A stretch of 64,000 nucleotides of DNA from the sequence record NC_010811.2. The stretch is one strand, 5' to 3'. The notes under the pieces were generated by a model. The model was not told the DNA's origin. It saw nothing but the letters and a program-made list of their open reading frames with translations, and made no database searches. Position 1 is the first letter of the stretch, and each line of letters opens with the position of its first letter. This document shows, piece by piece, positions 1 through 64,000 of this stretch. The translations under genes and the position numbers were made by a program.

Positions 1-495
1 GATGCGATTCCACTTGATGGTCTTAACCGCCTTCTTGTCCATACCGAAGACGAAGCCCAGATGGAAATTCTCCTTGATACCGCCTTTGGGTGCGAACGCC
101 TTGGTGCCGAAACCAACGCAGCGATAGTCACAGCACAGCTTGGGCAGCGTCTTGGTCCAGAAGCGGTAGGTGGCGTCGCGTGCGGTGCTGGCCACGACAT
201 GCTTCTGCTGTTCTGGGTCGAACGCATACAGATACAGGTCGTCGTCCATCATGAAGGTGAAGCGATGCGGCGACTGCAGCATGATCCACTCGCGCTTGGC
301 GCCCAACGTCTTGATGTTGTTGGGCTGTGCCAGCACGTTGACTCGCGGATAGTTCTTGCGCAGGGCTTTCACCTCGTCCGCGGGACACACTAGGGTCACG
401 TGCTGATGCATGCCCTTTGGCAACCGCTCCACCGTCAACTGATTGTCGACCCGGCCGCGTGTTGGTATGTACAGATGATAGTCGATCTTAGACAT
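1..495 (-). CDS. TAGT-like (TET-associated) GT-A glycosyltransferase, runs off window edge
   Basis: Manual translation from ATG 495: MSKIDYHLYIPTRGRVDNQLTVERLP...GAKREWIM...FMMDDDLY. Has an IPTxGR start and a DDD motif, is paralogous to 2647-3546 and overlaps the stop of the upstream gene. Absent from the ORF track because it lacks a stop in the window. Confidence 0.75.
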   Translation of the reverse strand, partial: MSKIDYHLYIPTRGRVDNQLTVERLPKGMHQHVTLVCPADEVKALRKNYPRVNVLAQPNNIKTLGAKREWIMLQSPHRFTFMMDDDLYLYAFDPEQQKHVVASTARDATYRFWTKTLPKLCCDYRCVGFGTKAFAPKGGIKENFHLGFVFGMDKKAVKTIKWNRI

Positions 496-1210
496 GATCG
501 GTCTTCAGATAGGCTTCCAGTTCTTCGGGAGTGCCAAGGCAATGGAACGAGTCACGCGGCACCGGCACATTCAGCACAAGATTGTTGGTCACAATCAAGT
601 GGTTGAGCAAGTCGCTCATGTAGATTTCTTTGGCGATCGACTTGCGAAGCAGATGGCTTGCGGCCTCTGCCGCCGCGTATCCAGAAGAGAACCAGTAGAC
701 GCCGCATCCGCTGTACGTGGGAGTCGGTGCCGTGATGGTCCGTTCGTGGATATGCGTGACGAAGTAGCCATCGGTGTGCACTGCGCTGAAGTGGCGTGCA
801 GGCTCTTCGTTCAGGAACGTGAGCATTGCGGCGGTGGCCTTGGATTCAGCCGCAGGACGCAGGTACGCCAGAAGATCGATCTTGGCAAACGAATCACAGT
901 CCAAGAACAGGACGGGCGCTGCCAGATCAATAGTCGGCATCTTCACCAGAGCGTGCAACGCCGAATGCGCAGGGCCGCGCAGCGTTTGGCACGTGCTGAG
1001 GAAGCGCAGGCCGGAAGTTCCACGCGGCAGATGACGAACAGCTTCACCGCTGAAGATGAAGTTCACGTCCTCGGTCTTCAGTCCGTATTCGGCCAGCACA
1101 TGCTCGTACATTGGGACGCCGTGTACCGGGATCATTGGCTTGGCTTGACGGTAGCCAGCAGCCGTGAAGCGGGAACCAAGTCCCGCAGCCAACATGATGA
1201 TTTGGGTCAT
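488..1210 (-). CDS. Sugar nucleotidyltransferase (NTP_transferase family)
   Basis: MTQIIMLAAGLGSRF...KPMIPVHG...FLDCD. The start was moved to ATG 1210, directly after the stop of the upstream gene. Confidence 0.85.
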   Translation of the reverse strand: MTQIIMLAAGLGSRFTAAGYRQAKPMIPVHGVPMYEHVLAEYGLKTEDVNFIFSGEAVRHLPRGTSGLRFLSTCQTLRGPAHSALHALVKMPTIDLAAPVLFLDCDSFAKIDLLAYLRPAAESKATAAMLTFLNEEPARHFSAVHTDGYFVTHIHERTITAPTPTYSGCGVYWFSSGYAAAEAASHLLRKSIAKEIYMSDLLNHLIVTNNLVLNVPVPRDSFHCLGTPEELEAYLKTDHV

Positions 1211-1212
1211 TT

Positions 1213-2646
1213 CTATTGGATCTGGTTCAGAACTTTGCGGGCCAGTTCGACGAATCGCAACTGGCGCTGTTTGTCGTCGCTGTGGAGCGGAAGCATGCTG
1301 ATGAACAACAGTCCCGTCACCGCCCACAACTCGTTGGACGAAATGCCGAAGCGCTGAGCGCCGTAACGCAAGATGGGGTCTGCCAAACCCTCCCATTCAG
1401 TGGGCAGTGGCTGCTTTGCGACTGCGTGGTCGTAGCCGATCACGGAGTGCAGAAGCTTTGCCAGCTCATAGCGAACGTCGCCATACAGCGAGGGGCGGTC
1501 CTTAGCGTCCAGCCCCCGTGGATCGAACACCAAGACACGATCCGTACGCTGGTCCAACATGATGTTGGAGAAGCACAGGTCACCATGCATGATGGTTCGA
1601 TGGTGTACCTTTGGATTCACGTTCATCGCGAACAACTGAGCCATGCCATGAAGGTCGGCCAACGGCAGATGTACGTTGCCCTCCTCTAACAGATCCAGGC
1701 GGCCCCACGTCTTCGTGACCGCAAGCTGATAGAAGTCGTTGACATGCGCCCCCTGACACGCTTGATGCGCGTCTTCCACCCAGCACAGCGTCTGATGAAG
1801 AACGTGGGTCCACGCACGGTCGTCCAACTTGCCATACACATAGAGCTCAGCCAGCGTTGGCAGCGGCAGATACTCCATGGTGTACTCGCCGTCGTCATAG
1901 TGGACGATGCGCGGCACGTAGGTGGACAGCTTGCGTGGCAAACCCAGGAACCACTCGCGCTCTGCGTTCACCTTCTTCGTGTTGGCGCTGCGCTTGGTCA
2001 GCAGGTGGCCATCGTTGGTCAACCCGTTGAAGTGACGAGTGGTGCGGGACAGGAACTCGCGCTTGGAACTGAAGTACGTAGACAGATGCCCAAAGTCCAG
2101 CCAGTGCTCGTCGATCGAAACGTTGGGAAGGCATCCCGCCATGTGACGCACAGCCGATTTCACCGTCTCGTAACTGTCGAGCGTGAACGTCAGCTCACTC
2201 AGGCGACACGCAAAGTACCCGGCGAACACGCTGTCCTTGTCCAGGAACTGCCAGTGGGCAGACGTACCCAAGGGATGAGAAACTACGCCCACCGACGGTT
2301 CTTTCAACCACTTGGTGACCAGCGTATCGCCCCACAGAACATGCACACAGACGTCCGGCGCGTTCTCTTGAGCACCGATCAGGCGCAGCGCGCGACGCAA
2401 CTGATAGGGCAGCGACTGATCTTCCGCCGACGGGAAGAAGTAGACGTTGCCTCCCACGTATGGAACAGACGACATCTCGGGCCACGTCACGTAGATGTGG
2501 TGGAAGTTGTCGCCTGCTGCGTCCAACTGCAGGTCGAGCAGCGTGCGCCCGCCCACCGGCACACGGGCTGCAGGAATGGCCCCGAACAGGAACTGAAGCT
2601 CCTGATTGCATGGAGCCGATGACATGATGAGCAGGACGTTGCGCAT
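1213..2646 (-). CDS. Nucleotidyltransferase-like N-terminus fused to an APH/choline-kinase-like phosphotransferase
   Basis: N-terminal LWGDTL and WLDFGH motifs; C-terminal HGDLCFSNIM and FDPRG kinase motifs. Confidence 0.75.
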   Translation of the reverse strand: MRNVLLIMSSAPCNQELQFLFGAIPAARVPVGGRTLLDLQLDAAGDNFHHIYVTWPEMSSVPYVGGNVYFFPSAEDQSLPYQLRRALRLIGAQENAPDVCVHVLWGDTLVTKWLKEPSVGVVSHPLGTSAHWQFLDKDSVFAGYFACRLSELTFTLDSYETVKSAVRHMAGCLPNVSIDEHWLDFGHLSTYFSSKREFLSRTTRHFNGLTNDGHLLTKRSANTKKVNAEREWFLGLPRKLSTYVPRIVHYDDGEYTMEYLPLPTLAELYVYGKLDDRAWTHVLHQTLCWVEDAHQACQGAHVNDFYQLAVTKTWGRLDLLEEGNVHLPLADLHGMAQLFAMNVNPKVHHRTIMHGDLCFSNIMLDQRTDRVLVFDPRGLDAKDRPSLYGDVRYELAKLLHSVIGYDHAVAKQPLPTEWEGLADPILRYGAQRFGISSNELWAVTGLLFISMLPLHSDDKQRQLRFVELARKVLNQIQ

Positions 2647-3546
2647 TTACTTTGCCTTCTTCTGTTTCTGACTACTGGCGAATGCCTTCTCCCAGTAGAC
2701 GATCACTTCCTTGCGGTTGATGGACCCCTTGTACTCCTTGTCCACCACCTTGACGAACGGGTCGTGGATGGACGCCAGCTTGACCGCGGCACGGTCTGAT
2801 CCCTTTACCGTACGCTCTTCGCTACAGCCGCCGTCCGAGCCGTAGTCGAGTGGATTCACAACGAAGTTGGTGAGGATCAGATTGGGGTAGCCCAGTCGCA
2901 GCAGGTGCAGCGTCACGTTGAAGTCCTCGCGGAATTTCACTTCGTCGAATCGGATGCCGTGCTTGAGCAGTGTGCGCCGATTGTGGCCGATTGCGTGCAT
3001 GGCGCGTCCCACCATCTTGAAGTCGCCGCGCACATAGTTGTTCATCAGGCGGCTGGCGATGCACGTGTGGACTACGCCCTTGTTCACCATCTGATCCTTG
3101 ATGAAGTCCCAGCGACGCATCTTCTGCACGTCAGGGAACGGCTCCTTGAACAGGAAGGTGATGCCCTTGGCCTTTGCCGCGTCCGTCTGCACCCACTTGC
3201 CGCTCTTGGCACCCTGCCATTCGCGGTGCTCTTTGTTGCAGCGGCGGAAGAAGTACATGTCGTCGTCCAACTGGAAGACGTTGTCGGCGCGAACGTTCTC
3301 GATGATCCACTGGCGCTTCTTTGCGATACAGTCGACCGTGGGATCGTCCACCGCCCACACCAGCTCGTGCTTGTGCTTCTTGCGCAGGGCCTTCGCTTCA
3401 TCCCAATCGCTGGCCAGCAACAGCGTTCGCTCGCGCAGTTCGGCAGGCAGCTCACGCAGCGTAACCTGACGATCGACGCGCCGATGCGTTGGGATAACCA
3501 CTTGGAAGTCTTTGTCCGCCACCGGCGGGCGTCGATGTTGTGCCAT
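2647..3546 (-). CDS. TAGT-like GT-A glycosyltransferase
   Basis: VVIPTHRR...KKRQWII...FQLDDDMYF...REDFNVTLHLLRLGYPN...GGCSEERT; start at ATG 3546. Confidence 0.8.
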   Translation of the reverse strand: MAQHRRPPVADKDFQVVIPTHRRVDRQVTLRELPAELRERTLLLASDWDEAKALRKKHKHELVWAVDDPTVDCIAKKRQWIIENVRADNVFQLDDDMYFFRRCNKEHREWQGAKSGKWVQTDAAKAKGITFLFKEPFPDVQKMRRWDFIKDQMVNKGVVHTCIASRLMNNYVRGDFKMVGRAMHAIGHNRRTLLKHGIRFDEVKFREDFNVTLHLLRLGYPNLILTNFVVNPLDYGSDGGCSEERTVKGSDRAAVKLASIHDPFVKVVDKEYKGSINRKEVIVYWEKAFASSQKQKKAK

Positions 3547-3547
3547 G

Positions 3548-4243
3548 TCAGTAGGTGAGTGTGAAGATGGAACGACCGTCGGCATCGGTAGTGAACGCCG
3601 AGTAGCCACGGACCAAAACGTTAAACTTGGTCACGTTATGCTCGATGGTGGTGCCCGGCGTCATGTGCCCGCGCAGATCGAAGTGATCGACCAGCACTTC
3701 GTTCATGGTGCCAGCTTCGATGATACGCCACATATTGGTCAGGCCATCGCTGTGCGTGTTGTAGCGGATGTAGTACGACTGATGGCCAGCCGTCACCTGA
3801 TTGACGATGTCCTGCGCCACACGCTCGAAGTCTTCGGGCGTTTGCAGATATTCGTCCACCGAGTACTGGAAGGCACCAACACCCGGCTTCTGGTAGAGCT
3901 TGTTGGTGTCCGCGAATCGGCCTTCCTGGATGGTGTTCATCCACACACTGAACACGTCGCTCACTTCCTTGAACTGGGTGAAGAATGCGCCGCGTGTTGT
4001 GCGCGTCGGACACACGAAGTCCACGATCACCCACGAGCCCTGCTCCATGACACAGCGTGCCAGTCGGCCCAGCGTCTTGGCCTGGATCACACGATCCTTC
4101 TCTTCGAACGACAAATGCGTCGTGATGTTGGCGCGCGCCCAGTCCGCGTTGAAGTGAATGGCGCTCAGACGCTTCTGAATGGCGAGGGCCAGCGTGGTCT
4201 TGCCACTGCCGGGCAAGCCTTGAATCATGATGGTCTTGGACAT
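3548..4243 (-). CDS. Adenylylsulfate-kinase-like P-loop kinase with C-terminal extension
   Basis: GLPGSGKTT Walker A, NADWAR, and VIVDFVCPT motifs of the CysC-like family. Confidence 0.75.
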   Translation of the reverse strand: MSKTIMIQGLPGSGKTTLALAIQKRLSAIHFNADWARANITTHLSFEEKDRVIQAKTLGRLARCVMEQGSWVIVDFVCPTRTTRGAFFTQFKEVSDVFSVWMNTIQEGRFADTNKLYQKPGVGAFQYSVDEYLQTPEDFERVAQDIVNQVTAGHQSYYIRYNTHSDGLTNMWRIIEAGTMNEVLVDHFDLRGHMTPGTTIEHNVTKFNVLVRGYSAFTTDADGRSIFTLTY

Positions 4244-4274
4244 GTCTGTTCCTTGTGCTTTATGATAGTCAGAC

Positions 4275-4281
4275 TATTTAC
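4275..4281 (-). promoter_or_regulatory. GTAAATA phage promoter motif
   Basis: CCGCAGTAAATA about 30 nt upstream of the kinase gene that heads the modification cluster. Confidence 0.6.
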
Positions 4282-4400
4282 TGCGGAGTTATGAAGGCGA
4301 GGACAGCGAGTGCGATAAAAATGAAGACGCACGTCCAGCGTGGAAACACACGCGCCGCGAAGATGGAAGCACTCAGGCTGTAGTAGTCGTGACGATTCAT
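4278..4400 (-). CDS. 40-aa putative membrane peptide
   Basis: MNRHDYYSLSASIFAARVFPRWTCVFIFIALAVLAFITPQ; ATGA overlap with the upstream gene. Confidence 0.55.
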   Translation of the reverse strand: MNRHDYYSLSASIFAARVFPRWTCVFIFIALAVLAFITPQ

Positions 4401-5128
4401 GATTTGATTTGGATTTCGAGATGGTCGAAGGTCAGGGTGTCCGGCAGATACAGGAGGCGTTGAATGTTGAGCGCATGGGCAGCCACACCACCCTCCAATT
4501 GAACGCCCAGGCGACCGCGGACTGGACGATCAAAGGTCAACGTAACAGGAGCAGCATACGTGGGTGCGGTGATCTCAAATTGATGGCCGTACGGCACTGT
4601 CTCACCCTCGTGCTTCAACGGCTTGCTGCGCGGTATCCACAAAAGGCGCTCGTTTACCATCGTGTACAGTGCTGCGCTGAAGTGGGCGGCCACCGCGTCG
4701 GATTGACGCTCTGGTTTCACGGTCTGCGACACCTGCTCAGCAATCTGGTCCAAGATCTTCAGCATCAACATCAGAGTCACGGCGTCAATCAGACGCACAC
4801 TTTGGCCGTTGTACAACGTCACCTGATCGTCGAAGATGACGACACCGATACCAGCGAGCATCCCCACATAGTTGTAGCCATCTTGGAACAGCTGATCACG
4901 AACCGACTCCGATTCAGCAGGGCGCCACTTCAGCTGCGACATGAACTGAGGGAACTTCATGCCTGCCACTCGATTGCCACTCATGATGTTGTGCAGCGCG
5001 CTGTACCATTCACTGTGGAATGGGACTTCCTCAGAGTTGAAGTAGTACACGAGCCCCGGCAGCAGGTCAGTGCGCGGGCTACGCTTGTTGGTGAGGACGA
5101 ATGCGTTGGGTATCACTTGCTCTAGCAT
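4397..5128 (-). CDS. Hypothetical protein
   Basis: Long ORF in the operon; start set at ATG 5128 after the upstream stop. Confidence 0.7.
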   Translation of the reverse strand: MLEQVIPNAFVLTNKRSPRTDLLPGLVYYFNSEEVPFHSEWYSALHNIMSGNRVAGMKFPQFMSQLKWRPAESESVRDQLFQDGYNYVGMLAGIGVVIFDDQVTLYNGQSVRLIDAVTLMLMLKILDQIAEQVSQTVKPERQSDAVAAHFSAALYTMVNERLLWIPRSKPLKHEGETVPYGHQFEITAPTYAAPVTLTFDRPVRGRLGVQLEGGVAAHALNIQRLLYLPDTLTFDHLEIQIKS

Positions 5129-5130
5129 GT

Positions 5131-5535
5131 CTATCTCTTCCTTCCGCTCATTTTGTGCCGTGCGCGCTGTTGCTGCTCGAAGCGCTTCCGGTCCTGCTGC
5201 TGTTGCCACTTGGTGTGGCGTCGTTCGTCCTCGTCCGACATGTCAGAAGCAGGGGGCTGACAGGGTTCAGCGTGGTCGATGAATCCAAAGCCACCGCCTG
5301 CAGTCAGCGTTGGGTCAATACGGAATATGTTGGAATGCTCCTCAGACACTGGAGTGCTGGTGGTCAACACCACTTCCCCAGTACGCGCAAAGATGCGACG
5401 GGCCTCGTCATCACTGATGTCAGGAATCATAACCAACTCCGTCTGATTGTCTTGCAGCGCTTCCTTGATCTGCTCGGTGATGTGCGCTGACAGGTCACCA
5501 AGCACTAGCACACGGCGGGGACGGTCTTCGCTCAT
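5131..5535 (-). CDS. Hypothetical protein
   Basis: ORF tightly packed in the operon. Confidence 0.7.
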   Translation of the reverse strand: MSEDRPRRVLVLGDLSAHITEQIKEALQDNQTELVMIPDISDDEARRIFARTGEVVLTTSTPVSEEHSNIFRIDPTLTAGGGFGFIDHAEPCQPPASDMSDEDERRHTKWQQQQDRKRFEQQQRARHKMSGRKR

Positions 5536-5537
5536 AA

Positions 5538-5954
5538 TCAGCCTCTTCCGGAGATGCTCAACAGTGCACCATTGCCGTTCAGTAGGTCTTGAACTTCGGC
5601 GATTTGTGCTTGAGTAAAGGTGTCCGGGACATAGGCCGTAACTTCAATCTCGGTGTTGCCCCACTGGATCACGTTGTTCTTGTCCACGCCCACTGTCACT
5701 CGACCGGGTCTCCAGTCAGTCTTTAGCGCGCCCTCGGTCACTCGAATGTACGTAGGCTTGAGGGTAGACACTACGGCCAGCGCCGTTTCATCCCACTTGC
5801 GACCGAGCAGCGACTTGGGGAAGGGAACGCACATGCGGACTTCCTTTAACGGAGCAGTCTTGTACGCATGTGACAGGGCGATGATGTCGCTGGTCAACGG
5901 ATCTTCCGCTATCGGCTCAAACCACACGCCTGAAGTGCTTCGATAGTCACGCAT
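5538..5954 (-). CDS. Putative serine-protease-inhibitor-like protein (I78/potato inhibitor I fold)
   Basis: IRVTEGALKTDWRPGRVTVGVDKNNVI resembles the T-x-D-x-R-P-x-R-V reactive-loop pattern. Confidence 0.5.
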   Translation of the reverse strand: MRDYRSTSGVWFEPIAEDPLTSDIIALSHAYKTAPLKEVRMCVPFPKSLLGRKWDETALAVVSTLKPTYIRVTEGALKTDWRPGRVTVGVDKNNVIQWGNTEIEVTAYVPDTFTQAQIAEVQDLLNGNGALLSISGRG

Positions 5955-5955
5955 G

Positions 5956-6348
5956 TTATGCTCCTGAATGCTCCGTGTAGTAGTCGATGGTTGTCAGCCA
6001 CACGTTATCACCCTTGTTTTCAGTCGGAAGCAGATTGTAAAGGGTGTAAGAACGACCTTCAAAGTCAAGCGTCACCTCCGGCCAACGCATTCGACGGCGA
6101 TCGTGCAAGTACCAATCGAACTCTACGGCGAGCTCCGTTTCGTAGTCGATAAGCACCTGAGGGATTTGGACGCGACCAGCGAACGCCATGCCGTACACCT
6201 CAGGTCTCTCTTCTTCACGGACACGGAACAAAGGACCAATGCCGAGCAGGCCAAGCGGATTGAAGCGAACGGCTACCGACTTCTCTGCCGGGCGATGCCC
6301 AACCCTCTCTAGGGGCTGCTTGACGCTAGGTGCACTAAGGAGTTTCAT
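5956..6348 (-). CDS. Hypothetical protein
   Basis: ORF packing; ATGA-type overlap. Confidence 0.65.
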   Translation of the reverse strand: MKLLSAPSVKQPLERVGHRPAEKSVAVRFNPLGLLGIGPLFRVREEERPEVYGMAFAGRVQIPQVLIDYETELAVEFDWYLHDRRRMRWPEVTLDFEGRSYTLYNLLPTENKGDNVWLTTIDYYTEHSGA

Positions 6349-6713
6349 CGCTTGTTCCTCGCAGGCTTAACTCGCTTCTTGCGACGGTGAACGGCCTTGG
6401 TCACACCGCGCTTGGATGGCGGCACAGGCTGTGCATACCAAGGAAGGGGCGGAGGCGGAGGGCGGTACAGATCATTTATGTGGACGACCCCTTCCATGCG
6501 CCCAATCTCCCCTGACATCAATGGAGCTTCTGGGTCCAGGGCCGCGTCTTCTGGATCTGGAGGCAGTGGTTCTGCGTCCGTCAGTTCAACCACGGGGTCC
6601 GGCGAAAGCAGACCGCTAAACGTTGTGACCTGCGGGTCAGCTGCTCCTTGCTCAAAGAGCCCCGCGTCGTCAATTGCACTCCATGACCTAAGACCACCAC
6701 GTATCGGCTTCAT
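6345..6713 (-). CDS. Hypothetical Pro-rich protein with basic tail
   Basis: ATG 6713 overlaps the upstream TGA. Confidence 0.6.
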   Translation of the reverse strand: MKPIRGGLRSWSAIDDAGLFEQGAADPQVTTFSGLLSPDPVVELTDAEPLPPDPEDAALDPEAPLMSGEIGRMEGVVHINDLYRPPPPPLPWYAQPVPPSKRGVTKAVHRRKKRVKPARNKR

Positions 6714-7042
6714 CGCTTGGTCTCCGATACGCGGCACGTGAGCAGCAACGTGTCAGGAACGACCACTGAATGCAGATGAACTTTGATCAGACACAGCGGC
6801 TTGAATCCTTCTTCTACACGATCGCCGATGCGTAGCGCCATAAAATGAAGCTGCGTCATGAACTCGTGGCGATTGTCCACCGTGTAGTACAGCATGGTCG
6901 GTGCCGTGCTGTCTGCCTGCTCGGCACCTACGAAGGCGAAGTTGGAACCTGCCACGCGCATGAAGGGTGCACGATTCAGGCGGTCGACGAGCAGCGGAAA
7001 GGATTGGAACGACGTATAGTTCACGTTCATGTACTGGATCAT
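6710..7042 (-). CDS. Hypothetical protein
   Basis: ATG 7042 overlaps the upstream TGA. Confidence 0.6.
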   Translation of the reverse strand: MIQYMNVNYTSFQSFPLLVDRLNRAPFMRVAGSNFAFVGAEQADSTAPTMLYYTVDNRHEFMTQLHFMALRIGDRVEEGFKPLCLIKVHLHSVVVPDTLLLTCRVSETKR

Positions 7043-7428
7043 CTTTGGTCCTCCGTCCAGATACGTCCGCAATGCGGGCAGCAGCACTGCACCCAGTAAC
7101 GGTCCAGCGACCGATCATAATTGCCTGTGTCCGCCATGTACGTGCGCTGATGATTGGTGTGCGGACAGTTGTTGCGCAGCACTTCGAGTTGACGATTGGC
7201 GTCGCTGATCACGTTCTGCAAGTAACGATGCCGCGCCGCCACGTAGTCCAGCGACAGTGCTGGGTCCGGTTTCTTGATCGTGTGCCGTTCCCACTTCACG
7301 CCGTCGGGCAGCGACACTCGACGGTGCAAGCGCGGGCAGATGTCGCCAGCCTTCTGCTCCGCCATCATACAACGCATCGCCAATTCCGACATGGCCGGCG
7401 ACAAGCAGTCGTCAGTACTAGAAGTCAT
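7039..7428 (-). CDS. Hypothetical Zn-finger protein (start uncertain, could be 7554)
   Basis: CPH...CCCPHCG motifs at the C-terminus. Confidence 0.55.
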   Translation of the reverse strand: MTSSTDDCLSPAMSELAMRCMMAEQKAGDICPRLHRRVSLPDGVKWERHTIKKPDPALSLDYVAARHRYLQNVISDANRQLEVLRNNCPHTNHQRTYMADTGNYDRSLDRYWVQCCCPHCGRIWTEDQR

Positions 7429-7589
7429 GATTAAGAACTCCAACGTTAAGGCCGCCAAGTGGCGCACCCAGTGGAATGACGTAGACTGCGACCAGCCCTT
7501 CGCCGTCAGGTATGCCAGCGACTGGCGGCGTACCGTATTGGACCCAGGACCCATGCTGGTCGCCGCACAGCCATGCGAGCGCCGTTCGA

Positions 7590-8618
7590 TCAGCCTGGAG
7601 CGTGTTGTTTGCGTGCATAGGACAAGCTCCGTTCGAGCAACGCTTCCACTGCCTTGGGCAGCTTCTTGCCGGTGAGCTTGAAGGCCATAGATTCGGCGAT
7701 CAGCTCCTTGTAGTTCTTGCAGGCGTACTCGCTGACCAGTGGCTCCAGATCCTTCTTCTGAACGCCACGCGCAGGCCACACGCCCTTCAGCTCGTCACGG
7801 TACCCAGCCTCGAACAGCAGGTCCAGTTCCTTGACCGAGACGTTGTGCTGTTGGCCGATATACTTGAGGATCAAGCGATACAGCTCGGTGTCCTCTTCCG
7901 ACAGGTTGGCGGTGTACGCCGACGGAGGATCTTCCTGCGCCAGCAGGCCGTCCAGCAGCCGTTGACTGTCTTCCTTCTTCACCGACTTCACGCTGATCGT
8001 GGTGTTGAACAGCTTCACCCATTCGGCGTTCAGCTTGCGACTGGTGAGGAATTCGTAATGCAGGTGATGGCCAGCCAGCTCGTGGAAGATCACGTAGAGC
8101 CAGTCGGTCTGCGGCATGGTCTCCGGCTTGATCTGCAGTCGGTGTGGGCTGCGGTCCGGCGTCTTGCTGCGTTTGTACATCCCGCTATACTTCTCGCCGT
8201 TGGCGGGCAACACTTCCCACACGCAGATATCTGGCTGGATGATGAAGTCCAAGCGATTGGCCTTCAGCACTTTGTAGGCGCGGTCGAATGCACTGACCAT
8301 GGCCTTGCCGTTTTCCGGCGTGATGTCGTAGAAGAAGTGGATGGCGCCAAACTGGTCGTGCCACTTCTTGCCGCGATACAGCGAATGCAGGTCCCACCCA
8401 TGCACCTTACCAGGATGTGGATTGGGGCCAGCGTTGAGAATCACCTTCTTGACCGGGCATTCGAAGACCGAACGCTTCTGCTTCAGGTGTGGGTCCTTCT
8501 CGATGATGCCGGAAACGATGCCGTTACTGATGGACGACACCTTGAACAGCACAGGTTTCTTGGCTTTGGAGTCGGCTTCTTGTCCGAAGACATAGTCGCC
8601 CTTCTGGATTTGGATCAT
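7590..8618 (-). CDS. Zincin-like metallopeptidase
   Basis: FHELAGHH zinc motif and a downstream SEYACKNYKELIAE motif. Confidence 0.6.
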   Translation of the reverse strand: MIQIQKGDYVFGQEADSKAKKPVLFKVSSISNGIVSGIIEKDPHLKQKRSVFECPVKKVILNAGPNPHPGKVHGWDLHSLYRGKKWHDQFGAIHFFYDITPENGKAMVSAFDRAYKVLKANRLDFIIQPDICVWEVLPANGEKYSGMYKRSKTPDRSPHRLQIKPETMPQTDWLYVIFHELAGHHLHYEFLTSRKLNAEWVKLFNTTISVKSVKKEDSQRLLDGLLAQEDPPSAYTANLSEEDTELYRLILKYIGQQHNVSVKELDLLFEAGYRDELKGVWPARGVQKKDLEPLVSEYACKNYKELIAESMAFKLTGKKLPKAVEALLERSLSYARKQHAPG

Positions 8619-8681
8619 AAGCGGAAGACGTTGGTTGAATGCAAAAAGAGCCGACCATGTGGTCGGCTCCTTGAACTGCTA

Positions 8682-9779
8682 TCAGGACTGCGCCACGGGC
8701 GGCGGCACTTCGGTCTGCGGCTGGTCAACCTGCAGGTTGGTGTCTGCGGACGTTTGCGCGGTATCCAGCGTCAGCTCAATCACGTCGACCTTCACTTCCT
8801 GCGGCTGCGGCGTAACCAGATCGTCAGTCACCACTTCAGTGGCCTTGGCATCGTCGATCACCTGTTCCAGCTCCAGCGGAGTGAGCAGGGACGCGGTGGT
8901 TGCGCCGTCGCTTTCACCGCCGTGATGCGTGTGCTCTTCGATCTCGTCGGCGTCGGCACCCAGATCATTGGTGCCGACCAGCACGCTCGCGTACACGGCG
9001 CCATGCACAACTTCCGGGTACACGCCCATGAACTCGGTCCAGATCACGGTGTCGCTGTAGTACGGAGTGCTGATGGTGAACGCGTCCACCGTCGAAGAGT
9101 CTTCGCTCGGAATGAACGCCGACTGCAGCGCGTTGAGCGAAATGCCGTTGCCCAGCGAGAACAGCAAGCGATGCTGGGTCAGCGTCAGGTTCTTGTTCGG
9201 CTCCTGGCTGTACATCACGAGCGCGTTCTTCAGCTGCTCTGCAGTAAGGCGCGTGTTTTCGCCGGCCGACATGATGAAGTCGATGCCCAGTTCGCCGGGC
9301 TTGTTCTCGTCCGATGCGTCAGCTTCCAGCAGTTGCTCTTCCAACTGCTCGGCCAGCGTCTTGGTGCGACGGCCGATGATCTCGTTGGATTCGACCAGCG
9401 CACGCTTGGTCGTGGCGTTGGGTTCGGCTTCCGGCTTGGTCAGCGCCAGCGGTGCGCTGTCGTCGCTGGACGTGGCCACCACTTCTTCGTCTTCGTCATC
9501 TTCATCGTCGTCCGAGAACTGGAGCAGATTGTCCAGGCGCTGTTCGAGCTCGGGGTCGATGTTGTGGAAGGCGTAGCGGCTGAAGAAGTCGACGAGGCCC
9601 GAGTTGTAAACGGCGCCCGTGTCGTCAGCGTAGATGACCTGCGGCGGATGTTGCTTCTGCACACGTTCCGGCAGAGCAGTGTTGGTGATGTGCAGCACTT
9701 TCGACAGACGGCCGTTGGCGTTCTTCTTCCAAACGCTGCCCGGAGTCAGCAGGTCAAGTTGGTCTTGGAATTGTTCCAT
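8682..9779 (-). CDS. Acidic hypothetical protein
   Basis: 365-aa ORF with D/E tracts, preceded by a GTAAATA motif. Confidence 0.75.
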   Translation of the reverse strand: MEQFQDQLDLLTPGSVWKKNANGRLSKVLHITNTALPERVQKQHPPQVIYADDTGAVYNSGLVDFFSRYAFHNIDPELEQRLDNLLQFSDDDEDDEDEEVVATSSDDSAPLALTKPEAEPNATTKRALVESNEIIGRRTKTLAEQLEEQLLEADASDENKPGELGIDFIMSAGENTRLTAEQLKNALVMYSQEPNKNLTLTQHRLLFSLGNGISLNALQSAFIPSEDSSTVDAFTISTPYYSDTVIWTEFMGVYPEVVHGAVYASVLVGTNDLGADADEIEEHTHHGGESDGATTASLLTPLELEQVIDDAKATEVVTDDLVTPQPQEVKVDVIELTLDTAQTSADTNLQVDQPQTEVPPPVAQS

Positions 9780-9829
9780 TTGAGGTTGAACCTTTCGCGA
9801 ATAGGTTGAGTGTCAGTTGGTGACCCGCT

Positions 9830-10159
9830 TTATTTACTGGCGGGAACCGGGTCCAGGTTAAATGCCTGCCGCACAATACGCGCCAGTCGCCGGTGAGTAG
9901 CGGCGCACGTGTCATGCGTTGTGGCCCACGCACCAAGCAATTCCAACACCTGTTCCTTGTTGTAGGTGCGGAGTTCGGGACGCGGCAGCGGCTTGCAGTC
10001 TTCGAGCAGTCGCTCGTCGATATCCACGCTCGTCTTAACTTGGACCGTGGGCGTGGGCGGAGTGGGCACAACCGGCGCCGGAGCACAACCAGCCAGCAGC
10101 ACGATGAGCAAACTCACCAGCAGTGCAGTGAGTACGAACTTGAGATTGCCACGTTTCAT
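9830..10159 (-). CDS. o-spanin (Rz1-like lipoprotein)
   Basis: Signal peptide with lipobox LLAG-C, Pro-rich linker and two periplasmic Cys; downstream of an i-spanin-like gene. Confidence 0.75.
   Translation of the reverse strand: MKRGNLKFVLTALLVSLLIVLLAGCAPAPVVPTPPTPTVQVKTSVDIDERLLEDCKPLPRPELRTYNKEQVLELLGAWATTHDTCAATHRRLARIVRQAFNLDPVPASK
9831..9837 (-). promoter_or_regulatory. GTAAATA phage promoter motif
   Basis: CCAGTAAATA about 50 nt upstream of ATG 9779. Confidence 0.6.
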
Positions 10160-10235
10160 GTTGGCGGTCGGGTAAAAGAATTGATGAAGCTGATACACGC
10201 AGAACGCGATCAGTGCCAGTACGCCAGCGCCAAGC

Positions 10236-10703
10236 CTAATGAGGTCCCGGTCCATTTCCATTTGCTGTCCCCTGATTGAGTGGAGGTGCCTGCGGGCCAA
10301 ACACAGGGCTGGCGTCCAGCAGTTGATTGATGGCGTCGGCCATCGACGTATCGAATCCGCAGCTTGCAGCAGACTGCTTGTTCTGCGTGACGTACTTAGT
10401 GATCACCGTCTGTCGCTGCGCGGTGACGCGCTGCGTAAGATCCTGAATGGTGGCTGCATCCAGATGCGACTGCCGTTCCAGGTCGGCGATGCGCTTGTTG
10501 GTGGCTTGATGCTCGGCGTTCTGCTGATCGATCATCTGATTGATGGTCGTCTGCTGCGTGTTCCACGCTTCCTTGTGTCCAACGTCGTAGCCTTTGGCAT
10601 AGCCGCGACTGTTGCCAACAGAGTAGGCACCGACCACAGCGGTCACGAGGATGATGAGCATCGCGCCATACTTGGCCGCGTAACTAGCGAGAAATGGGGG
10701 CAT
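10236..10703 (-). CDS. i-spanin (Rz-like)
   Basis: N-terminal TM segment (MLIILVTAVVGAYSVG), long coiled coil and C-terminal Cys. Confidence 0.7.
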   Translation of the reverse strand: MPPFLASYAAKYGAMLIILVTAVVGAYSVGNSRGYAKGYDVGHKEAWNTQQTTINQMIDQQNAEHQATNKRIADLERQSHLDAATIQDLTQRVTAQRQTVITKYVTQNKQSAASCGFDTSMADAINQLLDASPVFGPQAPPLNQGTANGNGPGPH

Positions 10704-11001
10704 TGACAGCTCCTCGTTGATGGCTGAATTCCGGCAGCGGGTCACTGAATTGGTGACCATGCGCCACATAGTTTGCGCGGTAGTAGTTAAGGCACGCATC
10801 AGGGCCAAGCGCAGCGCACTCACGGAACTGAGTGCGGTGATCGCCGCGAAGGATGTAGAAGCGTTCCATGTTGCCGATTACCAGCGACGTCGTAACATCA
10901 CCGTACACTTCGGTGTCGGTGTCGTTGTAGCTGATGTAGAAGCCGTCGCCCTCCAGGATTAGGTTGGGGGCGCCCGGTGCACAAACCCATTCGAAGTTCA
11001 T
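10684..11001 (-). CDS. Hypothetical protein
   Basis: ORF between primase and spanins. Confidence 0.65.
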   Translation of the reverse strand: MNFEWVCAPGAPNLILEGDGFYISYNDTDTEVYGDVTTSLVIGNMERFYILRGDHRTQFRECAALGPDACLNYYRANYVAHGHQFSDPLPEFSHQRGAVNAPISR

Positions 11002-11010
11002 AGAATCTCC

Positions 11011-12042
11011 TCAAAAGAACTTGCTCTTCAATCGATCGATGATGTGCTGCGGGCAGTTGCCTGGATCCCACAACGCGACGCCAGCAGCCTTCGCTGCCTT
11101 AGACGGCGAAGGCTGGTCTTTGAACTTGAGCCAAGGACTGCCCTTCATTTCCCAGAGGCGAAGAGCGCGATACTGCATAAGCTGGCTTCGCTCGAATGAT
11201 TCGGTGATGCGATCGGTGGCAGCCAAACCCGCACAGTCGCCGTCCATGAACGTGATGCATCGGTCGACGCCACGTGCCTCGAGAATCTTGATCTTATCCA
11301 CACTCCAACTCTGCGTTCCGAAGATGCAGACTGCTGGAATACGGTTGGACAGCAGGCGCAGCGCATCACGTTGCCCTTCCACGAGCACGATGCTGGTAGA
11401 ACCCAGCTCTTCCATAAGTTGGATGCTGTAGTTCAATGGCCATAGACCGTGAGTCTTAGACCATGTGCTGGCCGCTGATTTAGCCAGAAGATAGCTGGGT
11501 TTGTCCTCTTCCTTCTTCAATCGTGCCAGGAAGTAACCTACCTGCTGATCACCAATCTGCACCGGGAAGTGGATGAACTTCTTACCATAGCAGTGATAGT
11601 CCTCCAGCCACTTGCGAGCCAGACGCCCTCCCAACTTGATGAGCAGGTCCGTGGAGATGCCGCGCCACTTCTTGCCAGCGGGCAGCGGGCTGAACTTGAA
11701 CTCATCCCTCACGAACTTGTCGCTCGACATGAGTAGATTCATGCCCTTGTCTATCTGCAAGTCCTGGGCCATGCGTACGCTGGGGGCCTGTCGGGTGAAT
11801 GGCTCCAATCCAAGTAGAGGCGCCACCTTATCCCACGTATGGCCTTTCTCGCATGCGAAGCAGTAGAAGGATCCAGGACTGTACTTGCCATCCCCAACCG
11901 TGACGAACGCGCTAGGCGTGTTCTCGCTGTGGAACGGACACAGAATCATCATCCGGTGTCCGGTCTCCTTCTTCACTCCGCTGTAGCGCGCCATCTGCTG
12001 GCGCACAAACTGCAACTTCTCTTGTCTAGTTAGCGGATCCAT
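11011..12042 (-). CDS. dnaG: DNA primase (CHC2 zinc finger + Toprim)
   Basis: CPFHSENTPS...FYCFAC, VLVEGQRDALRL, FMDGDCAG. Confidence 0.9.
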   Translation of the reverse strand: MDPLTRQEKLQFVRQQMARYSGVKKETGHRMMILCPFHSENTPSAFVTVGDGKYSPGSFYCFACEKGHTWDKVAPLLGLEPFTRQAPSVRMAQDLQIDKGMNLLMSSDKFVRDEFKFSPLPAGKKWRGISTDLLIKLGGRLARKWLEDYHCYGKKFIHFPVQIGDQQVGYFLARLKKEEDKPSYLLAKSAASTWSKTHGLWPLNYSIQLMEELGSTSIVLVEGQRDALRLLSNRIPAVCIFGTQSWSVDKIKILEARGVDRCITFMDGDCAGLAATDRITESFERSQLMQYRALRLWEMKGSPWLKFKDQPSPSKAAKAAGVALWDPGNCPQHIIDRLKSKFF

Positions 12043-12053
12043 ACCCAATCACA

Positions 12054-12746
12054 CTACGTCAGTTCTCGGGTCAACGTGGGCACTTCGGGGTCTTTGAACA
12101 GGTAATGCTCAAGGCTGTTGAAGCATTTGAGGACGCCGTCCACTCCCGTATGCGTTTGACTCCACTTCCACCACTTGCCGCACAGTGCTTGGCTGTATAG
12201 GAAGAGGGGCCGATCGTTCAGGTCAGGGAAGCGGTAATACACGTAACGAGGGAAGTCGTGCTGCCGAGTGTCCTGCACGAACCACTGATCCGTGGTCAGC
12301 ACCAAGCGCACGCCGTTGTTCACGGTGTCGTACACGCCAATCACGTACACAGTGCGCCCTCGCGTCATGACTGCTAGATGCCCATGCTGCCCGCTGTTCA
12401 CCATGAACGAGGTGAACAGCCAGCTATGCAGAAGAATCTGCTGCTGGATGCGATGCAGCTTGTACAACTGGCGGCTGGACTCGAACTCGGCTTCCATCAA
12501 CGGAAGCCGCTCCTCCAGCACACTATTTACTGCTTCGGGCGTGGATCCAACCGTGAACACCGAGAACGACTTGGCACGCTGGGGCACGTGAATAGCGACA
12601 GGCGGCACTTGTGCGGCTTGCACCTGACACTCGCCACGATAGCGGTGAGGGGTGTGGTTCCACGTGTGTGGGTCTTCAAACTGGGGGAAATTAGACTGCG
12701 GTCCGTTGGCGGACAGCACAAGGCTTGCGTATAACTGGCGAGCCAT
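12054..12746 (-). CDS. Hypothetical protein
   Basis: 230-aa ORF in the replication operon. Confidence 0.7.
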   Translation of the reverse strand: MARQLYASLVLSANGPQSNFPQFEDPHTWNHTPHRYRGECQVQAAQVPPVAIHVPQRAKSFSVFTVGSTPEAVNSVLEERLPLMEAEFESSRQLYKLHRIQQQILLHSWLFTSFMVNSGQHGHLAVMTRGRTVYVIGVYDTVNNGVRLVLTTDQWFVQDTRQHDFPRYVYYRFPDLNDRPLFLYSQALCGKWWKWSQTHTGVDGVLKCFNSLEHYLFKDPEVPTLTRELT

Positions 12747-12755
12747 AGAAACCTC

Positions 12756-13139
12756 TCAGTGGGTCGTGGCGCGCACCTGAAAGTCAGGAAGCGGGTCGTT
12801 GTTGATGAGCCCTCCAAACTGAAGGGCCAGTTCCTCTGGATCAGCGATATCCAGTGTCGTGATGTAGGACACTATCCAATTGGTCGCCCGTTCGATGTCG
12901 CGAGTGAAGAGCAGGTTGCTCCACACCTCGCGCACGAAGATCGAATAGTAGTAAGAAGACGCCGGGGACAGTTCAACTATCAAGATCTGGTAGTTGGCCC
13001 ACCCCGTGTCCACTTGTCGAGCCATCACCGCGTAGGTTGCATACGGATGTTGCTCCAAGTCGCTTATCACGTACTCCAATTCGCCAACCCGATTCACTGC
13101 ATACCGTTCGCTGACGGCATCGGTATCGGTCATTGTCAC
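12756..13139 (-). CDS. Hypothetical protein
   Basis: Overlaps the polymerase stop. Confidence 0.65.
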   Translation of the reverse strand: MTMTDTDAVSERYAVNRVGELEYVISDLEQHPYATYAVMARQVDTGWANYQILIVELSPASSYYYSIFVREVWSNLLFTRDIERATNWIVSYITTLDIADPEELALQFGGLINNDPLPDFQVRATTH

Positions 13140-16100
13140 TCCATGAACTCTGCAACAGCTTCGGAGATCTGGCGATCAAGGTCTGTGACCCCCAGCAGCG
13201 GATAGCTCTTCTGCAGAGCACGGCGTACCTTCGGATCAGTCCACGGCCGGAACACGCGGCGCAGCACGTCTTCCTTCTTGCCCTCCAGCACACCCAGCTT
13301 CTCGGCGTCGTCAACAGCCGCCTTCAAGTGAGCGACCAGCTCCTTCACGTCCCACGACCACTTGCGGCTCTTGTCGTCGGACACACCGATTTCGCACTCG
13401 ATCTCAGGAGCAATCGTCCACTTGAAGTTGAACGCCTTCTCGTAGGCAGCTTGCACGCCGTACGTTGCTTGATACTGCAAGATGTGGATGAAGGGGATCA
13501 CCATATCGTAGGGAACCATCTTGTACAACGCATCGTGCACTGCGCGTTGACTGAACACCCGCAGCTCCCAATCCGAACGATCGATGCCCAGCATTTTCTT
13601 GAGCTTCGGTAGCCGCTTGTAGTACTCCGTGATGATCAAGCGATCTGCCTTGTTGCCGATCTCGCTGGCCACCCCTTGGATTGGCGCGTTGGTGCCACGC
13701 CGCACCTGCTTGCTGATGATTCGCTTGTCACCGGTCATGGCGGCGTACAGGTGACGAACGCGGCCATTGAACGAGTAGACGTAGAACTTCTCTTCAGCCA
13801 TCTTGGACATGCGCTGAATCCAGCGGTGACCCGCCTTAAATTCACCGAACATCTTGTCGACGATGCCTTGCGCGTATTCCGAGCGATCTTCGTTGAACAG
13901 GGCGGTCAGCTTGTCGTCCAGCTCTTCCAGCATCTCGTTGATGCGCGCCAGCCGCTTCGCGTCCTTGCACGTCAAGCTCTCGTCGTACAGCTTGGCAACC
14001 TCAGCGCGCAGACTGGAGATGTCGCCTTCCTTGGTATCCTCGCCCAGTGTCTCAGCGCCCTTGCCATAAATCACGCCGAACACAACCTTCTTAACAGCGT
14101 CACGCAGTGGGTGATCCTTGTCCACCAGCTTCTTGAAGAAGCGCTGCACGTTGAGAATGTGGAAGTCACCCTTCTCCTTCAGCGCCTTCTTGTTGGCGTC
14201 CGACGGATCTTGAATGAATGCCTGACGCAGCTCAAGGCCAGTGCGGAACGCGGCGGCGATCACCTTGTCGCCGGACGCCACACTCCAGATACGAACTTCA
14301 TGTGCCGAATAGTCGAAGCGCACCAGCAGGTAGCCGGGGCGCGCAACGAACAGCGTCTTCAACAGTTTGGACAGCGGCCCGCGACTTGGGATCTGCTGGA
14401 GGTTAGGGTCCTTGGAACCCAAACGACCAGTATCCACAAGGAAGTAGTCAGCGCGCAGGCTGTCGTCAGTGGACTCGTCAAGCGCGGTGTTCAACCGACG
14501 CGACCATGCCTTGACGTAGGTGGAGATCACCTTGGTCAGCGCCTGATACTCGCCATACAGCGCCACCACCTTGTTCTTGTCCTTGTAGTGCTTGATGAAC
14601 TCCTTGTCGATCTGCGGCTTGCCCGTGATCTTGGACATGGACAGCGGTTCCAAGCCCAGCACGTCGAAGAACAGCTTGGCCTTGTGGTCAGGCTTCGTGG
14701 GTTGGAAGATCCACTTGTCGCTAACGCCACCAAACAACGACTTGGCCTTGAACCCAGAGTCGCTCAGCAGTTCTTTGTTGGCTTTGCGCACTTCGTTCAT
14801 GAGACGCAACTGGTCTAGGGTCTTCGCCATCATCTCGCGCAGTGGGCTCTTCGGCCCCATCAGATGCTTGAGCGCCGGGCGCGACAGACTGCTGCCGTCG
14901 TTGCGCATGTGTGACAGCGCGTGCGCCGTATCGCTCATCTGCTGCTCCATGTGACGAACGAAGTACGGCGCGAAGCTCTGGCCATCGATCTCCATGTACG
15001 AAGCACGCTTGATCTGCATCTGACGGATGTGCGCAATCGACACGGTGTCGGTCGACGCATACTCCAGGAAGTCAGGGTTGTCTGGCTTCACCTGTCCACT
15101 AGTGCTACGCTGCGCCTTGGAGAAGGCCGCAGTGTAGTAGTGGTCGTTGCCGTAGCTGGTAAAGATCGGAGCCAAACCACCATACGTCGCTTTCTTCCCG
15201 TCAGGGTTCACGGCATTGGACGCCGCGTTCAGTAGGCTGGCGTTCTCGTCAAGGCTGTGCTCCGCGAACATGATTTCCCACACCGGCAACCACATGATGG
15301 GAATGCGCAGAATCTGGCGGATCACGCGCAAGTCAAACATGTGGCCGTTGAAGGTGATGAGCAAGGGACCGGTCTTGGCCGCGAACCGCTGGCGCAGCTC
15401 ACGCTTGATGTACTGACGTTCTTCCTTCGACCAGTGAGTAAGCGGATGGTCGATAGCCAACACATAACCCGCGTTGGGATTGTGATTGGTGGTGAACTGC
15501 ATCGTGTAGATGCGGTTGTGCAAGCTGCTCAGGTTCTTGGTTTCGGTATCCAGTGCGCAGTATTCGGCAGTGTCAAACCGCTTCATCAGCTTGTCGAACT
15601 GGTCGATAGTCTTGATGAAGCGAGGCTCTGCCTTGACATGCGCCAGCGAGAACGGATGATGCTCGATCAGCAACTGCGCAAGGTGACGCGTCCAGAAGCC
15701 GAGCAAGTTGGCCAGTGCCCCATTCTTATCCAGCAGCCGGGCAAAGTCCAGGGTGGACGCGGCCTTGAACGAGAAGTCATCTTCCTTCAGCGTATGAATC
15801 CAACCCCGCTTGTAATGACCGTACGCAATCTGCGGATAGGTGACGGACAGCGCCTCGTCACCTGAGAACAGAACGTGCGTGGGGCGAAGCTTGCGAATCA
15901 TCTGGCGCAGACGGTCAGCGAATACCAGTTCCGCGTCGTGGCGCCCACGTGACGACATGTGCAGATGGCGTGCCGCGTTGAAATTGGCCACGGCCAAAGC
16001 ATATTCAGGTACCGTCTTGTCGGTACCGCGTAGGTAGGTCTGCGCCGTTTTGCGCGCATACTTGTATGCGTTGCGGAATGCAGTGAACGTGCCAACGTCG

Positions 16101-16288
16101 CCCAGCAATTCGCCTTCCTTGCCCGTACGTTCAGACGGCAGATCGCGACTGTCCACTGATTGGAACACGATGAGCAACCTGCGCTTGGACTGCTTCCAGT
16201 CACTGTCCATCTTCAGCAGCAGGTTGTAGGGAGCATTCCGCTTGAAGAACTCGTTCTGAATCTCGAAGCGAAACTGTTTGTCAAGCAT
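13136..16288 (-). CDS. polA: Family A DNA polymerase with 3'-5' exonuclease and N-terminal UDG-like domain
   Basis: Exo I LDTET; motif A DYSAHEVR; motif B RDAVKKVVFGVIYG; motif C VHDA; N-terminal LRPTHVLFSGDEAL. Confidence 0.92.
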   Translation of the reverse strand: MLDKQFRFEIQNEFFKRNAPYNLLLKMDSDWKQSKRRLLIVFQSVDSRDLPSERTGKEGELLGDVGTFTAFRNAYKYARKTAQTYLRGTDKTVPEYALAVANFNAARHLHMSSRGRHDAELVFADRLRQMIRKLRPTHVLFSGDEALSVTYPQIAYGHYKRGWIHTLKEDDFSFKAASTLDFARLLDKNGALANLLGFWTRHLAQLLIEHHPFSLAHVKAEPRFIKTIDQFDKLMKRFDTAEYCALDTETKNLSSLHNRIYTMQFTTNHNPNAGYVLAIDHPLTHWSKEERQYIKRELRQRFAAKTGPLLITFNGHMFDLRVIRQILRIPIMWLPVWEIMFAEHSLDENASLLNAASNAVNPDGKKATYGGLAPIFTSYGNDHYYTAAFSKAQRSTSGQVKPDNPDFLEYASTDTVSIAHIRQMQIKRASYMEIDGQSFAPYFVRHMEQQMSDTAHALSHMRNDGSSLSRPALKHLMGPKSPLREMMAKTLDQLRLMNEVRKANKELLSDSGFKAKSLFGGVSDKWIFQPTKPDHKAKLFFDVLGLEPLSMSKITGKPQIDKEFIKHYKDKNKVVALYGEYQALTKVISTYVKAWSRRLNTALDESTDDSLRADYFLVDTGRLGSKDPNLQQIPSRGPLSKLLKTLFVARPGYLLVRFDYSAHEVRIWSVASGDKVIAAAFRTGLELRQAFIQDPSDANKKALKEKGDFHILNVQRFFKKLVDKDHPLRDAVKKVVFGVIYGKGAETLGEDTKEGDISSLRAEVAKLYDESLTCKDAKRLARINEMLEELDDKLTALFNEDRSEYAQGIVDKMFGEFKAGHRWIQRMSKMAEEKFYVYSFNGRVRHLYAAMTGDKRIISKQVRRGTNAPIQGVASEIGNKADRLIITEYYKRLPKLKKMLGIDRSDWELRVFSQRAVHDALYKMVPYDMVIPFIHILQYQATYGVQAAYEKAFNFKWTIAPEIECEIGVSDDKSRKWSWDVKELVAHLKAAVDDAEKLGVLEGKKEDVLRRVFRPWTDPKVRRALQKSYPLLGVTDLDRQISEAVAEFME

Positions 16289-16313
16289 TTGAACCTCGTG
16301 GGCTGTGTGTTAC

Positions 16314-16658
16314 TTAGTGGGTGTCCTTGGTGTCCAGCACCAGACGCCCCGAATTCTTGCGTACCTGAATGGCCTTGTCGTCAAAGATCTGCACGCAGTG
16401 CCGATCCTTGATGCAGGTAATGGGCAACACCTGACCGAGGTGTTCGTGGCACCATGCCTCGATGGCCCTCACCTTTTCGGGCGACGATTCAGCAACTCGC
16501 GCAGTGAAGATGCGAACGTCACGGCCTTCCGTCAGCCAGCGCTGAACGCGCTTCACCATGATGAGAATGGGCTTTCCAATGTGCGTGGGGCCACGGTACT
16601 TGTCGTAATACGCCAAGGTACCATCAAGGTCCACGCCAATCCAACCGCGTTCGCTCAT
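16314..16658 (-). CDS. HAD-superfamily small phosphatase-like protein
   Basis: GVDLDGTLA...RIFTAR...IFDDK. Confidence 0.7.
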   Translation of the reverse strand: MSERGWIGVDLDGTLAYYDKYRGPTHIGKPILIMVKRVQRWLTEGRDVRIFTARVAESSPEKVRAIEAWCHEHLGQVLPITCIKDRHCVQIFDDKAIQVRKNSGRLVLDTKDTH

Positions 16659-16676
16659 GATCCATTCTCCAAAATG

Positions 16677-16705
16677 AAAAAGCCCAGTAGCAGGGCCACT
16701 GGGCT
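16677..16705 (-). terminator. Rho-independent terminator
   Basis: AGCCCAGT/ACTGGGCT stem followed by a T-run on the - strand; a GTAAATA motif (16706-16712) abuts it. Confidence 0.7.
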
Positions 16706-16716
16706 TATTTACCGCC

Positions 16717-17808
16717 TTACTTGTGATGTGCGAGAAACGACAGCCAATCGCGCTCCGATCGCTTGTCGTAGCCGCGCAACCCCATGGCGTTGAGGTTCAG
16801 TCGCGGGAAGCGTCGCTTCATACACAGCGCACGATCCATGACCGCGGCAATGCTGTCAGACGACGTGGGATCCGCTTGGTACAGCATGTTGAGCCACGTG
16901 ATCTCGCGGCTGCCGATCGTAGGCACGCCCAACACCACGGCGTCGGCCGCTACGATGTTGAACGTTTCCGAGAACGACACCTGCGTCACCAAGTCCATGG
17001 ACGCCACAAGCTCTTTGAACTTGGCGTGCACCATCCACGGATGTTCGACCAGCTCGTGTTGCGGGTAGTGCTTGAACATCAGGCGCAGATTCTTGAGGAT
17101 CTGATCGCCGTTCATCTCGATGCGACCGCCGTTGATGTGGAAGCGCAGGCGACGATTGAGCCGGGCTGCCAGCTTCAGCGCGCCAATCGCCTGTTCCATG
17201 TGGTTCTTCAACGGACGTACGGCACCAAAGCACCCGATGTCCAGCGTGTCGCAGTGGTCCGGCTTCATCTCTCCGTCAACGAGATGCGTTGTCGGATAGT
17301 AGTTGGGCAGGTATGCGACCTTGGAGGCGATGTGTTCTGGCGTCCACGAGGGGTTCGCCATCTGCACTAGATGCAGGGTTTCCTCGTACATGCGCGGGCT
17401 ATTGGCCGACATGACGACATTGGGACGCTGCACGTACTTCAGCATCCAGTCGAAGGCGATCCCTTCCTGGGCTAGGAATGGAGTCTCCGAGTGATTGCGG
17501 ATCACATACTTGATCTTGGGGTTGACCGACAGCAGCTCGTCGAATTTCTCCGGCACAACCCAGAAGGCTTCAACGATCACTACCTCAGCCTGGAAGGCCA
17601 TCGCTTCCCGGTAGATCGTCGAATTGTCTTGCACGTGAACCAGCTTCACTGGCACGCCGTGTTGCATCAGCATGTCGACAACCATGCGAGCGCTATTGAA
17701 CAGGCCGCTGCTCAGCGGCTTCTTGCCGTCGCTGTAGCACCAGCTATTGATGTCGTTGTAGTCGCTATCGCGATACTTGAGGACGAAGAGGGTGCGTGGG
17801 TACGTCAT
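16717..17808 (-). CDS. GT-B fold glycosyltransferase (GT4-like)
   Basis: IGCFGAVRPLKN...SFSETFNIVAADAVVLGVPTIGS. Confidence 0.8.
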   Translation of the reverse strand: MTYPRTLFVLKYRDSDYNDINSWCYSDGKKPLSSGLFNSARMVVDMLMQHGVPVKLVHVQDNSTIYREAMAFQAEVVIVEAFWVVPEKFDELLSVNPKIKYVIRNHSETPFLAQEGIAFDWMLKYVQRPNVVMSANSPRMYEETLHLVQMANPSWTPEHIASKVAYLPNYYPTTHLVDGEMKPDHCDTLDIGCFGAVRPLKNHMEQAIGALKLAARLNRRLRFHINGGRIEMNGDQILKNLRLMFKHYPQHELVEHPWMVHAKFKELVASMDLVTQVSFSETFNIVAADAVVLGVPTIGSREITWLNMLYQADPTSSDSIAAVMDRALCMKRRFPRLNLNAMGLRGYDKRSERDWLSFLAHHK

Positions 17809-17873
17809 GAACTACTCCAAATGTTGGGACCATCAGGGAACTCCTTGCATCTTGTTCTTGTGCTACATCAAAT

Positions 17874-18608
17874 TCAGGGGTGGTAGTTGAGGAGCGACCA
17901 ATAGTCGGCAGCATTGCCAATGTCCAGCACCACCTTGTTGGAGTAGCGAGTAACGTCGGCACCCAGACACTTGAGCGCGGGTCCGCCGCTGTACAACACG
18001 AGAGGCGCGTCCAATCCGATGATGTGTTCCACGGCCTCGTCCAGCTGACGCCAGTTGTTGAGCTCGAAGTAGTGCACACGCACGCCCAGCACATCACGGC
18101 AGCGAATCTGGAGTGCGTCGGCCAAGCCGCGTGACGCGTGCAGGAAGATGAGGGACCCCGCCGTCTTGTACAGTTCGGCCTGCGCCTGCTGCGTCCACAC
18201 GTTGACGAAGAAGTTGTCAACGTACTGCTCGCGCGGACGGAACAGGTCATGAACGCTGTAGTACGGCTGCGTGATGCCCGAGATGTTGGGCGCGAAATAG
18301 TCGCTGTCGTTACCAGCGGACAACAGGCGGCGATGGAGTTCGCCGTAGGTGATGCCTTCGATGCCCATGCGCTTGCGCCACGCTTCGTCGTAGTCAGAGA
18401 CCATGGAGTCTGCGGCACGCCACCGTTTAGAGGCATCGGCACAGGATTCCATCAACTGACGTTCACCATCGCCCATGCGAGCGACGCTCAGTGATCGGTT
18501 GTTGATCAGCGCGTCACCCACCAGATAGTAGAAGGCCCATGCACTCATGGTGCGATTGGCAATGTCGACGGCACGTTCAGACAGCGAGGATAGGACCATT
18601 CCGGACAT
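17874..18608 (-). CDS. GT-D fold glycosyltransferase-like protein
   Basis: SLSVARMGDGE...LVLYSGGP...VLDIGNAAD motifs of the GT-D (DUF1792-like) family. Confidence 0.65.
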   Translation of the reverse strand: MSGMVLSSLSERAVDIANRTMSAWAFYYLVGDALINNRSLSVARMGDGERQLMESCADASKRWRAADSMVSDYDEAWRKRMGIEGITYGELHRRLLSAGNDSDYFAPNISGITQPYYSVHDLFRPREQYVDNFFVNVWTQQAQAELYKTAGSLIFLHASRGLADALQIRCRDVLGVRVHYFELNNWRQLDEAVEHIIGLDAPLVLYSGGPALKCLGADVTRYSNKVVLDIGNAADYWSLLNYHP

Positions 18609-18625
18609 GTTGATGCTCCTTAGTC

Positions 18626-18656
18626 AAAAAGAAAGGGGACCCAATGAGGGTCCCCT
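18626..18656 (-). terminator. Rho-independent terminator
   Basis: AGGGGACCC/GGGTCCCCT stem followed by TTTCTTTTT on the - strand. Confidence 0.8.
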
Positions 18657-18657
18657 G

Positions 18658-18903
18658 TTATGCGCGTGACTGCAGTTCGAGGACAGTGTCGTCGTCTGCA
18701 AACTGATCGAAGTAATGGTACTCAGGGCACCGAAGTGAGTAATGCCCGCCGCAGGAATCACACGCGGCTTCGCAGATGCGCCAGTCTTCCACAGGGTGGA
18801 ACTTGTCGCATTCTGGACATTTCAGATCGTGCTCGGTGAGTGTCGGTGGACCATCCAGTAATGGACCGTGATCCTGAATGAAATCGTACACGGTAATGGT
18901 CAT
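18658..18903 (-). CDS. Small Zn-ribbon protein
   Basis: CPEC...CDSCGGH...CPEYH; ATG 18903. Confidence 0.65.
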   Translation of the reverse strand: MTITVYDFIQDHGPLLDGPPTLTEHDLKCPECDKFHPVEDWRICEAACDSCGGHYSLRCPEYHYFDQFADDDTVLELQSRA

Positions 18904-18919
18904 AGACACCTCGGTGTTA

Positions 18920-19038
18920 TGGAGTCGCGCCCCGAATCGAACGGGATGGGATGTAGCTGAATTCAACCAGACCAACGTGCGGCCGCACGCCTACACCTCT
19001 TATGTATTCATACCAGCAGCCTACTGGACTCACGCGAC
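18920..19038 (-). ncRNA. 119-nt tRNA-like RNA with expanded D region and branched insert replacing the anticodon loop
   Basis: GTCGCGT/GCGCGAC acceptor stem, CCCG-TTCGATT-CGGG T arm, encoded T-CCA; starts 7 nt after the tRNA-Gly CCA. Confidence 0.7.
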
Positions 19039-19045
19039 AAAGACT

Positions 19046-19121
19046 TGGAGCGGGCGACGAGACTCGAACTCGCGACATCTTGCTTGGAAGGCAAGAACTC
19101 TACCAACTGAGCTACGCCCGC
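19046..19121 (-). tRNA. trnG: tRNA-Gly(TCC)
   Basis: GCGGGCGTAGCTCAGTTGGTAGAGTTCTTGCCTTCCAAGCAAGATGTCGCGAGTTCGAGTCTCGTCGCCCGCTCCA; canonical 76-nt cloverleaf with CCA. Confidence 0.95.
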
Positions 19122-19134
19122 AGAAACTGAAACA

Positions 19135-19204
19135 ACTCCCTTAGTGGGTTCGAACCACTGCCTGCCCCCGTCGGGACCGCTCTACCACTCTAAGCTAAAG
19201 GGAA
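19135..19204 (-). ncRNA. tRNA-like RNA with 4-nt anticodon loop (pseudo-tRNA)
   Basis: TTCCCTT/AAGGGAG acceptor, GCTT/GAGC D arm, GTCCC-GACG-GGGGC arm, AGTGG-TTCGAAC-CCACT T arm; no CCA. Confidence 0.7.
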
Positions 19205-19273
19205 TTGAGTTTGCTCACCAGCATGGAGAAGGTGCGCACAGTGCACCCCCTTGGTCCATACACGGCTTGCAGA

Positions 19274-19351
19274 TGGTCCGAGTGAGAGGATTCGAACCTC
19301 CGACCCCCTGATCCCAAATCAGGTGCGCTAACCAGACTGCGCTACACTCGG
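19274..19351 (-). tRNA. trnP: tRNA-Pro(TGG)
   Basis: CCGAGTG/CACTCGG acceptor, CCTGA-TT-TGG-GA-TCAGG anticodon arm, encoded CCA. Confidence 0.95.
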
Positions 19352-19358
19352 TAAACAG

Positions 19359-19745
19359 TTAGACCGCCAACGACGATCTATGAAAAGCGATGTGCCTGAA
19401 CACTGGCAACTCTAGCGTCGGCGGGTTGATGGGTAGTCCCCAAGCTTCCAGCAGTGGATGAAACGTTGAGTCGATCCAGCCTTCGGCAACCACAGAATCG
19501 GAATTTGTGGACAGCGTAGGTAGCGGGCGCGCAGTTCGTCTGTAGTAGACAGACTTATCGACAGCGCCACGCTCATGGGGCAAGCGTTCAACCAAGTTGA
19601 GTTCTACGCCTAGTCGCAGCGCCAAACGCACTTGGTACACGTTGGACCCAAGCATGGACACTAGGTCCAATGCCGCGACCTTTTCAAATTGCTCAGCCGC
19701 CTTCAGAATCTCGATCTGCTGGCGAGTCAGGGTAATCTCTGGCAT
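19359..19745 (-). CDS. Putative winged-HTH protein
   Basis: LTRQQIEIL...LDLVSMLGSNVYQVRLALRLGVELNLVER pattern. Confidence 0.55.
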   Translation of the reverse strand: MPEITLTRQQIEILKAAEQFEKVAALDLVSMLGSNVYQVRLALRLGVELNLVERLPHERGAVDKSVYYRRTARPLPTLSTNSDSVVAEGWIDSTFHPLLEAWGLPINPPTLELPVFRHIAFHRSSLAV

Positions 19746-20091
19746 GGAAGTCCACGTCCTCTACGTCAGTGTTGCTAGGGGCCGCTAGTCGCGGCCGGGG
19801 TTGGGGCAATGCCAGCGCCGTTCGGTCAACACGTGGAGGCGCTTGATACACTTCAAGCGACGGGATGACGAATGTTCTTTCATCTCGCCACACACTGCTC
19901 TTTACCGGTGCCACGCACACATACCACTTCTCGTTGTCGTGTGCGAAGCAGAACGGTTCTTTGGGGCGCAGTTGCGACAGATAGGTGGTGACCACCTGAC
20001 CGTCGCGGTACACTTCGATCTCGCGATCATTCGGCCCTTGCTGCTGGCTTACGTCGCGCTGTGCTACGTACGGCACCAGTTCCATCTTCAC
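19693..20091 (-). CDS. Hypothetical protein
   Basis: ORF packing. Confidence 0.55.
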   Translation of the reverse strand: MKMELVPYVAQRDVSQQQGPNDREIEVYRDGQVVTTYLSQLRPKEPFCFAHDNEKWYVCVAPVKSSVWRDERTFVIPSLEVYQAPPRVDRTALALPQPRPRLAAPSNTDVEDVDFHARDYPDSPADRDSEGG

Positions 20092-20425
20092 CTCCTAACG
20101 CAGACAACATCTTCTGGAGCTTGAGGATGCGCGACTGAAGCTGGACCTTACGGCGCTCAACGATTTCTTTCAGCGCGCCAGCATCTGGGCCGTAGAGCTT
20201 CGCCACCCACTGAAGCTTGGTGACGACCACCACTTCAACGTTGTTGGCGCCTGCGTCAAGCTGCACCAGCGCGTCATCACCGTAGAAGTCGATCTTCTCG
20301 TCGATGATGGCGCGCAACTGAGCGAGCGACCCGCAGAAATCACTGAGCGAGTCGATATAGACAGCGCCCGGCACAGTGATGAGTCGCGTAGTCTTCAGCT
20401 CTTCACGAAAATCTTCAAGACTCAT
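20027..20425 (-). CDS. Hypothetical protein
   Basis: ORF with SD (GAGG) upstream and a C-terminal coiled coil. Confidence 0.65.
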   Translation of the reverse strand: MSLEDFREELKTTRLITVPGAVYIDSLSDFCGSLAQLRAIIDEKIDFYGDDALVQLDAGANNVEVVVVTKLQWVAKLYGPDAGALKEIVERRKVQLQSRILKLQKMLSALGGEDGTGAVRSTARRKPAARAE

Positions 20426-20440
20426 AGGAACCTCTAAGGG

Positions 20441-20830
20441 TTAGTCAAGAAATACGGCGTGGCCGTCTTGAATCCAGCCATGCCACAGACCACCAGCCGA
20501 ACCGTCGATCGACGGATGGACGGTGATGTTGTCGAATGTGGCTGCGTCAGGATCAGGACTGCACAACCACGTGATGTTGGAATACGCGTCGCCTGTAACG
20601 CCTTGGACTCGCGTCCAGCCGTGTTCAGGATTCTTACCCTCGGCGATCTGCAAATCGGCCAACGCCGCAGTGAACAGCGCGTGCTGCTCACGCCAGCCAA
20701 CAGACTGGAACATGCACGACTGATAGAAGCTCTTGTCGGGCATCGGGCAGCGGAAGATGAAGCCAACGCGCTGTCCGTCGGCCACCAGCCAACGAGGGTC
20801 AAGCGTGTTGAGTGGGATTCGCGTTGGCAT
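20441..20830 (-). CDS. DUF6527-like hypothetical protein
   Basis: C-terminal ITVHPSIDGSAGGLWHGWIQDG; start at ATG 20830. Confidence 0.5.
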   Translation of the reverse strand: MPTRIPLNTLDPRWLVADGQRVGFIFRCPMPDKSFYQSCMFQSVGWREQHALFTAALADLQIAEGKNPEHGWTRVQGVTGDAYSNITWLCSPDPDAATFDNITVHPSIDGSAGGLWHGWIQDGHAVFLD

Positions 20831-21017
20831 TAGCCGTCTGCTCCTCGAAGATTTCCATGCGCGCCAGCACATAGCGGATGTCGTCGATGCTGTAGTACTC
20901 ACCGAACAGCTGAACGAACGGACGACCACCGTACATGTACGGGGGATTGGTGTCCACCTCCTTCACGAGGTCGCGCTGTGCGCGGCGCAGTGCCGATTCA
21001 CGTTCTTGGGGCGTCAT
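20799..21017 (-). CDS. Hypothetical protein
   Basis: ATG 21017 (MTPQERE...). Confidence 0.55.
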   Translation of the reverse strand: MTPQERESALRRAQRDLVKEVDTNPPYMYGGRPFVQLFGEYYSIDDIRYVLARMEIFEEQTANANANPTQHA

Positions 21018-21163
21018 ATACGTACAGGTCAGGTTTGGTTCCGAGACGAGCGGCAACACCGGCAGACGTCAGCAGCAAGTCCTTGTATCGGCCAAGCGGA
21101 ATCTGGTCGATGTACTCGATCACCGGCTTCTGCCCGAAGTGGACATTGAAATCCATCGCCGCC

Positions 21164-21511
21164 TCACTTACAGTCAGAAGCTGTGATGAACAGCGACCAT
21201 TCGGGGTCGTTCTTGATGGTCGGATTTGCGAAGAATTGAATCGGCTGATCCACGCCCTGCTCCTTCATGAGAGCAGCGTATTCCTGACACAGGACCAACT
21301 TGTTCTCACCGTTGAGAGCGGGATAGTAGGTGGGTCGCGCGCACACCGTGATCAGCTGCACGAGCTCGATGTCGGAGTTCTGAGACTTGATCTGGTTGAA
21401 AGCTTCACGCAGCTTGGGAATCGCGTCGTTGGCTTCCTGCATAGTCTGCAAATTTCCAAGGACATTCTTCATTGCCGCAGTAACGGTCTGAGCGTGCTTG
21501 GATTGATTCAT
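21164..21511 (-). CDS. Hypothetical protein
   Basis: ORF with GAGG SD. Confidence 0.65.
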   Translation of the reverse strand: MNQSKHAQTVTAAMKNVLGNLQTMQEANDAIPKLREAFNQIKSQNSDIELVQLITVCARPTYYPALNGENKLVLCQEYAALMKEQGVDQPIQFFANPTIKNDPEWSLFITASDCK

Positions 21512-21543
21512 GTGAACCTCGAGGGTTAAACAGATTTGCTTTC

Positions 21544-21669
21544 TGGGCGACCGGAAGGAATCGAACCTCCGTCTGCAGGTACCAATCTCAGCATTCGATC
21601 CGGCCTGTTAAGGTTCCCGCGTGTCTAGCGCCGAGATGCACTGCAATTCTGCCACTGAACTACGATCGC
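21544..21669 (-). ncRNA. 126-nt tRNA-like RNA with a 62-nt structured segment in place of the anticodon loop
   Basis: GCGATCG/CGGTCGC acceptor, GTTC-AGTGGCA-GAAT D arm, TGCAG/CTGCA stem, GGAGG-TTCGATT-CCTTC T arm. Confidence 0.8.
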
Positions 21670-21706
21670 GTTGATGCTTTCTGGGCAGCCCTCGGCAGAA
21701 GGCGTC

Positions 21707-21952
21707 CTAGAAAGTTGTTACTTCGTACTTGCGTCCGTGAAACTGGGCGATCCAAATCTCCTGGTCCTGATGCGTGCAGAAGATCTGGTCACCAAGATCT
21801 TCGCGACGCACGAATATTGTGCATTTGATCTTGGCAAACTTCTCGTCAGCATGAAGCACTTGGTAGGTATTCCACTGGCCTTTGAGCTCGACCAAAGAGC
21901 CTTTCGTTAGCAGTTGCATGTCGAAGAACGGTTGAAAGTCCAGGGATTTCAT
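21707..21952 (-). CDS. Hypothetical protein inserted in the RNA-gene cluster
   Basis: 81-aa ORF with GGAG SD. Confidence 0.6.
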   Translation of the reverse strand: MKSLDFQPFFDMQLLTKGSLVELKGQWNTYQVLHADEKFAKIKCTIFVRREDLGDQIFCTHQDQEIWIAQFHGRKYEVTTF

Positions 21953-22000
21953 CGTAGCTGATCTCCTCCCTGGACTTCGGGCACTAACCCCAATCTAACT

Positions 22001-22178
22001 GTTCGTTACATCCACCCTAGTTACGATAATGAGAAAACCCGACCCTCTACCGCTGAGGTACCGCCGTCCTTAATCAACTCGTGAGAATTGACTAAGGCAC
22101 GGCGGACGGGATTCGAACCCGCGTCTTTCAGGCTTAACCATGGCTTCTTAGAGTAATCGCCATGGCAGGGTGCCGAAC
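22001..22178 (-). ncRNA. Circularly permuted tRNA-like RNA (YrlA/Y-RNA-like), copy B
   Basis: 5' to 3' order: CCTGA, AAGAC, T arm GCGGG-TTCGAAT-CCCGT, CCGCCGT, hairpin linker, ACGGCGG, D arm CCTC-AGCGGTA-GAGG, TCGGG. The ends pair (CACCCTG/TAGGGTG, GTTCG/CGAAC). Confidence 0.75.
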
Positions 22179-22210
22179 TACTGAACTTAGATTGCTTACA
22201 GGTCACACGT

Positions 22211-22385
22211 TAGAGGTAATACGCGAACGATAATCGAACTCGACGCCTGATTAGGGCGTTGCGTCTACCAGTTTCGCCACTCCTACATCAAACACGCTGC
22301 AAGCAACACGCTTGATGCAGGAGGTTGGATTCGAACCAACAGTGAGTTCCGTATAACGCTAACGACTACGCTAACGCTTCCTCTA
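22211..22385 (-). ncRNA. Circularly permuted tRNA-like RNA (YrlA/Y-RNA-like), copy A
   Basis: T arm GTTGG-TTCGAAT-CCAAC and CTCCTGC precede GTAGGAG and a Leu-type D arm (GGCGAAACTGGTAGACGC). The ends pair (TAGAGG/CCTCTA, TAGTCG/CGATTA, GAACTC/GAGTTC). Confidence 0.7.
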
Positions 22386-22390
22386 TGCTT

Positions 22391-22397
22391 TATTTAC
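22391..22397 (-). promoter_or_regulatory. GTAAATA phage promoter motif driving the RNA cluster
   Basis: CAGCAGTAAATA 6 nt upstream of the predicted 5' end of RNA A; preceded by the GGGACTACC/GGTAGTCCC hairpin (22402-22429). Confidence 0.65.
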
Positions 22398-22436
22398 TGC
22401 TGGGACTACCGCCGAGTGTTGGTAGTCCCGAAATCC

Positions 22437-23234
22437 TTACACCTGATTGCTGGCCGGCGACGTGCGCAGCGGTCCCAGGATCAGGTCGGCGAGACGCTGG
22501 CCGATGTTGTCAACCGTTTCCACCTGCACGCTGTTGGCGCGAGTACGAGCGGCCTTGGTCTCGACGATCAGTTCATCGATGATGGCCAGCGCCTGCGCCT
22601 TCTGCAGTGCAGTAGTGGCGCCACTCACCGTGTTGATGGTGAAGGTGCCGACCACCTTGTCGGTCGTCACTTCCTTGACTTGTGCCGGATGCTTGTCGGT
22701 TGCTTCGTACAGCACGACCGGGGTCATCACCTTCTCGGTCTTCGTGGCGACTTGCGGCTGCGTGGCGCGCCACGTGCCGGGTTGCGCAGCGCTTGCGTCC
22801 GGCGCCCAGCCCTTCGACGCGTCGAGCGTCGGAATCTGGGTGAACAGCTTGCGGAGTTCGTTGAGGCGGACTTCCAGCCCCATGAGCTCGTCCACCGGCA
22901 CGTTGGTGGCAATTGCCTGACCGTTGTACATCAGATCGGCGACAGCCTTGGTGTTGGTCACGTTCTTCGTGAAGAGCGTCTGCTCGGCCTTGGCCCAATA
23001 GGTGAGATAGTAGTCGAGCGTGGCGAGCACCGTCGTCGGCAGTTCCTTGTCCTGACGCGCCGCCGCTTCGATCTTGGCATTCGACGGATCGTCGGTCAGC
23101 AGTTCGAGGGTCTTCGTGAAGCCGGTGAAATACTGATCGCCCTTGGCGAACTTGTTCTGCGTGTCAGCGGTCAGCTGATCACGTGCGTTGATCACAGTCT
23201 TTTCAGCTGCGAGAATTTCGTGGAGTTGTGCCAT
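22437..23234 (-). CDS. Conserved-looking helical hypothetical protein
   Basis: MAQLHEILAAEK...; strong phage-like codon usage; own GTAAATA motif at 23284-23290. Confidence 0.8.
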   Translation of the reverse strand: MAQLHEILAAEKTVINARDQLTADTQNKFAKGDQYFTGFTKTLELLTDDPSNAKIEAAARQDKELPTTVLATLDYYLTYWAKAEQTLFTKNVTNTKAVADLMYNGQAIATNVPVDELMGLEVRLNELRKLFTQIPTLDASKGWAPDASAAQPGTWRATQPQVATKTEKVMTPVVLYEATDKHPAQVKEVTTDKVVGTFTINTVSGATTALQKAQALAIIDELIVETKAARTRANSVQVETVDNIGQRLADLILGPLRTSPASNQV

Positions 23235-23292
23235 GATGAGAATGAAGATGGTTAGGTTGGTGGCGCATAGTGGCACCGCCTACTATTTACTG

Positions 23293-23634
23293 CTACAGAA
23301 GGGAGCCTACGGCATCGGTGTTCTGCTCAACAACCAACACCTGCTTCTCGATCCAGTACCCAACGTGGCTCCGGCACCATTTCAGACCACGATCTTTCTT
23401 GATGCCGAGGTCGCCGTGTCCACCGTGGATGCGGCAATGCTCTTCGTAGTCGGCCAGCAGCTTGATGCGCATTGCGCGGTACGCTCCAGCTTTCGTTGTG
23501 TGGTGTGATACAGGATACGCAGCGCTTTCGTAGATGCACGGATTGTGCATGAACGTGAAGCACGGCAGGTGGATGTGAGCTTCCAAGAACTTAGGCGCGC
23601 TGAAGCCTACGAGCGTGATCTGATCTTCGCGCAT
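23293..23634 (-). CDS. Hypothetical protein
   Basis: ORF packing. Confidence 0.6.
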   Translation of the reverse strand: MREDQITLVGFSAPKFLEAHIHLPCFTFMHNPCIYESAAYPVSHHTTKAGAYRAMRIKLLADYEEHCRIHGGHGDLGIKKDRGLKWCRSHVGYWIEKQVLVVEQNTDAVGSLL

Positions 23635-23637
23635 GGC

Positions 23638-24093
23638 CTATCCGAGGATGATGACTTGTTGGTCGGCATCCCGGATCAGATACGAGTACATGGCCATCAG
23701 ATCAGCGGGCGTTATGAACAGTCCCTCTTCCATCCAGATTCGCGGATGCGGAGTGCTCAGATACTTGCCATTCAGCACCGTCTCCACATTCGTCACCGCG
23801 ACATGGTGCTTGCCCAACTTCTGCAGCGTACGCCGCAGGTGCTCAACAGAGCGCTGGTCCCGCGTCGTTACATACAGGTCTCCAGGCTCTGCCATATTAA
23901 GAGCAGCGGTGGTCTTTCCGGTGCGCATGCCGGTACCCAATCGGATCGTACGCATGTCACGCACCCAATGCTGAGTTGCGGCGGGCCCCCGACGCATGTG
24001 GGGCAGAAGGCCCTGTGAATTCTCTCGCAAGCCTTCGTTGATATCGAGGGCCAAGCGCACAAGCTCAGCGAAACGAAATTGATTGGGGTTCAT
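23638..24093 (-). CDS. Small P-loop protein
   Basis: GMRTGKTT Walker A; RIWMEE Walker-B-like. Confidence 0.6.
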   Translation of the reverse strand: MNPNQFRFAELVRLALDINEGLRENSQGLLPHMRRGPAATQHWVRDMRTIRLGTGMRTGKTTAALNMAEPGDLYVTTRDQRSVEHLRRTLQKLGKHHVAVTNVETVLNGKYLSTPHPRIWMEEGLFITPADLMAMYSYLIRDADQQVIILG

Positions 24094-24614
24094 ACGATAA
24101 CTCCAGTTGCAGTGAAGTACCGAATGGGAGCAACCGGGGTGAAGAACATGTCCACCGGTTGCTGCCAGTTCCGAGACAAATGGAGGCGATAGTTCTGGCG
24201 GATACGTCGACGCGATTTGTTGAGGAGGCGAGTGGGTCCACGCTGTGCGTACTTGCGCGGCGTGTGCCACTCGAACCAATTAGGGCGTTCGCCCTTTGGG
24301 TCTTTCATCTCGTGCAGTTCGTGGATCCGACCCTTACGGTCCATGATCCACTTCACTACGCGATACTGAGGGCCAAGCTCCACCTTGAATCCAGGGACAA
24401 TGGCGCCCGATCCGCGCAATTGCTCAAGGTATGACTGGATACCAATCAGGATCTGCTGACGAGTGTACTCGTTACCGCAGTCTTTGTCGTCAAACAGTTC
24501 TTTCGGCACAAGGAACGCATCCTGCAGCGACTGCTTGATGATTTCTTGCACACGGCGCACGTCTTCAGACAGTGGATTGGCGTTGGGTAAGGTCCCGTGT
24601 TCAATCAGTGACAC
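24090..24614 (-). CDS. Stand-alone tail-sheath C-terminal-like domain protein
   Basis: ILIGIQSYLEQLRGSGAIVPGFKVE...VDMFFTPVAPIRYF resembles the sheath C-terminal domain pattern. Confidence 0.45.
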   Translation of the reverse strand: MSLIEHGTLPNANPLSEDVRRVQEIIKQSLQDAFLVPKELFDDKDCGNEYTRQQILIGIQSYLEQLRGSGAIVPGFKVELGPQYRVVKWIMDRKGRIHELHEMKDPKGERPNWFEWHTPRKYAQRGPTRLLNKSRRRIRQNYRLHLSRNWQQPVDMFFTPVAPIRYFTATGVIV

Positions 24615-25272
24615 GATCAGCTCCCAAAGACTGCGTCAGATAGTGACGCACAGCGTCCGCCATCTGGTCACGGATAGCGAGCGGCATATTGTTGTACGCG
24701 AGTACGAACAGCGCGTATTCCGGCTCTTCCCTGCGATGCGTACCGCACAACATCTCGGCGAGGAGCTGGCCAACCGACACCTTGACTGTGTCCTGCACCG
24801 CTTCAGGCAGCGGACTGTGATTGGGCTTCGACGCTTGCTTGGCACGGATCTTCTCGATCTTGGTCCAGATGCGCGTGAGTTCGGTTTCGCCGTCCTGATG
24901 CATGTCGCGACCCTGCGCCAAGCACAGCGCGGCCAGCGTAACCATGACCCCACCTACTTCCTGATACACTTCGCCAACTGGACGGCCGAACACGTAGTCC
25001 ACAAGCTGATGCGCTTCGCTGGCGGTGCAGCCACACGCTTGCACCAGCTCCAGGGCTTCTTCAAGGAAGCGATGGTTGCGTTCCACAACGTCCGCGGACA
25101 CTGCGGGGCCGAAGCATTCCATCATCCAGGGCTGGACTCGTGCCTGGAACGAGGGCTGGCTGGCCTTGGCACTGACGAATTGCTCCAGCTCGTGATAGCC
25201 GCTGTTGCGCAGTACGCGGCGCGCGTTTTCAGCGCTAACTTCGTACGAAGGACCATCATCATCGAACGTCAT
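24601..25272 (-). CDS. MazG-like all-alpha NTP pyrophosphohydrolase domain protein
   Basis: RFLEEALELVQA...QEVGGVMVTLAALC acidic helical motif. Confidence 0.55.
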   Translation of the reverse strand: MTFDDDGPSYEVSAENARRVLRNSGYHELEQFVSAKASQPSFQARVQPWMMECFGPAVSADVVERNHRFLEEALELVQACGCTASEAHQLVDYVFGRPVGEVYQEVGGVMVTLAALCLAQGRDMHQDGETELTRIWTKIEKIRAKQASKPNHSPLPEAVQDTVKVSVGQLLAEMLCGTHRREEPEYALFVLAYNNMPLAIRDQMADAVRHYLTQSLGADRVTD

Positions 25273-25273
25273 C

Positions 25274-25816
25274 TTAGCCCTCTCTTGGGGTACGTTGGAC
25301 TGTTGTCGTATGCGAGCCGCGCAATTGGCTCTGCAGCTTCTCGATGTGAAGCTCCATCTCGTGGACCAGTCCCTTGGGTTCACTCACCGAGTAGAAGTCC
25401 ATAAGCTGCTTCCACTCCTCTGGATACACTGGATCCTGCGGCACCATGTAGTAGATGCTGTCGACCGCCACGATCCCGTCTCCGGAGTAGTGCGGGTCCC
25501 ACACCATCTTGCTCTTGGACCACACGGTCGCATGGCTGATAGACAGATCGCGGGGCGAACGCCCGACTGCGATGTAGAACTCAGGCACTTCGCCGTTGTC
25601 CCAAGGATGACCCTGTTCCCAGAGATAATCCATCTTGTGGGCTGTGGACAGCCATTCCACGACGCGAGCCGTGTGGTCGTTGCGCCCGAACATGTCTTCG
25701 AACGGCGGCACCATCCACAGAGGGAGTTCGAGAATCGACGCCAAGCACGCGGCAAGACAGTTGCCGTTATGGATTGCGTTCTTGGCGTACAGCTTTGACT
25801 GGAGAACAGGTTTCAT
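25274..25816 (-). CDS. Putative papain-like (Cys/His) peptidase domain protein
   Basis: GNCLAACLASIL...HATVW...VWDP. Confidence 0.45.
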   Translation of the reverse strand: MKPVLQSKLYAKNAIHNGNCLAACLASILELPLWMVPPFEDMFGRNDHTARVVEWLSTAHKMDYLWEQGHPWDNGEVPEFYIAVGRSPRDLSISHATVWSKSKMVWDPHYSGDGIVAVDSIYYMVPQDPVYPEEWKQLMDFYSVSEPKGLVHEMELHIEKLQSQLRGSHTTTVQRTPREG

Positions 25817-26037
25817 GTTGGATCTGCGATAGTTTTGAGAAGGACGCCAAACCACTTAACACGCGGCATCACCCAGTAGATGAAGAACGCGAAGTTCTCG
25901 ACATCCACCTCCACAGCGTCTCGCAGTGGATAGATAGCAACCAGCGTCACTCCAGGAAACGATTCGAGATGCTTTATGTTTGCCTGCATGTCCATCGGTG
26001 GTCCACGATGATACAGCTTGAAGCGCGCGACGCTCAT
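25813..26037 (-). CDS. Hypothetical protein
   Basis: ATGA overlap with the downstream gene. Confidence 0.55.
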   Translation of the reverse strand: MSVARFKLYHRGPPMDMQANIKHLESFPGVTLVAIYPLRDAVEVDVENFAFFIYWVMPRVKWFGVLLKTIADPT

Positions 26038-26048
26038 GATCTACGCTC

Positions 26049-26276
26049 TTATTGGTTGGATGGCGCTGGCCGACAGTCACAGTGAGGGGCAACTCGCACA
26101 TCAGGTCGCTTGTCAGCCTGATCGATGTACGAACGATTCCAGAAGATGAGGAAGGCTAGTGCCAGCAGGCCAAGCATTACAACGCCTGCTCCGTCGTATG
26201 GACTGGCATTCCACCACGTCCACACCACAAAAAGCACAACTACCACGGTCACTACGATATGAAAGATGGCGGTCAT
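26049..26276 (-). CDS. Two-TM membrane protein
   Basis: Two hydrophobic stretches. Confidence 0.6.
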   Translation of the reverse strand: MTAIFHIVVTVVVVLFVVWTWWNASPYDGAGVVMLGLLALAFLIFWNRSYIDQADKRPDVRVAPHCDCRPAPSNQ

Positions 26277-26776
26277 AAACGTCGCTCCAAAAGGCGCCGC
26301 ATGAAGCCCTTGCGGTTTACAGTCTGGTGCAGGACTGCAGCCATTGCTTCACCGGCTTTCTTATGTTGCTCAGCAATGTAGGCTGCTCGTTGGTCTGGCG
26401 TCATGGTCGCGAGCAATGCTTCGCGCGCTTTGGCCTCGCGCGTGTACTGCTGAATGCGTTCCCACTCGTCGTAGTCTGGGGTCCACGCAACACCTGAGCG
26501 CCACACAGCGATCAGTGAACCATCCAGGAATTGAGCCGCCCATTCGGTACGATCGTAGAAGTGCAGGATGCCGTGGAAGTTCTGATCACCGACCAAACGC
26601 AGTTCGCCGTAGTATTCAGGCGTGTACCGCAGGAGGCGCCCTTCACGCGTGATCTCGTACACATCCATGTCGCAGCCTAAGTCCTTCGTCTGGAAGGGGC
26701 CGTCCTGTTGACCATGGAAGTTGTTGGGGTCGTTCTTCGGCAACCAATCACAGAGCACGTAGTCAAAGCACGACAT
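26273..26776 (-). CDS. Hypothetical protein
   Basis: ORF packing. Confidence 0.7.
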   Translation of the reverse strand: MSCFDYVLCDWLPKNDPNNFHGQQDGPFQTKDLGCDMDVYEITREGRLLRYTPEYYGELRLVGDQNFHGILHFYDRTEWAAQFLDGSLIAVWRSGVAWTPDYDEWERIQQYTREAKAREALLATMTPDQRAAYIAEQHKKAGEAMAAVLHQTVNRKGFMRRLLERRL

Positions 26777-26959
26777 CTAGGAATCCTCCTTCAGCAATCG
26801 CTGCTTCGTTTGTTCGAATTCAGACTCCAGCGCAGGAAAGTCATACGACTGTTCGCTACTGAGGAGGCAGTTGGAACACAAGAAGCGCGGATAGCGGCGC
26901 ACCGCCTTGTGTCCACTGGGACTTACGCAGAAGTGCGCCGCTATTACTTCGTCCGTCAC
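26777..26959 (-). CDS. Small hypothetical protein (CxxC)
   Basis: ORF packing. Confidence 0.5.
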   Translation of the reverse strand: MTDEVIAAHFCVSPSGHKAVRRYPRFLCSNCLLSSEQSYDFPALESEFEQTKQRLLKEDS

Positions 26960-27456
26960 GGCAGGTTCGCGGACTGGCCGGGGATCGTTGGGCCGGCGAT
27001 ACCAGCGTCCGGAGAGTAGCCGTCGGTGATCAGGGTCGTTCGCTGCTCGCTTCCACCGCCATTCGGACTGCCGACGAAGGATTGCACTCCGTTGCGAACG
27101 GTGTTCGGGGCGAAGACGATGCGCATGGCCTGCTCGAAGGTCGAGGCACGAGCCTGCGACACTGCCGCAGCCTTTTCCAGGTCCGTGACCTTGGCTTCGC
27201 GTTCGGCCACGGCCTTTTCGCGGTCAGCGATCTTGGTCAGTTGTTCGCTCTGCGTACGATTCCGCGCCTCAAGCTGCGACACTTGAGTCTTCAGATCGTC
27301 GATGCGATTCAGGCGCGTGCTGAGTTCGCGCTCCGCTTCTTCCAGCCGTTGCTTGATGCCGTTGAGTGCAGTGACGCCGTCCAGCGAAAGGAGGCGCTGG
27401 CTGACCATGTTTTCGAGAACGGTCTCGAGTTCTTTCTTCAGATCGGTAGTGGACAT
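26956..27456 (-). CDS. Coiled-coil hypothetical protein
   Basis: Heptad-rich sequence. Confidence 0.7.
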   Translation of the reverse strand: MSTTDLKKELETVLENMVSQRLLSLDGVTALNGIKQRLEEAERELSTRLNRIDDLKTQVSQLEARNRTQSEQLTKIADREKAVAEREAKVTDLEKAAAVSQARASTFEQAMRIVFAPNTVRNGVQSFVGSPNGGGSEQRTTLITDGYSPDAGIAGPTIPGQSANLP

Positions 27457-27482
27457 GATGTGGTTAGATTGTTGTGGTACGT

Positions 27483-28187
27483 TTAGACTTCAAGGAACAG
27501 CGAAGGAGCGGGAACGCCCAGCACATTCGCGCTGCTATGCAGGCACGCCATGAGACTGCCCCATGCGCTACGATGCTTGTCACGGATCCAATAGCCGGTG
27601 GCCTTGTCCGTGATGATTGCGGCCAGAGTCTGCCCACGGATAACCATGGGCACGACCGCCGTGTTGGCATGCACGTAGTTCACCTCGAACAACTGAGGAT
27701 CGTTGATGCCCAGCTCTTCGACCTTCGCATCAAAGGTCGATGGGCTGTACTCGCCAATGATCACCATGATGGTGGCCTTGGGCAAACACTGATGAACTCG
27801 GACCAGCGCCGATCGCAACGCAGCCGGGTTCAGGAAATCGTGTTGCTGCGCGCTGGTCGGGTACGCGGCTTGCGTCTGCTGTTCGTGCAGTCGCTGCTGC
27901 AACAGGTAGCCTTCCAGTTCCCAGATCTTCTCGACGGCGTTGGCTCGCGAGATTTTGCGGCCTTGCTCTTCGCGGAAGTTGGCGGGCGAAACCACGGCCG
28001 ATTCGCCGCGCACCGAGAAGCCGTTCTTCAACAGCAGCTCGCACACCATGACCTTGCCGCTGGGCAGAACGGTATAGGTCTCGCTAACGATCAGGCTATG
28101 CACGTACTCCGGTTCCAGTCGCGGAGCGTTGAGTCCTGCTTCTTTCAGACTCTGCTCCAATTCACGTTCTGCTTGGGTAATGGTCAT
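27483..28187 (-). CDS. N4 gp49/Sf6 gp66-family (Acb4-like) domain fused to an unknown C-terminal domain
   Basis: VMVCELLLKNGFSVRGESAVVSPANFREEQGRKISRANAVEKIWELEGYLL. Confidence 0.7.
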   Translation of the reverse strand: MTITQAERELEQSLKEAGLNAPRLEPEYVHSLIVSETYTVLPSGKVMVCELLLKNGFSVRGESAVVSPANFREEQGRKISRANAVEKIWELEGYLLQQRLHEQQTQAAYPTSAQQHDFLNPAALRSALVRVHQCLPKATIMVIIGEYSPSTFDAKVEELGINDPQLFEVNYVHANTAVVPMVIRGQTLAAIITDKATGYWIRDKHRSAWGSLMACLHSSANVLGVPAPSLFLEV

Positions 28188-28211
28188 GATGAGGTGGGTG
28201 TTGGTTGCTGT

Positions 28212-28230
28212 GTAGGGTATTTACCCCTAC
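28212..28230 (-). promoter_or_regulatory. GTAAATA motif in the loop of a GTAGGG/CCCTAC inverted repeat
   Basis: + strand GTAGGG-TATTTAC-CCCTAC, about 30 nt upstream of ATG 28187. Confidence 0.55.
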
Positions 28231-28571
28231 GCAAAGTCGGTGAACAACGCCATGGGCATGTCGTCCACCCAGATGCTGGGATTGAGGCCGCGGTCTTGGC
28301 AATACTTGAGCTTGGCGGCGCGCGACGTGGGCACAATCCACGCGCAGGCCTCAAGCACGCTTGGGTGCATGCTGCGCACTTCATGCGGGGCACGCATGGT
28401 GACGATCACGACGAAGTACCCGGCGTCCGCTGCAGAGCGGATGAACTGAAGCCAGAAGGGGAAGTTGGTGGTGATCGTGCCGTCGTAGTCCAGCGCTATG
28501 ATCTTGCGCTCACCGGCACGCTGCAACAGAAATTCAAAGTAGAGCCGTTCGTTGTCTTCGAGACGTTCCAT
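28227..28571 (-). CDS. HAD-superfamily phosphatase-like protein
   Basis: IALDYDGT...IVTMR...IWVDD. Confidence 0.7.
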   Translation of the reverse strand: MERLEDNERLYFEFLLQRAGERKIIALDYDGTITTNFPFWLQFIRSAADAGYFVVIVTMRAPHEVRSMHPSVLEACAWIVPTSRAAKLKYCQDRGLNPSIWVDDMPMALFTDFA

Positions 28572-28575
28572 GTTC

Positions 28576-28962
28576 TTAGTCCTGAAAGAGTATGGGGCGT
28601 GCGGGCACTTCGCTTAAGATCTTGACACGTGGCAGCAGCCATTGAAGGCCCATGAAGTTGCCCGACTGCAGCGTACGGTCCAAGATCTGCATGGTCTCCT
28701 GCTCGAGCCGTGGGTGCCACTGGTCCAACTCTTCGGACGAGTCATACGTCAGCACGTACACCATAGACGGAGCTGGCTTGCGAATAGCGCAACGCTTTCG
28801 ATGATACGCAGCACCGGCACCCACGTACGACAGTACGACGCTTACGTAGTCCACCGCGTGTGCCATCTCGTCGATCTGGCGAGCGGTCAGCCAGTGAAGA
28901 TTGGTGAGGCCCCACGCGCGAAGCTGCTCCAGCTCGTCTGGATGCATGAAGTTGAAGTGCAT
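28576..28962 (-). CDS. Hypothetical protein
   Basis: ORF packing. Confidence 0.65.
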   Translation of the reverse strand: MHFNFMHPDELEQLRAWGLTNLHWLTARQIDEMAHAVDYVSVVLSYVGAGAAYHRKRCAIRKPAPSMVYVLTYDSSEELDQWHPRLEQETMQILDRTLQSGNFMGLQWLLPRVKILSEVPARPILFQD

Positions 28963-28964
28963 GA

Positions 28965-29561
28965 TCAGTCTCCGGTCAGTCGTTTGATCAGCTCTTCGGT
29001 GTTGACGATGTACTTGCGTTGTGCCTCGTCCAGCGGGCGGATCATGTCCTGCCGCTTCATACGGATCGCATCGTTGGCGCGCAGCGACACGGTGCCCGTT
29101 TCCATATGGCAGATGCGCATCTGCAGGCTGGTGACGATTGCGTTCTTCTCGTCACGGGACAGTTCGACGGTAGACGTTTGGTTCTTGGGCATGATGGTGT
29201 AGATGGGCGAGGAATAGTTGCCGCTCAACGACACAACCAGATGGTTGCGCATCAACGTTCGCGGCTGATTCAACCGGCAGAAAGCAACCAACTGATCGCA
29301 CTTCGAGTAGAAGGCAATCTCGTTGTACTGAACGGCGGGTACTGTGTCTTGCACCGGACCAAACGTGATGATCAGCGGATCGGTCGACGCCTTGGGACGT
29401 GACAACACCTTCATCGGCACATGGGCCACTTGTTCGAATTGGTAGCGAGCAGCAAGGCGGGAGGTACGTGGCACAATCAGGATCTTAGCGTGGTCGATGA
29501 ACTGATCGTCGATCCCCATACGCATGCGTGCAAGCCCCGCTTGAGTTATGGTGGAGTTCAT
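28965..29561 (-). CDS. Tail-collar-fibre-like (DUF3751-like) domain protein
   Basis: TITQAGLARM...YNEIAFYSKCDQLVAFCRL resembles the tail-fibre N-terminal domain. Confidence 0.4.
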   Translation of the reverse strand: MNSTITQAGLARMRMGIDDQFIDHAKILIVPRTSRLAARYQFEQVAHVPMKVLSRPKASTDPLIITFGPVQDTVPAVQYNEIAFYSKCDQLVAFCRLNQPRTLMRNHLVVSLSGNYSSPIYTIMPKNQTSTVELSRDEKNAIVTSLQMRICHMETGTVSLRANDAIRMKRQDMIRPLDEAQRKYIVNTEELIKRLTGD

Positions 29562-30145
29562 TTGATGTGCGCTTGGTAGGTGACGACTATGGTTTCGTCG
29601 TCGTAGGCGAAGGACAGCCAGCGTGCATAAACCGGAGACTCGTGCAGATGGCCAATGATCTCACGCAGAGGGCGATCGTCAACCGGCACACGCGGGGCTG
29701 GCTTGAAAAGAGGTCCGGCGAATTCAGGCTTGCTTAGGATGTGTTGCGCAAGAAAGCCCGACACATCGATTCGGACAGGGTTCGTAGCATAAGCCGTCAG
29801 ATTCTGCTGCTCATGCGCACTCATCAACGACAAGACCTGCGAATGGAATTGCTGATGATTAGGACCCAGGTCCACCGGCCCACTACATGTGCTATCAACG
29901 ATCGCGTGGAAAATGCCGCGGTCTTCGTCGAAGTAGCCCATCATGTCCGTGTTGTTCAGCCCAACGAGCTTCCACCAGTTGAGGAACGCGGGGCTTGGGT
30001 GCACCTTCTTCCCCTTCCACTCGAATTCGATTGTGCAGGGATCCAGCGCGTTGAACGCCTTACGAATTTCCTGCAGCTTCAGCAGGTCTTCGATACGGTA
30101 GAAGGGGGTAGGGTTGGCAGGCATCATCTGGTCAAGCGTCGTCAT
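29558..30145 (-). CDS. Hypothetical protein
   Basis: ATG 30145 with GGAG SD. Confidence 0.65.
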   Translation of the reverse strand: MTTLDQMMPANPTPFYRIEDLLKLQEIRKAFNALDPCTIEFEWKGKKVHPSPAFLNWWKLVGLNNTDMMGYFDEDRGIFHAIVDSTCSGPVDLGPNHQQFHSQVLSLMSAHEQQNLTAYATNPVRIDVSGFLAQHILSKPEFAGPLFKPAPRVPVDDRPLREIIGHLHESPVYARWLSFAYDDETIVVTYQAHIK

Positions 30146-30301
30146 CTTCAGACTCCGGGTGAATAGGGACCCACTGACCATCCCGCCAAAAGTGCGTGGC
30201 GCACATGGTGACCGTGGAATACAGAGGATCATGCGGACTGGCTATTACCTGTTGGCCATCCTCACGCACGTACATGAGAGTGCTCGGTGGATAATCCATG
30301 A

Positions 30302-30874
30302 TCAGTATCGGCTGTAGAGAGCGGCACTCACATCACCTGCCATGGACGGCTCCATGCTATGAGTGCGGATGCCCACAGATGCCCCACAAAATTGAGCCCT
30401 CTGCAGTTCTTCGTACAGAGGGCTGCTTGTGTCCAGCTTGGGAATGTAGTACGTATGCGTGCGTCGAAGATCACTTACCGTGACTCGTTCCCACACAGTT
30501 CCCGGGTTGTCCGAGGTCACGTGAACGATTTGACGCGTAACCTTCATGGACCGCGACTCGAGATTCACCTCGATGTTGGTGATTTGGTCGGAAGCGCACA
30601 CTCCCACCAGATTGGGATTCGGTTGTGGGCCACGGTCCCCGATCACATAGCGATCGTAGACTCCGCACTTACGACCGAAAGTGATTTCAGATGGCGCGGC
30701 CGATTGCATGCCCGCCAGCGTAGGATACTGCCTGCGGTACTCATCCTCAATCGAGTCGGGTATCGGGTTGCTGAGCACGGCACGCCTCCAGGAATTCGGG
30801 CTTGTCCAGCAACGACAAGCTGATGTTGGTGAATTGCTTGAGGACCCGAATGTCATCCGCGTTGATGATGCCAC
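30302..30874 (-). CDS. Hypothetical protein (true start probably downstream of 30874)
   Basis: C-terminal part is coding-like; the N-terminus overlaps the neighbouring gene. Confidence 0.5.
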   Translation of the reverse strand: MASSTRMTFGSSSNSPTSACRCWTSPNSWRRAVLSNPIPDSIEDEYRRQYPTLAGMQSAAPSEITFGRKCGVYDRYVIGDRGPQPNPNLVGVCASDQITNIEVNLESRSMKVTRQIVHVTSDNPGTVWERVTVSDLRRTHTYYIPKLDTSSPLYEELQRAQFCGASVGIRTHSMEPSMAGDVSAALYSRY

Positions 30875-30998
30875 GCTGCACGTCGTGCATGATGCGCGGC
30901 ACTTCCTTACGATAGAAGGTAACAGGGTCGGTTTGCTGGTGGCGAATAAGAGCTTCGTGCGCAGCAGCCAGCGAACGGCGGAGAACTTTCGGGTCCAT
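30747..30998 (-). CDS. Hypothetical protein
   Basis: ORF packing. Confidence 0.55.
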   Translation of the reverse strand: MDPKVLRRSLAAAHEALIRHQQTDPVTFYRKEVPRIMHDVQRGIINADDIRVLKQFTNISLSLLDKPEFLEACRAQQPDTRLD

Positions 30999-31023
30999 GA
31001 TCAGTGAGGCTAGATGGTTGATG

Positions 31024-31341
31024 TTACAGAGCGACGCGCTCGATCAGGTGCTCGATGCGCGCGCAGGCGCCATTCACCGACCACGTGTGCGTACGGATTG
31101 CCGTACCTACGGCGGTGAGACGTGCTTCGGCAGAAGACTTGCCTTCTGCGCAATCCTGCTCCACATGCAGCACCGGGTCCAGCTTCTTTTCGAGGCTGTT
31201 CAGTAGCTGATGCAGACGGCTGGTCGCCAGATCCAGCATCGAAAGCTGCTCGTGGATTTCGCCATGCGGTTCCTGGCCGTCACCGACAGGGGACGTGTTA
31301 GCGAGGGACGCATTGGTAGACTTCTTCAGATGGTCGTTCAT
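31024..31341 (-). CDS. Coiled-coil hypothetical protein
   Basis: GGAG SD; ORF packing. Confidence 0.65.
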   Translation of the reverse strand: MNDHLKKSTNASLANTSPVGDGQEPHGEIHEQLSMLDLATSRLHQLLNSLEKKLDPVLHVEQDCAEGKSSAEARLTAVGTAIRTHTWSVNGACARIEHLIERVAL

Positions 31342-31350
31342 GACTGCTCC

Positions 31351-32709
31351 TTACTGTTGGTTGACGTAGTTGGCATCCGGATTGGAGCCGTCGTTGGCCG
31401 TGGATTGCACAGCGGGCTTCGCCTGCTTGAACGCCTGGAACTGCTTGAAGGCTTCATAGTAGGTGACCGGGTCTTCGCCAGCTTCGATCGCACACTGGCG
31501 GATGTACGGAGGCACGTCGTCCGCGGTCTGTTCAGCAACCGGTTGTTCGGCAGCCGTCTGTTCAGCAGCCGTCTGTTCAGCAGCCGTCTGTTCAGCAGCC
31601 GTCTGTTCAGCAGCCGCTTGCTCCGGAGCCGTCTGTTCAGCGGTGGGCTGCGCCGCATTCAGCGACACCGGCGTCCACTGCTGGACGTTGTCCACAATCG
31701 GACCAGGAGTCACAAGCGCTGTGTCGATCGCATACTGCGGCACAGGACCCGCCAGATAGTTGACGTAGGCATCGGTTCGCGCCAGCAGGTATTGGTCCTT
31801 GTTCGTCTGTTGACGGAAGACGACGCCCGACATGAGGTTGGCGAACGGGATGTCCTGCCATGAGCGGTCTTCGGCTACCGGGCCGCCGTTCCACACCTGG
31901 ATGGGGATCAGATTCGTGGTCTGCGGCTTCGGCAGATAGCCCTTCATGGACTGCACCACGGCGATGAACAGGGAGTCCTTGGTACGGTGTTCTTCAGTCA
32001 GGTCCGAGAAGTCCACCAGCAGCGGATGGGTCTTGGCTTCCACGTCCTTCTTCGCGCCGTACACCCAGCCTTCTGCACGCTTCGACTCGCACCATGCTTC
32101 ATGCTGCTGTTGGGCGGTGTAGCCGTAGCGCAGTTGCTGCTGGATGCCGAAGTACAGCGAGTTCTTGGTCTGCTCGCTGACTTCGTTCCACGGCTTCTTG
32201 TCTTCGTCCGACAGCGACATGTACGCGGTGTTCACGGCGCGGGCCACCTGTGCGATGTCGTCAACGGTGATGCAGCCGCGCACCACGATGCCGCTCAGGT
32301 CCAGGTACTCGACCTGGGACGTGACCAAATTGCTGGTCACCACGTTGGCGTCTTCGGCCGTGCGCGAGGCGAACGACTGAGCGACTTGTTGCAGTTGGTC
32401 AAGCGTGGGGTTGCCCGCCACTTGAATGTGGGCGATGCGACGCGGCACGCCGTTCGTCTGCTGATTGGTTTCGGGTTGTGCTTCGATCTGCGGTTGTTCC
32501 ATGGACGGGTCCGAGGTTGGTTTGAGGTGGGAGAGCTTGCCGACCAAGCCCAAGTCGCTGGTCGACACAATGTCGAGGTCATACCCATCAGTGAAGTACA
32601 GTGTCCAGGTGTTGCCACAGACGCTGACTCCCTGAATGGTCTTTCCAACGATCTGCTTCAAGTCATCGAGAGTTTCGACGTACTCCAAATGCAAGTTGTT
32701 GACTGTCAT
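31351..32709 (-). CDS. Multidomain protein with RyR domain and AAEQT repeats
   Basis: QHEAWCESKRAEGWVYGAKKDVEAKTHPLLVDFSDLTEEHRTKD is a typical RyR-domain signature; GTAAATA motif at 32720-32726. Confidence 0.8.
   Translation of the reverse strand: MTVNNLHLEYVETLDDLKQIVGKTIQGVSVCGNTWTLYFTDGYDLDIVSTSDLGLVGKLSHLKPTSDPSMEQPQIEAQPETNQQTNGVPRRIAHIQVAGNPTLDQLQQVAQSFASRTAEDANVVTSNLVTSQVEYLDLSGIVVRGCITVDDIAQVARAVNTAYMSLSDEDKKPWNEVSEQTKNSLYFGIQQQLRYGYTAQQQHEAWCESKRAEGWVYGAKKDVEAKTHPLLVDFSDLTEEHRTKDSLFIAVVQSMKGYLPKPQTTNLIPIQVWNGGPVAEDRSWQDIPFANLMSGVVFRQQTNKDQYLLARTDAYVNYLAGPVPQYAIDTALVTPGPIVDNVQQWTPVSLNAAQPTAEQTAPEQAAAEQTAAEQTAAEQTAAEQTAAEQPVAEQTADDVPPYIRQCAIEAGEDPVTYYEAFKQFQAFKQAKPAVQSTANDGSNPDANYVNQQ
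31526..31642. repeat. 15-nt tandem repeat (GTCTGTTCAGCAGCC) encoding (A/V)AEQT
   Basis: About 7-8 degenerate units inside the RyR-domain gene. Confidence 0.9.
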
Positions 32710-32729
32710 GTACTGCTCCTATTTACGTG

Positions 32730-33983
32730 TTAGCCCAGTCGCAGCAGAAGGCTGTTGCTGGCCCGAGTGAGTGCTGTGTACAGATGATGACGGCGGTATT
32801 CGCGGAACACACGGCTTTCGTCATACACCACAAGGTTCTCCCACTCACTACCCTGGGCCACGTGCACAGACAGGCACCAGCCGAAGTCGAACTCCTCGGT
32901 TGATGCTATGTCCTTCCACTGCGGTTCAGGCAGCGACTGGTTGAAGAGATGGCAGCTAGTCTGAATCTGATCGACGACCAGCGGCTTGCCGGTTGCATCC
33001 AAGATGTCGTGCGACTTGACCTTGAAGTGCAGACCACGGACCTCAGTGTTACGCCACACAGGCGGCGCGCCATTGCGCACGTCACGCCAGTTGTCCAGTG
33101 CCTTGACCGGGGCTTCCACCGGCTGGCTGCACTTCCACAGCGTGCCGTTCAGCAGGCCACGTGTCTTGTTGTTGCGGCGGCAGACCAGACGTTCACCACG
33201 CACTGGATACTGTGGATGGATCTGGGCCATACCGTTCAACTTTCGGATCTTGCGATTCAGCGAGTGGCGCGTGGCGTTGGTACCGCAAAGCACTTGGTCG
33301 GCACCCAACAGCCACTGATCCGGGAGGTCTTGGTCTGTATCCAGCACCAAGCACGAGCCATAGCGACCGGGTTTGATCTCTTCACCAAGACGGGCCTTGG
33401 TCGCCAGCATGAGAATGGGGCTGTCGGCTGCCGTGCGATGCACCTCTGTCAGCATGAAGTCGGCCGTTGCCTGCACGAAGAAGCCGGTGCCCAACACTGG
33501 AGGCAGTTGACCAGGGTCACCCAGCACAAGGATAGGAACGCCAAACGACAGCAGGTCGTTACCCTGATCTTCGTTCACCATCGACACCTCATCCACGATC
33601 AGTAGGTTGGTGTGCCGAAGGATGGATTCAGGGTTTAGCACGTAGTCCACCACGCGCCCCGTCTGCGGGTCGGTCACCGCCTTGTAGATCAGGCTGTGAA
33701 TGGTGGACGCACCACGACAGCCCTTCTTGATGAGCTCGGACGCGGCCTTGCCGGTGAACGCGGCGAATTGCACGGTGCCACCAATGTCCGCCACGCGCGC
33801 CGCAATCTCTTGCGCCAGCGTGCTCTTGCCGGTACCTGCGTACCCAAACAGGCGGAAGATCTGCTTGTGCGTGTCGAACGTTGGACGATGGCGCACATGC
33901 TTGAAGATCCACTGCGTGATCAGGTCTAGTGCTTCTGCTTGCTGTTTGCCCCATGCACGGGGTCTACTTGAGTGGTCAGACAT
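32730..33983 (-). CDS. dda: Dda/RecD-like SF1B helicase
   Basis: GYAGTGKS, IVDEVSMV, LGDPGQLPPV, HVAQGSEW, YTALTRA. Confidence 0.9.
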   Translation of the reverse strand: MSDHSSRPRAWGKQQAEALDLITQWIFKHVRHRPTFDTHKQIFRLFGYAGTGKSTLAQEIAARVADIGGTVQFAAFTGKAASELIKKGCRGASTIHSLIYKAVTDPQTGRVVDYVLNPESILRHTNLLIVDEVSMVNEDQGNDLLSFGVPILVLGDPGQLPPVLGTGFFVQATADFMLTEVHRTAADSPILMLATKARLGEEIKPGRYGSCLVLDTDQDLPDQWLLGADQVLCGTNATRHSLNRKIRKLNGMAQIHPQYPVRGERLVCRRNNKTRGLLNGTLWKCSQPVEAPVKALDNWRDVRNGAPPVWRNTEVRGLHFKVKSHDILDATGKPLVVDQIQTSCHLFNQSLPEPQWKDIASTEEFDFGWCLSVHVAQGSEWENLVVYDESRVFREYRRHHLYTALTRASNSLLLRLG

Positions 33984-34209
33984 GTCAGGATTCCCTTGGC
34001 ATGGAGCTGTAGAATAAGTGAGGCTAGGGCGTTTCGATGGCCGTGTGACGTTGAACCTTACCAGTAGAAGCAGAGGGCGCCGCGTCCGTAGTACAGACGG
34101 AAGCCGGACCAGCGACTACCGGCCGAAGACACGGTGTCGTAATTCTGCCAGCGAATGCCAACCCACTTGCGCCAATGAATGAGTTGGACGTACACCTTGC
34201 CGATTCTAA

Positions 34210-34704
34210 TCATACGGCCTCCTTGGCCTTCATCTCGTCCTGTGCAAACAGGAACATGGCATCCACGAACCTCAGCCAATCATTACGCGAAAAGACGATG
34301 GGGCCGGGAATCTGCCGCTTTTCATCAGTCCAGAGGCTGGAGGTGCGAAGCTCGATATCGCTGTGCACCCACCACGAACCTCGAATAGAAGTGCCCGACT
34401 CGGTCTTGTCCTTGAAGAATTCCATGTTCAGCATGAGCAGGAAGTCGAGATAGTGCCGTCGACTCTTCTCGATGAGCTGGTACGTGGATCTGGAGGTGAT
34501 GGCGTGGCATGCGCGAAGCGCCAGAACTGCAAACTCCTCGTCCACATCACCGTCGTCGGTATCGAATTCAAAGATGCCTCTGCCCAAGAACTCGAGACGC
34601 GACTGCTCGCGTGACGACAGACCAAGCTCCGCTTCAGTCTTCATGCTGGATTCGAGCAGCGCCACGTAGTCGGCGACCGTGTGTTCAGTCATAAGAGTTG
34701 CCAT
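34210..34704 (-). CDS. Hypothetical protein
   Basis: ORF packing. Confidence 0.7.
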   Translation of the reverse strand: MATLMTEHTVADYVALLESSMKTEAELGLSSREQSRLEFLGRGIFEFDTDDGDVDEEFAVLALRACHAITSRSTYQLIEKSRRHYLDFLLMLNMEFFKDKTESGTSIRGSWWVHSDIELRTSSLWTDEKRQIPGPIVFSRNDWLRFVDAMFLFAQDEMKAKEAV

Positions 34705-34705
34705 G

Positions 34706-35245
34706 TCACATCCCTAGAATGTCCTTCATCAACGCAGTCTGCGTAAGCTTCGGGTCCTGTAGGCGGCGCGCACGCAGTCGGATGGCGCGCACCACGTGAG
34801 GCCGTGGAACGAAGTTGCGAATGAAGGGAAAGCCGTGAGTGCTGAACGCAATCTGCATCCAGTCGTGCACCAACGGATTGGGGCCGGTTACATCGTCGCG
34901 TAGGTTGCGACGCAGGTCTACACCCATGCCCAAAGGCAGTACCTGAAACACGATGTATTTACTGGTCACCTGCAGTCGGAACTTGGCGACGGGCGACTGC
35001 CCTTGCGCCACTCGCACTTCCTCTGGCACGTCGTCCAACGTCAAGTCCATGGTAGGGCACTTGAAGTTGTTGGGTGTGCGAAGCGCCAAGCTGATGATGG
35101 GCATACGCGGCCAGTCGCCGTTCCAGATAGTGGGTTCCGGCGTCCAGCGCAGACCGCCGTCCACCATCTTCTGATGGCGCACCTTGTCCAACAACACGCC
35201 GTCCACCAACGGGATCAAGTCATAGTGCTTGGAGAGATTCTTCAT
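34706..35245 (-). CDS. Hypothetical protein
   Basis: ORF packing. Confidence 0.7.
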   Translation of the reverse strand: MKNLSKHYDLIPLVDGVLLDKVRHQKMVDGGLRWTPEPTIWNGDWPRMPIISLALRTPNNFKCPTMDLTLDDVPEEVRVAQGQSPVAKFRLQVTSKYIVFQVLPLGMGVDLRRNLRDDVTGPNPLVHDWMQIAFSTHGFPFIRNFVPRPHVVRAIRLRARRLQDPKLTQTALMKDILGM

Positions 35246-35363
35246 TTCACTTTCCTCTTTGCCAGTTCGACGAGTTGCTTCTCGTCGCGATCGGGATATT
35301 TGGCCTTCAACTGTTTGAGTGTGTCGCGCTCCTTTTCCAGCAACGCAAGGCGAACACTGGCTT

Positions 35364-37163
35364 CTACTTCCCCTTCGGTGAATCGAATCGTCGCCGGGTC
35401 TTGGTCAGCATGCTGTTGAGACTAGCCATGCGCGAAGCGTAGGGACTGGACGCGCGCTTCGCTCGCTGCTTGACAATCCGTTCCTTCTGCTTCTTCTTGG
35501 AAGCCTCAGCCCGGCGGACGTTTCGCAAGCGGGCCACCTCTTCGGGTGGGTACAGATTTTCTAGCTGCCGTGTGATGGACGTCTTGAAGCCCAGCCGCGT
35601 CACATAGCTGGTGTCTATGGTTGCTCGGTTGAACAGCTTCTCGTTCAGGAGGCGTGCGATACTATGGTCGGGCACCACAACCAACACTGACTCCGTGGAC
35701 TTCACGTCGCGAAGACTAAGGCGACACACGCTCTGATTGCACACATCGGCCACATGGTCCTTTGCAAAGTCGTAGTTCGGCAATCGCTCGCGGTAGAATT
35801 GGATGAGCTGTGGCGCAGGGTTGATGGCAGCCAAAAATGCGAGGACGTTACGCTCCTTATACGTGTTGAGCCCGTGACTCATGAAGGGCAGGAGTTCGGC
35901 CTCGGGACAGCCGCTGTCGTCGCTCAGCATTTCGGCATAGTGCTCGTCCTTGGCGAACTTGTCGTTGAGCACCATCAACGGCAAACCAAAGGACTTGTGA
36001 GTGCGACGCCAGTGGCGGATCACACGCTTCGCTGACTGTATGTACCACGCAAGCGGGTCGAACTCCACACCCTTCACTGTGCGAAGGTAGTCGATCTTGG
36101 CTTGGATCTTCTTGTTCAGTTCGTAGGCGGTGCTCACTGTTTGCTTTCGCATGGCCTTGCGCACGCCACCAACCGACGACACTCGCTCCAGAATCTTGTC
36201 GAGCTTGGAGGACGGTGCCAGCATGCCGTAGAGAAGCTGCGTTTTTGACAGGGCCATGTATTGCGGAGTGAGCAGGGCGATCGTCAGTTGATTGTAGCGA
36301 TTGAGAAGCGCGATGCGGCGCTTGGAAATGGTGTTGCCCAGCGCCAAACCCACGTCCCGCAGCTTAACGCCAGACGCTTCCTTCAGCAGGTGGTACATCT
36401 GCGAGTCTTCGAAGTGCGCGGCCAGCACGGTGACTCGCTTGAACCCGTCGAAGATGTGGGACGGCAGCACGATCTCGTAGAACTCATGCTGCTTCATAAG
36501 GAAGGACTGGCCCGAGTCGATGATCTCGTCGGCCTCCAACGGTATGTCAAGGAACACCTCGTACCGTGAGTTGGTTGCCTTGTCGAACAGCTTCTCGATG
36601 CGCTTGTACTGCTTGACGAACTGCGGAGTGTCGGAGAACGCCTTGGATTCGCGTAGAATCTTGGCGGCGCCGGGGCGGCAAGTCACCTGCCGAAACATAG
36701 ACTGGCCGACTCGCGGTTCAATCACAAACAGTCGAGCGAACAGGTCCTGTGCCCCAACATCGTTGAGAAGGATCTGCGCGCCCTGCGTTACGACCTTGCG
36801 CGCTTCGTCGAAGTAGACGGTGACCTGTTGGAATTCGGGAGCGCGGCGCAGCTTCAGAAACGAATCGTGAGTGGTGAGAACGATCCGTCCCTTGGCGGCA
36901 AGCGGGTCCAGCAGCGACAGCACAACTGCCTGCGGAACGTTCTTGGTGTTCTTGTGATGATGCATGAACACCTTCTTGAAGTCTTCGGGCGGTAGTCGTC
37001 GACTGAGATCGTTGCGTACCTGTTCCAGCAGTTTGATGGTGGGTGCCAGATACAGGGATTTCTGACGAGCGGGTAGCCCTCGCATCATATCCTCAATCGC
37101 CCAGTGAGTCTTACCCAGTCCGGGGATGGCAGAGATGTAGTCGATAACGGTGGTGGATGGCAT
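35364..37163 (-). CDS. SF2-like helicase / putative origin-binding protein (C-terminus probably extends to 35242)
   Basis: SAIPGLGKT Walker A and VYFDE Walker B; apparent frameshift at tandem GAATC (35380-35389). Confidence 0.7.
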   Translation of the reverse strand: MPSTTVIDYISAIPGLGKTHWAIEDMMRGLPARQKSLYLAPTIKLLEQVRNDLSRRLPPEDFKKVFMHHHKNTKNVPQAVVLSLLDPLAAKGRIVLTTHDSFLKLRRAPEFQQVTVYFDEARKVVTQGAQILLNDVGAQDLFARLFVIEPRVGQSMFRQVTCRPGAAKILRESKAFSDTPQFVKQYKRIEKLFDKATNSRYEVFLDIPLEADEIIDSGQSFLMKQHEFYEIVLPSHIFDGFKRVTVLAAHFEDSQMYHLLKEASGVKLRDVGLALGNTISKRRIALLNRYNQLTIALLTPQYMALSKTQLLYGMLAPSSKLDKILERVSSVGGVRKAMRKQTVSTAYELNKKIQAKIDYLRTVKGVEFDPLAWYIQSAKRVIRHWRRTHKSFGLPLMVLNDKFAKDEHYAEMLSDDSGCPEAELLPFMSHGLNTYKERNVLAFLAAINPAPQLIQFYRERLPNYDFAKDHVADVCNQSVCRLSLRDVKSTESVLVVVPDHSIARLLNEKLFNRATIDTSYVTRLGFKTSITRQLENLYPPEEVARLRNVRRAEASKKKQKERIVKQRAKRASSPYASRMASLNSMLTKTRRRFDSPKGK

Positions 37164-37164
37164 G

Positions 37165-37337
37165 GGTTTATGTACCAAGGGGCCTGCGAGCCATTTATTT
37201 ACTGCTGGACTTTTGCCAAAAGTCGTGCACTAAACTCCGCTCGCAGTGGAGCTGGCACACTGGCCCCTGCTGCTTTCGGTTTATGTACCATGCTCCCTTA
37301 TACAATCATATCTTAAAGGGAGGTGGGTACATAAACC
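37165..37337. repeat. Three GGTTTATGTACC 12-mers (two direct, one inverted) with a 60-nt hairpin; candidate origin/operator
   Basis: Copies at 37165-37176, 37278-37289 and 37326-37337 (inverted); inner CTCCCTT/AAGGGAG stem around a 16-nt AT-rich loop; located at the strand switch. Confidence 0.7.
37196..37202 (-). promoter_or_regulatory. GTAAATA phage promoter motif
   Basis: CAGCAGTAAATA upstream of the helicase-like gene. Confidence 0.65.
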
Positions 37338-37677
37338 CGCCCGGTACGGGCAAAACAGCAAAAGTGGATGGCACGAGTAGTCAAGCACGTTATGAGGGGT
37401 GGCGGGGGTCCCCTCAGGGGGTGCCGCGCCGAGTAGTGCTTGCTACGAGTGTTCATGGGCGAGCGCAGCGAAGCCCATCACTAGAACAGGCAACAACCCC
37501 GAAGCTGATCAGTGTTTGGCTTGTGGCCTTTGTCTGTCAAGCGCGCTTCGCGCGCGAGGCCGCCATAGCTCACTTGCCCTTGCCGTGCTGCGCACGGACA
37601 TCGGGCTTGCATGCTCACTATGGACGGCGATCTACTGTTCCGAGTCTGTCCCATCCACTGCGAGTTACGCTGTGACC

Positions 37678-37684
37678 GTAAATA
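37678..37684 (+). promoter_or_regulatory. GTAAATA phage promoter motif
   Basis: 30 nt upstream of the nuclease ATG 37715. Confidence 0.6.
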
Positions 37685-37714
37685 CACGCGTCAGCAACTA
37701 AACGCAAAATCAAC

Positions 37715-38728
37715 ATGGAAGCAGTAGGCATCGGTGACCTGCATCTCACAGGGCAGAACGGCAAAGGTGCGCTGTCTCAGTACATCGAGAATCCAGACCA
37801 GATGGTGATGAACGAAGTACAGAAAGCGCAAGACTGGGCACGCGCCCGTGGTGTGCGTCGCATCTTCTACTACGGCGACGTGTGTGACACGCCTCGCATG
37901 TCGTACGACGCGGTCATGGCGCTCACTGCCAATCTAGACCGCAACGATGACCTGCTCCACACCTTCATCCTGGGCAATCATGACATGTTCGGCATGCAGC
38001 CCGAACTCGGTCATAGCCTCGAACTGTTGTCGCTGCTCAAGCGCCCTCACGTCAAGATCTACACGCATCAACGCCGCGTGAAGGTGGAAGGGGCATATGT
38101 CAACTTCATGCCGTACCCGTGCGACAAGTTCGACGTCGACTCGTTGAACGTGTTCCACCTTGAAGTGCGCGGTGCGAAGAACGATGCGGGTCGTGTGTTC
38201 GACGATGAGAAGTTGCCGCGGTCCAAGGCCGTGGCCGTTGGTGGCCATCTGCATACGGCGCATCGCGTGCGCAACACCTACTTCAGCGGCAATCTGTATC
38301 AGACGAACTTCGGCGAGCAGCTGCCGAAGTACTTCCACCACATTCAGTTCAACTCGCCGCAAGACTACGAGATTCGCAGCGTGAAGCACAGCCCGACGTA
38401 CACGCTGCACAACGTGGTGCTGCAGTCGCGGAAGGACCTGGAGCTCATCCCTCGCGAGAAGACGTCGCTGGTCAAGCTCATCGTGGAAGACGGGGCCGAT
38501 GTGTCGGCTGCCGACTACGCCTTCGACAACATCGTCCAGATCAAGAACTGGAAGACGAAGGCCGATCTGGCTGCGGTGTTGACCGAAGACCTGTCGCAGG
38601 GACAGGCGGTCACCATCAACCTGGAACTGTTCTTCAGTGAGTGGGTGGCAGGCTACGATGTGGACGAGTCGATGCGTGATGCGATCCGCGAAGTGCGGCG
38701 TCGCGTGTTGAACGGCGCCCGTAAATAG
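37715..38728 (+). CDS. sbcD: SbcD/Mre11 (T4 gp47-like) metallophosphoesterase nuclease
   Basis: GDLH, YGDVCD, LGNHD, GHLH motifs. Confidence 0.88.
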   Translation: MEAVGIGDLHLTGQNGKGALSQYIENPDQMVMNEVQKAQDWARARGVRRIFYYGDVCDTPRMSYDAVMALTANLDRNDDLLHTFILGNHDMFGMQPELGHSLELLSLLKRPHVKIYTHQRRVKVEGAYVNFMPYPCDKFDVDSLNVFHLEVRGAKNDAGRVFDDEKLPRSKAVAVGGHLHTAHRVRNTYFSGNLYQTNFGEQLPKYFHHIQFNSPQDYEIRSVKHSPTYTLHNVVLQSRKDLELIPREKTSLVKLIVEDGADVSAADYAFDNIVQIKNWKTKADLAAVLTEDLSQGQAVTINLELFFSEWVAGYDVDESMRDAIREVRRRVLNGARK

Positions 38729-38753
38729 AACGGTCCCTGTCTTAGGAGCGCTC

Positions 38754-38987
38754 ATGGCCTTCTGTGGTGTTATCAATCAAGAGATCGCGACCGCCGTGTG
38801 TCCGCTGTCCAAGGGCGCGTGCATGTGGCAGCATCGCACGTCGCATCTCTGCAAGTTCCAAGATCACGAGTTGGACGCCGAGCAGTACGCGAAGCTAGTG
38901 GGTTTGCCTCCGGCCGATCCAAACGTGATCCAAATCCTCAAGAGTACCCTGTTGCACCGCGTGCGCGCGGAACTGGAGACCAAATGA
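38754..38987 (+). CDS. Small Cys-rich hypothetical protein
   Basis: AGGAG SD; GTAAATA motif at 38721-38727. Confidence 0.7.
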   Translation: MAFCGVINQEIATAVCPLSKGACMWQHRTSHLCKFQDHELDAEQYAKLVGLPPADPNVIQILKSTLLHRVRAELETK

Positions 38988-39529
38988 TCAAGCGTATCAA
39001 GCAGTGGATTGGTGAGTGGCGCAATCCCTACATCAAGGACCTGGAAACGCTGGCGGTCCCCGTCCTCTTACACAAGAACCGATTCTGGATTGTGAACACC
39101 AGTCACCTGACGGACACGCCCGGTGAAGTCGTGCTGCGCCTGGACCACTCGAACATGAGCAAAGTGTTCGTCGTTCCTGAGACATGGTTGCCGATCGATG
39201 CTTCGGTCTACTCTCGCGAGCTTCTTACTCACGCATTCTTGTGGCAGGCCGTGGACAAGAAACTGGTGGCCGTGGTCAAGCCGCGTGTCGCCCGTCGCCT
39301 GCTTGAGTCTTTGGAAGCCGAGATCGAGCGCCGTCGGCTGGCTGCATACAACCCGGTCCCTTGCTCGTTCTCTGATCCCATCTTCGTCCAACGTCGTCGT
39401 GCCATTCTTGCGGCACGCGCTGGTGAAGGGGCGATGCCGTGCTACACCAAGAAGCCTCGTCTCTCTCGTTGGTGGCATCCCATCACCGACCGCGTGCGCA
39501 ACGTGTGGCGTGCGCTGCTTGGCAAGTAG
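38984..39529 (+). CDS. Hypothetical protein, paralog of 39713-40429
   Basis: Shared WxxNT...GE...VPExWLPxDA...AV...ERxRL pattern. Confidence 0.7.
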   Translation: MIKRIKQWIGEWRNPYIKDLETLAVPVLLHKNRFWIVNTSHLTDTPGEVVLRLDHSNMSKVFVVPETWLPIDASVYSRELLTHAFLWQAVDKKLVAVVKPRVARRLLESLEAEIERRRLAAYNPVPCSFSDPIFVQRRRAILAARAGEGAMPCYTKKPRLSRWWHPITDRVRNVWRALLGK

Positions 39530-39712
39530 TGCAGAACTGCCTATGGTCCCCAAATCCCAATTTGAATGTCAGCCACTGCAGTCGCACACCGGCGCGGTAG
39601 GCGCAACTCTTCCTACGTTGGGCATAGTGCATCTAACCAAAACGCACGACCCAACCAATCCTGACATCCAAATGACTAGCCCCGTAGGGGTGGAACAAAC
39701 GAGGATCATATC

Positions 39713-40429
39713 ATGGGTATCAATCGCATCTCGATGACGGACCTGGAAGCCAGTGGCGAACGCGGCAGTGTGTGGGTGTTGAACACCGCGCAGGAATCGC
39801 AGTACGAACTGAAGGGCGAGATCATCATCAACGTACCGAACGCTCAGGGCAAGGGTGAGCCGCTGCGCGTCCCAGAGTCGTGGTTGCCATTCGACGCAAC
39901 GTCGCGCTTTCCGAAGACCCGACTGCTGGACAGCACGGACTTCCGCAGCGCGGTGGTCAACGGCCTGATCGCGGTGATCGACGAGAAGTCGGCGACCAGC
40001 ATTCTCAACGAGCCGGGTGCACGCGAAGAACGCCAACGTCTGCAACAGTTCGACAAGCACGTGCGTGAAGCGTCGGGCGCCAAGCCCATCAACGAAAAGC
40101 TGGTGTCCATCACCAACCCGAACCGCGACAACCAGAGCAACACGACGCCTGTGGAACTGGTCGGCGGTCGCGAGGAAACGGTCGCTGCGCTGGCCAAGGC
40201 CGGAGCCAAGGCCACCAACGGCATGAAGCCGCAGTTCATGGCCTTCTTCGAGAAGACCAAGATGCAGGCCGACACAGAGGCGCTGAACAGCATCCGCAAT
40301 CGCGGCAAGATGAGCCGCAAGGAACTGCGCTACCTGCGCGACAACCTGCCGGACCATCACGTCAAGACCAAGAAGGCAGTGAAGGGTCGTCTCAGCGCGC
40401 TGCGCGCAGCAGGTGCCACCACGGAGTAA
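39713..40429 (+). CDS. Hypothetical protein, paralog of 38984-39529
   Basis: See paralog; strong codon bias. Confidence 0.8.
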   Translation: MGINRISMTDLEASGERGSVWVLNTAQESQYELKGEIIINVPNAQGKGEPLRVPESWLPFDATSRFPKTRLLDSTDFRSAVVNGLIAVIDEKSATSILNEPGAREERQRLQQFDKHVREASGAKPINEKLVSITNPNRDNQSNTTPVELVGGREETVAALAKAGAKATNGMKPQFMAFFEKTKMQADTEALNSIRNRGKMSRKELRYLRDNLPDHHVKTKKAVKGRLSALRAAGATTE

Positions 40430-40461
40430 CGCCCGCCTGTTTAGGCCACCTGTAGTGCCCC

Positions 40462-40496
40462 AAGCCCCTGTTGTGAATTCACAACAGGGGCTTTTG
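40462..40496 (+). terminator. Perfect 32-bp palindrome terminator
   Basis: AAGCCCCTGTTGTGAA/TTCACAACAGGGGCTT (40462-40493) ending in a T-run. Confidence 0.8.
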
Positions 40497-40502
40497 ACAT
40501 GG

Positions 40503-40531
40503 TTGCGCGCCGTGCGAAAACCGTGCATAAT
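40503..40531 (+). promoter_or_regulatory. Sigma70-like early promoter
   Basis: TTGCGC-17 nt-CATAAT. Confidence 0.75.
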
Positions 40532-40558
40532 ACGTCACATAGCAGTACACGTTACCGC

Positions 40559-40575
40559 CTCCCATCGAAACGGAG
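40559..40575 (+). repeat. Start-associated element CTCCCATCGAAACGGAG (copy 1 of 7)
   Basis: 6 nt before ATG 40582. Confidence 0.9.
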
Positions 40576-40581
40576 CACAGC

Positions 40582-40899
40582 ATGTCCCTACACCAATCGC
40601 ACCCGCACCTGAACTACGCTCTTGAGGTGTACATCTCAAAGCATCAGTACATCGCATCGCCTCTGCAAGTCGTGAGCTACCTCACTGCGCCGACTTTCAA
40701 GGCGGATCTCGACGAAATGGGCGTAGATCCGGCACAAGCCGGTGCGCAAGCCGACACGTGGCTCAGTGCACCACTGAACATGGCCCTCTTCCTGAAAGAA
40801 GTGATCGAGGAAAACGAGCCGTCGGTACTCGGCGCTGAACATCACACTGGAGCCGAGGCGCTGGCCGCTCTGCTCTGGGTCGCAGACAATCTCGCGTAA
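40582..40899 (+). CDS. Early hypothetical protein
   Basis: First gene after the early promoter. Confidence 0.75.
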   Translation: MSLHQSHPHLNYALEVYISKHQYIASPLQVVSYLTAPTFKADLDEMGVDPAQAGAQADTWLSAPLNMALFLKEVIEENEPSVLGAEHHTGAEALAALLWVADNLA

Positions 40900-40909
40900 G
40901 GGGTTCAAC

Positions 40910-41608
40910 ATGTCCAACGTCTACACCGCAGACTTCGGCGCAACCAAGTTCCAGACCACGCGTCGTGGGGTCAACGCCACGTCGCCCATCCTCAAGAATG
41001 GCGTCAAGGTCGCCACGCTCCACGATGTGGCCGAGCGCATCTCCACCGACGTGGTGTTCGTCAACACCCAGGAGCGCTTTGCCTTCTTGGAGGCCGCTCA
41101 GTCGCACGGGTTCACGGGGTCCGAGCACTTCGCCATCTCCGAGTTCGCTCGCCATCTGCTGGATAAGGCGTCCAACGCTTTCCTGGAGGCTGTCGAGCCA
41201 TCCAAGCCCAAGCGCAAGGCCAAGCCGTTGCCCGCTCCTACGCCCGAGCCACAACGCACAGTTCCAGAAGCGGGCGCGGACTTCATCCGCGAAGCGTTCG
41301 GCATCGAAACGCAGTTCGAGCGGCAAGCGTACCAACCCAAGCGCAAGCGCCTGCTCTTCTCGTCGTCGGGCAAGGTTCCATCGTTTCCTGAGTTGGAACG
41401 CATCTGTCGCCAGTTCACTGCGCAGCGCTGCCAAAACGTCAACACGTCGGTCTTCATCAGCGAAACGCCAGTGTTCCACTCCAGTACGTGGAGCATTCGC
41501 GAGCTGACTGTATCGTTCGATGGGCACCGAGTAGTGTTCACCAAGTACCACAACGCTACTGACCTGCACATCGAGCTCATCGATCGCAGCGCTGTCTACG
41601 AGGAGTAA
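40910..41608 (+). CDS. Early hypothetical protein
   Basis: ORF packing. Confidence 0.75.
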   Translation: MSNVYTADFGATKFQTTRRGVNATSPILKNGVKVATLHDVAERISTDVVFVNTQERFAFLEAAQSHGFTGSEHFAISEFARHLLDKASNAFLEAVEPSKPKRKAKPLPAPTPEPQRTVPEAGADFIREAFGIETQFERQAYQPKRKRLLFSSSGKVPSFPELERICRQFTAQRCQNVNTSVFISETPVFHSSTWSIRELTVSFDGHRVVFTKYHNATDLHIELIDRSAVYEE

Positions 41609-41611
41609 ATC

Positions 41612-42040
41612 ATGGAAAAGTTCTTCGCAGAGACAGTCGTTACCCATGAAGGATTCGGGCGTGGGGTTGTTCTCGCAGAGACGGCGCCCGACGTGTACGA
41701 GGTGCGATTCGATCGGGTCATCGACCCTTTCGTCACCGATTACGAATGCTCTCGTACTCATACGGTGAGCGCCGAGCATCTAGAGCGTGTGGTCCTCACG
41801 TTGGCCGACTTTAAGCCCGGCGACAAGCTGGAATTCACCCAGCGCTTCCGTGTCGGCGACAAGACCGTGACCGAGGTGCGGACCGCTGTTGTCACCCTCA
41901 TCAACTGGGAAGGTAACGGCCTCGTGTCGTACACAGGTCGCGTTCAAGAAGGCATGATGCGGACGGGCTCCGGCGCGTTCGACCCGGCAGCGGTGGGCAC
42001 CAAGCCGTTCGGTTTCCACTGCGCAGTGCGTAAGGTCTAA
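41612..42040 (+). CDS. Hypothetical protein (SH3-like segments)
   Basis: VTHEGFGRGVV; FKPGDKLEF. Confidence 0.7.
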   Translation: MEKFFAETVVTHEGFGRGVVLAETAPDVYEVRFDRVIDPFVTDYECSRTHTVSAEHLERVVLTLADFKPGDKLEFTQRFRVGDKTVTEVRTAVVTLINWEGNGLVSYTGRVQEGMMRTGSGAFDPAAVGTKPFGFHCAVRKV

Positions 42041-42050
42041 GGAGTGGGTC

Positions 42051-42380
42051 ATGAAGTTCGTCAACAGCAAGAAGGTCAAGGACCATGCGTACGACCTGTA
42101 TCTGGTCCGTCAGCAGAAGCGTGAGCTCGCTGAGAAGATGCGCGAGTTGGAAGCGCAAGAGCAGGCGTTGTCCGCGTTTCTGCGCGCAAAGCGCGCCGAC
42201 GAGGACTTCCAGTTTGCAGATCCCGAAGGCTATCTGATGGAAACGGATTTCGTGCCGGGGTCGCGTATGGATGTGAACGACGCGCAGGTCCGCCGAGACT
42301 ACGCCAAGATGGGTAAGAAGGTGCCCATGAAGAAGAGCGAGTGGGTCACGGTCAAAGTCCGCTACATCCTGGAGAAGTAA
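42051..42380 (+). CDS. Hypothetical coiled-coil protein
   Basis: AAGGAG SD. Confidence 0.75.
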   Translation: MKFVNSKKVKDHAYDLYLVRQQKRELAEKMRELEAQEQALSAFLRAKRADEDFQFADPEGYLMETDFVPGSRMDVNDAQVRRDYAKMGKKVPMKKSEWVTVKVRYILEK

Positions 42381-42498
42381 TGACCACATTCCAAGCCATC
42401 GTGGTGGCACTCGTGCAGTACGCAGTAGTCATCGGCCCGATCGTGTTCGTGCTTGAGCGCCGCCGTCGGGCCTATCTCAAATCTCCGGGAGATTCCAA

Positions 42499-42807
42499 AT
42501 GAGCCCCTTCCGTCTGTGGGTCAAGATCAGTGGTAGAACCCTGTTGTGCATGCAAGCGATCAATCTGTACACTCTGTATCGGCATGAGGGGCGCTTCGAG
42601 GTATTCGCCATCGTGGTGGTCCTCACGCTTCTGCTGTCAGTGCTCATCGGTCTGGCAGTAGTCCTCTTGCAACAAGAACGGCGTGCGGCTGTCTTGCGCC
42701 CCGCCACCATCGAACCCAGCACGCAGACCGAGTGGGAATGGGCCGAGCACTGCCCGCGTCAAGCTGAGTTTCAACGTCGCATGAACGAACTGGCCACTTC
42801 CAAATGA
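42499..42807 (+). CDS. Membrane protein
   Basis: Hydrophobic segments. Confidence 0.6.
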   Translation: MSPFRLWVKISGRTLLCMQAINLYTLYRHEGRFEVFAIVVVLTLLLSVLIGLAVVLLQQERRAAVLRPATIEPSTQTEWEWAEHCPRQAEFQRRMNELATSK

Positions 42808-43517
42808 ACAAGGTCTCTCTCCGTGAGCGCGCTCTGCGCCTGTTGTCGTTGTCCATGTACGAGAACGCTGATATCGGGGACTCGTTGAAACAAGCATCGT
42901 TCTGCGAGCTTCAGCCGCCGAGCGACCAGTACATTCTGCGAATGATGGTGAAGGGGCCATCCACCCACGGATGGGCGATTCCACCGGCGCTGGATTGGTT
43001 GCGTTCCACCATTATCAGTCTGGACGAGTATCAGCGCGCAGTCATGCAGGTGGAGCATCCGTACGTCTACGTGACCGTGCGATCGGGCGTTGTGCGGTCC
43101 ATGACCGACGACGAGTGGCATGTGGATGGCTTCTCCATGCGCAAGCCGCACGCGCCGGAGCAGAACTACATCTGGTCGAGCCACACGGGCACCGAGGTCG
43201 CAGTGCAGAATTTCCGCATTCTTGACACCTTCGATCCCAAGCGGCACAACATCCATCAGTACTTCCAGCGGCGCGTGGATCCGCGTACCGTGGAGCGGCT
43301 GTTGCCCGGTCATCTGTACCTGATCGATCCGTACGTCGTGCATCGCCGTCCTGCGGTGGCACCCGGCACCCAACGCGCATTTGTTCGCATCTCGTTTGTG
43401 CCGATCGAAATCGAAGACGACACGTGCACTCCCAATCCGCTGCTGCCTGCCAAGCACTACGGCCGGACAGACATTCGCACGCATCTCATTGACTACGACA
43501 AGGATCCAACGCTATGA
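42804..43517 (+). CDS. 2OG-Fe(II) dioxygenase-like protein
   Basis: WHVDG (HxD)...VVHRRP (distal H)...RAFVRISF (2OG-binding R). Confidence 0.65.
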   Translation: MNKVSLRERALRLLSLSMYENADIGDSLKQASFCELQPPSDQYILRMMVKGPSTHGWAIPPALDWLRSTIISLDEYQRAVMQVEHPYVYVTVRSGVVRSMTDDEWHVDGFSMRKPHAPEQNYIWSSHTGTEVAVQNFRILDTFDPKRHNIHQYFQRRVDPRTVERLLPGHLYLIDPYVVHRRPAVAPGTQRAFVRISFVPIEIEDDTCTPNPLLPAKHYGRTDIRTHLIDYDKDPTL

Positions 43518-43795
43518 TCACGGCCAAAGAAGCAAGCGCTATGTTCAAACCTCAGTCGCCGAACATACTAGAACCGGAAGTGTGGGCGGCCATGGGTTTG
43601 TTGGATTTGGAAGTGCGTAAGACAGCCGTCTTGCGGCGGTCCTTTACTCGCCGTCTTCTGGTGGATCACGCCACTGCCCAAAGCATCTGCATGCTGTTGA
43701 AGGATCTGGGATTCCAGGCCGACTTCCAGCGTGCTGGCGGAAATTCTGAGGAAGACGAGTTGTCCATCTACCGCTTCCAAGTAAGCTGGGCGTGA
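43514..43795 (+). CDS. Hypothetical protein
   Basis: ATGA overlap. Confidence 0.65.
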   Translation: MITAKEASAMFKPQSPNILEPEVWAAMGLLDLEVRKTAVLRRSFTRRLLVDHATAQSICMLLKDLGFQADFQRAGGNSEEDELSIYRFQVSWA

Positions 43796-43888
43796 TGAGC
43801 GAGTTCCACACTGTAATGCTGGTGATTGGTGGCGAATGCGCGCTTGCCATACTCATCATTCTGCTGCGCGCATACCTGGAGCATCGTC

Positions 43889-44404
43889 ATGCAGTTCAAA
43901 TCGTTGGCCGTTCAACGGCCGGAGTTCAAGACCCAAGCGAAGAAGAGCGTCCGGCGTTGGCTGAAGGCGCTGGGCTACACCAAGATCAAGAAGCGTAACA
44001 TGCTGAACGGGGTGATTCCCGTTCTCGGAGCACCTCTCGCCTCGCGCAAAGACATCGACGTCATAGAGTTTCAGTTGCAGGACACGACGCCCGAACGCTT
44101 CCATACTCTTGTCTTGCACTGGGCACAGCGCAACGGCCTGGATCCACAGACGCAGGGCCTGACTGTAGGCGACGAGTCTTGGTCCGTAGTCTGGTTGCGT
44201 GCGGTGAACGGCTGGATCTTCGTCCCGTTCTGTAAGAAGTACGAGTCCGAAAACAACTGTCCCCCTTGGTTCGAGATGACGGTGGTGCTCGCCGCCAACT
44301 TCCTCGCACTCGAAACTTGGATTCAGTGGTCTACCCTGAAGAGTCCCTTCACGACGCTTCGCCGCCTGGACCAATTCCGTGCAATGAACAAGGATCCGTC
44401 ATGA
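43889..44404 (+). CDS. Hypothetical protein
   Basis: Start uncertain. Confidence 0.6.
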   Translation: MQFKSLAVQRPEFKTQAKKSVRRWLKALGYTKIKKRNMLNGVIPVLGAPLASRKDIDVIEFQLQDTTPERFHTLVLHWAQRNGLDPQTQGLTVGDESWSVVWLRAVNGWIFVPFCKKYESENNCPPWFEMTVVLAANFLALETWIQWSTLKSPFTTLRRLDQFRAMNKDPS

Positions 44405-44769
44405 TGAACACTGCCCTGCTGCTCGCAATCCTCGCCATCTGTGTGCTGGCATTGGTCCTCCTCTTCCATGTGCATCGACGGCTGCATCCGCGTCCTGATC
44501 CACTGACAGAAGAAGTTCAGTCACTGCGCAGGCGGATCGCTCCGTATGAAGCGCAGTTCGGCGTTCTGGACAGTGTCCAGCTCTGGAAGATCCTGCAGAA
44601 AGCCGACGATGCACCGGCCGTGAGCCCGCCACTCGTGTATCCGCACGACCTGACCGATGACCCGGACGTATCCGTCGATCGGTTCTACGCGCTGGAAGAG
44701 TACCACGATCTGCGGCTGGAGCTCGAATTCCTCGAAGAAGATCTCAAGCTGGCAGAAGAATTCTTCTAA
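44401..44769 (+). CDS. Membrane-anchored hypothetical protein
   Basis: N-terminal TM segment; ATGA overlap. Confidence 0.65.
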   Translation: MMNTALLLAILAICVLALVLLFHVHRRLHPRPDPLTEEVQSLRRRIAPYEAQFGVLDSVQLWKILQKADDAPAVSPPLVYPHDLTDDPDVSVDRFYALEEYHDLRLELEFLEEDLKLAEEFF

Positions 44770-44786
44770 CCCAAAGAAGGCACATC

Positions 44787-45401
44787 ATGTTGAACACCAT
44801 GGAGTTCGACCACATCGTTGCTGAACTGTCCAAGCATCTGGTGATGGGTCACATCGCTTTCGTGAACGGCGTAAATACGCAGCATGCCCGCCAACTGCAA
44901 CCGATGAAGGACGGGGTCTATGGGCTGTACTTCCGTCTGCAGGTTCACGCTTGGAACGGCGGCTACGAACGCAACGGGCAGGTGCATCATGCGGAGTGGG
45001 AACGACGTTACGACCGCGTGCTGCACGTGATCGTCACCGAACGTCACAACGTGTTCGTGGCACGCACCGATCGCACGCGCAGCACGGAGCTCCCGCCACT
45101 GGACCAGTGGGAGAACACGACGAATCACGACTCTTGCTGGTCGCAGAACGGCTTCGGCCTGCGCGAAGTCGTGAACGAGGCGTACGAAACGTGCTGGGCT
45201 CACATGCCGGAACCCCACAAGCTGCCTCCGGTCATGACGCCGATCATGTGCCAGTTTGAGAACTGGTGCTTCGGTGCACCGCCGTTCACCGCAGTAAAAG
45301 TGAAGGCAGTGGTTGATCCCGAAGACAGCTATCGCAAGGTGCTGCTCGACATCAAGCCGCTGACCTGCCATCTCAACATCATCGACCCGGAGGCTTCTTG
45401 A
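44787..45401 (+). CDS. Hypothetical protein
   Basis: ORF packing. Confidence 0.7.
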   Translation: MLNTMEFDHIVAELSKHLVMGHIAFVNGVNTQHARQLQPMKDGVYGLYFRLQVHAWNGGYERNGQVHHAEWERRYDRVLHVIVTERHNVFVARTDRTRSTELPPLDQWENTTNHDSCWSQNGFGLREVVNEAYETCWAHMPEPHKLPPVMTPIMCQFENWCFGAPPFTAVKVKAVVDPEDSYRKVLLDIKPLTCHLNIIDPEAS

Positions 45402-45772
45402 TCGCCGATCTCGTCTGGAATCTGTTTCTCGTCGCGCTGTACGGCGCGTGGTATGGCTGGCACATGACATGGGCTGGCCTTGTGCTGCTCACCATCATCT
45501 GGCTCGCGTCCATCATTCGCCTGATCGCGTCACAGGCCAAGGACATCACCAAGGGCTGGAACCGCCTGGAAGTGGAAGGGCGCTATCGCTCACTCAACAA
45601 CTTCGAGCGACTGCGTCATGTGGTGATCAGCGTGGCGCTGGCGGTCGCTGGTAGCCCGATCACCGCCACCGTCAACCTCGTCTGCTTCTTGATGTGCGAC
45701 GCGCAGTACCGACAAGCATCATGCAAGCGATCCTGCCTGCAGCGTGCTCACCCATACCGGGACGCATCATGA
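45398..45772 (+). CDS. Membrane protein
   Basis: Several hydrophobic segments. Confidence 0.6.
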   Translation: MIADLVWNLFLVALYGAWYGWHMTWAGLVLLTIIWLASIIRLIASQAKDITKGWNRLEVEGRYRSLNNFERLRHVVISVALAVAGSPITATVNLVCFLMCDAQYRQASCKRSCLQRAHPYRDAS

Positions 45773-45951
45773 CCCTCACGCTTTTGGACAAGAAGTACGA
45801 CGGTGAGTCACTGTACGACGTGGCGCGCGACGTTCACGAGGCGTTCGACAGCCGCTTCACTCCGGCCATGGCGCAGGTACCCAAAGACGAGCACGGGTTT
45901 GCGCAGGGCACCTTCACCATCCATATCACCTGGGAGCCGGATCAATCATGA
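45769..45951 (+). CDS. Small hypothetical protein
   Basis: ATGA overlaps on both ends. Confidence 0.6.
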   Translation: MTLTLLDKKYDGESLYDVARDVHEAFDSRFTPAMAQVPKDEHGFAQGTFTIHITWEPDQS

Positions 45952-46355
45952 CTGTTGCAACTATCGACGACATCGTACCCGGTGCCCTTCTGTATGAAGC
46001 GGTGACTCCCAACAACATGGAAGGGGCTTGGATCGAGACCTATTGTGTGATCGCCCCGCCGCACACGATGCAGTTGAGCACAGGCCCTGCTCTCTTCTTC
46101 GAGACGTACGTCAAGACATCGGGGAACAGTTGCGACTTGGTTGCGAGGACTTCATATCGCTGAAGCGACGCGGGCATCGAACATGAGGGGCGCCGCGTTC
46201 ACAACATCCACAAGACGTTCACCACGCTGGCCGAAGCCGAAGACACAGTCGCTCGCTGGAAGCGGCGCGAGCTGACCACCCAAGAACTGGAAGTAGTCGG
46301 CCCCCACATCAGCGAAGACGAGGCACCCGACACGCAGTTTGCACTCAAGGCATAA
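45948..46355 (+). CDS. Hypothetical protein with apparent frameshift near 46140-46165
   Basis: Coding-like reading continues in another frame (SDAGIEHEGRRVHNIHKTF...) to TAA 46355. Confidence 0.5.
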
Positions 46356-46357
46356 TC

Positions 46358-46823
46358 ATGAGCCTCTGCTATCCATTCACACTAGAACCGTACACAAGCC
46401 AACAGTTCGCATGTCGTTCCCTGACCTGCACGATCAAGGCGTCAACATCGCGTCTGAGGCGCGCATCGCCCGGTGTGGTGCCATCTCGTTGATGAGCGTT
46501 CTCCAACGCTATGTAGAGAAACGCTTGCCCATACCGCTCCCCGGCCCCGTGGGCGAAGGTCAGCGTACTATCGCGCTGCCTGCGACCCGTGTGCTGAAAG
46601 TGCATCTCTACAACACGATGCTGGAACGTGGCATGACGAAGGCCGATCTAGCTCGGTTGCTGAAGAAGCAGCCGCCGTCCATCGACCGACTCTTGGACAT
46701 GACTCACAACTCCAGCTCCAGCACGCTGGATGATGCGCTCCACGCTCTGGGGTTAGAAGTGCGACTGGCCGTGGTGCCCCGGCCCCAAAACGTCGTGTTG
46801 CAGAAAAACAACACTGCAAATAG
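46358..46823 (+). CDS. hicB: HicB-like antitoxin (with C-terminal HTH), apparently frameshifted
   Basis: MSLCYPFTLE in one frame joins VRMSFPDL...IPLP...KVHLYNTMLERGMTKADLARLL...TLDDALHALG in another. Confidence 0.65.
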
Positions 46824-46828
46824 GGGTG

Positions 46829-46857
46829 TTGCACGGTGTTGGAATTCCAGGCATAAT
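46829..46857 (+). promoter_or_regulatory. Sigma70-like early promoter
   Basis: TTGCAC-17 nt-CATAAT; 31 nt (46849-46879) identical to 60451-60481. Confidence 0.8.
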
Positions 46858-46918
46858 ACTTCACATGGGCAGCACGCAAACAAAGCAGTAACCGGCAACG
46901 CGCCCCACTCGTTAACCA

Positions 46919-46935
46919 CTCCCATCGAAACGGAG
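46919..46935 (+). repeat. Start-associated element (copy 2)
   Basis: 6 nt before ATG 46942. Confidence 0.9.
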
Positions 46936-46941
46936 CACACC

Positions 46942-47361
46942 ATGATCAAGTTCGACAAAGCCACGGCTCGCACCCTGTCCGCAGAATTCATTCAAGAGGT
47001 TGCAGAGCTCGCCAAGCGTCACGGCATCGTAGTCCAGCCGCACGGTGGCACAGTGGGCGACACGTATCTCGATCTCAAGTTCCGTTTCACAAACAAAGCT
47101 GACTGCAGGGCAGGCCGCTCAGCAAAAGCAAGAGGCGCGCGACACCTCGGTTCAAGGAGCTCGCCGCCGCATGGCGCTCCCTACGCTGATGTGTATCGTC
47201 TGCCGCTCAACGGCGTCGGTCGCAAAGTCAATGTGAACGGCGAGCAAATGAGCATCGTCGGGTTCGCGCCCAATCGTCCCAAGTTCCCGGTCGTGGTCAT
47301 GAACGCTCAAGGCAAGACCTTCAAGACCACGGTCGCAACGGTCGCCAGCCAGCTCAAGTAA
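46942..47361 (+). CDS. Early hypothetical protein (middle segment probably affected by indels)
   Basis: MIKFDKATARTL...; C-terminal SH3-like segment. Confidence 0.7.
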   Translation: MIKFDKATARTLSAEFIQEVAELAKRHGIVVQPHGGTVGDTYLDLKFRFTNKADCRAGRSAKARGARHLGSRSSPPHGAPYADVYRLPLNGVGRKVNVNGEQMSIVGFAPNRPKFPVVVMNAQGKTFKTTVATVASQLK

Positions 47362-47386
47362 AACGGCCGGGGCCGCTGGCCCTCCC

Positions 47387-47403
47387 CTCCCATCGAAACG
47401 GAG
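47387..47403 (+). repeat. Start-associated element (copy 3)
   Basis: 6 nt before ATG 47410. Confidence 0.9.
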
Positions 47404-47409
47404 CGCATC

Positions 47410-47627
47410 ATGTACTACGAAATCAACGTCGCTCGCAATGGCGACACTTCTTTGCTACCGCAGAGCGCAGATTCTTGACGCGCAGAAGGCAGCCACTCTG
47501 CTCGGCGGATTTCAAGCGTCGCTTCCCGGTATCCGAAGGGTTCAACGTCACGGTCAGCTATCACGAGCATCGTATCGTCGACGCAACCGAGCTTCTGCTG
47601 CCCCCAGCTTTGCTGCAAAATCCGTAA
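47410..47627 (+). CDS. Small early protein, frameshifted in this sequence
   Basis: MYYEINVARNG + (R)HFFATAER + FKRRFPVSEGFNVTVSYHE are distributed over different frames. Confidence 0.55.
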
Positions 47628-47653
47628 GTTTCCAATCGCTGTCAGTCACACTA

Positions 47654-47670
47654 CTCCCATCGAAAAGGAG
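47654..47670 (+). repeat. Start-associated element (copy 4, CTCCCATCGAAAAGGAG)
   Basis: 6 nt before ATG 47677. Confidence 0.9.
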
Positions 47671-47676
47671 AGCATC

Positions 47677-48108
47677 ATGAAGGTCTTCCCGCATCTGTCC
47701 AACGACGACACCGCCTACGTCTCTGTGTTCTTGAGCGCCGCGCAATACGCCTCGCTGCACAAGTACATGCACATGGAGCCCGGTCAACTGGTCAGCTTCC
47801 CGCATGGCGTCAAGCTGTTCAAGCGTGGCTTCGGCTGGTATCGTCTGGACACGAGCAACAATCATCGTGCTGGCGAGAAGCTGCGTCTGGCAGTCTGCAT
47901 CATCCGTCGCTGGTATCGCGAGCAGCTTGAAGCGCAGCACACCGAGCGCCGCGTCGAGGTCCAGGTTCAGCGCATGACCCAAGCCTCGGGTTCGCGTCAT
48001 CGCCTTATCAGAGCGACACGCACCAGTTCCAAACGCTGCCCGTTGCCTCCGCAGCCTGCGTCTACCGCGCAGCTCAGCGCGCTGGCCGCTCGTTTCGCTC
48101 GCCACTGA
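47677..48108 (+). CDS. Early hypothetical protein
   Basis: Start marked by the element; C-terminus may be frameshifted. Confidence 0.65.
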   Translation: MKVFPHLSNDDTAYVSVFLSAAQYASLHKYMHMEPGQLVSFPHGVKLFKRGFGWYRLDTSNNHRAGEKLRLAVCIIRRWYREQLEAQHTERRVEVQVQRMTQASGSRHRLIRATRTSSKRCPLPPQPASTAQLSALAARFARH

Positions 48109-48140
48109 TTGGCGCCCATCCCCCACTCTAGGAGCTGTTC

Positions 48141-48577
48141 ATGGCAACCACGAAAAAGCTGACCGCGAAGGAAAAGCGTGCTCGCATCATGTCCCACACA
48201 GGACGGGCCCTCGTCGAGACCCCGAAGGAATTGCCGCGTGCCACTGCGCGCTACTCCGACGACGAAAAGCGTCGGATCATCAACGAGGCGTATCACATCA
48301 GTAGTCCAGGTGTGGTGGCCACCTGCAAGAAGTACGGCCTGAGCCCCGCCACCATCTACAAGTGGAAGACGGCGTTGGGCATCACCGCAGAGCGTCCCCG
48401 CTTCGCCCAGCGAAAGCCAAGAAGGGCGTCCCGGTTCCGCTCAAGCTGTGGATGGCTGCTGCTAAGATCGACCCGGACGCGCTGAACGGCGAGGACAAGG
48501 ACTGCCAAGATGACGTCATGGGAAGCTATGGACGCCATGATCGCTGTTCCTGGGCTTCCACCTTCCACGTTGCCTGA
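48141..48577 (+). CDS. HTH DNA-binding protein (probable frameshift near 48400)
   Basis: YSDDEKRRII...VVATCKKYGLSPATIYKWK. Confidence 0.55.
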
Positions 48578-48601
48578 GCTACCCAGCGGAAACGATGCTG
48601 T

Positions 48602-48904
48602 GTGTCGTGTGGGAAGGACCTGACGCCGGAGCCGCTGTCTTGGGAACGTGGCGTGCAGGCTCTGAGCAATCTGCCCACAAAGGCAGAGGTCCTCAACTAC
48701 ACTCTGGGCTTCCACCTGTACAGCGACGAGCATCACGTGTACATTGCCCGCAGTGTGTCGCGGCGTCTGTCTCATTTGCAGGAAGACGTGCTGGCGATCC
48801 CCAAACAGGCCATCGTCGAGACGCTGTCGCTCCTCAGCTACGAGCATCAGGACGACCGCCGTGCGCGCATCGACGCCTACAAGAAGGCCAGCACGACCCG
48901 GTAA
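48602..48904 (+). CDS. Hypothetical protein
   Basis: ORF packing. Confidence 0.5.
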   Translation: MSCGKDLTPEPLSWERGVQALSNLPTKAEVLNYTLGFHLYSDEHHVYIARSVSRRLSHLQEDVLAIPKQAIVETLSLLSYEHQDDRRARIDAYKKASTTR

Positions 48905-48979
48905 ACCACGTCACTCCCTTCACATGTTCCAGGGGGCAGCGCGCCCCTTCTTTCGTTTACCCAGATACCAGGACTCATC

Positions 48980-49356
48980 ATGCTCGAACAAATCCGCGCC
49001 GTTTTCAACCTGAAGCCCAATCACTTCCGCCCGCACCGACAAGCTGGAGTTCGCGATCAAGTACGTCGGCCCCGCACTGGGTGATTCTCATGAAGAACCC
49101 TGGAAGCCAGAAGTGGTCGCCGCTCATGTCCAAGACCAAGACCATTCAGGTGCCGAACTGGTTCGGCGATCGTGTGGAAACCATCTTCGCTGTCGAGTCG
49201 TTCGAGACGCAGGCCGCAGCGCGTACATGGGTGGACCAACAGTTCCCCGGTCAGGACGTCGCATTCTCGTCCGCTGCACATCCGTCCATCGATCAACTGC
49301 TGTCGCGCCTCCGTGAGTCCATCGCTACCCGTGCCATGCATCAGTATCAGCAGTAA
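48980..49356 (+). CDS. Hypothetical protein with apparent frameshifts
   Basis: Coding-like segments in three frames from ATG 48980. Confidence 0.45.
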
Positions 49357-49397
49357 ATGAAGCAACACTGGTAACACACATCGAACGAGGAATCATC

Positions 49398-49742
49398 ATG
49401 GCTGCTGCCAACGTATTGAAGCTGCCGGAGCTGGAGACGCTGATCCCAATCCGGAAAGAGGATGTCGCTCTGTCCAAGGACGGCCGGACCTACCTGAGTC
49501 GCATCACGTTTGACGACGCTTCCGGCCAGTGGGTGATCGCCTCGCATTTCAACGAAGAACGGAATCACTGGGTGTCCATCGTGCCGTCGCGTCGACTGGG
49601 CATCATCGTGTTTCTGAACGACAAGCCGGAGTCCACAGACACGCACATCAAGATCACGAGCATCAAGCGCAACGGTCGCGGTCTGTGGGCGGACCCGGTG
49701 TGCCCGCCACCCGCGCCTACAACCGACGGGAGCGCGCAATGA
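49398..49742 (+). CDS. Hypothetical protein
   Basis: GAGG SD; intact ORF. Confidence 0.7.
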   Translation: MAAANVLKLPELETLIPIRKEDVALSKDGRTYLSRITFDDASGQWVIASHFNEERNHWVSIVPSRRLGIIVFLNDKPESTDTHIKITSIKRNGRGLWADPVCPPPAPTTDGSAQ

Positions 49743-50143
49743 CCACGCCCCTGCGTTACATACGGCATCGGATGCAGAAAGGCAAGATGCTGCATCCAGG
49801 CGACTCGTTCTTCCAGCCGTCCTATGAGCGTGTGCGCAGTCCGAAGGGCGAGCCCGTGTCAGGAGTCACGCTCATCATGGACTATGCGTGCCTTGATCAG
49901 GACCCACATACCCGAGCTCTGTCGGCTGCGGAGACGCGGAAGCAACTAGAGCGCGTCACTGCACTCGTAGGTCGCATTTGCGATCATTTGCAACTGGACC
50001 TGACGCAGATCATCCGTGCCACTGAACTTGAACATGAGTACCACATTTCACTCGACGTATCCTCTGATCCCAGCACACCAGACGGTGGACCTCGGGATGC
50101 TGGCGGAGTTCTACCGACTGCGCGCCCAGATGGAGAAGGCTAG
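49739..50143 (+). CDS. Hypothetical protein
   Basis: ATGA overlap. Confidence 0.55.
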   Translation: MTTPLRYIRHRMQKGKMLHPGDSFFQPSYERVRSPKGEPVSGVTLIMDYACLDQDPHTRALSAAETRKQLERVTALVGRICDHLQLDLTQIIRATELEHEYHISLDVSSDPSTPDGGPRDAGGVLPTARPDGEG

Positions 50144-50750
50144 GGCTCAGTATTTCAAGCTCTACCAACAGTTCGTTGACACTGGCCAATCAGTATCTGG
50201 AACAGCTCCCTGAAGCGAAGACCATCATTCGCCTACGACGCGAGATTCGGATGGCAACACGAGGCACACCGGACACTGTTAGGAGCCGACGCGGTGACTG
50301 CAGCCGGATATGTGAGCTTCGGCACTGAGCAGCTATACAAACGCTGAAGCGCACCTCACCAAGAGCGCTTGGCGGAAAGGTGCTGCACTCGTCCATCCAG
50401 ATCGTCACGGCGGCGATCACACGTTGTTCCAACTGTCGCTCGCCGCTTATCGTCTGAACGACCTCACGTTCCTCCAGGAACTGTACATCAATCTCGCGGT
50501 AAATAACCTGTGGTGGAGGTGCTCAAACGCAGCCCACAATTATATGAAGCAGGAGTTGGAGCGTCCTGCCGTCAGTCTGCAACGACTACGCACGCGGCCT
50601 GAATTTCAGAATCGCAATGCTCCATCGCTCTGGGAACGAGGAGCAGGCGCGAATCTTTGCCAGCCAGATGGCACGCGCTCTTGTCCTACGCCTCCAGGCA
50701 GAGTTGCATAGTCTCCTGCTTCGTACACATCAACCTGACCACGAGGAACA
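50034..50750 (+). CDS. J-domain (DnaJ-like) protein, frameshifted in this sequence
   Basis: LVHPDRHGGDHTLFQL...AAY with HPD at 50394-50402; flanking segments lie in other frames. Confidence 0.5.
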
Positions 50751-50752
50751 TC

Positions 50753-51634
50753 ATGTCCACGACCAACACCAAGGCCAGCAAGTCCAAGAAGCTGGCACCG
50801 AACAAGATCAAGCCGGACGCAGCGAAGAAGGGCAAGCCCGCAGCCAAGACCGGTGAGAAGCAACTGACTCCGCTGCAGAAGGCGGCACTCGCTCGCAAGA
50901 ACGGCAAGGCTCCGGCCAAGAAGAAGGCAGCAGCCAAGAAGCTGACGTTCGCCGCTCCGGCTGACTTCAAGCCGTTCTTCCTGGAAGTGGCCATCCGCTC
51001 GGACGCAGACAGCCTCCTGTCCAACGCCATCAAGGCCACGCGCTTCCAAGGTCGCTACGACCCGCAGGCCGAGGACAAGAAGAAGTTCGACCTGTCCGGC
51101 TACGACGTCCCCACGCTGGTCGGCATTCAGGCTCGTCTGTCGGCGGTCCTGGGCAAGCCGGGTCCGCTCAAGGTGTTCCCGGCCGACGTGAAGGAACGCA
51201 ACCTCACGATCAAGGTCAAGAACAAGGAAACGGGCGAAGTCAAGGAGAAGCTGAAGTACACTGGCATGCATCGCCTGCCGAAGAACACCACGCTGATCCT
51301 CGTGCTGCGCGTCGGCCGTCGTGCTGCTGACAACGCGCTGACCGTCGGCCTGAAGGAAGTCCACCAGCTCGTGAAGAACCCGAGCGGCAAGATCGGCCGC
51401 AAGATGCTGGACAAGAAGGATCCGCTGTTCCGCATCCTTGGTCGCACTCGTCAAGGGCTTCCCGCTGCATTCACCAAGGTGCAACTCCCGCCGAAGCGCG
51501 TGCGTGGCGCCAATCGTCCGAAGCGGGGGACGAGGAATAATCGTCCGGCAGTAAACAGACAACTCAACCCTAGGAGGTTCCTGTATGAACAAAGACTACA
51601 AGCTGCGCATCCTTCTGCCGCAGAAGTCGGGTGA
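50753..51634 (+). CDS. K/A-rich (histone-like) N-terminus plus globular basic domain; true stop possibly 51540
   Basis: MSTTNTKASKSKK...KKKAAAKK; a one-base shift gives ...KRGDEE-TAA. Confidence 0.7.
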   Translation: MSTTNTKASKSKKLAPNKIKPDAAKKGKPAAKTGEKQLTPLQKAALARKNGKAPAKKKAAAKKLTFAAPADFKPFFLEVAIRSDADSLLSNAIKATRFQGRYDPQAEDKKKFDLSGYDVPTLVGIQARLSAVLGKPGPLKVFPADVKERNLTIKVKNKETGEVKEKLKYTGMHRLPKNTTLILVLRVGRRAADNALTVGLKEVHQLVKNPSGKIGRKMLDKKDPLFRILGRTRQGLPAAFTKVQLPPKRVRGANRPKRGTRNNRPAVNRQLNPRRFLYEQRLQAAHPSAAEVG

Positions 51635-52342
51635 ACACGGCTCCGCGATTCGCCACCATCACCATCCGTCAGCGCAACAATGCAACGACGCGCAGGGGCG
51701 GGTTGGACCGGCCCGGTCGTGTTCTATCAACATCAGGCATGGGTGCTGGAGAAGCCGCAGTCCAGCGCTCGTGTGTTGGGCGACCACATCATCCTGTCCC
51801 GGAACTCGATCACGGCGTCCTGCATCTCGCAGCCTGAAACGGCCAAGGGCCAACGACGGCTTCACCTATCTGCGTCGCGCGTCGCACATAGCGTTCAGCA
51901 CGGTGGAGGTCCCTGTATCTGTTCGGCTTCTACACCACGGCCGAAAAGAAGGGACGTGATGAAGCGCATGGTCGAGATCCGCGACCAGGAAGTGCTGGAG
52001 GGCTATCGCGAAGGATGCGCAGATGCGCATTCCAGGGAATATCTGGACGAGGGCCACCTGACCGTGGACGATCTGAAGGCAGCAGTCGAGCGCAACACTG
52101 GCCTGAAGGTGAGCATGCGGAAACCGTCGGCTCCTCCCAAGTTCACGAGCAAGCTCGTGCACCCGGCGCCCGCCCAGCCCAATCCGGCGAAGGCCGCGCT
52201 CGGCGCCGCCAAGAAGTCGCCAGTGAAGAATGCCAGCAAGAAGCCGATCCCGGCAGTCAAGGCAGATCTGCCGCACCTGAAGTCCGGCGCGACCGCACCG
52301 ACCACCGCGCTTCAGGCCATGAAAACGGCGTTCAAGGTCTGA
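51585..52342 (+). CDS. Hypothetical protein with multiple apparent frameshifts and K/A/P-rich C-terminus
   Basis: Coding-like pieces in all three + frames. Confidence 0.45.
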
Positions 52343-52411
52343 TCCTTGCACCCCGGTTTTTAGGTGGGGTACACTGCGCCCCGGCCAGTTCTGCACCCGC
52401 AGTACCCAGCA

Positions 52412-52418
52412 GTAAATA
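52412..52418 (+). promoter_or_regulatory. GTAAATA phage promoter motif
   Basis: CAGCAGTAAATA about 70 nt upstream of ATG 52490. Confidence 0.65.
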
Positions 52419-52489
52419 AGCGGTAACGGGCTGACGTGCACCGTGCAACGTACGTCGTATCCAAACCTTTTCTCTAGAGGAAGACTCAG

Positions 52490-53298
52490 ATGGCAATCCC
52501 ACGCAACAAGGGCAAGACCGCCGCAGGCAAGAAACGCGAAGGTCGCCGCCAAGAAGGCAGCCGCAGCCAAGGGCAACAAGAAGGTGGCTCCGGCCGCGAA
52601 CAAGAAGGCACGCACCGCCAAGCAAGCTCCGGCCGCCAAGAAGGCTCCGGCTCGTCAGCAGAAGCAAGTCAAGCAACAGCCGGAGGACACCAAGAAGGCA
52701 GCAGCTCCGAAGGCCGTCGGTCAGCAAGTCGTCATCAAGGTCACTAGTGACCACTTCGAAAGCCGGTGGCAAGCCGACCGCAGCAGCCTACTTCGGCGCT
52801 GAAGGTCAAGTGATCCCCCGTGCTACGGTCAAGGCCGTTGTCGGCCAGACCATCTACCACGAAGTTCTGATCGCGGTGGGCACCATCACCGAAGCTCTGG
52901 AACAGAAGGGCGTGGTCATCTACAAGACGGAAAACGGCCCGGTCATCGCGCTGGATCCGTCGTACGTGTTCGTCACTGGTTCGGCCCCGGCCGCTGCCGC
53001 TGTTGCCGAGTCCGACGACAACGAAGACGACGAAGACGGCGATGATGATGATGCCGGCGACGAAGACGGCGACGAAGATGCCGACTCCGACGATGAGGAC
53101 GGCGACGACGAAGACGACGAAGACGGTGACGACGATTCCGATTCGGACGACGAAGACGACGAAGACGGCGATGATGATGCCGACGACGAAGACGGCGACG
53201 ATGATGACGAAGACGGCGACGACGAAGACGACGAAGACGGTGACGACGAAGATGACGACGGTGACGACGACGGCGAAGAAGGCGACGACTTCTTCTAA
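52490..53298 (+). CDS. Bipolar protein: H1-like basic N-terminus and poly-D/E C-terminus ending GDDFF (two apparent frameshifts)
   Basis: Reconstructed from ORF pieces 52490, 52443 and 52747. Confidence 0.6.
52990..53290 (+). repeat. Low-complexity GAC/GAA/GAT repeat encoding an acidic tract
   Basis: About 95 codons of mostly D/E/G. Confidence 0.9.
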
Positions 53299-53349
53299 GC
53301 TACCAATCGGCCGGCGCACGCACTAGGGCAGGTGTTCTAGTGCACGAGC

Positions 53350-53381
53350 GGGAGCAGGGGCGAATCCTCTGCTCCCCTTTT
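53350..53381 (+). terminator. Rho-independent terminator
   Basis: GGGAGCAGGGG/CCTCTGCTCCC stem + CTTTT. Confidence 0.75.
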
Positions 53382-53417
53382 GTCACATCAGTAGCCCATT
53401 TCTACATCAGGCACACC

Positions 53418-53735
53418 ATGCAACCGGATAAACGAGAACATCTATCGGTGTACAGCAAGCTCTGCAAGTCCTGCGGGCATCTGGACCCGGATGAGCCCAA
53501 GAAGTACAGCAAATGCCACCACTCCAAGGGCAACGAATTCTGTCCGGCGGCGGAAGTGCAGATTGTAGTGGTGGGTCGCGCCCTGAAATACGCGAAGCAG
53601 GTGTTGGCTGCACGTCGTCAGCGCGACGCTAAGGGGGAGGCGAAGATCCTCCAACTGGTAACGCAGCAGAGCGCAGCGTTTGTCGAACGTTTCTACGCAT
53701 ACCTCGAGAACGGAGTTCCCGGTGAAAACCCGTAA
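53418..53735 (+). CDS. Small Cys-rich hypothetical protein
   Basis: CKSCGH...C...C. Confidence 0.65.
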   Translation: MQPDKREHLSVYSKLCKSCGHLDPDEPKKYSKCHHSKGNEFCPAAEVQIVVVGRALKYAKQVLAARRQRDAKGEAKILQLVTQQSAAFVERFYAYLENGVPGENP

Positions 53736-54489
53736 GGCATCGAAAGCCTCGGCCGCTTCCGACAGTGGCCAACAAAAGGTCATCAACCTGACCCGCATCA
53801 AACAGTGGTACATCCCAGCAGACAACGAGGCATATCTCACCCTGAAGAGGCACGGTGTGCCTCTGCTCAAGATCCATCAGAATTTCCTGCCCACGTTGCG
53901 TCTGCTCACGCAGAAGCACAATATCCGTGGGCGAGTCGTCGACTTCACCGACGAGATCCTGGATCCGTTCCTGGAGCGACTGGGCAACACGTGGAACACG
54001 AAATACGGCAAGGCCACCATCACCAACAAGGTCATGGTGTTCCAGGCTAAGGACGACAAGCTGGTCGAAGCGCGCGAGGCGGTACCCAAGTTGGAAGAGC
54101 GCCTGCGCCAATTCTTCGATCGCTGGGGCTTCAAGTTCCAGTGCGAGTTCTCCGAAGTCAAGAGCCGACTCAAGCTGCACGTCGAATACTGGTTCGACAA
54201 CAACAAGTCGCCGGTCATCCTCATGGACGAGCCGGAGGTCGAGCAACCGAAGGTCATGCTGAAGCTGGGCTTCACGCGGCTGGTCTTCGCCTTCGATCAA
54301 CACCAGAACCAGTTCGGCAAGGGTCCCGGCTATGTGCACCTCACCATCGAGGTGAGTCAAGGCGGGCGATGGGCACCGTTGCGCACCAGTCGCTGCACGT
54401 ACACCGAGTTGAGTTCGGTGCTGCCGCTGGTCACCGCACTGATGGACATCCCCAACAAGGACATTCATAATCTCGATAACCCCGCATGA
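53722..54489 (+). CDS. Hypothetical protein
   Basis: GTG start after GGAG. Confidence 0.7.
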   Translation: MKTRKASKASAASDSGQQKVINLTRIKQWYIPADNEAYLTLKRHGVPLLKIHQNFLPTLRLLTQKHNIRGRVVDFTDEILDPFLERLGNTWNTKYGKATITNKVMVFQAKDDKLVEAREAVPKLEERLRQFFDRWGFKFQCEFSEVKSRLKLHVEYWFDNNKSPVILMDEPEVEQPKVMLKLGFTRLVFAFDQHQNQFGKGPGYVHLTIEVSQGGRWAPLRTSRCTYTELSSVLPLVTALMDIPNKDIHNLDNPA

Positions 54490-55028
54490 AAAGGCTCACT
54501 CTTCCATCGCACGAGTATCTATCGCAGTGCTTCTCTTTCACTAAGAGCACGGGTTCTCTGCGATGGAAGAATCGTCCTCCGGAACACTTCCAGTCGGTTA
54601 CCCGCTGCCTCCAAGCGAATACACGTTACGCGGGCAAAGAGGCCGGGTGCCTCATGGTCGATGGACACATAGGTGTGCGTCTAGATGGAAAGCTGTATTA
54701 CGCACATCGCATTATCTGGATGCTCGTAACTGGAGTTGACCCCGGTATCTTGGAAGTCGACCACAAGAACATGGACAAGGCCGACAACCGATGGCGCAAC
54801 CTGCGATTAGCCACCCATGAGCAACAGAGCTATAATGTCCTTCGCCATTCCGGAAACACCTCTGGTGTAAAGGGTGTGAGTTTTAACAAACGCACCAGCA
54901 AGTGGATTGCATTAGTGCAGGGGCGTCGTAGGAAGATACGAAAGGAATTCGCCTTATTTGCTGAGGCCGTAGCTGCGGTTCGTGCCGCACGTAAGCAAGT
55001 TCATAAGCGATTCACCAATCACGGATAA
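54486..55028 (+). CDS. Free-standing HNH homing endonuclease with AP2-like DNA-binding domain
   Basis: YAHRIIW...VDHKNMDKADNRWRNLRLAT...NTSGVKGV...KW; AT-richer codon usage. Confidence 0.9.
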   Translation: MKRLTLPSHEYLSQCFSFTKSTGSLRWKNRPPEHFQSVTRCLQANTRYAGKEAGCLMVDGHIGVRLDGKLYYAHRIIWMLVTGVDPGILEVDHKNMDKADNRWRNLRLATHEQQSYNVLRHSGNTSGVKGVSFNKRTSKWIALVQGRRRKIRKEFALFAEAVAAVRAARKQVHKRFTNHG

Positions 55029-55039
55029 CTGAGCCAATC

Positions 55040-57688
55040 GTGACAACCAAGAAACAGACCAAGTACGATAGCACTAGCATCGAGACTCAACGCTTCCCTC
55101 ACAACGTCCGGGCGTCGCCAGCCATGTACATCGGCGGAGTCGATGCCTACGGCCTGTGGACTGTGACCAAGGAACTGCTGGACAACGGCGCCGACGAGTT
55201 CATGGCGCAACGCAACGACGCCGTGTTCCTGCACTTTGACGCTGATGGCAGCTACTGGGTCTGGGATCACGGGCACGGCATCCCACAGGGCGTCAAGACG
55301 TTCAAGCTGAATCTGAACGGCAAGGTGGTCACGCAGAAGATGCCGACCATGCAAGCGGTGTTCGGCGAGCTGCACACGTCGGGCAAATATCGCAGTGAGG
55401 CGTACGCAGTGTCCATCGGCAGTCACGGCGTCGGGTCCAAGGGCACCAACGCGACGGCCGAGTACTTCGATGTCTGGACGCTGTACGAAGGCCGCTGGAG
55501 CAGCATCAAGTTCAAGAAGGGTGAGCTGGCACAGCCGGTGAAGGAATGCTCGGCCCCCAAGCTGCCTACTGGCAAGCCGCTGAAGAAGGGCACGCTCATC
55601 CACTTCAAGCCGGACGCCAGCATCTTCAGCGTCAAGAGCTTCCCGCCGTCGATGGCTGTGGAATGGGCGACGGTCATGTCGTACATGAACCCCGGCCTGT
55701 CGATCCACCTGAGCAGCAAGAAGGGTGCGAAGACGTACCTCAGCAAGAAGGGGCCGCAGGAGTATATCGAGCATCGTCTGGCTGCGCTGAAGACGGAAGG
55801 CGAGCGTCAGATGTTCGTGCATCACGACGACCTGTCGGATGTGGTGTTGGCATTCACCAACTACGACGGTTGCGACATCCGCGGCATGACCAACTCCGTG
55901 ACCAATGGTCAAGGCGGCAAGCACGTGGACAGTGTGACGGGTGCCGTCTATGCTGGCCTCAAGCCGTGGATCAAGACCAAGAAGGTGAAGGAAGACGGCA
56001 AGGTGAAGGTGGTCCCTGCCTTCCGTGAGACCGACCTGAAGGAAGGGCTCGTTGGTCTGGTCAACGCCAAGCTGCACAAGGCCCAGTTCTCGTCGCAGGA
56101 CAAGGCACGACTCACAGACAACCGGCTGGGCAAGGACTACGAAGAGGCGATAACCAAGAAGTTCGTCGCCTTCTTCAAGGAGAACAAGGCGCTGGCCCAG
56201 CGTTTGTGTGATCGTGCCACCAAGCTCAACGAACTGAAGACCAAGTTCACGATGAGCAAGAAGGCAGCAGCTACGTTGAACGCTGTGAAGCGCAATGGGC
56301 TGCCCGCCAAGTACGCAGCGTTCAACTCGGACACGAAGGTTCACGATCGTGAGCTGTTCCTCGTTGAAGGCGACAGCGCAGGTGGTTCGCTGAAGGATGC
56401 GCGCTTGCCCTATCAGGCGGTCCTCCCACTCAAGGGTAAGGTGCTCAACGCACTGAAGGACAACAAGGGCAAGGCGCTGGAGTCGGATGAAATCATCAAC
56501 ATCCTGGCGGCTATCGGCTACGACACGAAGGCCGCTGACCCGCTGTCCAAGCTCACCGTGGGCAAGATCATCTGTCTGGCTGACCCGGACCCGGATGGTC
56601 CGTTCGTCGCAGACACGCAGGTGCGTTTCCGCTACAAGCGCACTGCGAATGACGGCCAGCCGCAACTCGCCACCATTGAATGCTTGGCGGAGATGGCGAA
56701 TACTCCTGGCCAAGAATTCGAGGTTCCGGTCTACGTGAACGGCAAGGAGCAGTGGGCACCGGCCACCGCGCAGTTGGAACGCAACGTGGACACGCTGGTG
56801 AGCATGGAGATCGGCGGTCACAAGTACAAGGTGAGCGAGGACCACAAGTTCCTGGTGATCCGTACGCCGTCCACGCGCAATCGTGAAGGGCTGACGTTCA
56901 GCGAGCATCTGTGCTTCATGCGTGCTGCCGACATGAACATCGGCGACCGTGTGTACGCGCCGCACATGGAGCAGGGGCGCCGCGACTACAACCGTCAGGA
57001 CAAGACGAGTGGCCACGGATTCATGGCTGTGAACAAGCTGCGAGTCCAGAAGCAGAGCGCTCCGGTCCCCGTCTACTGCTTGACGGTGCCGCGCCATCAT
57101 CACTTCCTGCTGCCGTCGGGTGTTGTGTCTAGCAACTGTCACATCAACAGCCTGCTCCTGGGTCTGTTCTACAAGTACCTGCCCGACCTGTTCGACAAGG
57201 GCATGGTGTACGTGAGCGCGGCCCCCGAGTTCTACTCGATCTACAAGGATCAGCTGGTGACCGGCGACACGCTGAGCGCAGTGCAGGTGAAGCTCAAGAA
57301 GCTGAAGGCTCCGACGTCCACCGCCATCCACCACTTGAAGGGGTGGGGCGAGGCCAGCGAGAACCTGATGCGTGTGCTGGCAGCAGACCCGGCAACTCGT
57401 CGCCTCATCAAGATCAAGGCCATCTCTCACGACGACAAGGTGGACTTCGTCAAGGTGATGAACGAGGACGTGGAGTACCGCCGTCGCATGCTAGGCTTGC
57501 CACAGAACGCGAAGGGCGACGAAGATGAGGCGCCGCCCGCCGCGAAGAAGGCACCGGCTAAGAAGGCGGCGCAGCCCAAGGCCATCCAGATGCGAGCCCG
57601 CGACGGACGTCCCCTGCGCGGCAAGATCATCGTGAAGCAGCCGCCCGTAAAGAAAACGGGTACCCGTCAACGTAAGGAGGCAGCATGA
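55040..57688 (+). CDS. gyrB: Type IIA topoisomerase large subunit (GyrB/ParE-like) with intein
   Basis: ELLDNGADE, DHGHGIP, HGVGSKGTNA, LFLVEGDSAGG, PLKGKVLN, DPDPDG|intein|CHI, KGWGE. Confidence 0.92.
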   Translation: MTTKKQTKYDSTSIETQRFPHNVRASPAMYIGGVDAYGLWTVTKELLDNGADEFMAQRNDAVFLHFDADGSYWVWDHGHGIPQGVKTFKLNLNGKVVTQKMPTMQAVFGELHTSGKYRSEAYAVSIGSHGVGSKGTNATAEYFDVWTLYEGRWSSIKFKKGELAQPVKECSAPKLPTGKPLKKGTLIHFKPDASIFSVKSFPPSMAVEWATVMSYMNPGLSIHLSSKKGAKTYLSKKGPQEYIEHRLAALKTEGERQMFVHHDDLSDVVLAFTNYDGCDIRGMTNSVTNGQGGKHVDSVTGAVYAGLKPWIKTKKVKEDGKVKVVPAFRETDLKEGLVGLVNAKLHKAQFSSQDKARLTDNRLGKDYEEAITKKFVAFFKENKALAQRLCDRATKLNELKTKFTMSKKAAATLNAVKRNGLPAKYAAFNSDTKVHDRELFLVEGDSAGGSLKDARLPYQAVLPLKGKVLNALKDNKGKALESDEIINILAAIGYDTKAADPLSKLTVGKIICLADPDPDGPFVADTQVRFRYKRTANDGQPQLATIECLAEMANTPGQEFEVPVYVNGKEQWAPATAQLERNVDTLVSMEIGGHKYKVSEDHKFLVIRTPSTRNREGLTFSEHLCFMRAADMNIGDRVYAPHMEQGRRDYNRQDKTSGHGFMAVNKLRVQKQSAPVPVYCLTVPRHHHFLLPSGVVSSNCHINSLLLGLFYKYLPDLFDKGMVYVSAAPEFYSIYKDQLVTGDTLSAVQVKLKKLKAPTSTAIHHLKGWGEASENLMRVLAADPATRRLIKIKAISHDDKVDFVKVMNEDVEYRRRMLGLPQNAKGDEDEAPPAAKKAPAKKAAQPKAIQMRARDGRPLRGKIIVKQPPVKKTGTRQRKEAA
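56600..57136 (+). mobile_element. 179-aa mini-intein, Pro1, class-3-like
   Basis: PFVADT (block A), VSEDHKF (block B), VYCLTV (block F with Cys), GVVSSN|C (block G). Confidence 0.88.
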
Positions 57689-58038
57689 TCGTCATGGAGT
57701 ATTCACCCGTTCTGGGCCAAGCGATCCCGGACGCCGCGCTTCTCAACCACGCGGACGAATTGATCGGCATCCACAACGAAGGGCGGACTGCGACCAGTTC
57801 AGTGTCCACATACCAAGCCATTACCGCACTGCGCCAGCGAGTGGCTGAGGGTCAGGTGTCCTACAGCGACGTGTTCGTGGTGTACGAGGGACGCTGGTTG
57901 CAGCTCAATCAGTTTGCAGGCTGGGCGCAGGATAATCCGGAAGGGTTTGGTGACCTGCACGCACGCATGCTGTCGCGCTTGGTCACCCTTGGAAACGCGC
58001 GCCGTCGCAAACTCAACACGAAGGAGTGTGATGACTAA
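57685..58038 (+). CDS. DUF3696-like small protein between topoisomerase subunits
   Basis: ITALRQRVAEG...DVFVVY...NPEGFGD. Confidence 0.5.
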   Translation: MIVMEYSPVLGQAIPDAALLNHADELIGIHNEGRTATSSVSTYQAITALRQRVAEGQVSYSDVFVVYEGRWLQLNQFAGWAQDNPEGFGDLHARMLSRLVTLGNARRRKLNTKECDD

Positions 58039-59572
58039 GAAGGCTAAGAAGCCTGTCGGCAGTCTGGTACCCGCCGCTGACCGACACGTAGTTGACGAGT
58101 CGTTGAAGGATTTCGGTCGTCGTAACATGACGATCTACGGCACCACGGTGAACTTGGACCGCTCGGTTCCAGATCTGTACGATGGGTTGAAGCCGGTCCA
58201 GCGTCGCATTCTGTGGTCGGCGTCGCAGGTGTGCCGCACGCAGTTCGAGAAGAGCGCACGGCTTACCGGTCACTGCATGGGTGCCTATCACCCGCACGGC
58301 AACAGCGCCATCTACTCGGCTGCTGTCAACATGGTGCAGCATCCGAGTCCAACGCTTCTGGGCAAGGGCAACTTCGGTTCGATGACGGACGGCGCGGCTG
58401 CTGAGCGTTACACCAACGTTCGCCTGTCGCACTACGGCCAGACATTCTTCGACAGCGACTACATCAACGCTGAGACCACGTCGTTCGTTCCCAACTACGA
58501 CGACAAGGATGTGGAACCCGTCACGCTGCCTGCGCAATTGCCGAACGTGTTGCTCAACGGCGGCGAAGGCATCGGCGTTGGCATCACCACCAAGCTGCCG
58601 ACGTTCACACCGGAGTCGGTGCTGGAAGTACTGAACCGCATGTTCAAGGGCGAGAAGCTTCAGGCCGTGGACTTTGCCAAGACGCTGAAGTACCATCACA
58701 AGTGGGGCGGTCAGCTCGTGCGGTCCAAGGAGAACCAAGCGCAGTGGAAGCAGATGTTCGTGGGCAGCATGGCCAACCTCCAGTTCGAGGCAGTGTTGGA
58801 CTTGGATCGTGACCACAAGCGCATGACCATCAGTTCGTGGCCTCCAGGTACAAACCTGGAAACCTTCATGAAGAAGGTGCGGGCAATGCCGGAGTGCCAC
58901 AAGTGCTTCAACTCCAAGGGCACGACCACGTATCAGATCGAGTGCAAGCCGGGCTTCAATTACGACCAGTTCGACAAGTTCGTCGAGAAGGTGCGCAAGG
59001 CCACGATGCAACGGCAGGCGTTCAAGATCAACGTGACGCGGCGTGAAGCAAAGACGGTGGACGGCGTCACCACGTTCAAGACTGAGTTCCTGGCGCTGTC
59101 GGTGCCGGACCTCATCTTGCAGTGGTGCCGCATGCGTGTGGCGCTGGAGCTCAAGTCGCTGGCGTATCGCATCAAGAAGCAGGAAGCGGCGATCGCCTAC
59201 TCCAAGCTGCTGATCTACGCAGTGGACAAGCTGGACCTGATCTTCAAGGCTCTGCGCCAGTCAGACCCAGATGCTTCGCTGCAGAAGCTGCTGAAGATCA
59301 CGGCAGAGCAGGCCAAGCAGATCTTGGACCTGCAAGTGCGCAAGCTGTCGAAGCTCGACCAGTCCAAGCTCAAGGGCACGCTGAAGACGCAGGAGCAGGA
59401 GCTCAAGCAACTCCAGACGTGGCAAGCCAAGCCCAAGGCCCAGGTGCTGCTGGATCTGGCGGCAGTGCAGCAGGCACTGGACAAGGATCGCAACTTCAAG
59501 CTCAAGGAAAGCACGCAGAAGCTGACCGTGTGTGATCTGAAAGGTGGGGCTACGGCCCACCCGCAACCCTAA
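58031..59572 (+). CDS. gyrA: Type IIA topoisomerase catalytic subunit (GyrA/ParC, T4 gp52-like)
   Basis: DGLKPVQRRIL, YHPHG, AAERYT catalytic Tyr; no C-terminal beta-pinwheel. Confidence 0.92.
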   Translation: MTKKAKKPVGSLVPAADRHVVDESLKDFGRRNMTIYGTTVNLDRSVPDLYDGLKPVQRRILWSASQVCRTQFEKSARLTGHCMGAYHPHGNSAIYSAAVNMVQHPSPTLLGKGNFGSMTDGAAAERYTNVRLSHYGQTFFDSDYINAETTSFVPNYDDKDVEPVTLPAQLPNVLLNGGEGIGVGITTKLPTFTPESVLEVLNRMFKGEKLQAVDFAKTLKYHHKWGGQLVRSKENQAQWKQMFVGSMANLQFEAVLDLDRDHKRMTISSWPPGTNLETFMKKVRAMPECHKCFNSKGTTTYQIECKPGFNYDQFDKFVEKVRKATMQRQAFKINVTRREAKTVDGVTTFKTEFLALSVPDLILQWCRMRVALELKSLAYRIKKQEAAIAYSKLLIYAVDKLDLIFKALRQSDPDASLQKLLKITAEQAKQILDLQVRKLSKLDQSKLKGTLKTQEQELKQLQTWQAKPKAQVLLDLAAVQQALDKDRNFKLKESTQKLTVCDLKGGATAHPQP

Positions 59573-59583
59573 AGGTTCATAAG

Positions 59584-60381
59584 ATGAATCCGATGTTCGC
59601 AGTACAGATCACCGGACGTGACGACCGCGAGTTGCACAAGACGGTGGACGCATTGAAGGCGGCTGGCCTTGACTACGAGACCTTCGGGTGTATCCCGTTC
59701 ACAGACGAGATCACCAACCTCGAAGCGTTCCCATCAGATCGCCGCGTGATACCACTGGCTGGGACCAAGGTTCTCAGCATGTGGCAGCGTGGGTGCCTGC
59801 CTCCAAACTGGCATGTATTCTACGATGCCGGACATCTGGACCAGTACCTCGCGCAGCGCTTCTACGGCACCAACCTGCTGAACTACTGGGCTGAGGTCCG
59901 GCCATTCTCGCAGATGAAGGATCGAGTGTGGGACGTGCCGATGTTCGTCAAGCCCACGGATGACGGCAAGGCGTTTGCCGGTTTGGTCCTTGAAGGTGAG
60001 AGCTTGAGTCAAGCGTTGGAAAAGCAAACGCACCAAGTGATCGCCGATGATCAGCCGATCCTCGTCTCCGACTGCAAGACGCTGGGCCGTGAGTTCCGCC
60101 TGTTCGTTGTGGACGGCTACGTGGTAGACATCTCAGAGTATCGGAATCGTGGCCAGATTCAACACAAGGATGTGGCGCCCCGGTTGAAGGCTGACCTCCG
60201 TGACTACTTCCAGTCCGTATGCCATCCCAGCGCGCCACGCGCTTACGTGATGGATGTTGGTGAAGTGTGGAAGAACGGCGAATGGCGCTGGTGCATCATC
60301 GAGCTGAACTGCTTCAACTGTAGCGGTGCCTACACTGTGGACCGTGCTGCGGTCTACGGTGCGGTCGCCAACGCGATCTAA
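59584..60381 (+). CDS. ATP-grasp domain protein (R2K/DUF4343-like)
   Basis: FVKP..GKAFAG, EFRLFVV, YVMDVG, IIELN. Confidence 0.75.
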   Translation: MNPMFAVQITGRDDRELHKTVDALKAAGLDYETFGCIPFTDEITNLEAFPSDRRVIPLAGTKVLSMWQRGCLPPNWHVFYDAGHLDQYLAQRFYGTNLLNYWAEVRPFSQMKDRVWDVPMFVKPTDDGKAFAGLVLEGESLSQALEKQTHQVIADDQPILVSDCKTLGREFRLFVVDGYVVDISEYRNRGQIQHKDVAPRLKADLRDYFQSVCHPSAPRAYVMDVGEVWKNGEWRWCIIELNCFNCSGAYTVDRAAVYGAVANAI

Positions 60382-60393
60382 AGCCGGGTTTGT

Positions 60394-60426
60394 GGGGTGT
60401 TGTAGATTCGCAACACCTCCATTTTG
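60394..60426 (+). terminator. Probable terminator hairpin
   Basis: GGTGTTG/CAACACC stem followed by ATTTT. Confidence 0.55.
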
Positions 60427-60430
60427 CTCC

Positions 60431-60459
60431 TTGCGCGTGCAGCGAAATTCAGGCATAAT
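60431..60459 (+). promoter_or_regulatory. Sigma70-like early promoter
   Basis: TTGCGC-17 nt-CATAAT. Confidence 0.8.
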
Positions 60460-60511
60460 ACTTCACATGGGCAGCACGCAAGCAACACCGCAGCAGCCCC
60501 CGGGTTACAAC

Positions 60512-60528
60512 CTCCCATCGAAACGGAG
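60512..60528 (+). repeat. Start-associated element (copy 5)
   Basis: 6 nt before ATG 60535. Confidence 0.9.
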
Positions 60529-60534
60529 CGCAGC

Positions 60535-60741
60535 ATGAAATCCCAAGTCCAGAATTTCACGGTGTACTATCGTGGCGTCACCATCGGTGAACATCGCGCT
60601 CGCACCGCGTTGGAGGCAGTCACCCACAACTGGGGTCCTGCACACAATGGCACGCTCGTTGCGATCCCATCCAACTCGCATCGTCACCTGCACGAGAAGG
60701 CGAGTGTCGAGAGCAAGGTCGTACCGCAGTCCGCAGTCTAA
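60535..60741 (+). CDS. Early hypothetical protein
   Basis: Start marked by the element. Confidence 0.7.
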   Translation: MKSQVQNFTVYYRGVTIGEHRARTALEAVTHNWGPAHNGTLVAIPSNSHRHLHEKASVESKVVPQSAV

Positions 60742-60754
60742 GTACACGATTCCA

Positions 60755-60771
60755 CTCCCATCGAAACGGAG
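60755..60771 (+). repeat. Start-associated element (copy 6)
   Basis: 6 nt before ATG 60778. Confidence 0.9.
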
Positions 60772-60777
60772 CGCATC

Positions 60778-61125
60778 ATGAGTCGCAAGCAGAAAATGAC
60801 GGAGTTCCAGCGTCAGCAGTATCTGGGCATCGCTGCAGTCCTGTGCGAAGTAGACACCGACGTCATCTATCGCGCGTTCATGGAGCAGCGAAAGCACGAT
60901 CGCAAAACGAAGACCTACAGCGCGCAGCAGCGCTACTCGCGCAGCGACACTTCTCGCATGCGGCTGTTCGCTCGCTTCTGCTATCATCGCCTGCAGTCCG
61001 AGCTCAACAAGTGCCGCGATCTGCAACAGGTCCAAGAGTTGAGCGCGTCGCTGAACGCAGCACTCTTGCCTACGAATGCCGAGCAGGGCTACGCGCTGGC
61101 TGAAACGCGCTTCGACCTGCTGTAA
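60778..61125 (+). CDS. Early hypothetical protein
   Basis: Start marked by the element. Confidence 0.75.
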   Translation: MSRKQKMTEFQRQQYLGIAAVLCEVDTDVIYRAFMEQRKHDRKTKTYSAQQRYSRSDTSRMRLFARFCYHRLQSELNKCRDLQQVQELSASLNAALLPTNAEQGYALAETRFDLL

Positions 61126-61135
61126 ACCGAACACC

Positions 61136-61152
61136 CTCCCATCGAAAAGGAG
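61136..61152 (+). repeat. Start-associated element (copy 7, CTCCCATCGAAAAGGAG)
   Basis: 7 nt before ATG 61160. Confidence 0.9.
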
Positions 61153-61159
61153 CATCATC

Positions 61160-61375
61160 ATGCTGTATATCGCCGTCTTCGCCCATCATGGGGATCAAGG
61201 TCACGTCCTGTGGGATTGCGCCGCGTCCAACGCCAACACCGCAGATTCCAAGTGCCGCACGCTCGAAGCTCTCAATCCGGAGCACGCCTTCAGCGTGATC
61301 ACCGAACGCGAGGCTCGCAATCTGTTCGTGGGCAACGGTCATAACTTCGCTTGCCCGCGCCTCACGCTGCACTGA
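61160..61375 (+). CDS. Early hypothetical protein
   Basis: Start marked by the element. Confidence 0.7.
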   Translation: MLYIAVFAHHGDQGHVLWDCAASNANTADSKCRTLEALNPEHAFSVITEREARNLFVGNGHNFACPRLTLH

Positions 61376-61407
61376 GTCCGGCACCGTTCGCTGTCCAAGG
61401 AGCTGTC

Positions 61408-61914
61408 ATGTCAGTCAAGTTCAAGGTAGGGGATCGAGTCACTCACTGCGATTCCCTGTTCCCGGGTCAGGGAACGGTCGTAGCCGTGGAAACCCTCCTC
61501 CATCTGCAGAACGTGAAGGTGGAGTGGGACAAGGATCGCGGCGGCTTCGGCGGTTCGGTGTGGCTGCACGGAGAGCATCTGTCCCTGTCGCTTGCTGAGG
61601 CACTCGTGCCCACTGATTCGCAGCCTGCGCCTCGCGTGTTGATGTGGCGACAGTTTGATGCCGATGGCAACAGTCGTACAAGCTGGGTCGTGTATACAGC
61701 GGCGCACCCGAAGCTGGCGAAGATTACGCAGACGCTGGCGCGTCTTGCCACCAAGAATGATGGCCGGATCGAGGTCACGCTACGCGATCCGCAGTACTTC
61801 ACCTTCGATACGCCCGAATGGCGTCCGACGTTCACGCAGAGTGTGTTCGCAACGATTGAGCAGGCGAAGGCCGCTGTCGAGGAGTGTTGGCACGGTCCAT
61901 TGGAACAGCAGTAA
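61408..61914 (+). CDS. Hypothetical protein with N-terminal SH3/KOW-like motif
   Basis: FKVGDRVTH...GTVVAV; AAGGAG SD. Confidence 0.7.
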   Translation: MSVKFKVGDRVTHCDSLFPGQGTVVAVETLLHLQNVKVEWDKDRGGFGGSVWLHGEHLSLSLAEALVPTDSQPAPRVLMWRQFDADGNSRTSWVVYTAAHPKLAKITQTLARLATKNDGRIEVTLRDPQYFTFDTPEWRPTFTQSVFATIEQAKAAVEECWHGPLEQQ

Positions 61915-61917
61915 ATA
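61911..61917 (+). promoter_or_regulatory. GTAAATA phage promoter motif
   Basis: CAGCAGTAAATA overlapping a stop codon, immediately upstream of the structured intergenic region. Confidence 0.65.
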
Positions 61918-61920
61918 GAG

Positions 61921-62330
61921 TGTACAGGTCATCGCTCTTGCTCTATGTAGTCCCGCCGGAGGCCTAGCTCCGGAGTTCGGGGACGAGAAGAACTAGACCC
62001 CCTTCTCGCATCATTCGTGCGCCGCCCCCATTGCTAGGCGCGGGTGCGCTGTCCGCTAACAGCAGCCCGGTCGCCGCGTGGAATCGCGTGAAGTAGAGCA
62101 AGAGCACCCGTTTCACCCTGTCACTATGGAGTTCTGCCGTGGGGTTTATCCTTCCCCCGTCAACAGAGACGAGAGGTTTTCGCTATTTTCCCTCATCGTA
62201 TCATTCGTGGGTGAGTGGGCTTGAGTAGAGCGCGCCAACGCTCCTCGTCCAATCTGCCTGTGAAGTAGTGGCAGGGTTCCTTTCAAGTTAGAGGCTCGCT
62301 GGCCTCCTCCCTTAACGGCCAGCACATTTC
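61921..62330 (+). ncRNA. Candidate large structured ncRNA or 5' leader
   Basis: ORF-free 430 nt; perfect 12-bp helix 61934-61945/62094-62105 enclosing five hairpins; second possible helix 62128-62138/62270-62280. Confidence 0.55.
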
Positions 62331-62342
62331 GAGGATCATCTC

Positions 62343-63410
62343 ATGAGCAAGAGCAAGAAGGCAGTCAACACCACGACCAAAGCCGCGAAGAAGGCAGATG
62401 CGGCCAGCAAGAAGTCGGCTGTGAAGGTGGTGGAAGCCAAGGCGCTGGACAAGCGCTTCAAGAAGGGTGCCATCGTGTATCACACTGGTGGTCTGGGTCC
62501 GGTCAAGTTCTACGAACCGCCGAAGGACAGCAGCGAGTATGCAGTGGTGCGAACGCACGCTGGCACCGAGGCTCGCGTTCTGGCCTCGCAATTGCGACTG
62601 GCAACCGGCGCCGAAGTCAAGACCTACACCAAGCGCGTCCGCGAACATCGCAAGTTGGAAAAGGCCAGCGAGCTGCGGCGCATCACTCGCAAGGGTGCGA
62701 TCGTGTTCCACGCCGCGATGGGTCCGGTCAAGATGGTGGGTCCGGCACCGCACGATGGACAGTTCATCGTTCGACTGCCCCGTGGCGAAGAGTCGCCGGT
62801 GCTGTACAGCAATCTGCGTCTGGCCACCCCGTCCGAGGTCAAGGAATACAGCAAGAAGGTGGACGAACGCAAGAAGGCTGCGGCGCAGGACGCCACCAAG
62901 AAATTCGCGTTCCCCACTTCGGCCAGCGTGGAAGCGGCCAAGGCCGAGGAATCCGCCAAGGTTGAACAGCCGACCGAAGCGCGCCTCAACGGTTTCATCA
63001 TCCATGTGGGCGATACCGTGCTGGGCGATGTGGAAGGTACGCTGGCGGCTATCGTGGTCAGTATCCTGCCGAATCGCAATCTGGTGGTTCGCGAGGAGGG
63101 CAGCGACGCCAACCAGATCTGGACCGAGGGCTCGGTTCATGGCGTCCGTCCGGCAGCCGAGGATCGTGATCCGAGTGTCCTGGGCCAGAAGTTCAAGGAA
63201 CTGAAGATCAAGTTCGAAGAAGTGGGGCTGTTCGCTCCGTTCACGTACAAGGGGGTGCACCACGTCAAGGTCTCCAAGTCCAACGCGATCCGCGCCGTGA
63301 TCGAAGGCACGCCGGTCGCTCCGCGCGCCGTCTTGGCAACGGACGATGCTCCGATGAAGGGCTCGCACGTTGTCCGATTCCGCAAGAGCGACAAGGTCAC
63401 CCGCTTCTAA
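62343..63410 (+). CDS. K-rich N-terminus plus tandem SH3/Tudor-like repeats
   Basis: FKKGAIVYHTGGLGPVK, RKGAIVFHAAMGPVK, IHVGDTV repeats. Confidence 0.75.
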   Translation: MSKSKKAVNTTTKAAKKADAASKKSAVKVVEAKALDKRFKKGAIVYHTGGLGPVKFYEPPKDSSEYAVVRTHAGTEARVLASQLRLATGAEVKTYTKRVREHRKLEKASELRRITRKGAIVFHAAMGPVKMVGPAPHDGQFIVRLPRGEESPVLYSNLRLATPSEVKEYSKKVDERKKAAAQDATKKFAFPTSASVEAAKAEESAKVEQPTEARLNGFIIHVGDTVLGDVEGTLAAIVVSILPNRNLVVREEGSDANQIWTEGSVHGVRPAAEDRDPSVLGQKFKELKIKFEEVGLFAPFTYKGVHHVKVSKSNAIRAVIEGTPVAPRAVLATDDAPMKGSHVVRFRKSDKVTRF

Positions 63411-63503
63411 GCCGACTCGCGCAGTTCCCAATTTGACGGAGCGGGTTTGTGGTACACTGTGCCCAGTGACCCGCTCTGTCGATCACAAGTCGTACATCCA
63501 GCA

Positions 63504-63510
63504 GTAAATA
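63504..63510 (+). promoter_or_regulatory. GTAAATA phage promoter motif
   Basis: CAGCAGTAAATA 60 nt upstream of ATG 63570. Confidence 0.65.
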
Positions 63511-63569
63511 ATCCGCGTGCAAGCTGCACGCATCCAACTTTCAACTCTTCCGTTACAAGGAACATCATC

Positions 63570-63980
63570 ATGGCAAAGCAACAAGAAGCATCCGCCGCTC
63601 CGAAGGCAAACCCGATCGTCGCACTGAAGGCCGCCGTCGGTCAGTTCACCAAGCTGTCGCGCGAAGCCGCCAAGAAGGATCGCCTGATCGCGAACAAGGA
63701 CAAGCTGATCGCCGCACTCAAGGCCAAGCTGCAAGGCAAGGCTGCCAACGGCGCCGCCAAGGCCGCTCCGGCCGCGAAGGGCGCGAAGGTCAAGGTTGAG
63801 AAGGCTGCTCCGGCTGCCAAGAAGGCTGCGAAGGGCGCGAAGGCCGCTCCGCAGGGCAAGGGTCCGAAGGCCAAGCCGGCGAAGGCTGGTAAGGTGGCTC
63901 CCGCTGCCAAGAAGGGCGCCAAGGCCAAGGCTGCCAAGCCGGCGAAGGCTGCGAAGGGCGGCGACGACTTCCTGATCTAA
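63570..63980 (+). CDS. Histone H1-like K/A/P-rich protein ending GGDDFLI
   Basis: Composition; AAGGA SD. Confidence 0.8.
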   Translation: MAKQQEASAAPKANPIVALKAAVGQFTKLSREAAKKDRLIANKDKLIAALKAKLQGKAANGAAKAAPAAKGAKVKVEKAAPAAKKAAKGAKAAPQGKGPKAKPAKAGKVAPAAKKGAKAKAAKPAKAAKGGDDFLI

Positions 63981-64000
63981 GTCGTCCTCGGTGAGGAGGG

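What the first reader, a model, noticed from the sequence alone, without database searches (positions are those of the whole stretch)
22001..22385. Tandem pair of circularly permuted tRNA-like (Y-RNA-like) genes with extended acceptor hairpins
Seen: in both copies the T arm and 3' acceptor strand come before the 5' acceptor strand and D arm (A: CTCCTGC 22317-22323 pairs with GTAGGAG 22280-22286; B: CCGCCGT 22099-22105 pairs with ACGGCGG 22061-22067). Cross-pairing between A and B is poor. The linker extends the acceptor helix (B: CCTTAGTCAA/TTGATTAAGG; A: ATCAA/TTGAT plus more). The RNA 5' and 3' ends form a long interrupted stem continuing from the anticodon-stem equivalent (B: CCTGA/TCGGG). 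Known: this is the YrlA topology, and two-piece tmRNAs are permuted similarly. No Ro60/TROVE gene is present in this window. Inference: these are either Y RNAs or precursors that RNase P and 3' trimming convert into two-piece tRNA-like molecules.
Basis: partly seen in the sequence, partly recalled or inferred. Interest (0 to 1): 0.8.

Follow-up and report, generated by a model that had tools for sequence, protein, structure and literature searches.

The report
Phage permuted tRNA mimics with partner protein
Two rearranged tRNA look-alike RNAs in a giant Ralstonia phage are real, and they belong to an undescribed module (one unknown protein plus one or two such RNAs) found in very different phages, mostly inside their tRNA gene clusters.

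Summary
The window is Ralstonia jumbo phage phiRSL1. On the minus strand, in an unannotated gap, lie two tandem ~200-nt elements. Each reads T arm, 3' acceptor strand, linker hairpin, 5' acceptor strand, D arm, and each is closed by a long stem made of its own ends. Both fold far better than shuffles. B has the YrlA topology, with the break in the anticodon loop. A is a tRNA-Leu-like class II mimic broken in the variable arm.

They are not members of the YrlA family. They score 32 bits against a gathering score of 69, have no Ro60 gene nearby and lack the Rsr motif. They are not decoding permuted tRNAs either.

The new result is that such elements follow the upstream gene ORF270 (Pfam DUF7873, unknown fold) in 33 of 34 distinct public loci examined, from Proteobacteria, Actinobacteria and cyanobacterial phages. 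The acceptor and T stems covary fully. Linkers run from 5 to about 500 nt, and 24 of 52 start with N-CCA. That points to linker excision giving two-piece tRNA-like RNAs.

Most likely this is a DUF7873-linked tRNA-mimic module. Its function is unproven. I found no prior description.

The parts
22437..23234 (-). ORF270, a 265-aa DUF7873 protein. It is the conserved partner gene immediately upstream of the RNAs.
   Evidence: GenBank CDS. Pfam PF25283 at 232 bits. Homologues are followed by the RNA elements in 33 of 34 distinct loci.
22402..22429 (-). Hairpin GGGACUACC...GGUAGUCCC, 8 nt after the ORF270 stop codon. A hairpin occupies the same position in several homologous loci.
   Evidence: Constrained folds. 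No U-run follows it. The terminator scan found nothing on this strand.
22194..22388 (-). Element A, whole RNA as folded: a class II (tRNA-Leu-like) permuted tRNA mimic closed by a long interrupted terminal stem.
   Evidence: -76.7 kcal/mol, z = -4.2. Model R1 scores 57.9 bits.
22324..22340 (-). A: T arm, GUUGG-UUCGAAU-CCAAC.
22280..22323 (-). A: closed acceptor hairpin. The 3' strand CUCCUGC is 22317-22323, discriminator A plus the rest of the linker is 22287-22316, and the 5' strand GUAGGAG is 22280-22286. Together they form 20 continuous pairs.
   Evidence: The acceptor stem covaries across homologues.
22261..22277 (-). A: D arm GCGAAACUGGUAGACGC, the tRNA-Leu type.
   Evidence: The type A consensus is UGGCGGAACUGGUAGACGC.
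22243..22259 (-). A: anticodon-position hairpin ACGCC-CUAAUCA-GGCGU. It has U33 but C37. Homologues do not conserve it as an anticodon.
22227..22233 (-). A: UUAUCGU motif in the 3' strand of the terminal stem region.
   Evidence: TATCG is the most enriched 5-mer in the flanks of 44 elements: 30 occurrences against 6.1 expected.
21991..22194 (-). Element B, whole RNA as folded: a class I permuted tRNA mimic with the YrlA topology.
   Evidence: -83.6 kcal/mol, z = -5.6. YrlA 32 bits. Model R1 61.5 bits.
22138..22166 (-). B: side hairpin GCCAUGG...GCCAUGG on the 5' strand of the terminal stem. An equivalent hairpin is present in L008, L013 and L040.
22106..22135 (-). B: closing-stem 5' strand AAGCCUGA (22128-22135), 5-nt variable loop AAGAC (22123-22127) and T arm GCGGG-UUCGAAU-CCCGU (22106-22122).
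22061..22105 (-). B: closed acceptor hairpin. The 3' strand CCGCCGU is 22099-22105, the linker starting G-CCU is 22068-22098, and the 5' strand ACGGCGG is 22061-22067.
   Evidence: The closest relative, L008, has CUCACCU/AGGUGAG with an identical T arm, so 5 of the 7 pairs are changed with full compensation.
22035..22058 (-). B: D arm CCUC-AGCGGUA-GAGG (22044-22058), G26 (22043) and closing-stem 3' strand UCGGGUUU (22035-22042).
22023..22029 (-). B: UUAUCGU motif in an unpaired stretch 3' of the closing stem. L008 has the same UUAUCGUAACUAG.
21546..21669 (-). Element C, possibly related and not part of the conserved module. It is a normal-order tRNA-like gene whose anticodon loop is replaced by a 62-nt extended arm. 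It is not annotated in GenBank.
   Evidence: Rfam tRNA 41.3 bits. The fold is not better than shuffles, z = +0.4. No counterpart in L008, L010, L013 or L015. A similar object occurs in Gordonia phage Keelan.

Best explanation
A and B are two non-coding, circularly permuted tRNA mimics. Together with the gene just upstream, ORF270 (DUF7873), they form a conserved phage module.

Shown:
- Each RNA keeps the acceptor helix, the T arm and the D arm.
- Each joins its acceptor strands through a dispensable linker.
- Each uses its own 5' and 3' ends to build a long rod in place of the anticodon arm (B) or the variable arm (A).
- The gene-then-RNA arrangement is inherited together across phages of Proteobacteria, Actinobacteria and cyanobacteria. 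It usually sits inside phage tRNA clusters.

Inferred:
- The RNAs are transcribed with or just after ORF270.
- They fold like the top half and elbow of a tRNA and are handled by host tRNA enzymes.
- In many family members RNase P and 3' trimming remove the linker. This leaves a two-piece tRNA-like RNA with a natural N-CCA end, held together by the rod. Type A then resembles the top half of tRNA-Leu, with an A73 discriminator.
- In phiRSL1 itself the linkers lack CCA (A-UCA and G-CCU) and form long perfect helices. Its RNAs may therefore stay closed or need CCA repair.
- DUF7873 is proposed to bind the rod, possibly at the enriched UUAUCG motif. The complex would then work in tRNA-centred host take-over or counter-defence. 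It would present or titrate factors that recognise the acceptor/elbow half of tRNA, not the anticodon.

They are neither decoding tRNAs nor Ro60-dependent Y RNAs.
For: Structure in phiRSL1.

Specificity:
- Only A and B are found in the 231-kb genome.

Linkage to DUF7873:
- Elements lie 40-150 nt downstream, on the same strand, in most loci. Where a long linker or an insertion intervenes they lie up to about 1.3 kb away.
- This holds for the 27 non-duplicate IMG/VR loci other than phiRSL1 itself, for six GenBank phages (Klebsiella FBKp24, Gordonia Keelan, Vibrio D474, Arthrobacter Racecar, Pseudanabaena PA-SR01, Rhizobium Y65), and for one of two contigs fetched blind through distant DUF7873 proteins. 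The second blind contig ends inside a 20.6-bit partial match, so 33 of 34 loci count as positive.
- DUF7873 is the only protein conserved across the loci.
- Whether a locus has one or two RNAs tracks the DUF7873 tree: 4 changes against 9.8 in shuffles, 0 of 500 shuffles as low.

RNA constraints:
- All 12 pairs of the T and acceptor stems show changes on both sides. The covariation score is 1.09 against 0.24 in shuffles, and slid registers pair at only 39-52%.
- The model-fitted alignment of 54 distinct sequences is 99-100% paired.
- Cognate 5' and 3' flanks pair at -26.1 kcal/mol against -18.4 for non-cognate flanks, p = 2e-11.

Processing:
- N-CCA follows the acceptor in 24 of 52 elements, where about 0.8 is expected by chance.
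- The discriminator is A in 16 of 19 type A elements.
- Linkers run from 5 to about 500 nt, and one contains an HNH-like ORF.
- The precedent is M. smegmatis YrlA, which is cut by RNase P and receives CCA (PMC4201824).

tRNA context.
Against: - There is no expression, end-mapping or binding data for any member.
- The DUF7873 fold matches nothing informative: Foldseek finds nothing at E <= 1e-3 in PDB or BFVD, and PDB sequences, PHROGs, NCBIfam and PADLOC give no hit. RNA binding by this protein is therefore pure inference from adjacency.
- The elements used for pair counting were first picked by a scanner that demanded pairing, so the percentage paired is partly circular. Their location and the model hits are not.
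- The cyanophage clade has 5-9-nt acceptor loops without CCA. phiRSL1 lacks CCA and its linker helices would be poor RNase P substrates. Linker excision may therefore not be universal.
- The UUAUCG enrichment is modest (about 5-fold) and flanks of neighbouring elements overlap.
- A third copy in L012 lies 1.7 kb upstream of the DUF7873 gene and not beside it.
Confidence: 0.6

Rival explanations
1. They are genuine Y RNAs (YrlA) that hijack a host-encoded Ro60/Rsr protein. DUF7873 would then be an unrelated neighbour.
For: B has the YrlA topology and a sub-threshold YrlA match of 32 bits. Homologues score 33-35 bits. The phage encodes RtcB, which sits in the same operon as Rsr and YrlA in Salmonella (PMC7790460).
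Against: The score is below the gathering score of 69, and the match comes from the tRNA-like part only, while the stem pairs are flagged as mismatched. No GNCGAAN0-1G motif is present. No TROVE domain was found in 20 large unannotated phiRSL1 ORFs, and all neighbours within 4 kb are small. The one constant partner across phyla is DUF7873.
Confidence: 0.1
2. They are true circularly permuted tRNA genes. The ends would be cut and joined, for example by the phage RtcB, and the linker removed, yielding ordinary decoding tRNAs.
For: The 3' half precedes the 5' half, with an intervening sequence at the acceptor, as in algal and archaeal permuted tRNA genes (PMC3978253). A keeps an anticodon-like hairpin with U33. 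L010 type A has a well-formed UUUCUAA loop. RtcB is present.
Against: B and most homologues have no anticodon loop at all. In type A the hairpin is a GNRA tetraloop, a 9-nt loop or is absent in relatives, and phiRSL1 has C37. The predicted terminal stems contain no bulge-helix-bulge motif. No RtcB gene lies within 4 kb in any of 34 loci.
Confidence: 0.05
3. They are cis-acting tRNA-like punctuation or stability signals. They would recruit RNase P to cut the ORF270 transcript and have no role as free RNAs.
For: They always lie just 3' of the gene on the same strand. A hairpin directly follows the stop codon. No promoter-like site separates gene and RNAs in phiRSL1.
Against: An ordinary tRNA would serve that purpose. 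Here a permuted topology, two distinct types (Leu-like and class I), about 25-bp terminal rods and encoded N-CCA are all conserved. L012 carries a further copy away from the gene. The authors of phage FBKp24 annotate a promoter between the gene and the RNAs.
Confidence: 0.1
4. They are decayed remnants of tandem tRNA genes with no function.
For: Permuted arrangements can arise from tandem duplication. The region lies in a tRNA cluster that also holds a pseudo-tRNA.
Against: Full compensatory covariation is seen across phages whose partner proteins share only 28% identity. The terminal stems and the genomic position are conserved.
Confidence: 0.01

Closest known systems
YrlA, the bacterial tRNA-like Y RNA (Rfam RF02553; Chen et al. 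2014, PMC4201824)
   Same: Same permuted order: terminal stem, variable region, T arm, closed acceptor stem-loop, D arm, terminal stem. The T and D loops are tRNA-like. YrlA also occurs in phages (mycobacteriophages). M. smegmatis YrlA is cut by RNase P and receives CCA.
   Different: No Ro60/TROVE gene nearby and no GNCGAAN0-1G motif. Scores are half the gathering score. The partner gene is DUF7873. There are usually two RNAs of different types. Type A is a class II (tRNA-Leu-like) mimic, often broken in the variable arm. Many members encode N-CCA.
Two-piece (permuted) tmRNA of alpha- and beta-proteobacteria and cyanobacteria (Rfam RF01850 and relatives)
   Same: Both have T arm, 3' acceptor strand, (N)CCA, an excised intervening segment and a 5' acceptor strand. 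Both have a long helix replacing the anticodon arm.
   Different: No tag reading frame and no pseudoknots. ARAGORN finds no tmRNA here. The D arm is canonical and there is no G3:U70.
Circularly permuted tRNA genes of Cyanidioschyzon merolae, green algae and Thermofilum (PMC3978253)
   Same: [quoted passage not shown] The linker is presumed to be removed by RNase P and a 3' nuclease.
   Different: Those genes yield decoding tRNAs through a BHB-dependent circular intermediate. Here there is no conserved anticodon and no BHB. The setting is bacterial phages, the terminal rods are long and there is a dedicated protein neighbour.
Stable RNAs of unknown function in the phage T4 tRNA cluster (species 1 and 2 RNAs; recalled from memory, not checked here)
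   Same: Small non-decoding RNAs encoded among phage tRNA genes and processed with them.
   Different: No sequence or topology comparison was made here. They are not known to be permuted or linked to a DUF7873 protein.

Membership tests
YrlA / bacterial Y RNA (RF02553) | Permuted tRNA-like domain (T arm, closed acceptor stem-loop, D arm) enclosed by a stem made of the RNA's own ends | tested here: met
   For A the enclosing stem is at the variable-arm position.
YrlA / bacterial Y RNA (RF02553) | Reaches the Rfam gathering score (69 bits) | tested here: not met
   B scores 32 bits and A has no YrlA hit. Homologues score 33-35 bits.
YrlA / bacterial Y RNA (RF02553) | Encoded within about 4 kb of a Ro60/TROVE gene on the same strand (PMC4201824) | tested here: not met
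   Neighbours ORF262-276 are all under 270 aa. Pfam scans of 20 large unannotated phiRSL1 ORFs found no TROVE domain. The virion-module ORFs were not scanned.
YrlA / bacterial Y RNA (RF02553) | GNCGAAN0-1G motif near the 5' end, the presumed Rsr contact | tested here: not met
   No match on the minus strand of 21990-22400.
YrlA / bacterial Y RNA (RF02553) | Binds Ro60/Rsr | not testable with these tools
   Needs immunoprecipitation or a gel shift. Whether the host has rsr was not determined.
Circularly permuted tRNA gene (PMC3978253) | 3' half upstream of 5' half, joined by an intervening sequence at the acceptor ends | tested here: met
Circularly permuted tRNA gene (PMC3978253) | Bulge-helix-bulge motif at the junction of leader and trailer, and a circular intermediate | tested here: not met
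   The predicted terminal stems show asymmetric internal loops and a side hairpin, not 3-nt bulge / 4 bp / 3-nt bulge. The circular intermediate itself cannot be tested here.
Circularly permuted tRNA gene (PMC3978253) | The mature product is a decoding cloverleaf with a proper anticodon loop | tested here: not met
   B has none. The loop of A (CUAAUCA, with C37) is replaced by tetraloops or 9-nt loops, or is absent, in homologues.
Two-piece tmRNA | Tag reading frame with resume codon, pseudoknots, and detection by ARAGORN | tested here: not met
   ARAGORN finds no tmRNA in the window. Only positions 86-151 of the beta_tmRNA model match.
Two-piece tmRNA | Encoded CCA followed by an excised intervening segment | tested here: inconclusive
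   24 of 52 homologues encode N-CCA, but phiRSL1 has A-UCA and G-CCU. Excision was not tested.
Standard tRNA (RF00005) | Collinear cloverleaf detected by ARAGORN or Rfam | tested here: not met
   No tRNA call at 21991-22388.
DUF7873-linked permuted tRNA mimic (group defined in this report) | Model R1 score of at least 40 bits, same strand, downstream of a DUF7873 gene | tested here: met
   A scores 57.9 bits and B 61.5 bits. A starts 49 nt after the ORF270 stop codon. Both sequences are in the model seed, so these scores are partly by construction. Non-seed members score 33-59 bits.

The most novel reading that the evidence does not exclude
DUF7873 plus the permuted tRNA mimics would be a new class of viral ribonucleoprotein. 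A protein of a fold not seen before would bind a two-piece tRNA-like RNA with an open CCA end. The type A piece could be charged by LeuRS, which does not read the anticodon. The phage would use the complex to intercept or exploit host factors that act on the acceptor end or elbow of tRNA, such as CCA-modifying toxins, RNase P, EF-Tu or aminoacyl-transferases. It would be a functional analogue of Ro60-Y RNA or SmpB-tmRNA that arose independently.
Probability: 0.3. Interest if true: 0.9.

Novelty: new variant of a known kind. Interest (0 to 1): 0.8.

Why it matters
Permuted tRNA mimics have so far been tied to Ro60 (the Y RNAs), to trans-translation (two-piece tmRNA), or to algal and archaeal tRNA genes. 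Here the same RNA design recurs with a different, uncharacterised partner protein. That protein family is large: 2,638 clusters at 50% identity. It occurs in phages of at least three bacterial phyla, usually inside their tRNA clusters.

This has three consequences:
- It gives DUF7873 a concrete, testable context.
- It adds one or two unannotated RNA genes to many phage genomes. Some are currently mis-called as suppressor tRNAs or covered by spurious small ORFs.
- It opens a route to asking what phages do with anticodon-less tRNA top halves in the current picture of tRNA-centred defence and counter-defence.

Tried and rejected
- Rfam at gathering thresholds found nothing at the site.
- DUF7873 fold: a good model (pLDDT 89) matched nothing at E <= 1e-3 in PDB or BFVD. 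The weak top hits are ring-forming collar, TraT, MS-ring and small-terminase proteins and PUR repeats, which I did not trust.
- The profile against PDB sequences, PHROGs, NCBIfam and PADLOC returned nothing.
- RtcB as a linked partner: no RtcB within 4 kb in 34 loci.
- Any other conserved neighbour: none.
- Domain fusions of DUF7873: none among the top 150 representatives.
- Sigma-70 promoters and terminators on the minus strand: none.
- A decoding-tRNA reading of A (anticodon AAU): rejected because of C37 and lack of conservation.
- Element C as a conserved third member: no counterpart in four relatives.
- The ARAGORN calls 'tRNA-Asp(atc)' in L008 and L009 and 'tRNA-Stop(tta)' in FBKp24 are artefacts. 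They combine an upstream hairpin with the T arm of an element.
- The 46-bit R1 hit at L012 3846-3923 is two adjacent normal tRNAs, not an element.
- Seven literature searches found no description of the module.
- Not done: whether the host has rsr, for lack of a usable query; and a Pfam scan of the virion-module ORFs.

Full report
**Source and setting.** The window is the last 64 kb of Ralstonia phage phiRSL1 (NC_010811.2, 231,255 bp). Window position equals record position minus 167,255. The finding lies on the minus strand in a 484-nt gap with no annotation. The gap is between ORF270 (window 22437-23234) and ORF269 (21707-21952), in a long run of minus-strand genes that also holds tRNA-Gly, tRNA-Pro and a pseudo-tRNA.

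**The observation.**
- Element A (about 22194-22388) reads: 5' rod strand, T arm (22324-22340), 3' acceptor strand CUCCUGC, a 30-nt linker, 5' acceptor strand GUAGGAG, a tRNA-Leu-type D arm, a complete hairpin ACGCC-CUAAUCA-GGCGU, 3' rod strand.
- Element B (about 21991-22194) reads: 5' rod strand with a side hairpin, AAGCCUGA, variable loop AAGAC, T arm, CCGCCGU, a 31-nt linker, ACGGCGG, a class I D arm, UCGGGUUU, 3' rod strand.
- The predicted minimum-energy folds reproduce exactly these arms. None of 200 shuffles folded as well (z = -4.2 and -5.6).
- B therefore has the YrlA topology.
- Rfam at a relaxed threshold gives YrlA at 32 bits for B. It also gives partial matches of the permuted beta-tmRNA model on both elements. 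Nothing reaches a gathering score.
- A scanner for a T arm, a 7/7 acceptor complement and a D arm finds only these two sites on both strands of the whole phage genome.

**The surroundings.** ORF270 is a 265-aa DUF7873 protein (Pfam PF25283, 232 bits). A tblastn search finds it in 75 GenBank phage records: Klebsiella/Serratia jumbo phages, Vibrio, Rhizobium, Gordonia, Arthrobacter, Rhodococcus and cyanophages. IMG/VR yielded 33 loci.
- In these loci permuted tRNA-like elements sit on the same strand, usually 40-150 nt after the DUF7873 stop codon. There are often two in tandem: first a Leu-like type A, then a class I type B.
- The three loci that my strict scanner missed do have them, with long linkers. 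In L010, A has a linker of about 150 nt and the linker of B contains an HNH-endonuclease-like ORF. L025 has a linker of about 160 nt. In L008 and L009, A also has a linker of about 150 nt.
- Clustering of all ORFs shows DUF7873 is the only protein shared by the loci. No RtcB gene is nearby.
- A covariance model (R1) was built from 34 elements and run over the whole phiRSL1 genome plus 38 loci. Every hit of at least 40 bits lies downstream of a DUF7873 gene except three. One is a pair of adjacent ordinary tRNAs (L012 3846-3923). The other two (L012 2186-2358 and its near-duplicate in L014) are a genuine third copy 1.7 kb upstream of the gene.
- As a blind test I fetched contigs through distant DUF7873 representatives. 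L047 has two hits (53.7 and 49.2 bits) starting 40 and 187 nt after the stop codon. L048 ends inside a partial hit. L046 has no downstream DNA.
- In all, 33 of 34 distinct loci with downstream DNA carry at least one clear element, and the 34th is the truncated L048.
- Whether a locus has one or two RNAs is clustered on the DUF7873 tree: 4 changes against 9.8 in shuffles, 0 of 500 as low. Protein and RNAs have therefore been inherited together for a long time.
- Many loci lie inside phage tRNA clusters.

**RNA constraints.**
- Across 34 elements all 12 T-stem and acceptor pairs show changes on both sides. The covariation score is 1.09 against 0.24 in shuffles, and slid registers pair at only 39-52%.
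- The percentage paired is partly circular, because my scanner required pairing. The model-fitted alignment of 54 distinct sequences includes members not picked that way and is still 99-100% paired.
- The closest relative, L008, gives a clean case. Its T arm is identical, but its acceptor is CUCACCU/AGGUGAG instead of CCGCCGU/ACGGCGG.
- The terminal rod is real. Cognate 5' and 3' flanks pair at -26.1 kcal/mol on average against -18.4 for non-cognate flanks (p = 2e-11). The duplex starts right at the junction, or just after the extra hairpin in type A.
Homologues do not show two unrelated decayed tRNAs. They show a conserved terminal stem.

**Clues to processing.**
- The linker is the least constrained part, at 5 to about 500 nt.
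- Even so, the four bases after the 3' acceptor strand are N-CCA in 24 of 52 elements, where chance would give about one.
- Type A has discriminator A in 16 of 19 cases, the tRNA-Leu identity base. The identity rule is from my own knowledge.
- The layout matches the junction of two-piece tmRNA genes. It also recalls M. smegmatis YrlA, which RNase P cuts and which receives CCA (PMC4201824).
- I therefore infer that many members are opened into two-piece tRNA-like RNAs.
- The inference is weaker for phiRSL1 itself, which has A-UCA and G-CCU and long perfect linker helices. It is also weaker for the cyanophage clade, which has 5-9-nt loops without CCA.

**What they are not.**
- Not YrlA members. 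They score half the gathering score and lack the GNCGAAN0-1G motif. No TROVE domain turned up in 20 large unannotated ORFs or among the small neighbours.
- Not decoding permuted tRNAs. B-type elements lack an anticodon loop. The hairpin at that position in type A varies from CUAAUCA to GNRA tetraloops and 9-nt loops. No bulge-helix-bulge motif is present.
- Not tmRNA.

**The protein.** DUF7873 is a large, stand-alone family: 291 clusters at 90% identity and 2,638 at 50% identity, all about 245-280 aa. It has an invariant DKHPAQVK motif (within a near-invariant TDKHPAQVKE). In a confident model (pLDDT 89, pTM 0.60) this motif sits at the tip of a long beta-hairpin. No structural or sequence library gave an informative match. 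Its role as the RNA's partner rests on adjacency and co-inheritance only. The most enriched 5-mer in the RNA flanks is UAUCG, with 30 occurrences against 6.1 expected. It occurs in both phiRSL1 elements as UUAUCGU and is a candidate binding site.

**Mechanism proposed.** ORF270 and the RNAs are expressed from one strand, and no promoter or terminator consensus lies between them. Each RNA folds into a tRNA top half with an elbow, mounted on a rod. Host tRNA enzymes recognise it and in many phages remove the linker. DUF7873 binds it. The complex acts on tRNA-related processes during infection through the acceptor/elbow half, since the anticodon is dispensable. phiRSL1 also carries RtcB (ORF082, 420 bits), which shows investment in tRNA repair. 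My confidence is about 0.9 for the structural and genomic claims, about 0.5 for linker excision in most members, and about 0.3 for the ribonucleoprotein counter-defence role.

**Novelty.** Seven full-text searches found no description of DUF7873 or of such RNAs outside the Ro60 context. Rfam 15 has no family for them. I rate this a new variant of a known kind, the permuted tRNA mimic, with a new partner protein and a wide phage distribution.

Noticed in passing
window 21546-21669 (-): Unannotated normal-order tRNA-like gene (Rfam tRNA, 41 bits). A 62-nt extended arm replaces its anticodon loop. Its last 7 nt, UUGGUAC, could mimic a Thr(GGU) loop. It has the same top-half-plus-rod design as A and B, but with an open acceptor end. 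No counterpart in four relatives.
   Followed up: partly
L041 (Gordonia phage Keelan) about 3541-3616: Another unannotated normal-order tRNA-like element with an odd anticodon arm. It lies between the DUF7873 gene and the permuted elements, just before tRNA-Thr.
   Followed up: partly
NC_010811.2 40868-42121 (outside the window): phiRSL1 ORF082 is a full-length RtcB RNA ligase (Pfam, 420 bits). ORF054 is a macro-domain protein and ORF045 an HD phosphohydrolase. These may be tRNA-repair functions, about 148 kb from the elements.
   Followed up: partly
L010, about 5470-6000: The linker of the type B element in this phiRSL1 relative contains an HNH-endonuclease-like ORF. A mobile element seems to have landed in the acceptor loop without destroying the RNA.
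   Followed up: no
L012 2186-2358 and L014 2077-2209: A third permuted tRNA-like copy (39-43 bits) with an 88-nt hairpin linker. It lies 1.7 kb upstream of the DUF7873 gene, among ordinary tRNA genes.
   Followed up: partly
L040 5018-5097 (Klebsiella phage FBKp24); L041 3768-4013; L042 3431-3526: GenBank annotations overlap the elements: a 'tRNA-Sup-TTA' in FBKp24, and small hypothetical CDSs in Keelan (gp126) and Vibrio phage D474. These look like mis-calls.
   Followed up: partly
window 19134-19205 (-) and 18957-19130 (+): ARAGORN reports a tRNA-like sequence with a 2-base anticodon between tRNA-Pro and tRNA-Gly. The annotated ORF261 on the plus strand overlaps tRNA-Gly and is probably spurious.
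   Followed up: no
L034 7505-7839, L039 7184-7510, L021 6505-6895: Some DUF7873 contigs also carry a phage tmRNA gene within 3 kb. It is permuted (two-piece) in the cyanophage-like contigs and standard in L021.
   Followed up: no
window 1-4243 and record 164264-165310: The window begins inside a cluster of glucosyltransferase-like, nucleotidyltransferase and APS-kinase genes. The cluster lies next to a 5-hmdU DNA kinase homologue (ORF231, 136 bits), which suggests a thymidine hypermodification pathway.
   Followed up: no

Follow-up and report, generated by a model that had tools for sequence, protein, structure and literature searches.

The Ralstonia jumbo phage phiRSL1, which has been investigated for the biocontrol of bacterial wilt, carries a 17-nt element, CTCCCATCGAAAMGGAG, that sits a few nucleotides before start codons, ends in the Shine-Dalgarno (SD) sequence and can pair with it through its own 5' end. 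The distribution described below supports a discrete start-associated class that includes the SD. Our best reading makes it a translational operator common to a whole regulon and recognized by a putative trans-acting factor, a reading to which we assign a probability of roughly 0.4; the first-expressed genes, which would share this 17-base signal, are probably controlled together by such a factor. The stretch analyzed (the window) is 64,000 nt long and corresponds to positions 167256–231255 of the phiRSL1 genome.

Seven exact copies (0 mismatches) lie in the window, all on the + strand (Table 1), and 100 dinucleotide shuffles of the window gave 0 matches. An earlier note on this DNA had listed these seven copies, each 6–7 nt before an ATG, and both points are confirmed: GGAG and ATG are 6 nt apart in six copies and 7 nt apart in the one at 61136. 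Its statement that copies occur only in three early islands holds within the window and fails genome-wide, where there are seven further copies; the word "early" draws on promoter-like sequences. The sequence at 49379 that it called a partial variant has the loop and spacer but neither the 5' arm nor GGAG, and the covariance model does not detect it even with the cutoff relaxed to E ≤ 10.

Table 1. Element copies and associated features in the window (window coordinates)
Feature	Position	Strand	Context
Predicted sigma70-like promoter, TTGCGC-N17-CATAAT	40503–40531	+	short conserved leader to copy 1; sequence-inferred
Element copy 1 (C variant)	40559–40575	+	6 nt before ATG 40582 of ORF300 (105 aa); 26.3 bits
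Predicted sigma70-like promoter, TTGCAC-N17-CATAAT	46829–46857	+	conserved ~60-nt leader to copy 2
Element copy 2	46919–46935	+	6 nt before ATG 46942 (139-aa protein); record has longer ORF315 from 46339
Element copy 3, intergenic	47387–47403	+	6 nt before ATG 47410; 22 aa in record
Element copy 4 (A variant), intergenic	47654–47670	+	6 nt before ATG 47677 of ORF317 (143 aa)
Loop-like remnant before ORF322	49379–49391	+	not a family member; conserved in relatives L155 and L156
Predicted sigma70-like promoter, TTGCGC-N17-CATAAT	60431–60459	+	conserved leader to copy 5
Element copy 5	60512–60528	+	6 nt before ATG 60535 (68 aa); record starts ORF337 at 60424
Element copy 6, intergenic	60755–60771	+	6 nt before ATG 60778 of ORF338
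Element copy 7 (A variant), intergenic	61136–61152	+	7 nt before ATG 61160 (71 aa); record starts ORF339 at 61076

The genome-wide motif scan, which the earlier note had proposed as a check, found that phiRSL1 has 14 copies, every one of them on the coding (+) strand, with spacers of 5–7 nt and an ATG following 13 of the 14. Under the covariance model they score 22.9–28.7 bits, and the next best match scores 14.8. Every copy is confined to an ORFan-rich, non-structural block (genome 205 kb to 44 kb); no element lies upstream of the structural genes at 64–88 kb, which are on the same strand. Within the block, 13 of 43 GGAG-type ribosome-binding sites carry the element, and the sequence upstream of the other 30 is not conserved. 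Because the proteins encoded downstream of the copies are mutually unrelated, the element itself is the conserved unit, and paralogous genes that brought their own upstream region with them are ruled out. The element genes, about 14 in number, are all ORFans and are likely to be immediate-early genes for host takeover.

Eight copies sit 20–60 nt downstream of sigma70-like promoters of the form TTGcaC-N17-CATAAT, and six are intergenic. A search for three −10-type words (GCATAAT, GGTACAGT, and GCTATACT) gave ten sites, nine of which precede an element copy or a degenerate copy. A simple consensus promoter scan did not flag these promoters because their −35 boxes fit at only three of six positions. 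The element marks the first one to three genes behind the promoters, and in two operons of the window a copy stands at the boundary of each of all three genes; these promoter-like sequences suggest that the genes are expressed early. No conserved structure was found in the leaders beyond the 4-bp hairpin of the element. Promoter, leader, and element form a repeated cassette of about 85 nt at which metagenome contigs break (for example, at the 46829 promoter site), and one contig of a close relative fuses the cassette directly to a gene whose phiRSL1 counterpart occupies the third place in its operon. This rearranged joint, in a single close relative, is the one hint of the proposed role as a homology handle for cassette shuffling.

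The element is conserved across the clade. Metagenomic phages with 39–47% protein identity to phiRSL1 carry the same family (YTCY-NNW-CGWAAM-GGAR), on one strand only, before orthologous genes and before others. All ORF317 orthologues have the element upstream, as do neighboring genes in the relatives. One relative, G001, has 9–11 copies, all on one strand, and every genome examined shows the same single-strand orientation and a constant spacing from the ATG. The element is absent from the more distant Burkholderia phage BCSR5, which has a repeated purine-rich ribosome-binding word of its own, without a hairpin. An element of the host lineage, or one found host-wide, is ruled out: 301 Burkholderiales genomes yielded four matches at ≤1 mismatch, versus six for the reversed control, with R. 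solanacearum not singled out, and exact matches across GTDB are scattered over all phyla.

In the predicted RNA hairpin, the 5' arm (CUCC) and the 3' arm, which is the GGAG SD, form 4 bp around a 9-nt loop whose 3' half is conserved as CGAAAM. The closing pair changes between C-G, U·G, and U-A (CG 32, UG 7, and UA 4 among 48 distinct rows), which supports CTCC/GGAG pairing at the RNA level. Paired cells make up 94.8%, versus 34–57% when the partners are slid. The covariation score was reached by 11 of 500 shuffles, and a Fisher test on the closing pair gave p = 0.02; these values, we stress, concern a single base pair and few events, in related sequences. At no fewer than four separate loci (≥4), a GGAA arm is paired with a TTCC or TTCT 5' arm, and the hairpin with its compensatory change is kept also in promoter-less intergenic copies and in relatives with about 40% protein identity. 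The stem is weak (−2.5 kcal/mol, z = −1.1), and 56-nt contexts show no more structure than shuffles. The proposal that CTCC–GGAG pairing hides the SD is thus upheld in part: the pairing is possible and covariation supports it, but so weak a hairpin cannot hide the SD without help. At position 7, which falls in the loop, 13 of the 14 phiRSL1 copies have T, whereas those of the relatives almost always have A; judged from this comparison, the loop is changing in concert within each genome.

The weak stem, the sequence-specific loop, and the concerted loop change are the reasons for reading the element as a shared translational operator. The 17-mer would be the ribosome-binding module of immediate-early genes in phiRSL1-like jumbo phages. 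Its CUCC arm would mimic the anti-SD and pair with the GGAG SD in the mRNA, in a stem that alone would not be strong enough to keep ribosomes away. Loop and stem could then be recognized by a trans-acting factor, for which an RNA-binding protein encoded by the phage and produced once the first genes have been expressed is the likeliest candidate; by clamping the hairpin it would mask the SD in front of about 14 genes simultaneously, and synthesis of the early proteins would stop jointly. The sequences show the element, its positions, its conservation across the clade, and the covariation of the closing pair; we infer the early timing, the factor, and the direction of control, and most of the observations would also be compatible with a host-made factor or with no factor. 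The fuller proposal of a dedicated translational regulon, in which a putative RNA-binding factor reads the SD hairpin before every immediate-early gene and co-evolves with the loop, is held more tentatively. If true, phages of this type would have an equivalent of T4 RegA that works through a hairpin, and start-associated sequences as a class would for the first time be open to mechanistic study.

Family scans and a fold search gave no candidate RNA-binding protein for the element. A six-frame search of the phiRSL1 genome (231 kb) for RegB and RegA (PF10715 and PF01818) was negative, so the T4 precedent named in the earlier note has no homologue of either protein behind it here, and phiRSL1 has no CsrA homologue. 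There are 29 phiRSL1 proteins common to G001 but not BCSR5; the ten candidates tested from this set matched no informative Pfam family. The element-associated proteins likewise matched no Pfam family, and their sole PHROG match is to a HicB-like family, in which the matching member is ORF315 of the phage itself. A model of the ORF317 family (pLDDT 77.6) found no match in the PDB (best E = 0.17), and no Rfam family matches the element. An antisense RNA regulator is ruled out: the phiRSL1 genome holds no reverse-strand copy at up to four mismatches, and complementarity of ≥11 nt occurs at a single place (window 34030), which is no more than chance would give and lacks a counterpart in G001. Among the RNA runs searched, none contained the phage. 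A text search of the literature for the motif returned nothing relevant; the 2010 phiRSL1 genome/microarray paper lies outside that search.

The main rival dispenses with a trans factor. The element could be a purely cis-acting, portable ribosome-binding module, in which a good SD at the best spacing is combined with an A-rich enhancer and with a weak local hairpin that shields the site from the sequence upstream; it would give efficient, context-independent translation of the first phage messages by host ribosomes. GGAG at a spacing of 5–7 nt, unstructured surroundings, and cassette-like use before unrelated genes agree with such a module, as does the hairpin-free word of BCSR5. Pairing considered against the 16S tail sequence gives a divided answer: the A variant can lengthen pairing with the 16S 3' end, whereas the commoner C variant weakens it. 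The GGAA copies keep the stem yet weaken the SD, and the 5' arm that pairs with the SD is preserved by compensatory change, which is a cost and not a benefit to initiation. Furthermore, an insulator would require neither conservation of the loop in relatives with 40% protein identity nor copies that change in concert inside one genome. We consider this explanation possible, although on the unlikely side. An endoribonuclease site for processing or decay is clearly less probable. Here, cleavage within the hairpin or beside it, by a nuclease of the phage or of the host, would either inactivate early messages jointly or trim polycistronic transcripts. T4 RegB cuts the GGAG of early ribosome-binding sites, so the element offers a target of that type; a sequence-specific loop would suit a nuclease, and the copies at the gene boundaries of the two three-gene operons are well placed for one. 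However, translation accounts better for the constant spacing from the ATG, and the searches for the RegB family and in Rfam were negative.

Recognition at the DNA level, by a DNA-binding regulator at an operator or as a short homology handle for swapping or deleting cassettes, is improbable. CTCC-N9-GGAG is an inverted repeat in DNA too, and both the rearranged contig and the assembly breaks at the cassette are in its favor, but the U·G intermediates are meaningful only in RNA. Strict strand orientation and ATG spacing in every genome also argue for RNA, 17 nt is very short for homology, and the intergenic copies have no promoter to control. We give the least weight, and very little of it, to an antitermination hairpin of the nut/boxB kind that loads onto RNA polymerase after early promoters. 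A small hairpin with a purine-rich loop, close downstream of the promoters in eight copies, has the right appearance; three successive copies within single operons, a leader otherwise devoid of conserved structure, and a stem that is tied to the start codon and includes the SD do not.

The comparison with the start-associated sequences (SAS) of cluster K mycobacteriophages, made in the earlier note, is apt, and these are the closest analogue. SAS are short asymmetric repeats present in 11–19 copies per genome in one orientation, 3–7 bp before mostly ATG starts, in the non-structural half only and absent from host genomes (PMC3203893). They contain an SD core together with conserved positions unable to pair with 16S rRNA, precede unrelated genes, have the consensus GGGATAGGAGCCC, and are often accompanied by upstream 17-bp inverted repeats (ESAS); although known since 2011 (Pope et al.), their function is still untested (PMC3203893). 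The phiRSL1 element is alike in its copy number, single strand, spacer, preference for ATG, restriction to a non-structural block before unrelated genes, and lack of excess in Burkholderiales genomes. In contrast, CTCCCATCGAAAMGGAG has no sequence similarity to GGGATAGGAGCCC, and the phiRSL1 leaders have no ESAS-like 17-bp inverted repeats; the element is therefore an analogue, not a homologue, of SAS. The SD of SAS lies between GGG/CCC ends, whereas that of the phiRSL1 element is the 3' arm of a stem, and base-pair covariation supports an RNA hairpin in phiRSL1, unlike in SAS. The hosts also differ, since the element belongs to virulent jumbo myoviruses of Gram-negative bacteria.

The RNA-phage coat protein/replicase operator and the T4 gp43 operator are small hairpins with a sequence-specific loop at a ribosome-binding site; they are too weak alone and repress once protein clamps the hairpin. 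Like them, the phiRSL1 hairpin includes the SD or start region, and it is conserved by compensatory change. Those operators serve a single gene and have known binders, whereas the element precedes about 14 genes and its binder is putative. T4 RegA and RegB also act after transcription, at ribosome-binding sites, to control many early genes in a coordinated way, with GGAG the RegB target, but their targets share no common 17-nt hairpin. CsrA/RsmA sites present GGA in a hairpin loop, whereas here it lies in the stem. The T4-type PeSL cassettes resemble the phiRSL1 arrangement as repeated units of early promoter and stem-loop that flank small ORFs and are possible substrates for recombination; the conserved unit in phiRSL1 differs in that it reaches the start codon and occurs also without a promoter. 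Lambda nut has one site per operon, with boxA beside the hairpin, whereas phiRSL1 has up to three copies per operon and only the 4-bp hairpin is conserved.

The element thus adds an independent example of such sequences, with no sequence relationship to SAS, from Gram-negative jumbo phages. It is tractable, being only 17 nt long, with natural compensatory variants (CTCC/GGAG and TTCC/GGAA) and relatives that differ in the loop. It also bears on annotation. For at least seven genes (ORF019, 061, 087, 088, 315, 337, and 339), the start in the public record is not the one that the element indicates, and the G001 orthologue of ORF315 starts directly after its own element. The gene after copy 3, truncated in the phiRSL1 record, is an intact 69-aa gene in L156, and ORF316 appears to be frameshifted.

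The source phage, phiRSL1, is a jumbo myovirus with a genome of 231,255 bp, and the window spans its bases 167256–231255. The 17-mer CTCCCATCGAAAMGGAG consists of a CTCC 5' arm, a 9-nt loop and a GGAG 3' arm that is also the Shine-Dalgarno (SD) sequence. As an earlier note had claimed, the window contains exactly seven copies of it, always on the + strand; it was found 0 times in 100 shuffles. The claimed spacing was also borne out, with 6 nt between the end of a copy and the ATG (7 nt at 61136). The genome-wide scan proposed in the same note located 14 copies, every one of them on the + strand; 11 are exact and three are close variants. With a covariance model of the element family, these scored 22.9–28.7 bits vs ≤14.8 bits for the rest. 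All 14 are confined to the ORFan-rich part of a long + strand block that runs from genome position 205 kb through the origin to 44 kb. None precedes the structural genes at 64–88 kb on the same strand, and none lies in the minus-strand blocks of the phiRSL1 genome. On the minus strand, the same loop (CAUCGAAAC) was seen once, closed by another stem of 3 bp (GGC/GCC) and ~50 nt before the start of a minus-strand gene, but this single 11-nt match is at chance level.

Eight copies are located 20–60 nt behind a recurrent sigma70-like promoter (TTGcaC, 17 nt, CATAAT), the leader of which is partly conserved. A copy or degenerate copy follows nine of the ten sites located by three −10-type words. 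The remaining six copies are intergenic and lie straight behind the upstream gene's stop codon. In such units the element therefore marks the first gene or the first two or three, which, judged by their sigma70-like promoters, would be early genes. Of the 136 + strand gene starts in the ORFan-rich block, 43 have GGAG at 5–8 nt. The element is present at 13 of these 43, and the other 30 have no common upstream sequence; it is a discrete class, distinct from the general ribosome-binding site of phiRSL1. The downstream proteins are mutually unrelated and contain no Pfam families, and their sole PHROG match is to a HicB-like family, to which the phage's own ORF315 matches. A GC-rich hairpin (GGCCGG/CTGGCC) without a U tract precedes the 47387 copy, and the metagenomic relative G001 has a similar strong hairpin before one of its copies.

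ORF317 is the most conserved element-associated protein and is found in all relatives, including the more distant Burkholderia phage BCSR5 (30% identity). The AlphaFold model of the family (pLDDT 77.6) comprises a small β-sheet domain and, after it, a ~48-residue helix. The PDB contains no significant match to it, the best being a weak likeness to Rpb11/L subunits of RNA polymerase (E about 0.2). Metagenomic homologues share 39–86% identity and are carried on contigs of 48–60% G+C, one of which is the IMG/VR genome G001 (215 kb, 91% complete). In the relatives' contigs, members of the element family (consensus YTCY, three variable loop bases, CGWAAM, GGAR) precede the ORF317 orthologue and neighboring genes, in every case on the coding strand and 4–9 nt from the start. 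Of the four G001 element genes with a phiRSL1 homologue, three have the element in phiRSL1 too.

No family member was detected in BCSR5 (best score 14.7 bits). Its ORF317 orthologue has a degenerate form matching at 13/17 positions, and a purine-rich ribosome-binding word of its own (tCAAAGAAAGGA) is repeated before several early-region genes. The element has no Rfam match. Among 301 Burkholderiales genomes, the exact 17-mer occurred at chance level (4 matches vs 6 for a reversed control), and GTDB matches were spread over all phyla and mostly intragenic. Three unrelated high-GC IMG/VR contigs contain it once each, straight after sigma70-like promoters and 6–10 nt before small ORFs whose proteins are unrelated to phiRSL1; by a rough estimate this is somewhat above chance. 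In one distant relative, a gene for an Acb2/Tad1 hairpin family protein (anti-CBASS/Thoeris sponge type) lies a few kb upstream of the genes that carry the element.

The earlier note had also suggested that the hairpin can hide its own SD. Pairing of the arms is moderately supported by covariation, but unaided hiding is not supported: the isolated hairpin has a predicted energy of only −2.5 kcal/mol (z = −1.1), it belongs to the minimum-energy fold of some 56-nt contexts and is absent from others, and shuffled sequence is as structured as these contexts. Covariation was assessed in 52 elements anchored on the 3' half alone, with the 5' arm left unconstrained. In this alignment 94.8% of cells were paired, vs 34–57% with slid partners. 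The closing pair among 48 distinct rows was C-G in 32, U·G in seven and U-A in four, and the two inner C-G pairs depart solely to U·G. The covariation score was reached by 11 of 500 shuffles, and Fisher's test on distinct rows gave p = 0.02 with two non-family rows included. GGAA arms are matched by a TTCC or TTCT 5' arm at at least four separate loci. We take this as moderate support for arms that evolve as a pair, resting on one base pair in related sequences.

At loop position 7, T is found in 13 of the 14 phiRSL1 copies and in close relatives, and A in nearly all copies of distant relatives. The compared sites include several orthologous ones, and their flanks are mutually non-homologous, so that selection by a common reader, rather than gene conversion, would be the simplest explanation of this concerted change.

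Coordinates of the element copies and associated features
Feature	Sequence	Position	Remark
Exact copies	window	40559, 46919, 47387, 47654, 60512, 60755, 61136	+ strand
ORF317	window	47677–48108	behind the 47654 copy
GGAA-arm locus	phiRSL1 genome	7836	
GGAA-arm locus	G001	92369	likely L152 counterpart (near-identical flanks) is U·G
GGAA-arm locus	L152	11351/11527	
GGAA-arm locus	L152 / L154	13245 / 4720	
Loop in other stem	window	34024–34044	minus strand
GC-rich hairpin	window	47365–47381	between stop codon 47361 and the 47387 copy
Similar hairpin	G001		immediately before the copy at 139361
Exact 17-mer	L010	11766	
Exact 17-mer	L011	1537	minus strand
Exact 17-mer	L014	1214	
Purine-rich word	BCSR5 (L136)	34198–40617	
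Acb2/Tad1-family gene	L151	6326–6718	
Starts in conflict with annotation	window	46339–47627, 60424, 61076	
Starts in conflict with annotation	phiRSL1 genome	7388–8389, 30890, 43520, 43963	
Single-base indels	window	47095, 47145, 47179, 47444, 47507, 47991, 48005, 48043	
Copy with broken closing pair	phiRSL1 genome (L135)	43579–43606	ATCC..GGAG
Junction in 21-kb contig	run X1		window 46852–46936 joined to 47655–47681

We tentatively regard the element as a putative protein-clamped translational operator serving a regulon (probability roughly 0.4), because the SD sits inside a conserved yet weak stem, the loop appears to be read sequence-specifically, and the element is confined to one gene class and co-evolves genome by genome. 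The operators of RNA-phage coat proteins and T4 gp43 are likewise protein-clamped; the element would differ in serving a regulon. The RegA, RegB and CsrA families are absent from phiRSL1, and no candidate binder emerged from comparative filtering and family scans. The main rival, a portable and purely cis-acting ribosome-binding module, is possible but less probable. It accounts for position and spacing but leaves unexplained both the upkeep of a stem that competes with the ribosome and the conservation of the loop. Other readings are less likely than either. A processing site is improbable, and a DNA-level operator or recombination handle somewhat more so; the U·G intermediates indicate pairing of RNA rather than DNA. 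A nut-like site is the most doubtful. An antisense regulator was unsupported.

Among described systems, the element comes closest to the start-associated sequences (SAS) of cluster K mycobacteriophages (Pope et al., 2011), the function of which was still described as untested in 2025. The two agree in copy number, orientation and distance to the ATG, and both are confined to non-structural genes and absent from the host. They differ in sequence and in where the SD lies within the symmetry and, unlike the SAS of cluster K, the phiRSL1 element has no accompanying ESAS.

Several starts defined by the element conflict with the public annotation. ORF337, ORF339, ORF061 and ORF088 are annotated as starting too early, and ORF315 spans an internal promoter. 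ORF019 is two fused genes, the second of which begins at genome 7859, directly behind a TTCC..GGAA copy, and has a signal-peptide-like N-terminus. Close relatives in three metagenomes were compared over window 42300–48200. Their contigs depart from the phiRSL1 record by single-base indels that are shared between two or three independent metagenomes; either sequencing errors in the record or frameshifts specific to the strain probably account for them. The record gives 22 aa for the gene behind the 47387 copy, which is an intact 69-aa ORF in the relative L156, and one segment of the 139-aa protein behind the 46919 copy is frame-shifted. The copy with a broken closing pair lacks an ATG. An ATC stands where the G001 orthologue, which has an ATG after its own element, starts aligning, and may represent a start in decay, a rarely used start codon or an error in the record. 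Contigs of close relatives break at the repeated promoter-leader-element cassette. One of these contigs opens with the promoter-leader and passes through an element directly into the gene that corresponds to the one at phiRSL1 genome 7859 (third in its operon in phiRSL1), a junction that could reflect deletion or rearrangement between element copies.

Follow-up and report, generated by a model that had tools for sequence, protein, structure and literature searches.

A mini-intein with a class-3-type signature splits the Toprim motif of a GyrB-like topoisomerase subunit in Ralstonia phage phiRSL1

Results

The gyrB-like gene of phiRSL1 is split within its Toprim motif

The window analysed here, a stretch of 64,000 nucleotides from record NC_010811.2, comes from the giant Ralstonia phage phiRSL1. 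On its plus strand lies a gyrB-like gene, ORF333 (55040-57688), assigned to the large subunit of DNA topoisomerase II (PHROG 543, E 6.6e-131), whose translation gives a GyrB-like precursor of 882 aa and 97.8 kDa. The reading frame is open throughout, and the protein falls into three parts, all encoded on the plus strand: an N-extein (aa 1-520, 55040-56599), which carries a Toprim domain (PF01751, aa 438-520) and ends on its acidic motif, ICLADPDPDG; an insert of 179 aa and 20.3 kDa with a HINT fold (Pro521-Asn699; 537 nt, 56600-57136); and a C-extein (aa 700-882, 57137-57685), which opens with CHINSLL, the remainder of the motif. The insert splits the DxDxDG/xHI metal-binding motif of the Toprim active site. 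The GyrB of Burkholderia phage BCSR5 is free of it, reading DPDPDG-CHINSLL, with a 179-residue gap precisely at the insert position in the alignment - and it is this allele that fixes the boundaries. Seven further intein-free GyrB alleles were found in IMG/VR. The original prediction had placed a 179-residue insert between DPDPDG and CHI, which both the translation and the BCSR5 allele confirm. Splicing is predicted to yield a product of 703 aa and 77.5 kDa, whose partner would be the gyrA-like small subunit encoded by ORF335 (58028-59572, plus strand).

Immediately upstream of gyrB sits ORF332 (54486-55028, plus strand), a free-standing homing-type endonuclease with HNH_3 and AP2 domains. This arrangement is seen in phiRSL1 only, and we report it as context. 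Comparison of ORF332 with the HNH domain found inside inteins of the sister lineage described below gave similarity of a generic HNH-motif kind only (31 aa, E 0.003), and we claim no tie to the intein.

Fold and domain searches identify an intein

The AlphaFold (AF2) model of the insert is a HINT domain (pLDDT 91.4, pTM 0.86). It compares with solved inteins at Z 14-17, and VIA-align superposes it on the class 1 mini-intein of Pyrococcus horikoshii RadA (Pho RadA; PDB 4E2U/2LQM) with Z 17.1 and an rmsd of 2.4 over 151 aligned residues. Foldseek returned 54 PDB matches at E<=0.001 (solved inteins at E 1.6e-9), and those listed were almost all inteins, BIL or hedgehog domains. The C-terminal splicing motif TIGR01443 is recognised at 24.2-27 bits (cut-off 15.6), whilst no endonuclease domain was found in the insert by Pfam, PHROGs or NCBIfam, as had been anticipated. 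Because the frame is open, the fold is that of a HINT domain, and the element recurs, conserved, across more than 28 related phage genes, the insert cannot be put down to chance: it is a genuine mini-intein, so far unannotated. The claim that a mini-intein splits the Toprim motif is thereby upheld, by the fold as well as by the intein-free allele.

The N-terminal profiles behave differently: Pfam Intein_splicing (PF14890) scores 25.8 bits on the phiRSL1 insert, under its gathering score of 35.8, and the NCBIfam model intein_Nterm (TIGR01445) has no match in it, whilst matching a relative with Cys at position 1 (locus L013). Both failures are consistent with an atypical N-terminal half of the phiRSL1 intein. 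The sub-threshold Pfam score could also point to decay, i.e. to a HINT insertion that no longer splices, and that is either retained in the mature topoisomerase or capable of cleavage only, being tolerated at the Toprim surface. The lack of an N-terminal nucleophile and of a penultimate His would fit such a remnant, and so would the missing endonuclease, without which there is no upkeep by selfish mobility. However, the catalytic positions are all invariant across about 55% divergence, the first residue after the intein is fixed as Cys or Ser solely in intein-bearing alleles and variable in intein-free ones, and the motif that is split belongs to an enzyme otherwise conserved by the phage. We consider a degenerate insertion highly improbable.

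Splicing motifs combine Pro at position 1 with Cys at F:4

All four splicing blocks can be located on the plus strand. Block A (PFVADTQV, 56600-56623) begins with Pro1, where a Cys/Ser nucleophile would normally stand. Block B (KVSEDHKFLV, 56828-56857) supplies Ser599 (B:7), His602 (B:10, codon 56843-56845), Lys603 (B:11) and Phe604 (B:12). Block F (PVYCLTVPRHHHFLLP, 57068-57115) includes Cys680 at F:4 (codon 57077-57079), the proposed first nucleophile, which lies in the context PVPVYCLTV and pairs in the alignment with Asp F:4 of Pho RadA. Block G (57116-57139) reads SGVVSSN followed by C, that is Ser697 (G:5), Ser698 (G:6), Asn699 (G:7, 57134-57136) and Cys700 (+1, 57137-57139), so that the penultimate intein residue is Ser698 rather than His. 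The Pro start, the Cys of VYCLTV at F:4 and the S-S-N end followed by Cys+1 are as originally described from the DNA. The two remaining Cys residues of the intein, at intein positions 28 and 105, lack conservation among its relatives.

How does this set of residues sit with the known classes? The Cys, Ser or Thr that class 1 inteins require at position 1 is replaced by Pro521. Two class 3 features are present, namely a position 1 without a nucleophile (Pro521) and a Cys at F:4 (Cys680); of the other two, the Trp expected at B:12 is Phe604, and the Thr expected at G:5 is Ser697, a conservative hydroxyl substitute. Pro1 and Cys+1 also agree with class 2 inteins of the KlbA type, in which case Cys700 would directly attack the Gly520-Pro521 bond, as in Ala1 KlbA inteins, and Cys680 would have a structural or activating role, replacing the F:4 Asp. 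The invariance of both Pro1 and Cys+1 speaks for this reading, as do a match to the KlbA precursor fold (Z 12.8) and a family sequence that is nearer to class 1/2-type than to canonical class 3 inteins. Against it stand the Cys at F:4 in all 46 inteins of the two lineages described below, a position that is Asp in the class 1 intein sharing their insertion site, and two relatives (P0036 and P0046) with Ser at +1, a poor direct nucleophile toward an amide. On balance, we regard a class-2-like route as improbable.

A family of jumbo-phage GyrB inteins and its sister lineage

The phiRSL1-type family, as defined here, comprises at least 28 inteins in the GyrB of jumbo phages, of phiRSL1 type and Sarumanvirus type. 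Pro1, Phe2, Thr6, His B:10, Cys F:4, Ser G:5, the terminal Asn and Cys+1 are invariant in 28/28 members, with Phe (19) or Trp (9) at B:12 and Ser (24) or Ala (4) at the penultimate position, G:6. Divergence of the intein is about equal to that of its host protein (mean pairwise identity 55% versus 61%; Spearman 0.51). A tblastn search of 50,697 phage records matched only phiRSL1, Sauron and Saruman. Our literature searches found neither a prior description of an intein in phiRSL1, in BcepSauron or at the GyrB Toprim site, nor proteomic or biochemical splicing data for the family.

At the same GyrB site resides a sister lineage, here lineage b, of 18 inteins (P0031-P0048, locus L013), most of which include an HNH_3 endonuclease domain and run to 420-460 aa. 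All 18 have Cys at F:4, whilst residue 1 is Cys in eight (among them P0031 and P0044, the latter an intein of 162 aa), Pro in nine and Asp in one; like the phiRSL1 lineage they show Ser or Thr at G:5, Phe or Trp at B:12 and no penultimate His. At B:11, Pro goes alongside Cys1 and Lys alongside Pro1. Profile comparison of the two lineages (hhalign Prob 99.1%, E 1.7e-18) indicates that their splicing domains are homologous. Taken together, the lineages have Cys F:4 in 46/46 and a non-nucleophilic position 1 in 38/46, which strengthens the class-3-like signature first noticed in phiRSL1 (Pro1 and Cys F:4, with Phe replacing Trp and Ser replacing both Thr and the penultimate His). This phage intein family, with its switching between Cys and Pro at position 1, is previously undescribed.

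Each of the 46 inteins likewise ends in Asn and is followed by a +1 nucleophile. This nucleophile is Cys in all intein-bearing alleles but two, P0036 and P0046, which have Ser, whereas the +1 residue of nine intein-free alleles is Y, A, L, G, H, W, R, S or C (Fisher p 1.8e-7, uncorrected for relatedness). A residue that is always Cys or Ser with the intein, and free to vary without it, argues for selection on the +1 nucleophile and hence for active splicing. As for position 1, the best tree from a quick search contains several Cys1/Pro1 switches, but a single Cys1 clade is not rejected by an AU test (p 0.19). Covariation of B:11 with residue 1 was seen in 3/3 independent pairs (p 0.25), three pairs being too few for significance.

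Comparison with known inteins

The prototype class 3 intein is the MP-Be 'DnaB' intein of mycobacteriophage Bethlehem (Tori et al. 2010, PMC2807308), which in the sequence record lies within gp10 TerL (aa 141-481). It shares with the phiRSL1 intein Pro1, His B:10, a C-terminal Asn, a phage host and an F:4 Cys in a P-V-x-C context (P-V-K-C in MP-Be, P-V-Y-C in phiRSL1). The two differ in the triplet (F-C-S in phiRSL1, W-C-T in MP-Be), in the penultimate residue (Ser versus His), in the +1 residue (Cys versus Thr) and in size (a mini-intein of 179 aa versus 341 aa). The phiRSL1-family HMM did not match MP-Be even with filters off, and hhalign gave a Prob of 1%. When the family profile was run against the PDB, solved class 3 inteins went unmatched, and the sole match was the class 1 Pho RadA intein (E 0.0015). 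Together with P0052, which occupies the same GyrB Toprim site and is likewise of class 1 (hhalign Prob 96.8%, E 2e-10), Pho RadA is nearest to the phiRSL1 intein by sequence and fold. Both nonetheless differ from it at the catalytic positions, with Cys1, F:4 Asp and a penultimate His, where phiRSL1 has Pro1, F:4 Cys and a penultimate Ser. The classes cannot be told apart by fold (Z 15-17 for class 1, Z 14.2-14.5 for class 3).

Departures from the WCT set have precedents. In MP-Be itself, a W67F mutant still splices with partial to full activity, and mutating the penultimate His has a small effect (PMC2807308). A census of 1701-1702 class 3 inteins (Hoffmann et al. 2020, PMC7891396) defines the class by the lack of Cys at position 1 and a Cys at C2:4, an operational definition that includes the phiRSL1 intein, and records the FCS triplet once and WCS three times (Table S1). 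The accessions of the GyrB proteins studied here (BAG41779, YP_001950209, QBQ74549, QBX06583 and the YP_0099 forms) were not found in the accessible text of Table S4 of that census. The AceL NrdHF split intein, proven to be class 3 despite an MCT triplet and the absence of both assisting His residues (PMC7891396), is a close parallel: B:12 deviates (Met, where phiRSL1 has Phe) and the penultimate His is absent, yet it is efficient, and its fold (PDB 6ZGQ) matches the phiRSL1 model at Z 14.2. It differs in being naturally split, in having Thr at G:5 and in its host gene. The Bvi IcmO intein, a mini-intein without an N-terminal nucleophile, with Cys F:4 and Cys+1, and associated with mobile DNA of Burkholderiales, differs in its canonical WCT triplet, its length (142 aa) and its host protein; its mechanism has been proven by experiment, whilst that of phiRSL1 is inferred. 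Conversely, engineering the WCT set into gp41-1, an intein of class 1, produced no splicing (PMC7664689), which shows that the signature alone is no guarantee of mechanism.

Discussion

We propose that the phiRSL1 intein functions as a class 3 intein via Cys680, and would put the probability of this at about three in four, judging from conserved residues and published precedents. Two points temper it: the WCT signature is present only in part (F-C-S), and the nearest relatives of the family are class 1 inteins. The description 'divergent class 3 intein' in the original prediction holds for the class-3-type signature, but not for membership of the canonical WCT clade by sequence, since MP-Be goes undetected by the profile, whilst the class 1 intein P0052, resident at this GyrB site, is matched. 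For the same reason, we consider that a class-3-like mechanism here is probably one of separate descent, and that the phiRSL1 family is probably a lineage apart from the WCT class 3 clade.

The picture that we put forward is of an active mini-intein that has long been fixed in jumbo phages of the phiRSL1 and Sarumanvirus types, within the GyrB-like subunit of their topoisomerase II, and whose splicing would be needed to rebuild the Toprim motif DPDPDG-CHI. The order of chemical steps is taken from the sequence signature and published class 3 chemistry, in which Cys F:4, His B:10 and Thr G:5 form the catalytic triad (PMC7664689). Once the HINT domain has folded, His602 (B:10) would activate Cys680 (F:4), with Ser697 (G:5) and Phe604 (B:12) replacing the Thr and Trp of the WCT set; Cys680 would then attack the Gly520-Pro521 bond to give an internal branched thioester. 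The N-extein would be transferred to Cys700 (+1), and cyclisation of Asn699 would free the 20-kDa intein, a step in which the conserved block F His probably assists, given the absence of a penultimate His. Finally, an S-to-N shift would create the Gly520-Cys peptide bond, and the 703-aa subunit would pair with ORF335.

Could splicing be conditional, as the original prediction suggested with redox as its example, with redox or metal gating through the two catalytic Cys residues releasing the topoisomerase only under certain host conditions? Two catalytic thiols are required (Cys680 and Cys700), and class 3 mycobacterial DnaB inteins have been reported as responsive to oxidative stress and zinc (PMC6195587, PMC7360933). 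However, nothing bearing on regulation was found in the sequence data, where only the two catalytic Cys are conserved, and the difficulty of precise deletion is sufficient to explain a fixed mini-intein. We therefore think gating unlikely.

The preferred reading of class 3 splicing via Cys680 leaves the matter of origin. The family probably stems from class-1-type inteins resident at the GyrB site, followed by loss of the HNH endonuclease; an origin within the canonical class 3 (WCT) clade is improbable. Tentatively, one might go further and suppose an independent origin of the class 3 mechanism in this family, with a small number of substitutions leading to it from an ancestor of class 1: the group is kin to class 1 and not to the WCT clade, and homologues at one site have a constant Cys F:4, either Cys or Pro at position 1, and Pro or Lys at B:11 in step with it. 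We offer this as a possibility that has somewhat less than even odds.

In practical terms, small class 3 inteins that tolerate a +1 Cys and a -1 Gly would be of interest in protein ligation. For the phages themselves, the topoisomerase genes of phiRSL1, BcepSauron and BcepSaruman have been deposited as plain gyrB/topoisomerase, whilst the mature phiRSL1 enzyme is predicted to have 703 aa and not 882 aa. More broadly, at least 46 members make up a natural family that unites active-site residues of class 3 type, an F/W-C-S set, Cys+1 and the absence of a penultimate His with sequence kinship to class 1. As the sole difference between close relatives is a Cys or a Pro at position 1, the origin of class 3 becomes directly testable with few natural sequences and point mutants. 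If the origin was indeed independent, members with both Cys1 and Cys F:4 may use either nucleophile, and the finding would be relevant to the view, put forward in the literature, that classes 1 and 3 are a case of convergence and do not readily interconvert.

An intein in the topoisomerase gene of phiRSL1

The gyrB gene of phiRSL1, a Ralstonia jumbo phage of 231 kb, occupies 2.6 kb on the plus strand at window positions 55040-57688 (100% identity to phiRSL1 ORF333). Its product matches PHROG 543 'DNA topoisomerase II large subunit' (E 6.6e-131) and carries the Pfam families DNA_gyraseB, Toprim and DNA_gyraseB_C; a GyrA-like partner, ORF335, lies downstream. The ORF333 translation runs from KIICLADPDPDG through 179 residues to CHINSLLLGLFYKY. 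This insert (56600-57136) begins with PFVADTQV, contains KVSEDHKFLV and PVPVYCLTVPRHHHFLLPSGVVSSN, and is followed directly by Cys. Pfam Intein_splicing scores it below threshold (25.8 bits, cut-off 35.8), whereas the NCBIfam intein C-terminal model scores it above (24.2-27 bits vs 15.6), and Pfam, PHROGs and NCBIfam searches detected no endonuclease domain. Translation and domain searches thus bore out every sequence detail of the original prediction, from the initial Pro and block F Cys to the missing endonuclease. The insert is the sole intein-like match across the phiRSL1 genome, and is absent from the deposited gyrB annotation.

AlphaFold2, run on the insert plus six flanking residues per side with an alignment of 32 rows, gave a model with a mean pLDDT of 91.4 and a pTM of 0.86. 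At E<=0.001 Foldseek returned 54 PDB matches, led by the Pho RadA intein (1.6e-9), and almost every match listed is an intein, a bacterial intein-like domain or a hedgehog domain. As VIA-align scored the Pho RadA mini-intein at Z 17.1 (rmsd 2.4 Å, 151 aligned) and the class 3 inteins MchDnaB1, MsmDnaB1 and AceL NrdHF at Z 14.2-14.5, the fold confirms an intein and does not discriminate its class. The boundaries come from Burkholderia phage BCSR5, the nearest relative in culture that lacks the insert (N-extein identity 51%): its GyrB reads DPDPDG-CHINSLL and leaves an alignment gap of exactly 179 residues, and therefore the intein, whose limits are exact, is Pro521-Asn699, with Cys700 as the first C-extein residue (+1). 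Among cultured phages BCSR5 is also the nearest to those that bear the intein, and no other intein-free allele has Cys at the +1 equivalent; this is compatible with either precise intein loss or an unoccupied homing site.

Genes around gyrB

A free-standing HNH_3 + AP2 homing-type endonuclease, ORF332 (54486-55028, plus strand), ends 11 bp upstream of gyrB. It is a phiRSL1-specific insertion, because BcepSauron has its ORF331 homologue (38% identity) immediately next to gyrB, with no ORF332 between; similar HNH-AP2 genes occur in ~2,900 phage records. Likewise, ORF334 (57685-58038, plus strand; 117 aa, without Pfam match), between the gyrB-like and gyrA-like genes, is a further lineage-specific insertion, since BcepSauron, BcepSaruman and BCSR5 have these topoisomerase genes side by side or overlapping. 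Directly upstream of gyrB in BcepSaruman (L003:1549-2457) is an extra gene of 302 aa with weak helix-turn-helix matches, missing from the near-identical BcepSauron.

Conservation and selection for splicing

The same insert is present in Burkholderia phages BcepSauron and BcepSaruman (54% identity, tblastn), and a word search of 5.8 billion proteins found it in 28 further GyrB-like proteins on long phage-like contigs. Gly-1, Pro1, Phe2, Thr6, His B:10, Cys F:4, Ser G:5, Asn G:7, Cys+1 and His+2 are shared by 28/28 full inteins, with variation at B:12 (Phe 19, Trp 9), B:7 (Ser 21, Asp 7) and G:6 (Ser 24, Ala 4). Mean pairwise identity is 55% for the intein and 61% for the extein, and the values correlate (Spearman 0.51), so the element has been under purifying selection while diverging alongside its host gene. 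Such a pattern would be expected of an old, fixed mini-intein still obliged to splice. In P0027 (693 aa, 80 member sequences), a GyrB with an intein of the phiRSL1 lineage, the last ~25 intein residues and the entire C-extein are swapped for unrelated sequence; this points to a frameshifted or broken copy, or else to an artefact of assembly.

Could the insert simply be retained without splicing? The residue after DxDxDG is Y, A, L, G, H, W or S in intein-free IMG/VR phage GyrBs, and C (BCSR5) or R (PhiXhv-16) in other intein-free alleles; in intein-bearing alleles it is Cys or Ser in 46/46 (Fisher p 1.8e-7, without correction for relatedness). Only with an intein is this position, otherwise unconstrained in the host enzyme, kept as a nucleophile; selection for splicing should leave just such a trace, which argues against a dead insertion. 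We regard a phiRSL1 insert that does not splice as highly improbable.

A sister lineage with a variable first residue

A related phage contig, L013, carries a 448-aa intein at the same GyrB site, with Cys1, an HNH domain, block F FYCLEV and a C-terminal SSN followed by CHI. Searching with it yielded 18 GyrB inteins (P0031-P0048), which, like the other metagenomic GyrB proteins, carry no host information. Most are of 420-460 aa with Pfam HNH_3, and several are minis of 162-221 aa. All 18 have Cys F:4, Ser/Thr G:5, Ser/Gly G:6 and Asn, with Cys at +1 (Ser in two); at position 1, Cys is found in 8, Pro in 9 and Asp in 1. By hhalign this lineage is homologous to that of phiRSL1 (Prob 99.1%, E 1.7e-18, 141 columns). 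Loss of the HNH domain probably gave rise to the phiRSL1 mini form.

Block B:10-12 reads His-Pro-Phe in all Cys1 members and His-Lys-Phe or His-Lys-Trp in Pro1 members. The Cys1 inteins do not form a single clade in a quick-search ML tree, although a single Cys1 clade is not rejected by the AU test (p 0.19); B:11 tracks residue 1 in 3/3 independent contrasts on that tree, too few for significance. We claim no more than that at least one Cys1/Pro1 switch took place.

The domain houses other inteins. Some relatives (L011:6001-6228; P0013, P0023, P0026) have a second one upstream, at the EGDSAGG-S Toprim motif, with canonical class 1 features (block F VYDLTV, HN at the end, then S); beside the phiRSL1-type intein, this makes two inteins of different type in one Toprim domain. 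In the 1121-aa GyrB of L026 (IMGVR_UViG_3300045988_142247) the DxDxDG-AHI site is intein-free and located at residue 993 rather than the usual ~505, so that ~490 extra residues precede it, probably made up of one or more other inteins.

Splicing mechanism

Pro1 excludes class 1 splicing for the phiRSL1 intein. We put the probability of class-3-type splicing at roughly three in four. The invariant Cys F:4 occupies the site of Asp in Pho RadA and in P0052, another protein whose intein at this GyrB site is textbook class 1 (Cys1, Asp F:4, HN then S at +1). Class 3 inteins have a Cys-His-Thr triad (PMC7664689), which Cys F:4, His B:10 and the hydroxyl residue at G:5 reproduce. Every departure from the canonical Trp B:12, Cys F:4, Thr G:5 signature has experimental precedent: W67F in the prototype MP-Be intein gave half-spliced product at 30 °C and was rescued at 15 °C, and its penultimate His had little effect when mutated (PMC2807308); phage inteins often have another residue in place of this His (PMC5050341); and AceL NrdHF, with Met at B:12 and without both assisting His, performs rapid class 3 splicing (PMC7891396). 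Class-2-type splicing, by direct attack of Cys+1, would make use of a residue that the intein does possess, and seems quite unlikely. In Bvi IcmO, a Cys+1 is present and unable to replace Cys F:4 (PMC5222942). Because homologues differ at residue 1 (Cys, Pro or Asp) and yet all keep Cys F:4, the simplest account is that the F:4 Cys would be the initiating nucleophile in both lineages, as in class-3-type splicing.

Descent

A census of 1701 class 3 inteins used an operational definition, no Cys at position 1 plus Cys at C2:4, which also covers the phiRSL1 intein; its triplets include FCS once and WCS three times (PMC7891396), and the available part of its accession table lists none of the phiRSL1, Sauron and Saruman accessions. 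The MP-Be intein proved to lie in Bethlehem gp10 (TerL), at aa 141-481, and to have Pro1, His65, Trp67, Cys320 and T-H-N then T, as published. This 'DnaB' intein of Mycobacterium phage Bethlehem thus sits in a gene annotated as terminase large subunit and not in the DnaB-like helicase (gp61, 273 aa), and the gp10 record has no intein flag.

The family HMM found no match to the MP-Be intein with all filters off, and hhalign gave a Prob of only 1%, in contrast to 96.8% (E 2e-10) for the class 1 P0052; an 8-sequence profile of this family had the class 1 Pho RadA intein as its only PDB match (E 0.0015). By sequence, the phiRSL1 intein is not detectably related to the class 3 prototype. The original prediction of a 'divergent class 3 intein' therefore holds for the residues, including the invariant Cys F:4, and not for kinship with MP-Be. 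Considering this lack of a match together with those to P0052 and Pho RadA, we posit a class-3-like working and, probably, a separate line of descent, from class-1-type inteins resident at the GyrB site.

Regulation and significance

It had also been proposed that the intein may make topoisomerase activity redox-conditional. By analogy with mycobacterial DnaB inteins this is a possibility, though an unlikely one. The only conserved cysteines among the relatives are the two catalytic ones, and the other two of the phiRSL1 intein are not conserved.

Our literature search found no published mention of an intein in phiRSL1, in Sarumanvirus phages or at this GyrB site. Whilst inteins with class 3 chemistry are already known, the family, its insertion site, the F/W-C-S plus Cys+1 signature, the class 1 affinities and the Cys1/Pro1 polymorphism are new.
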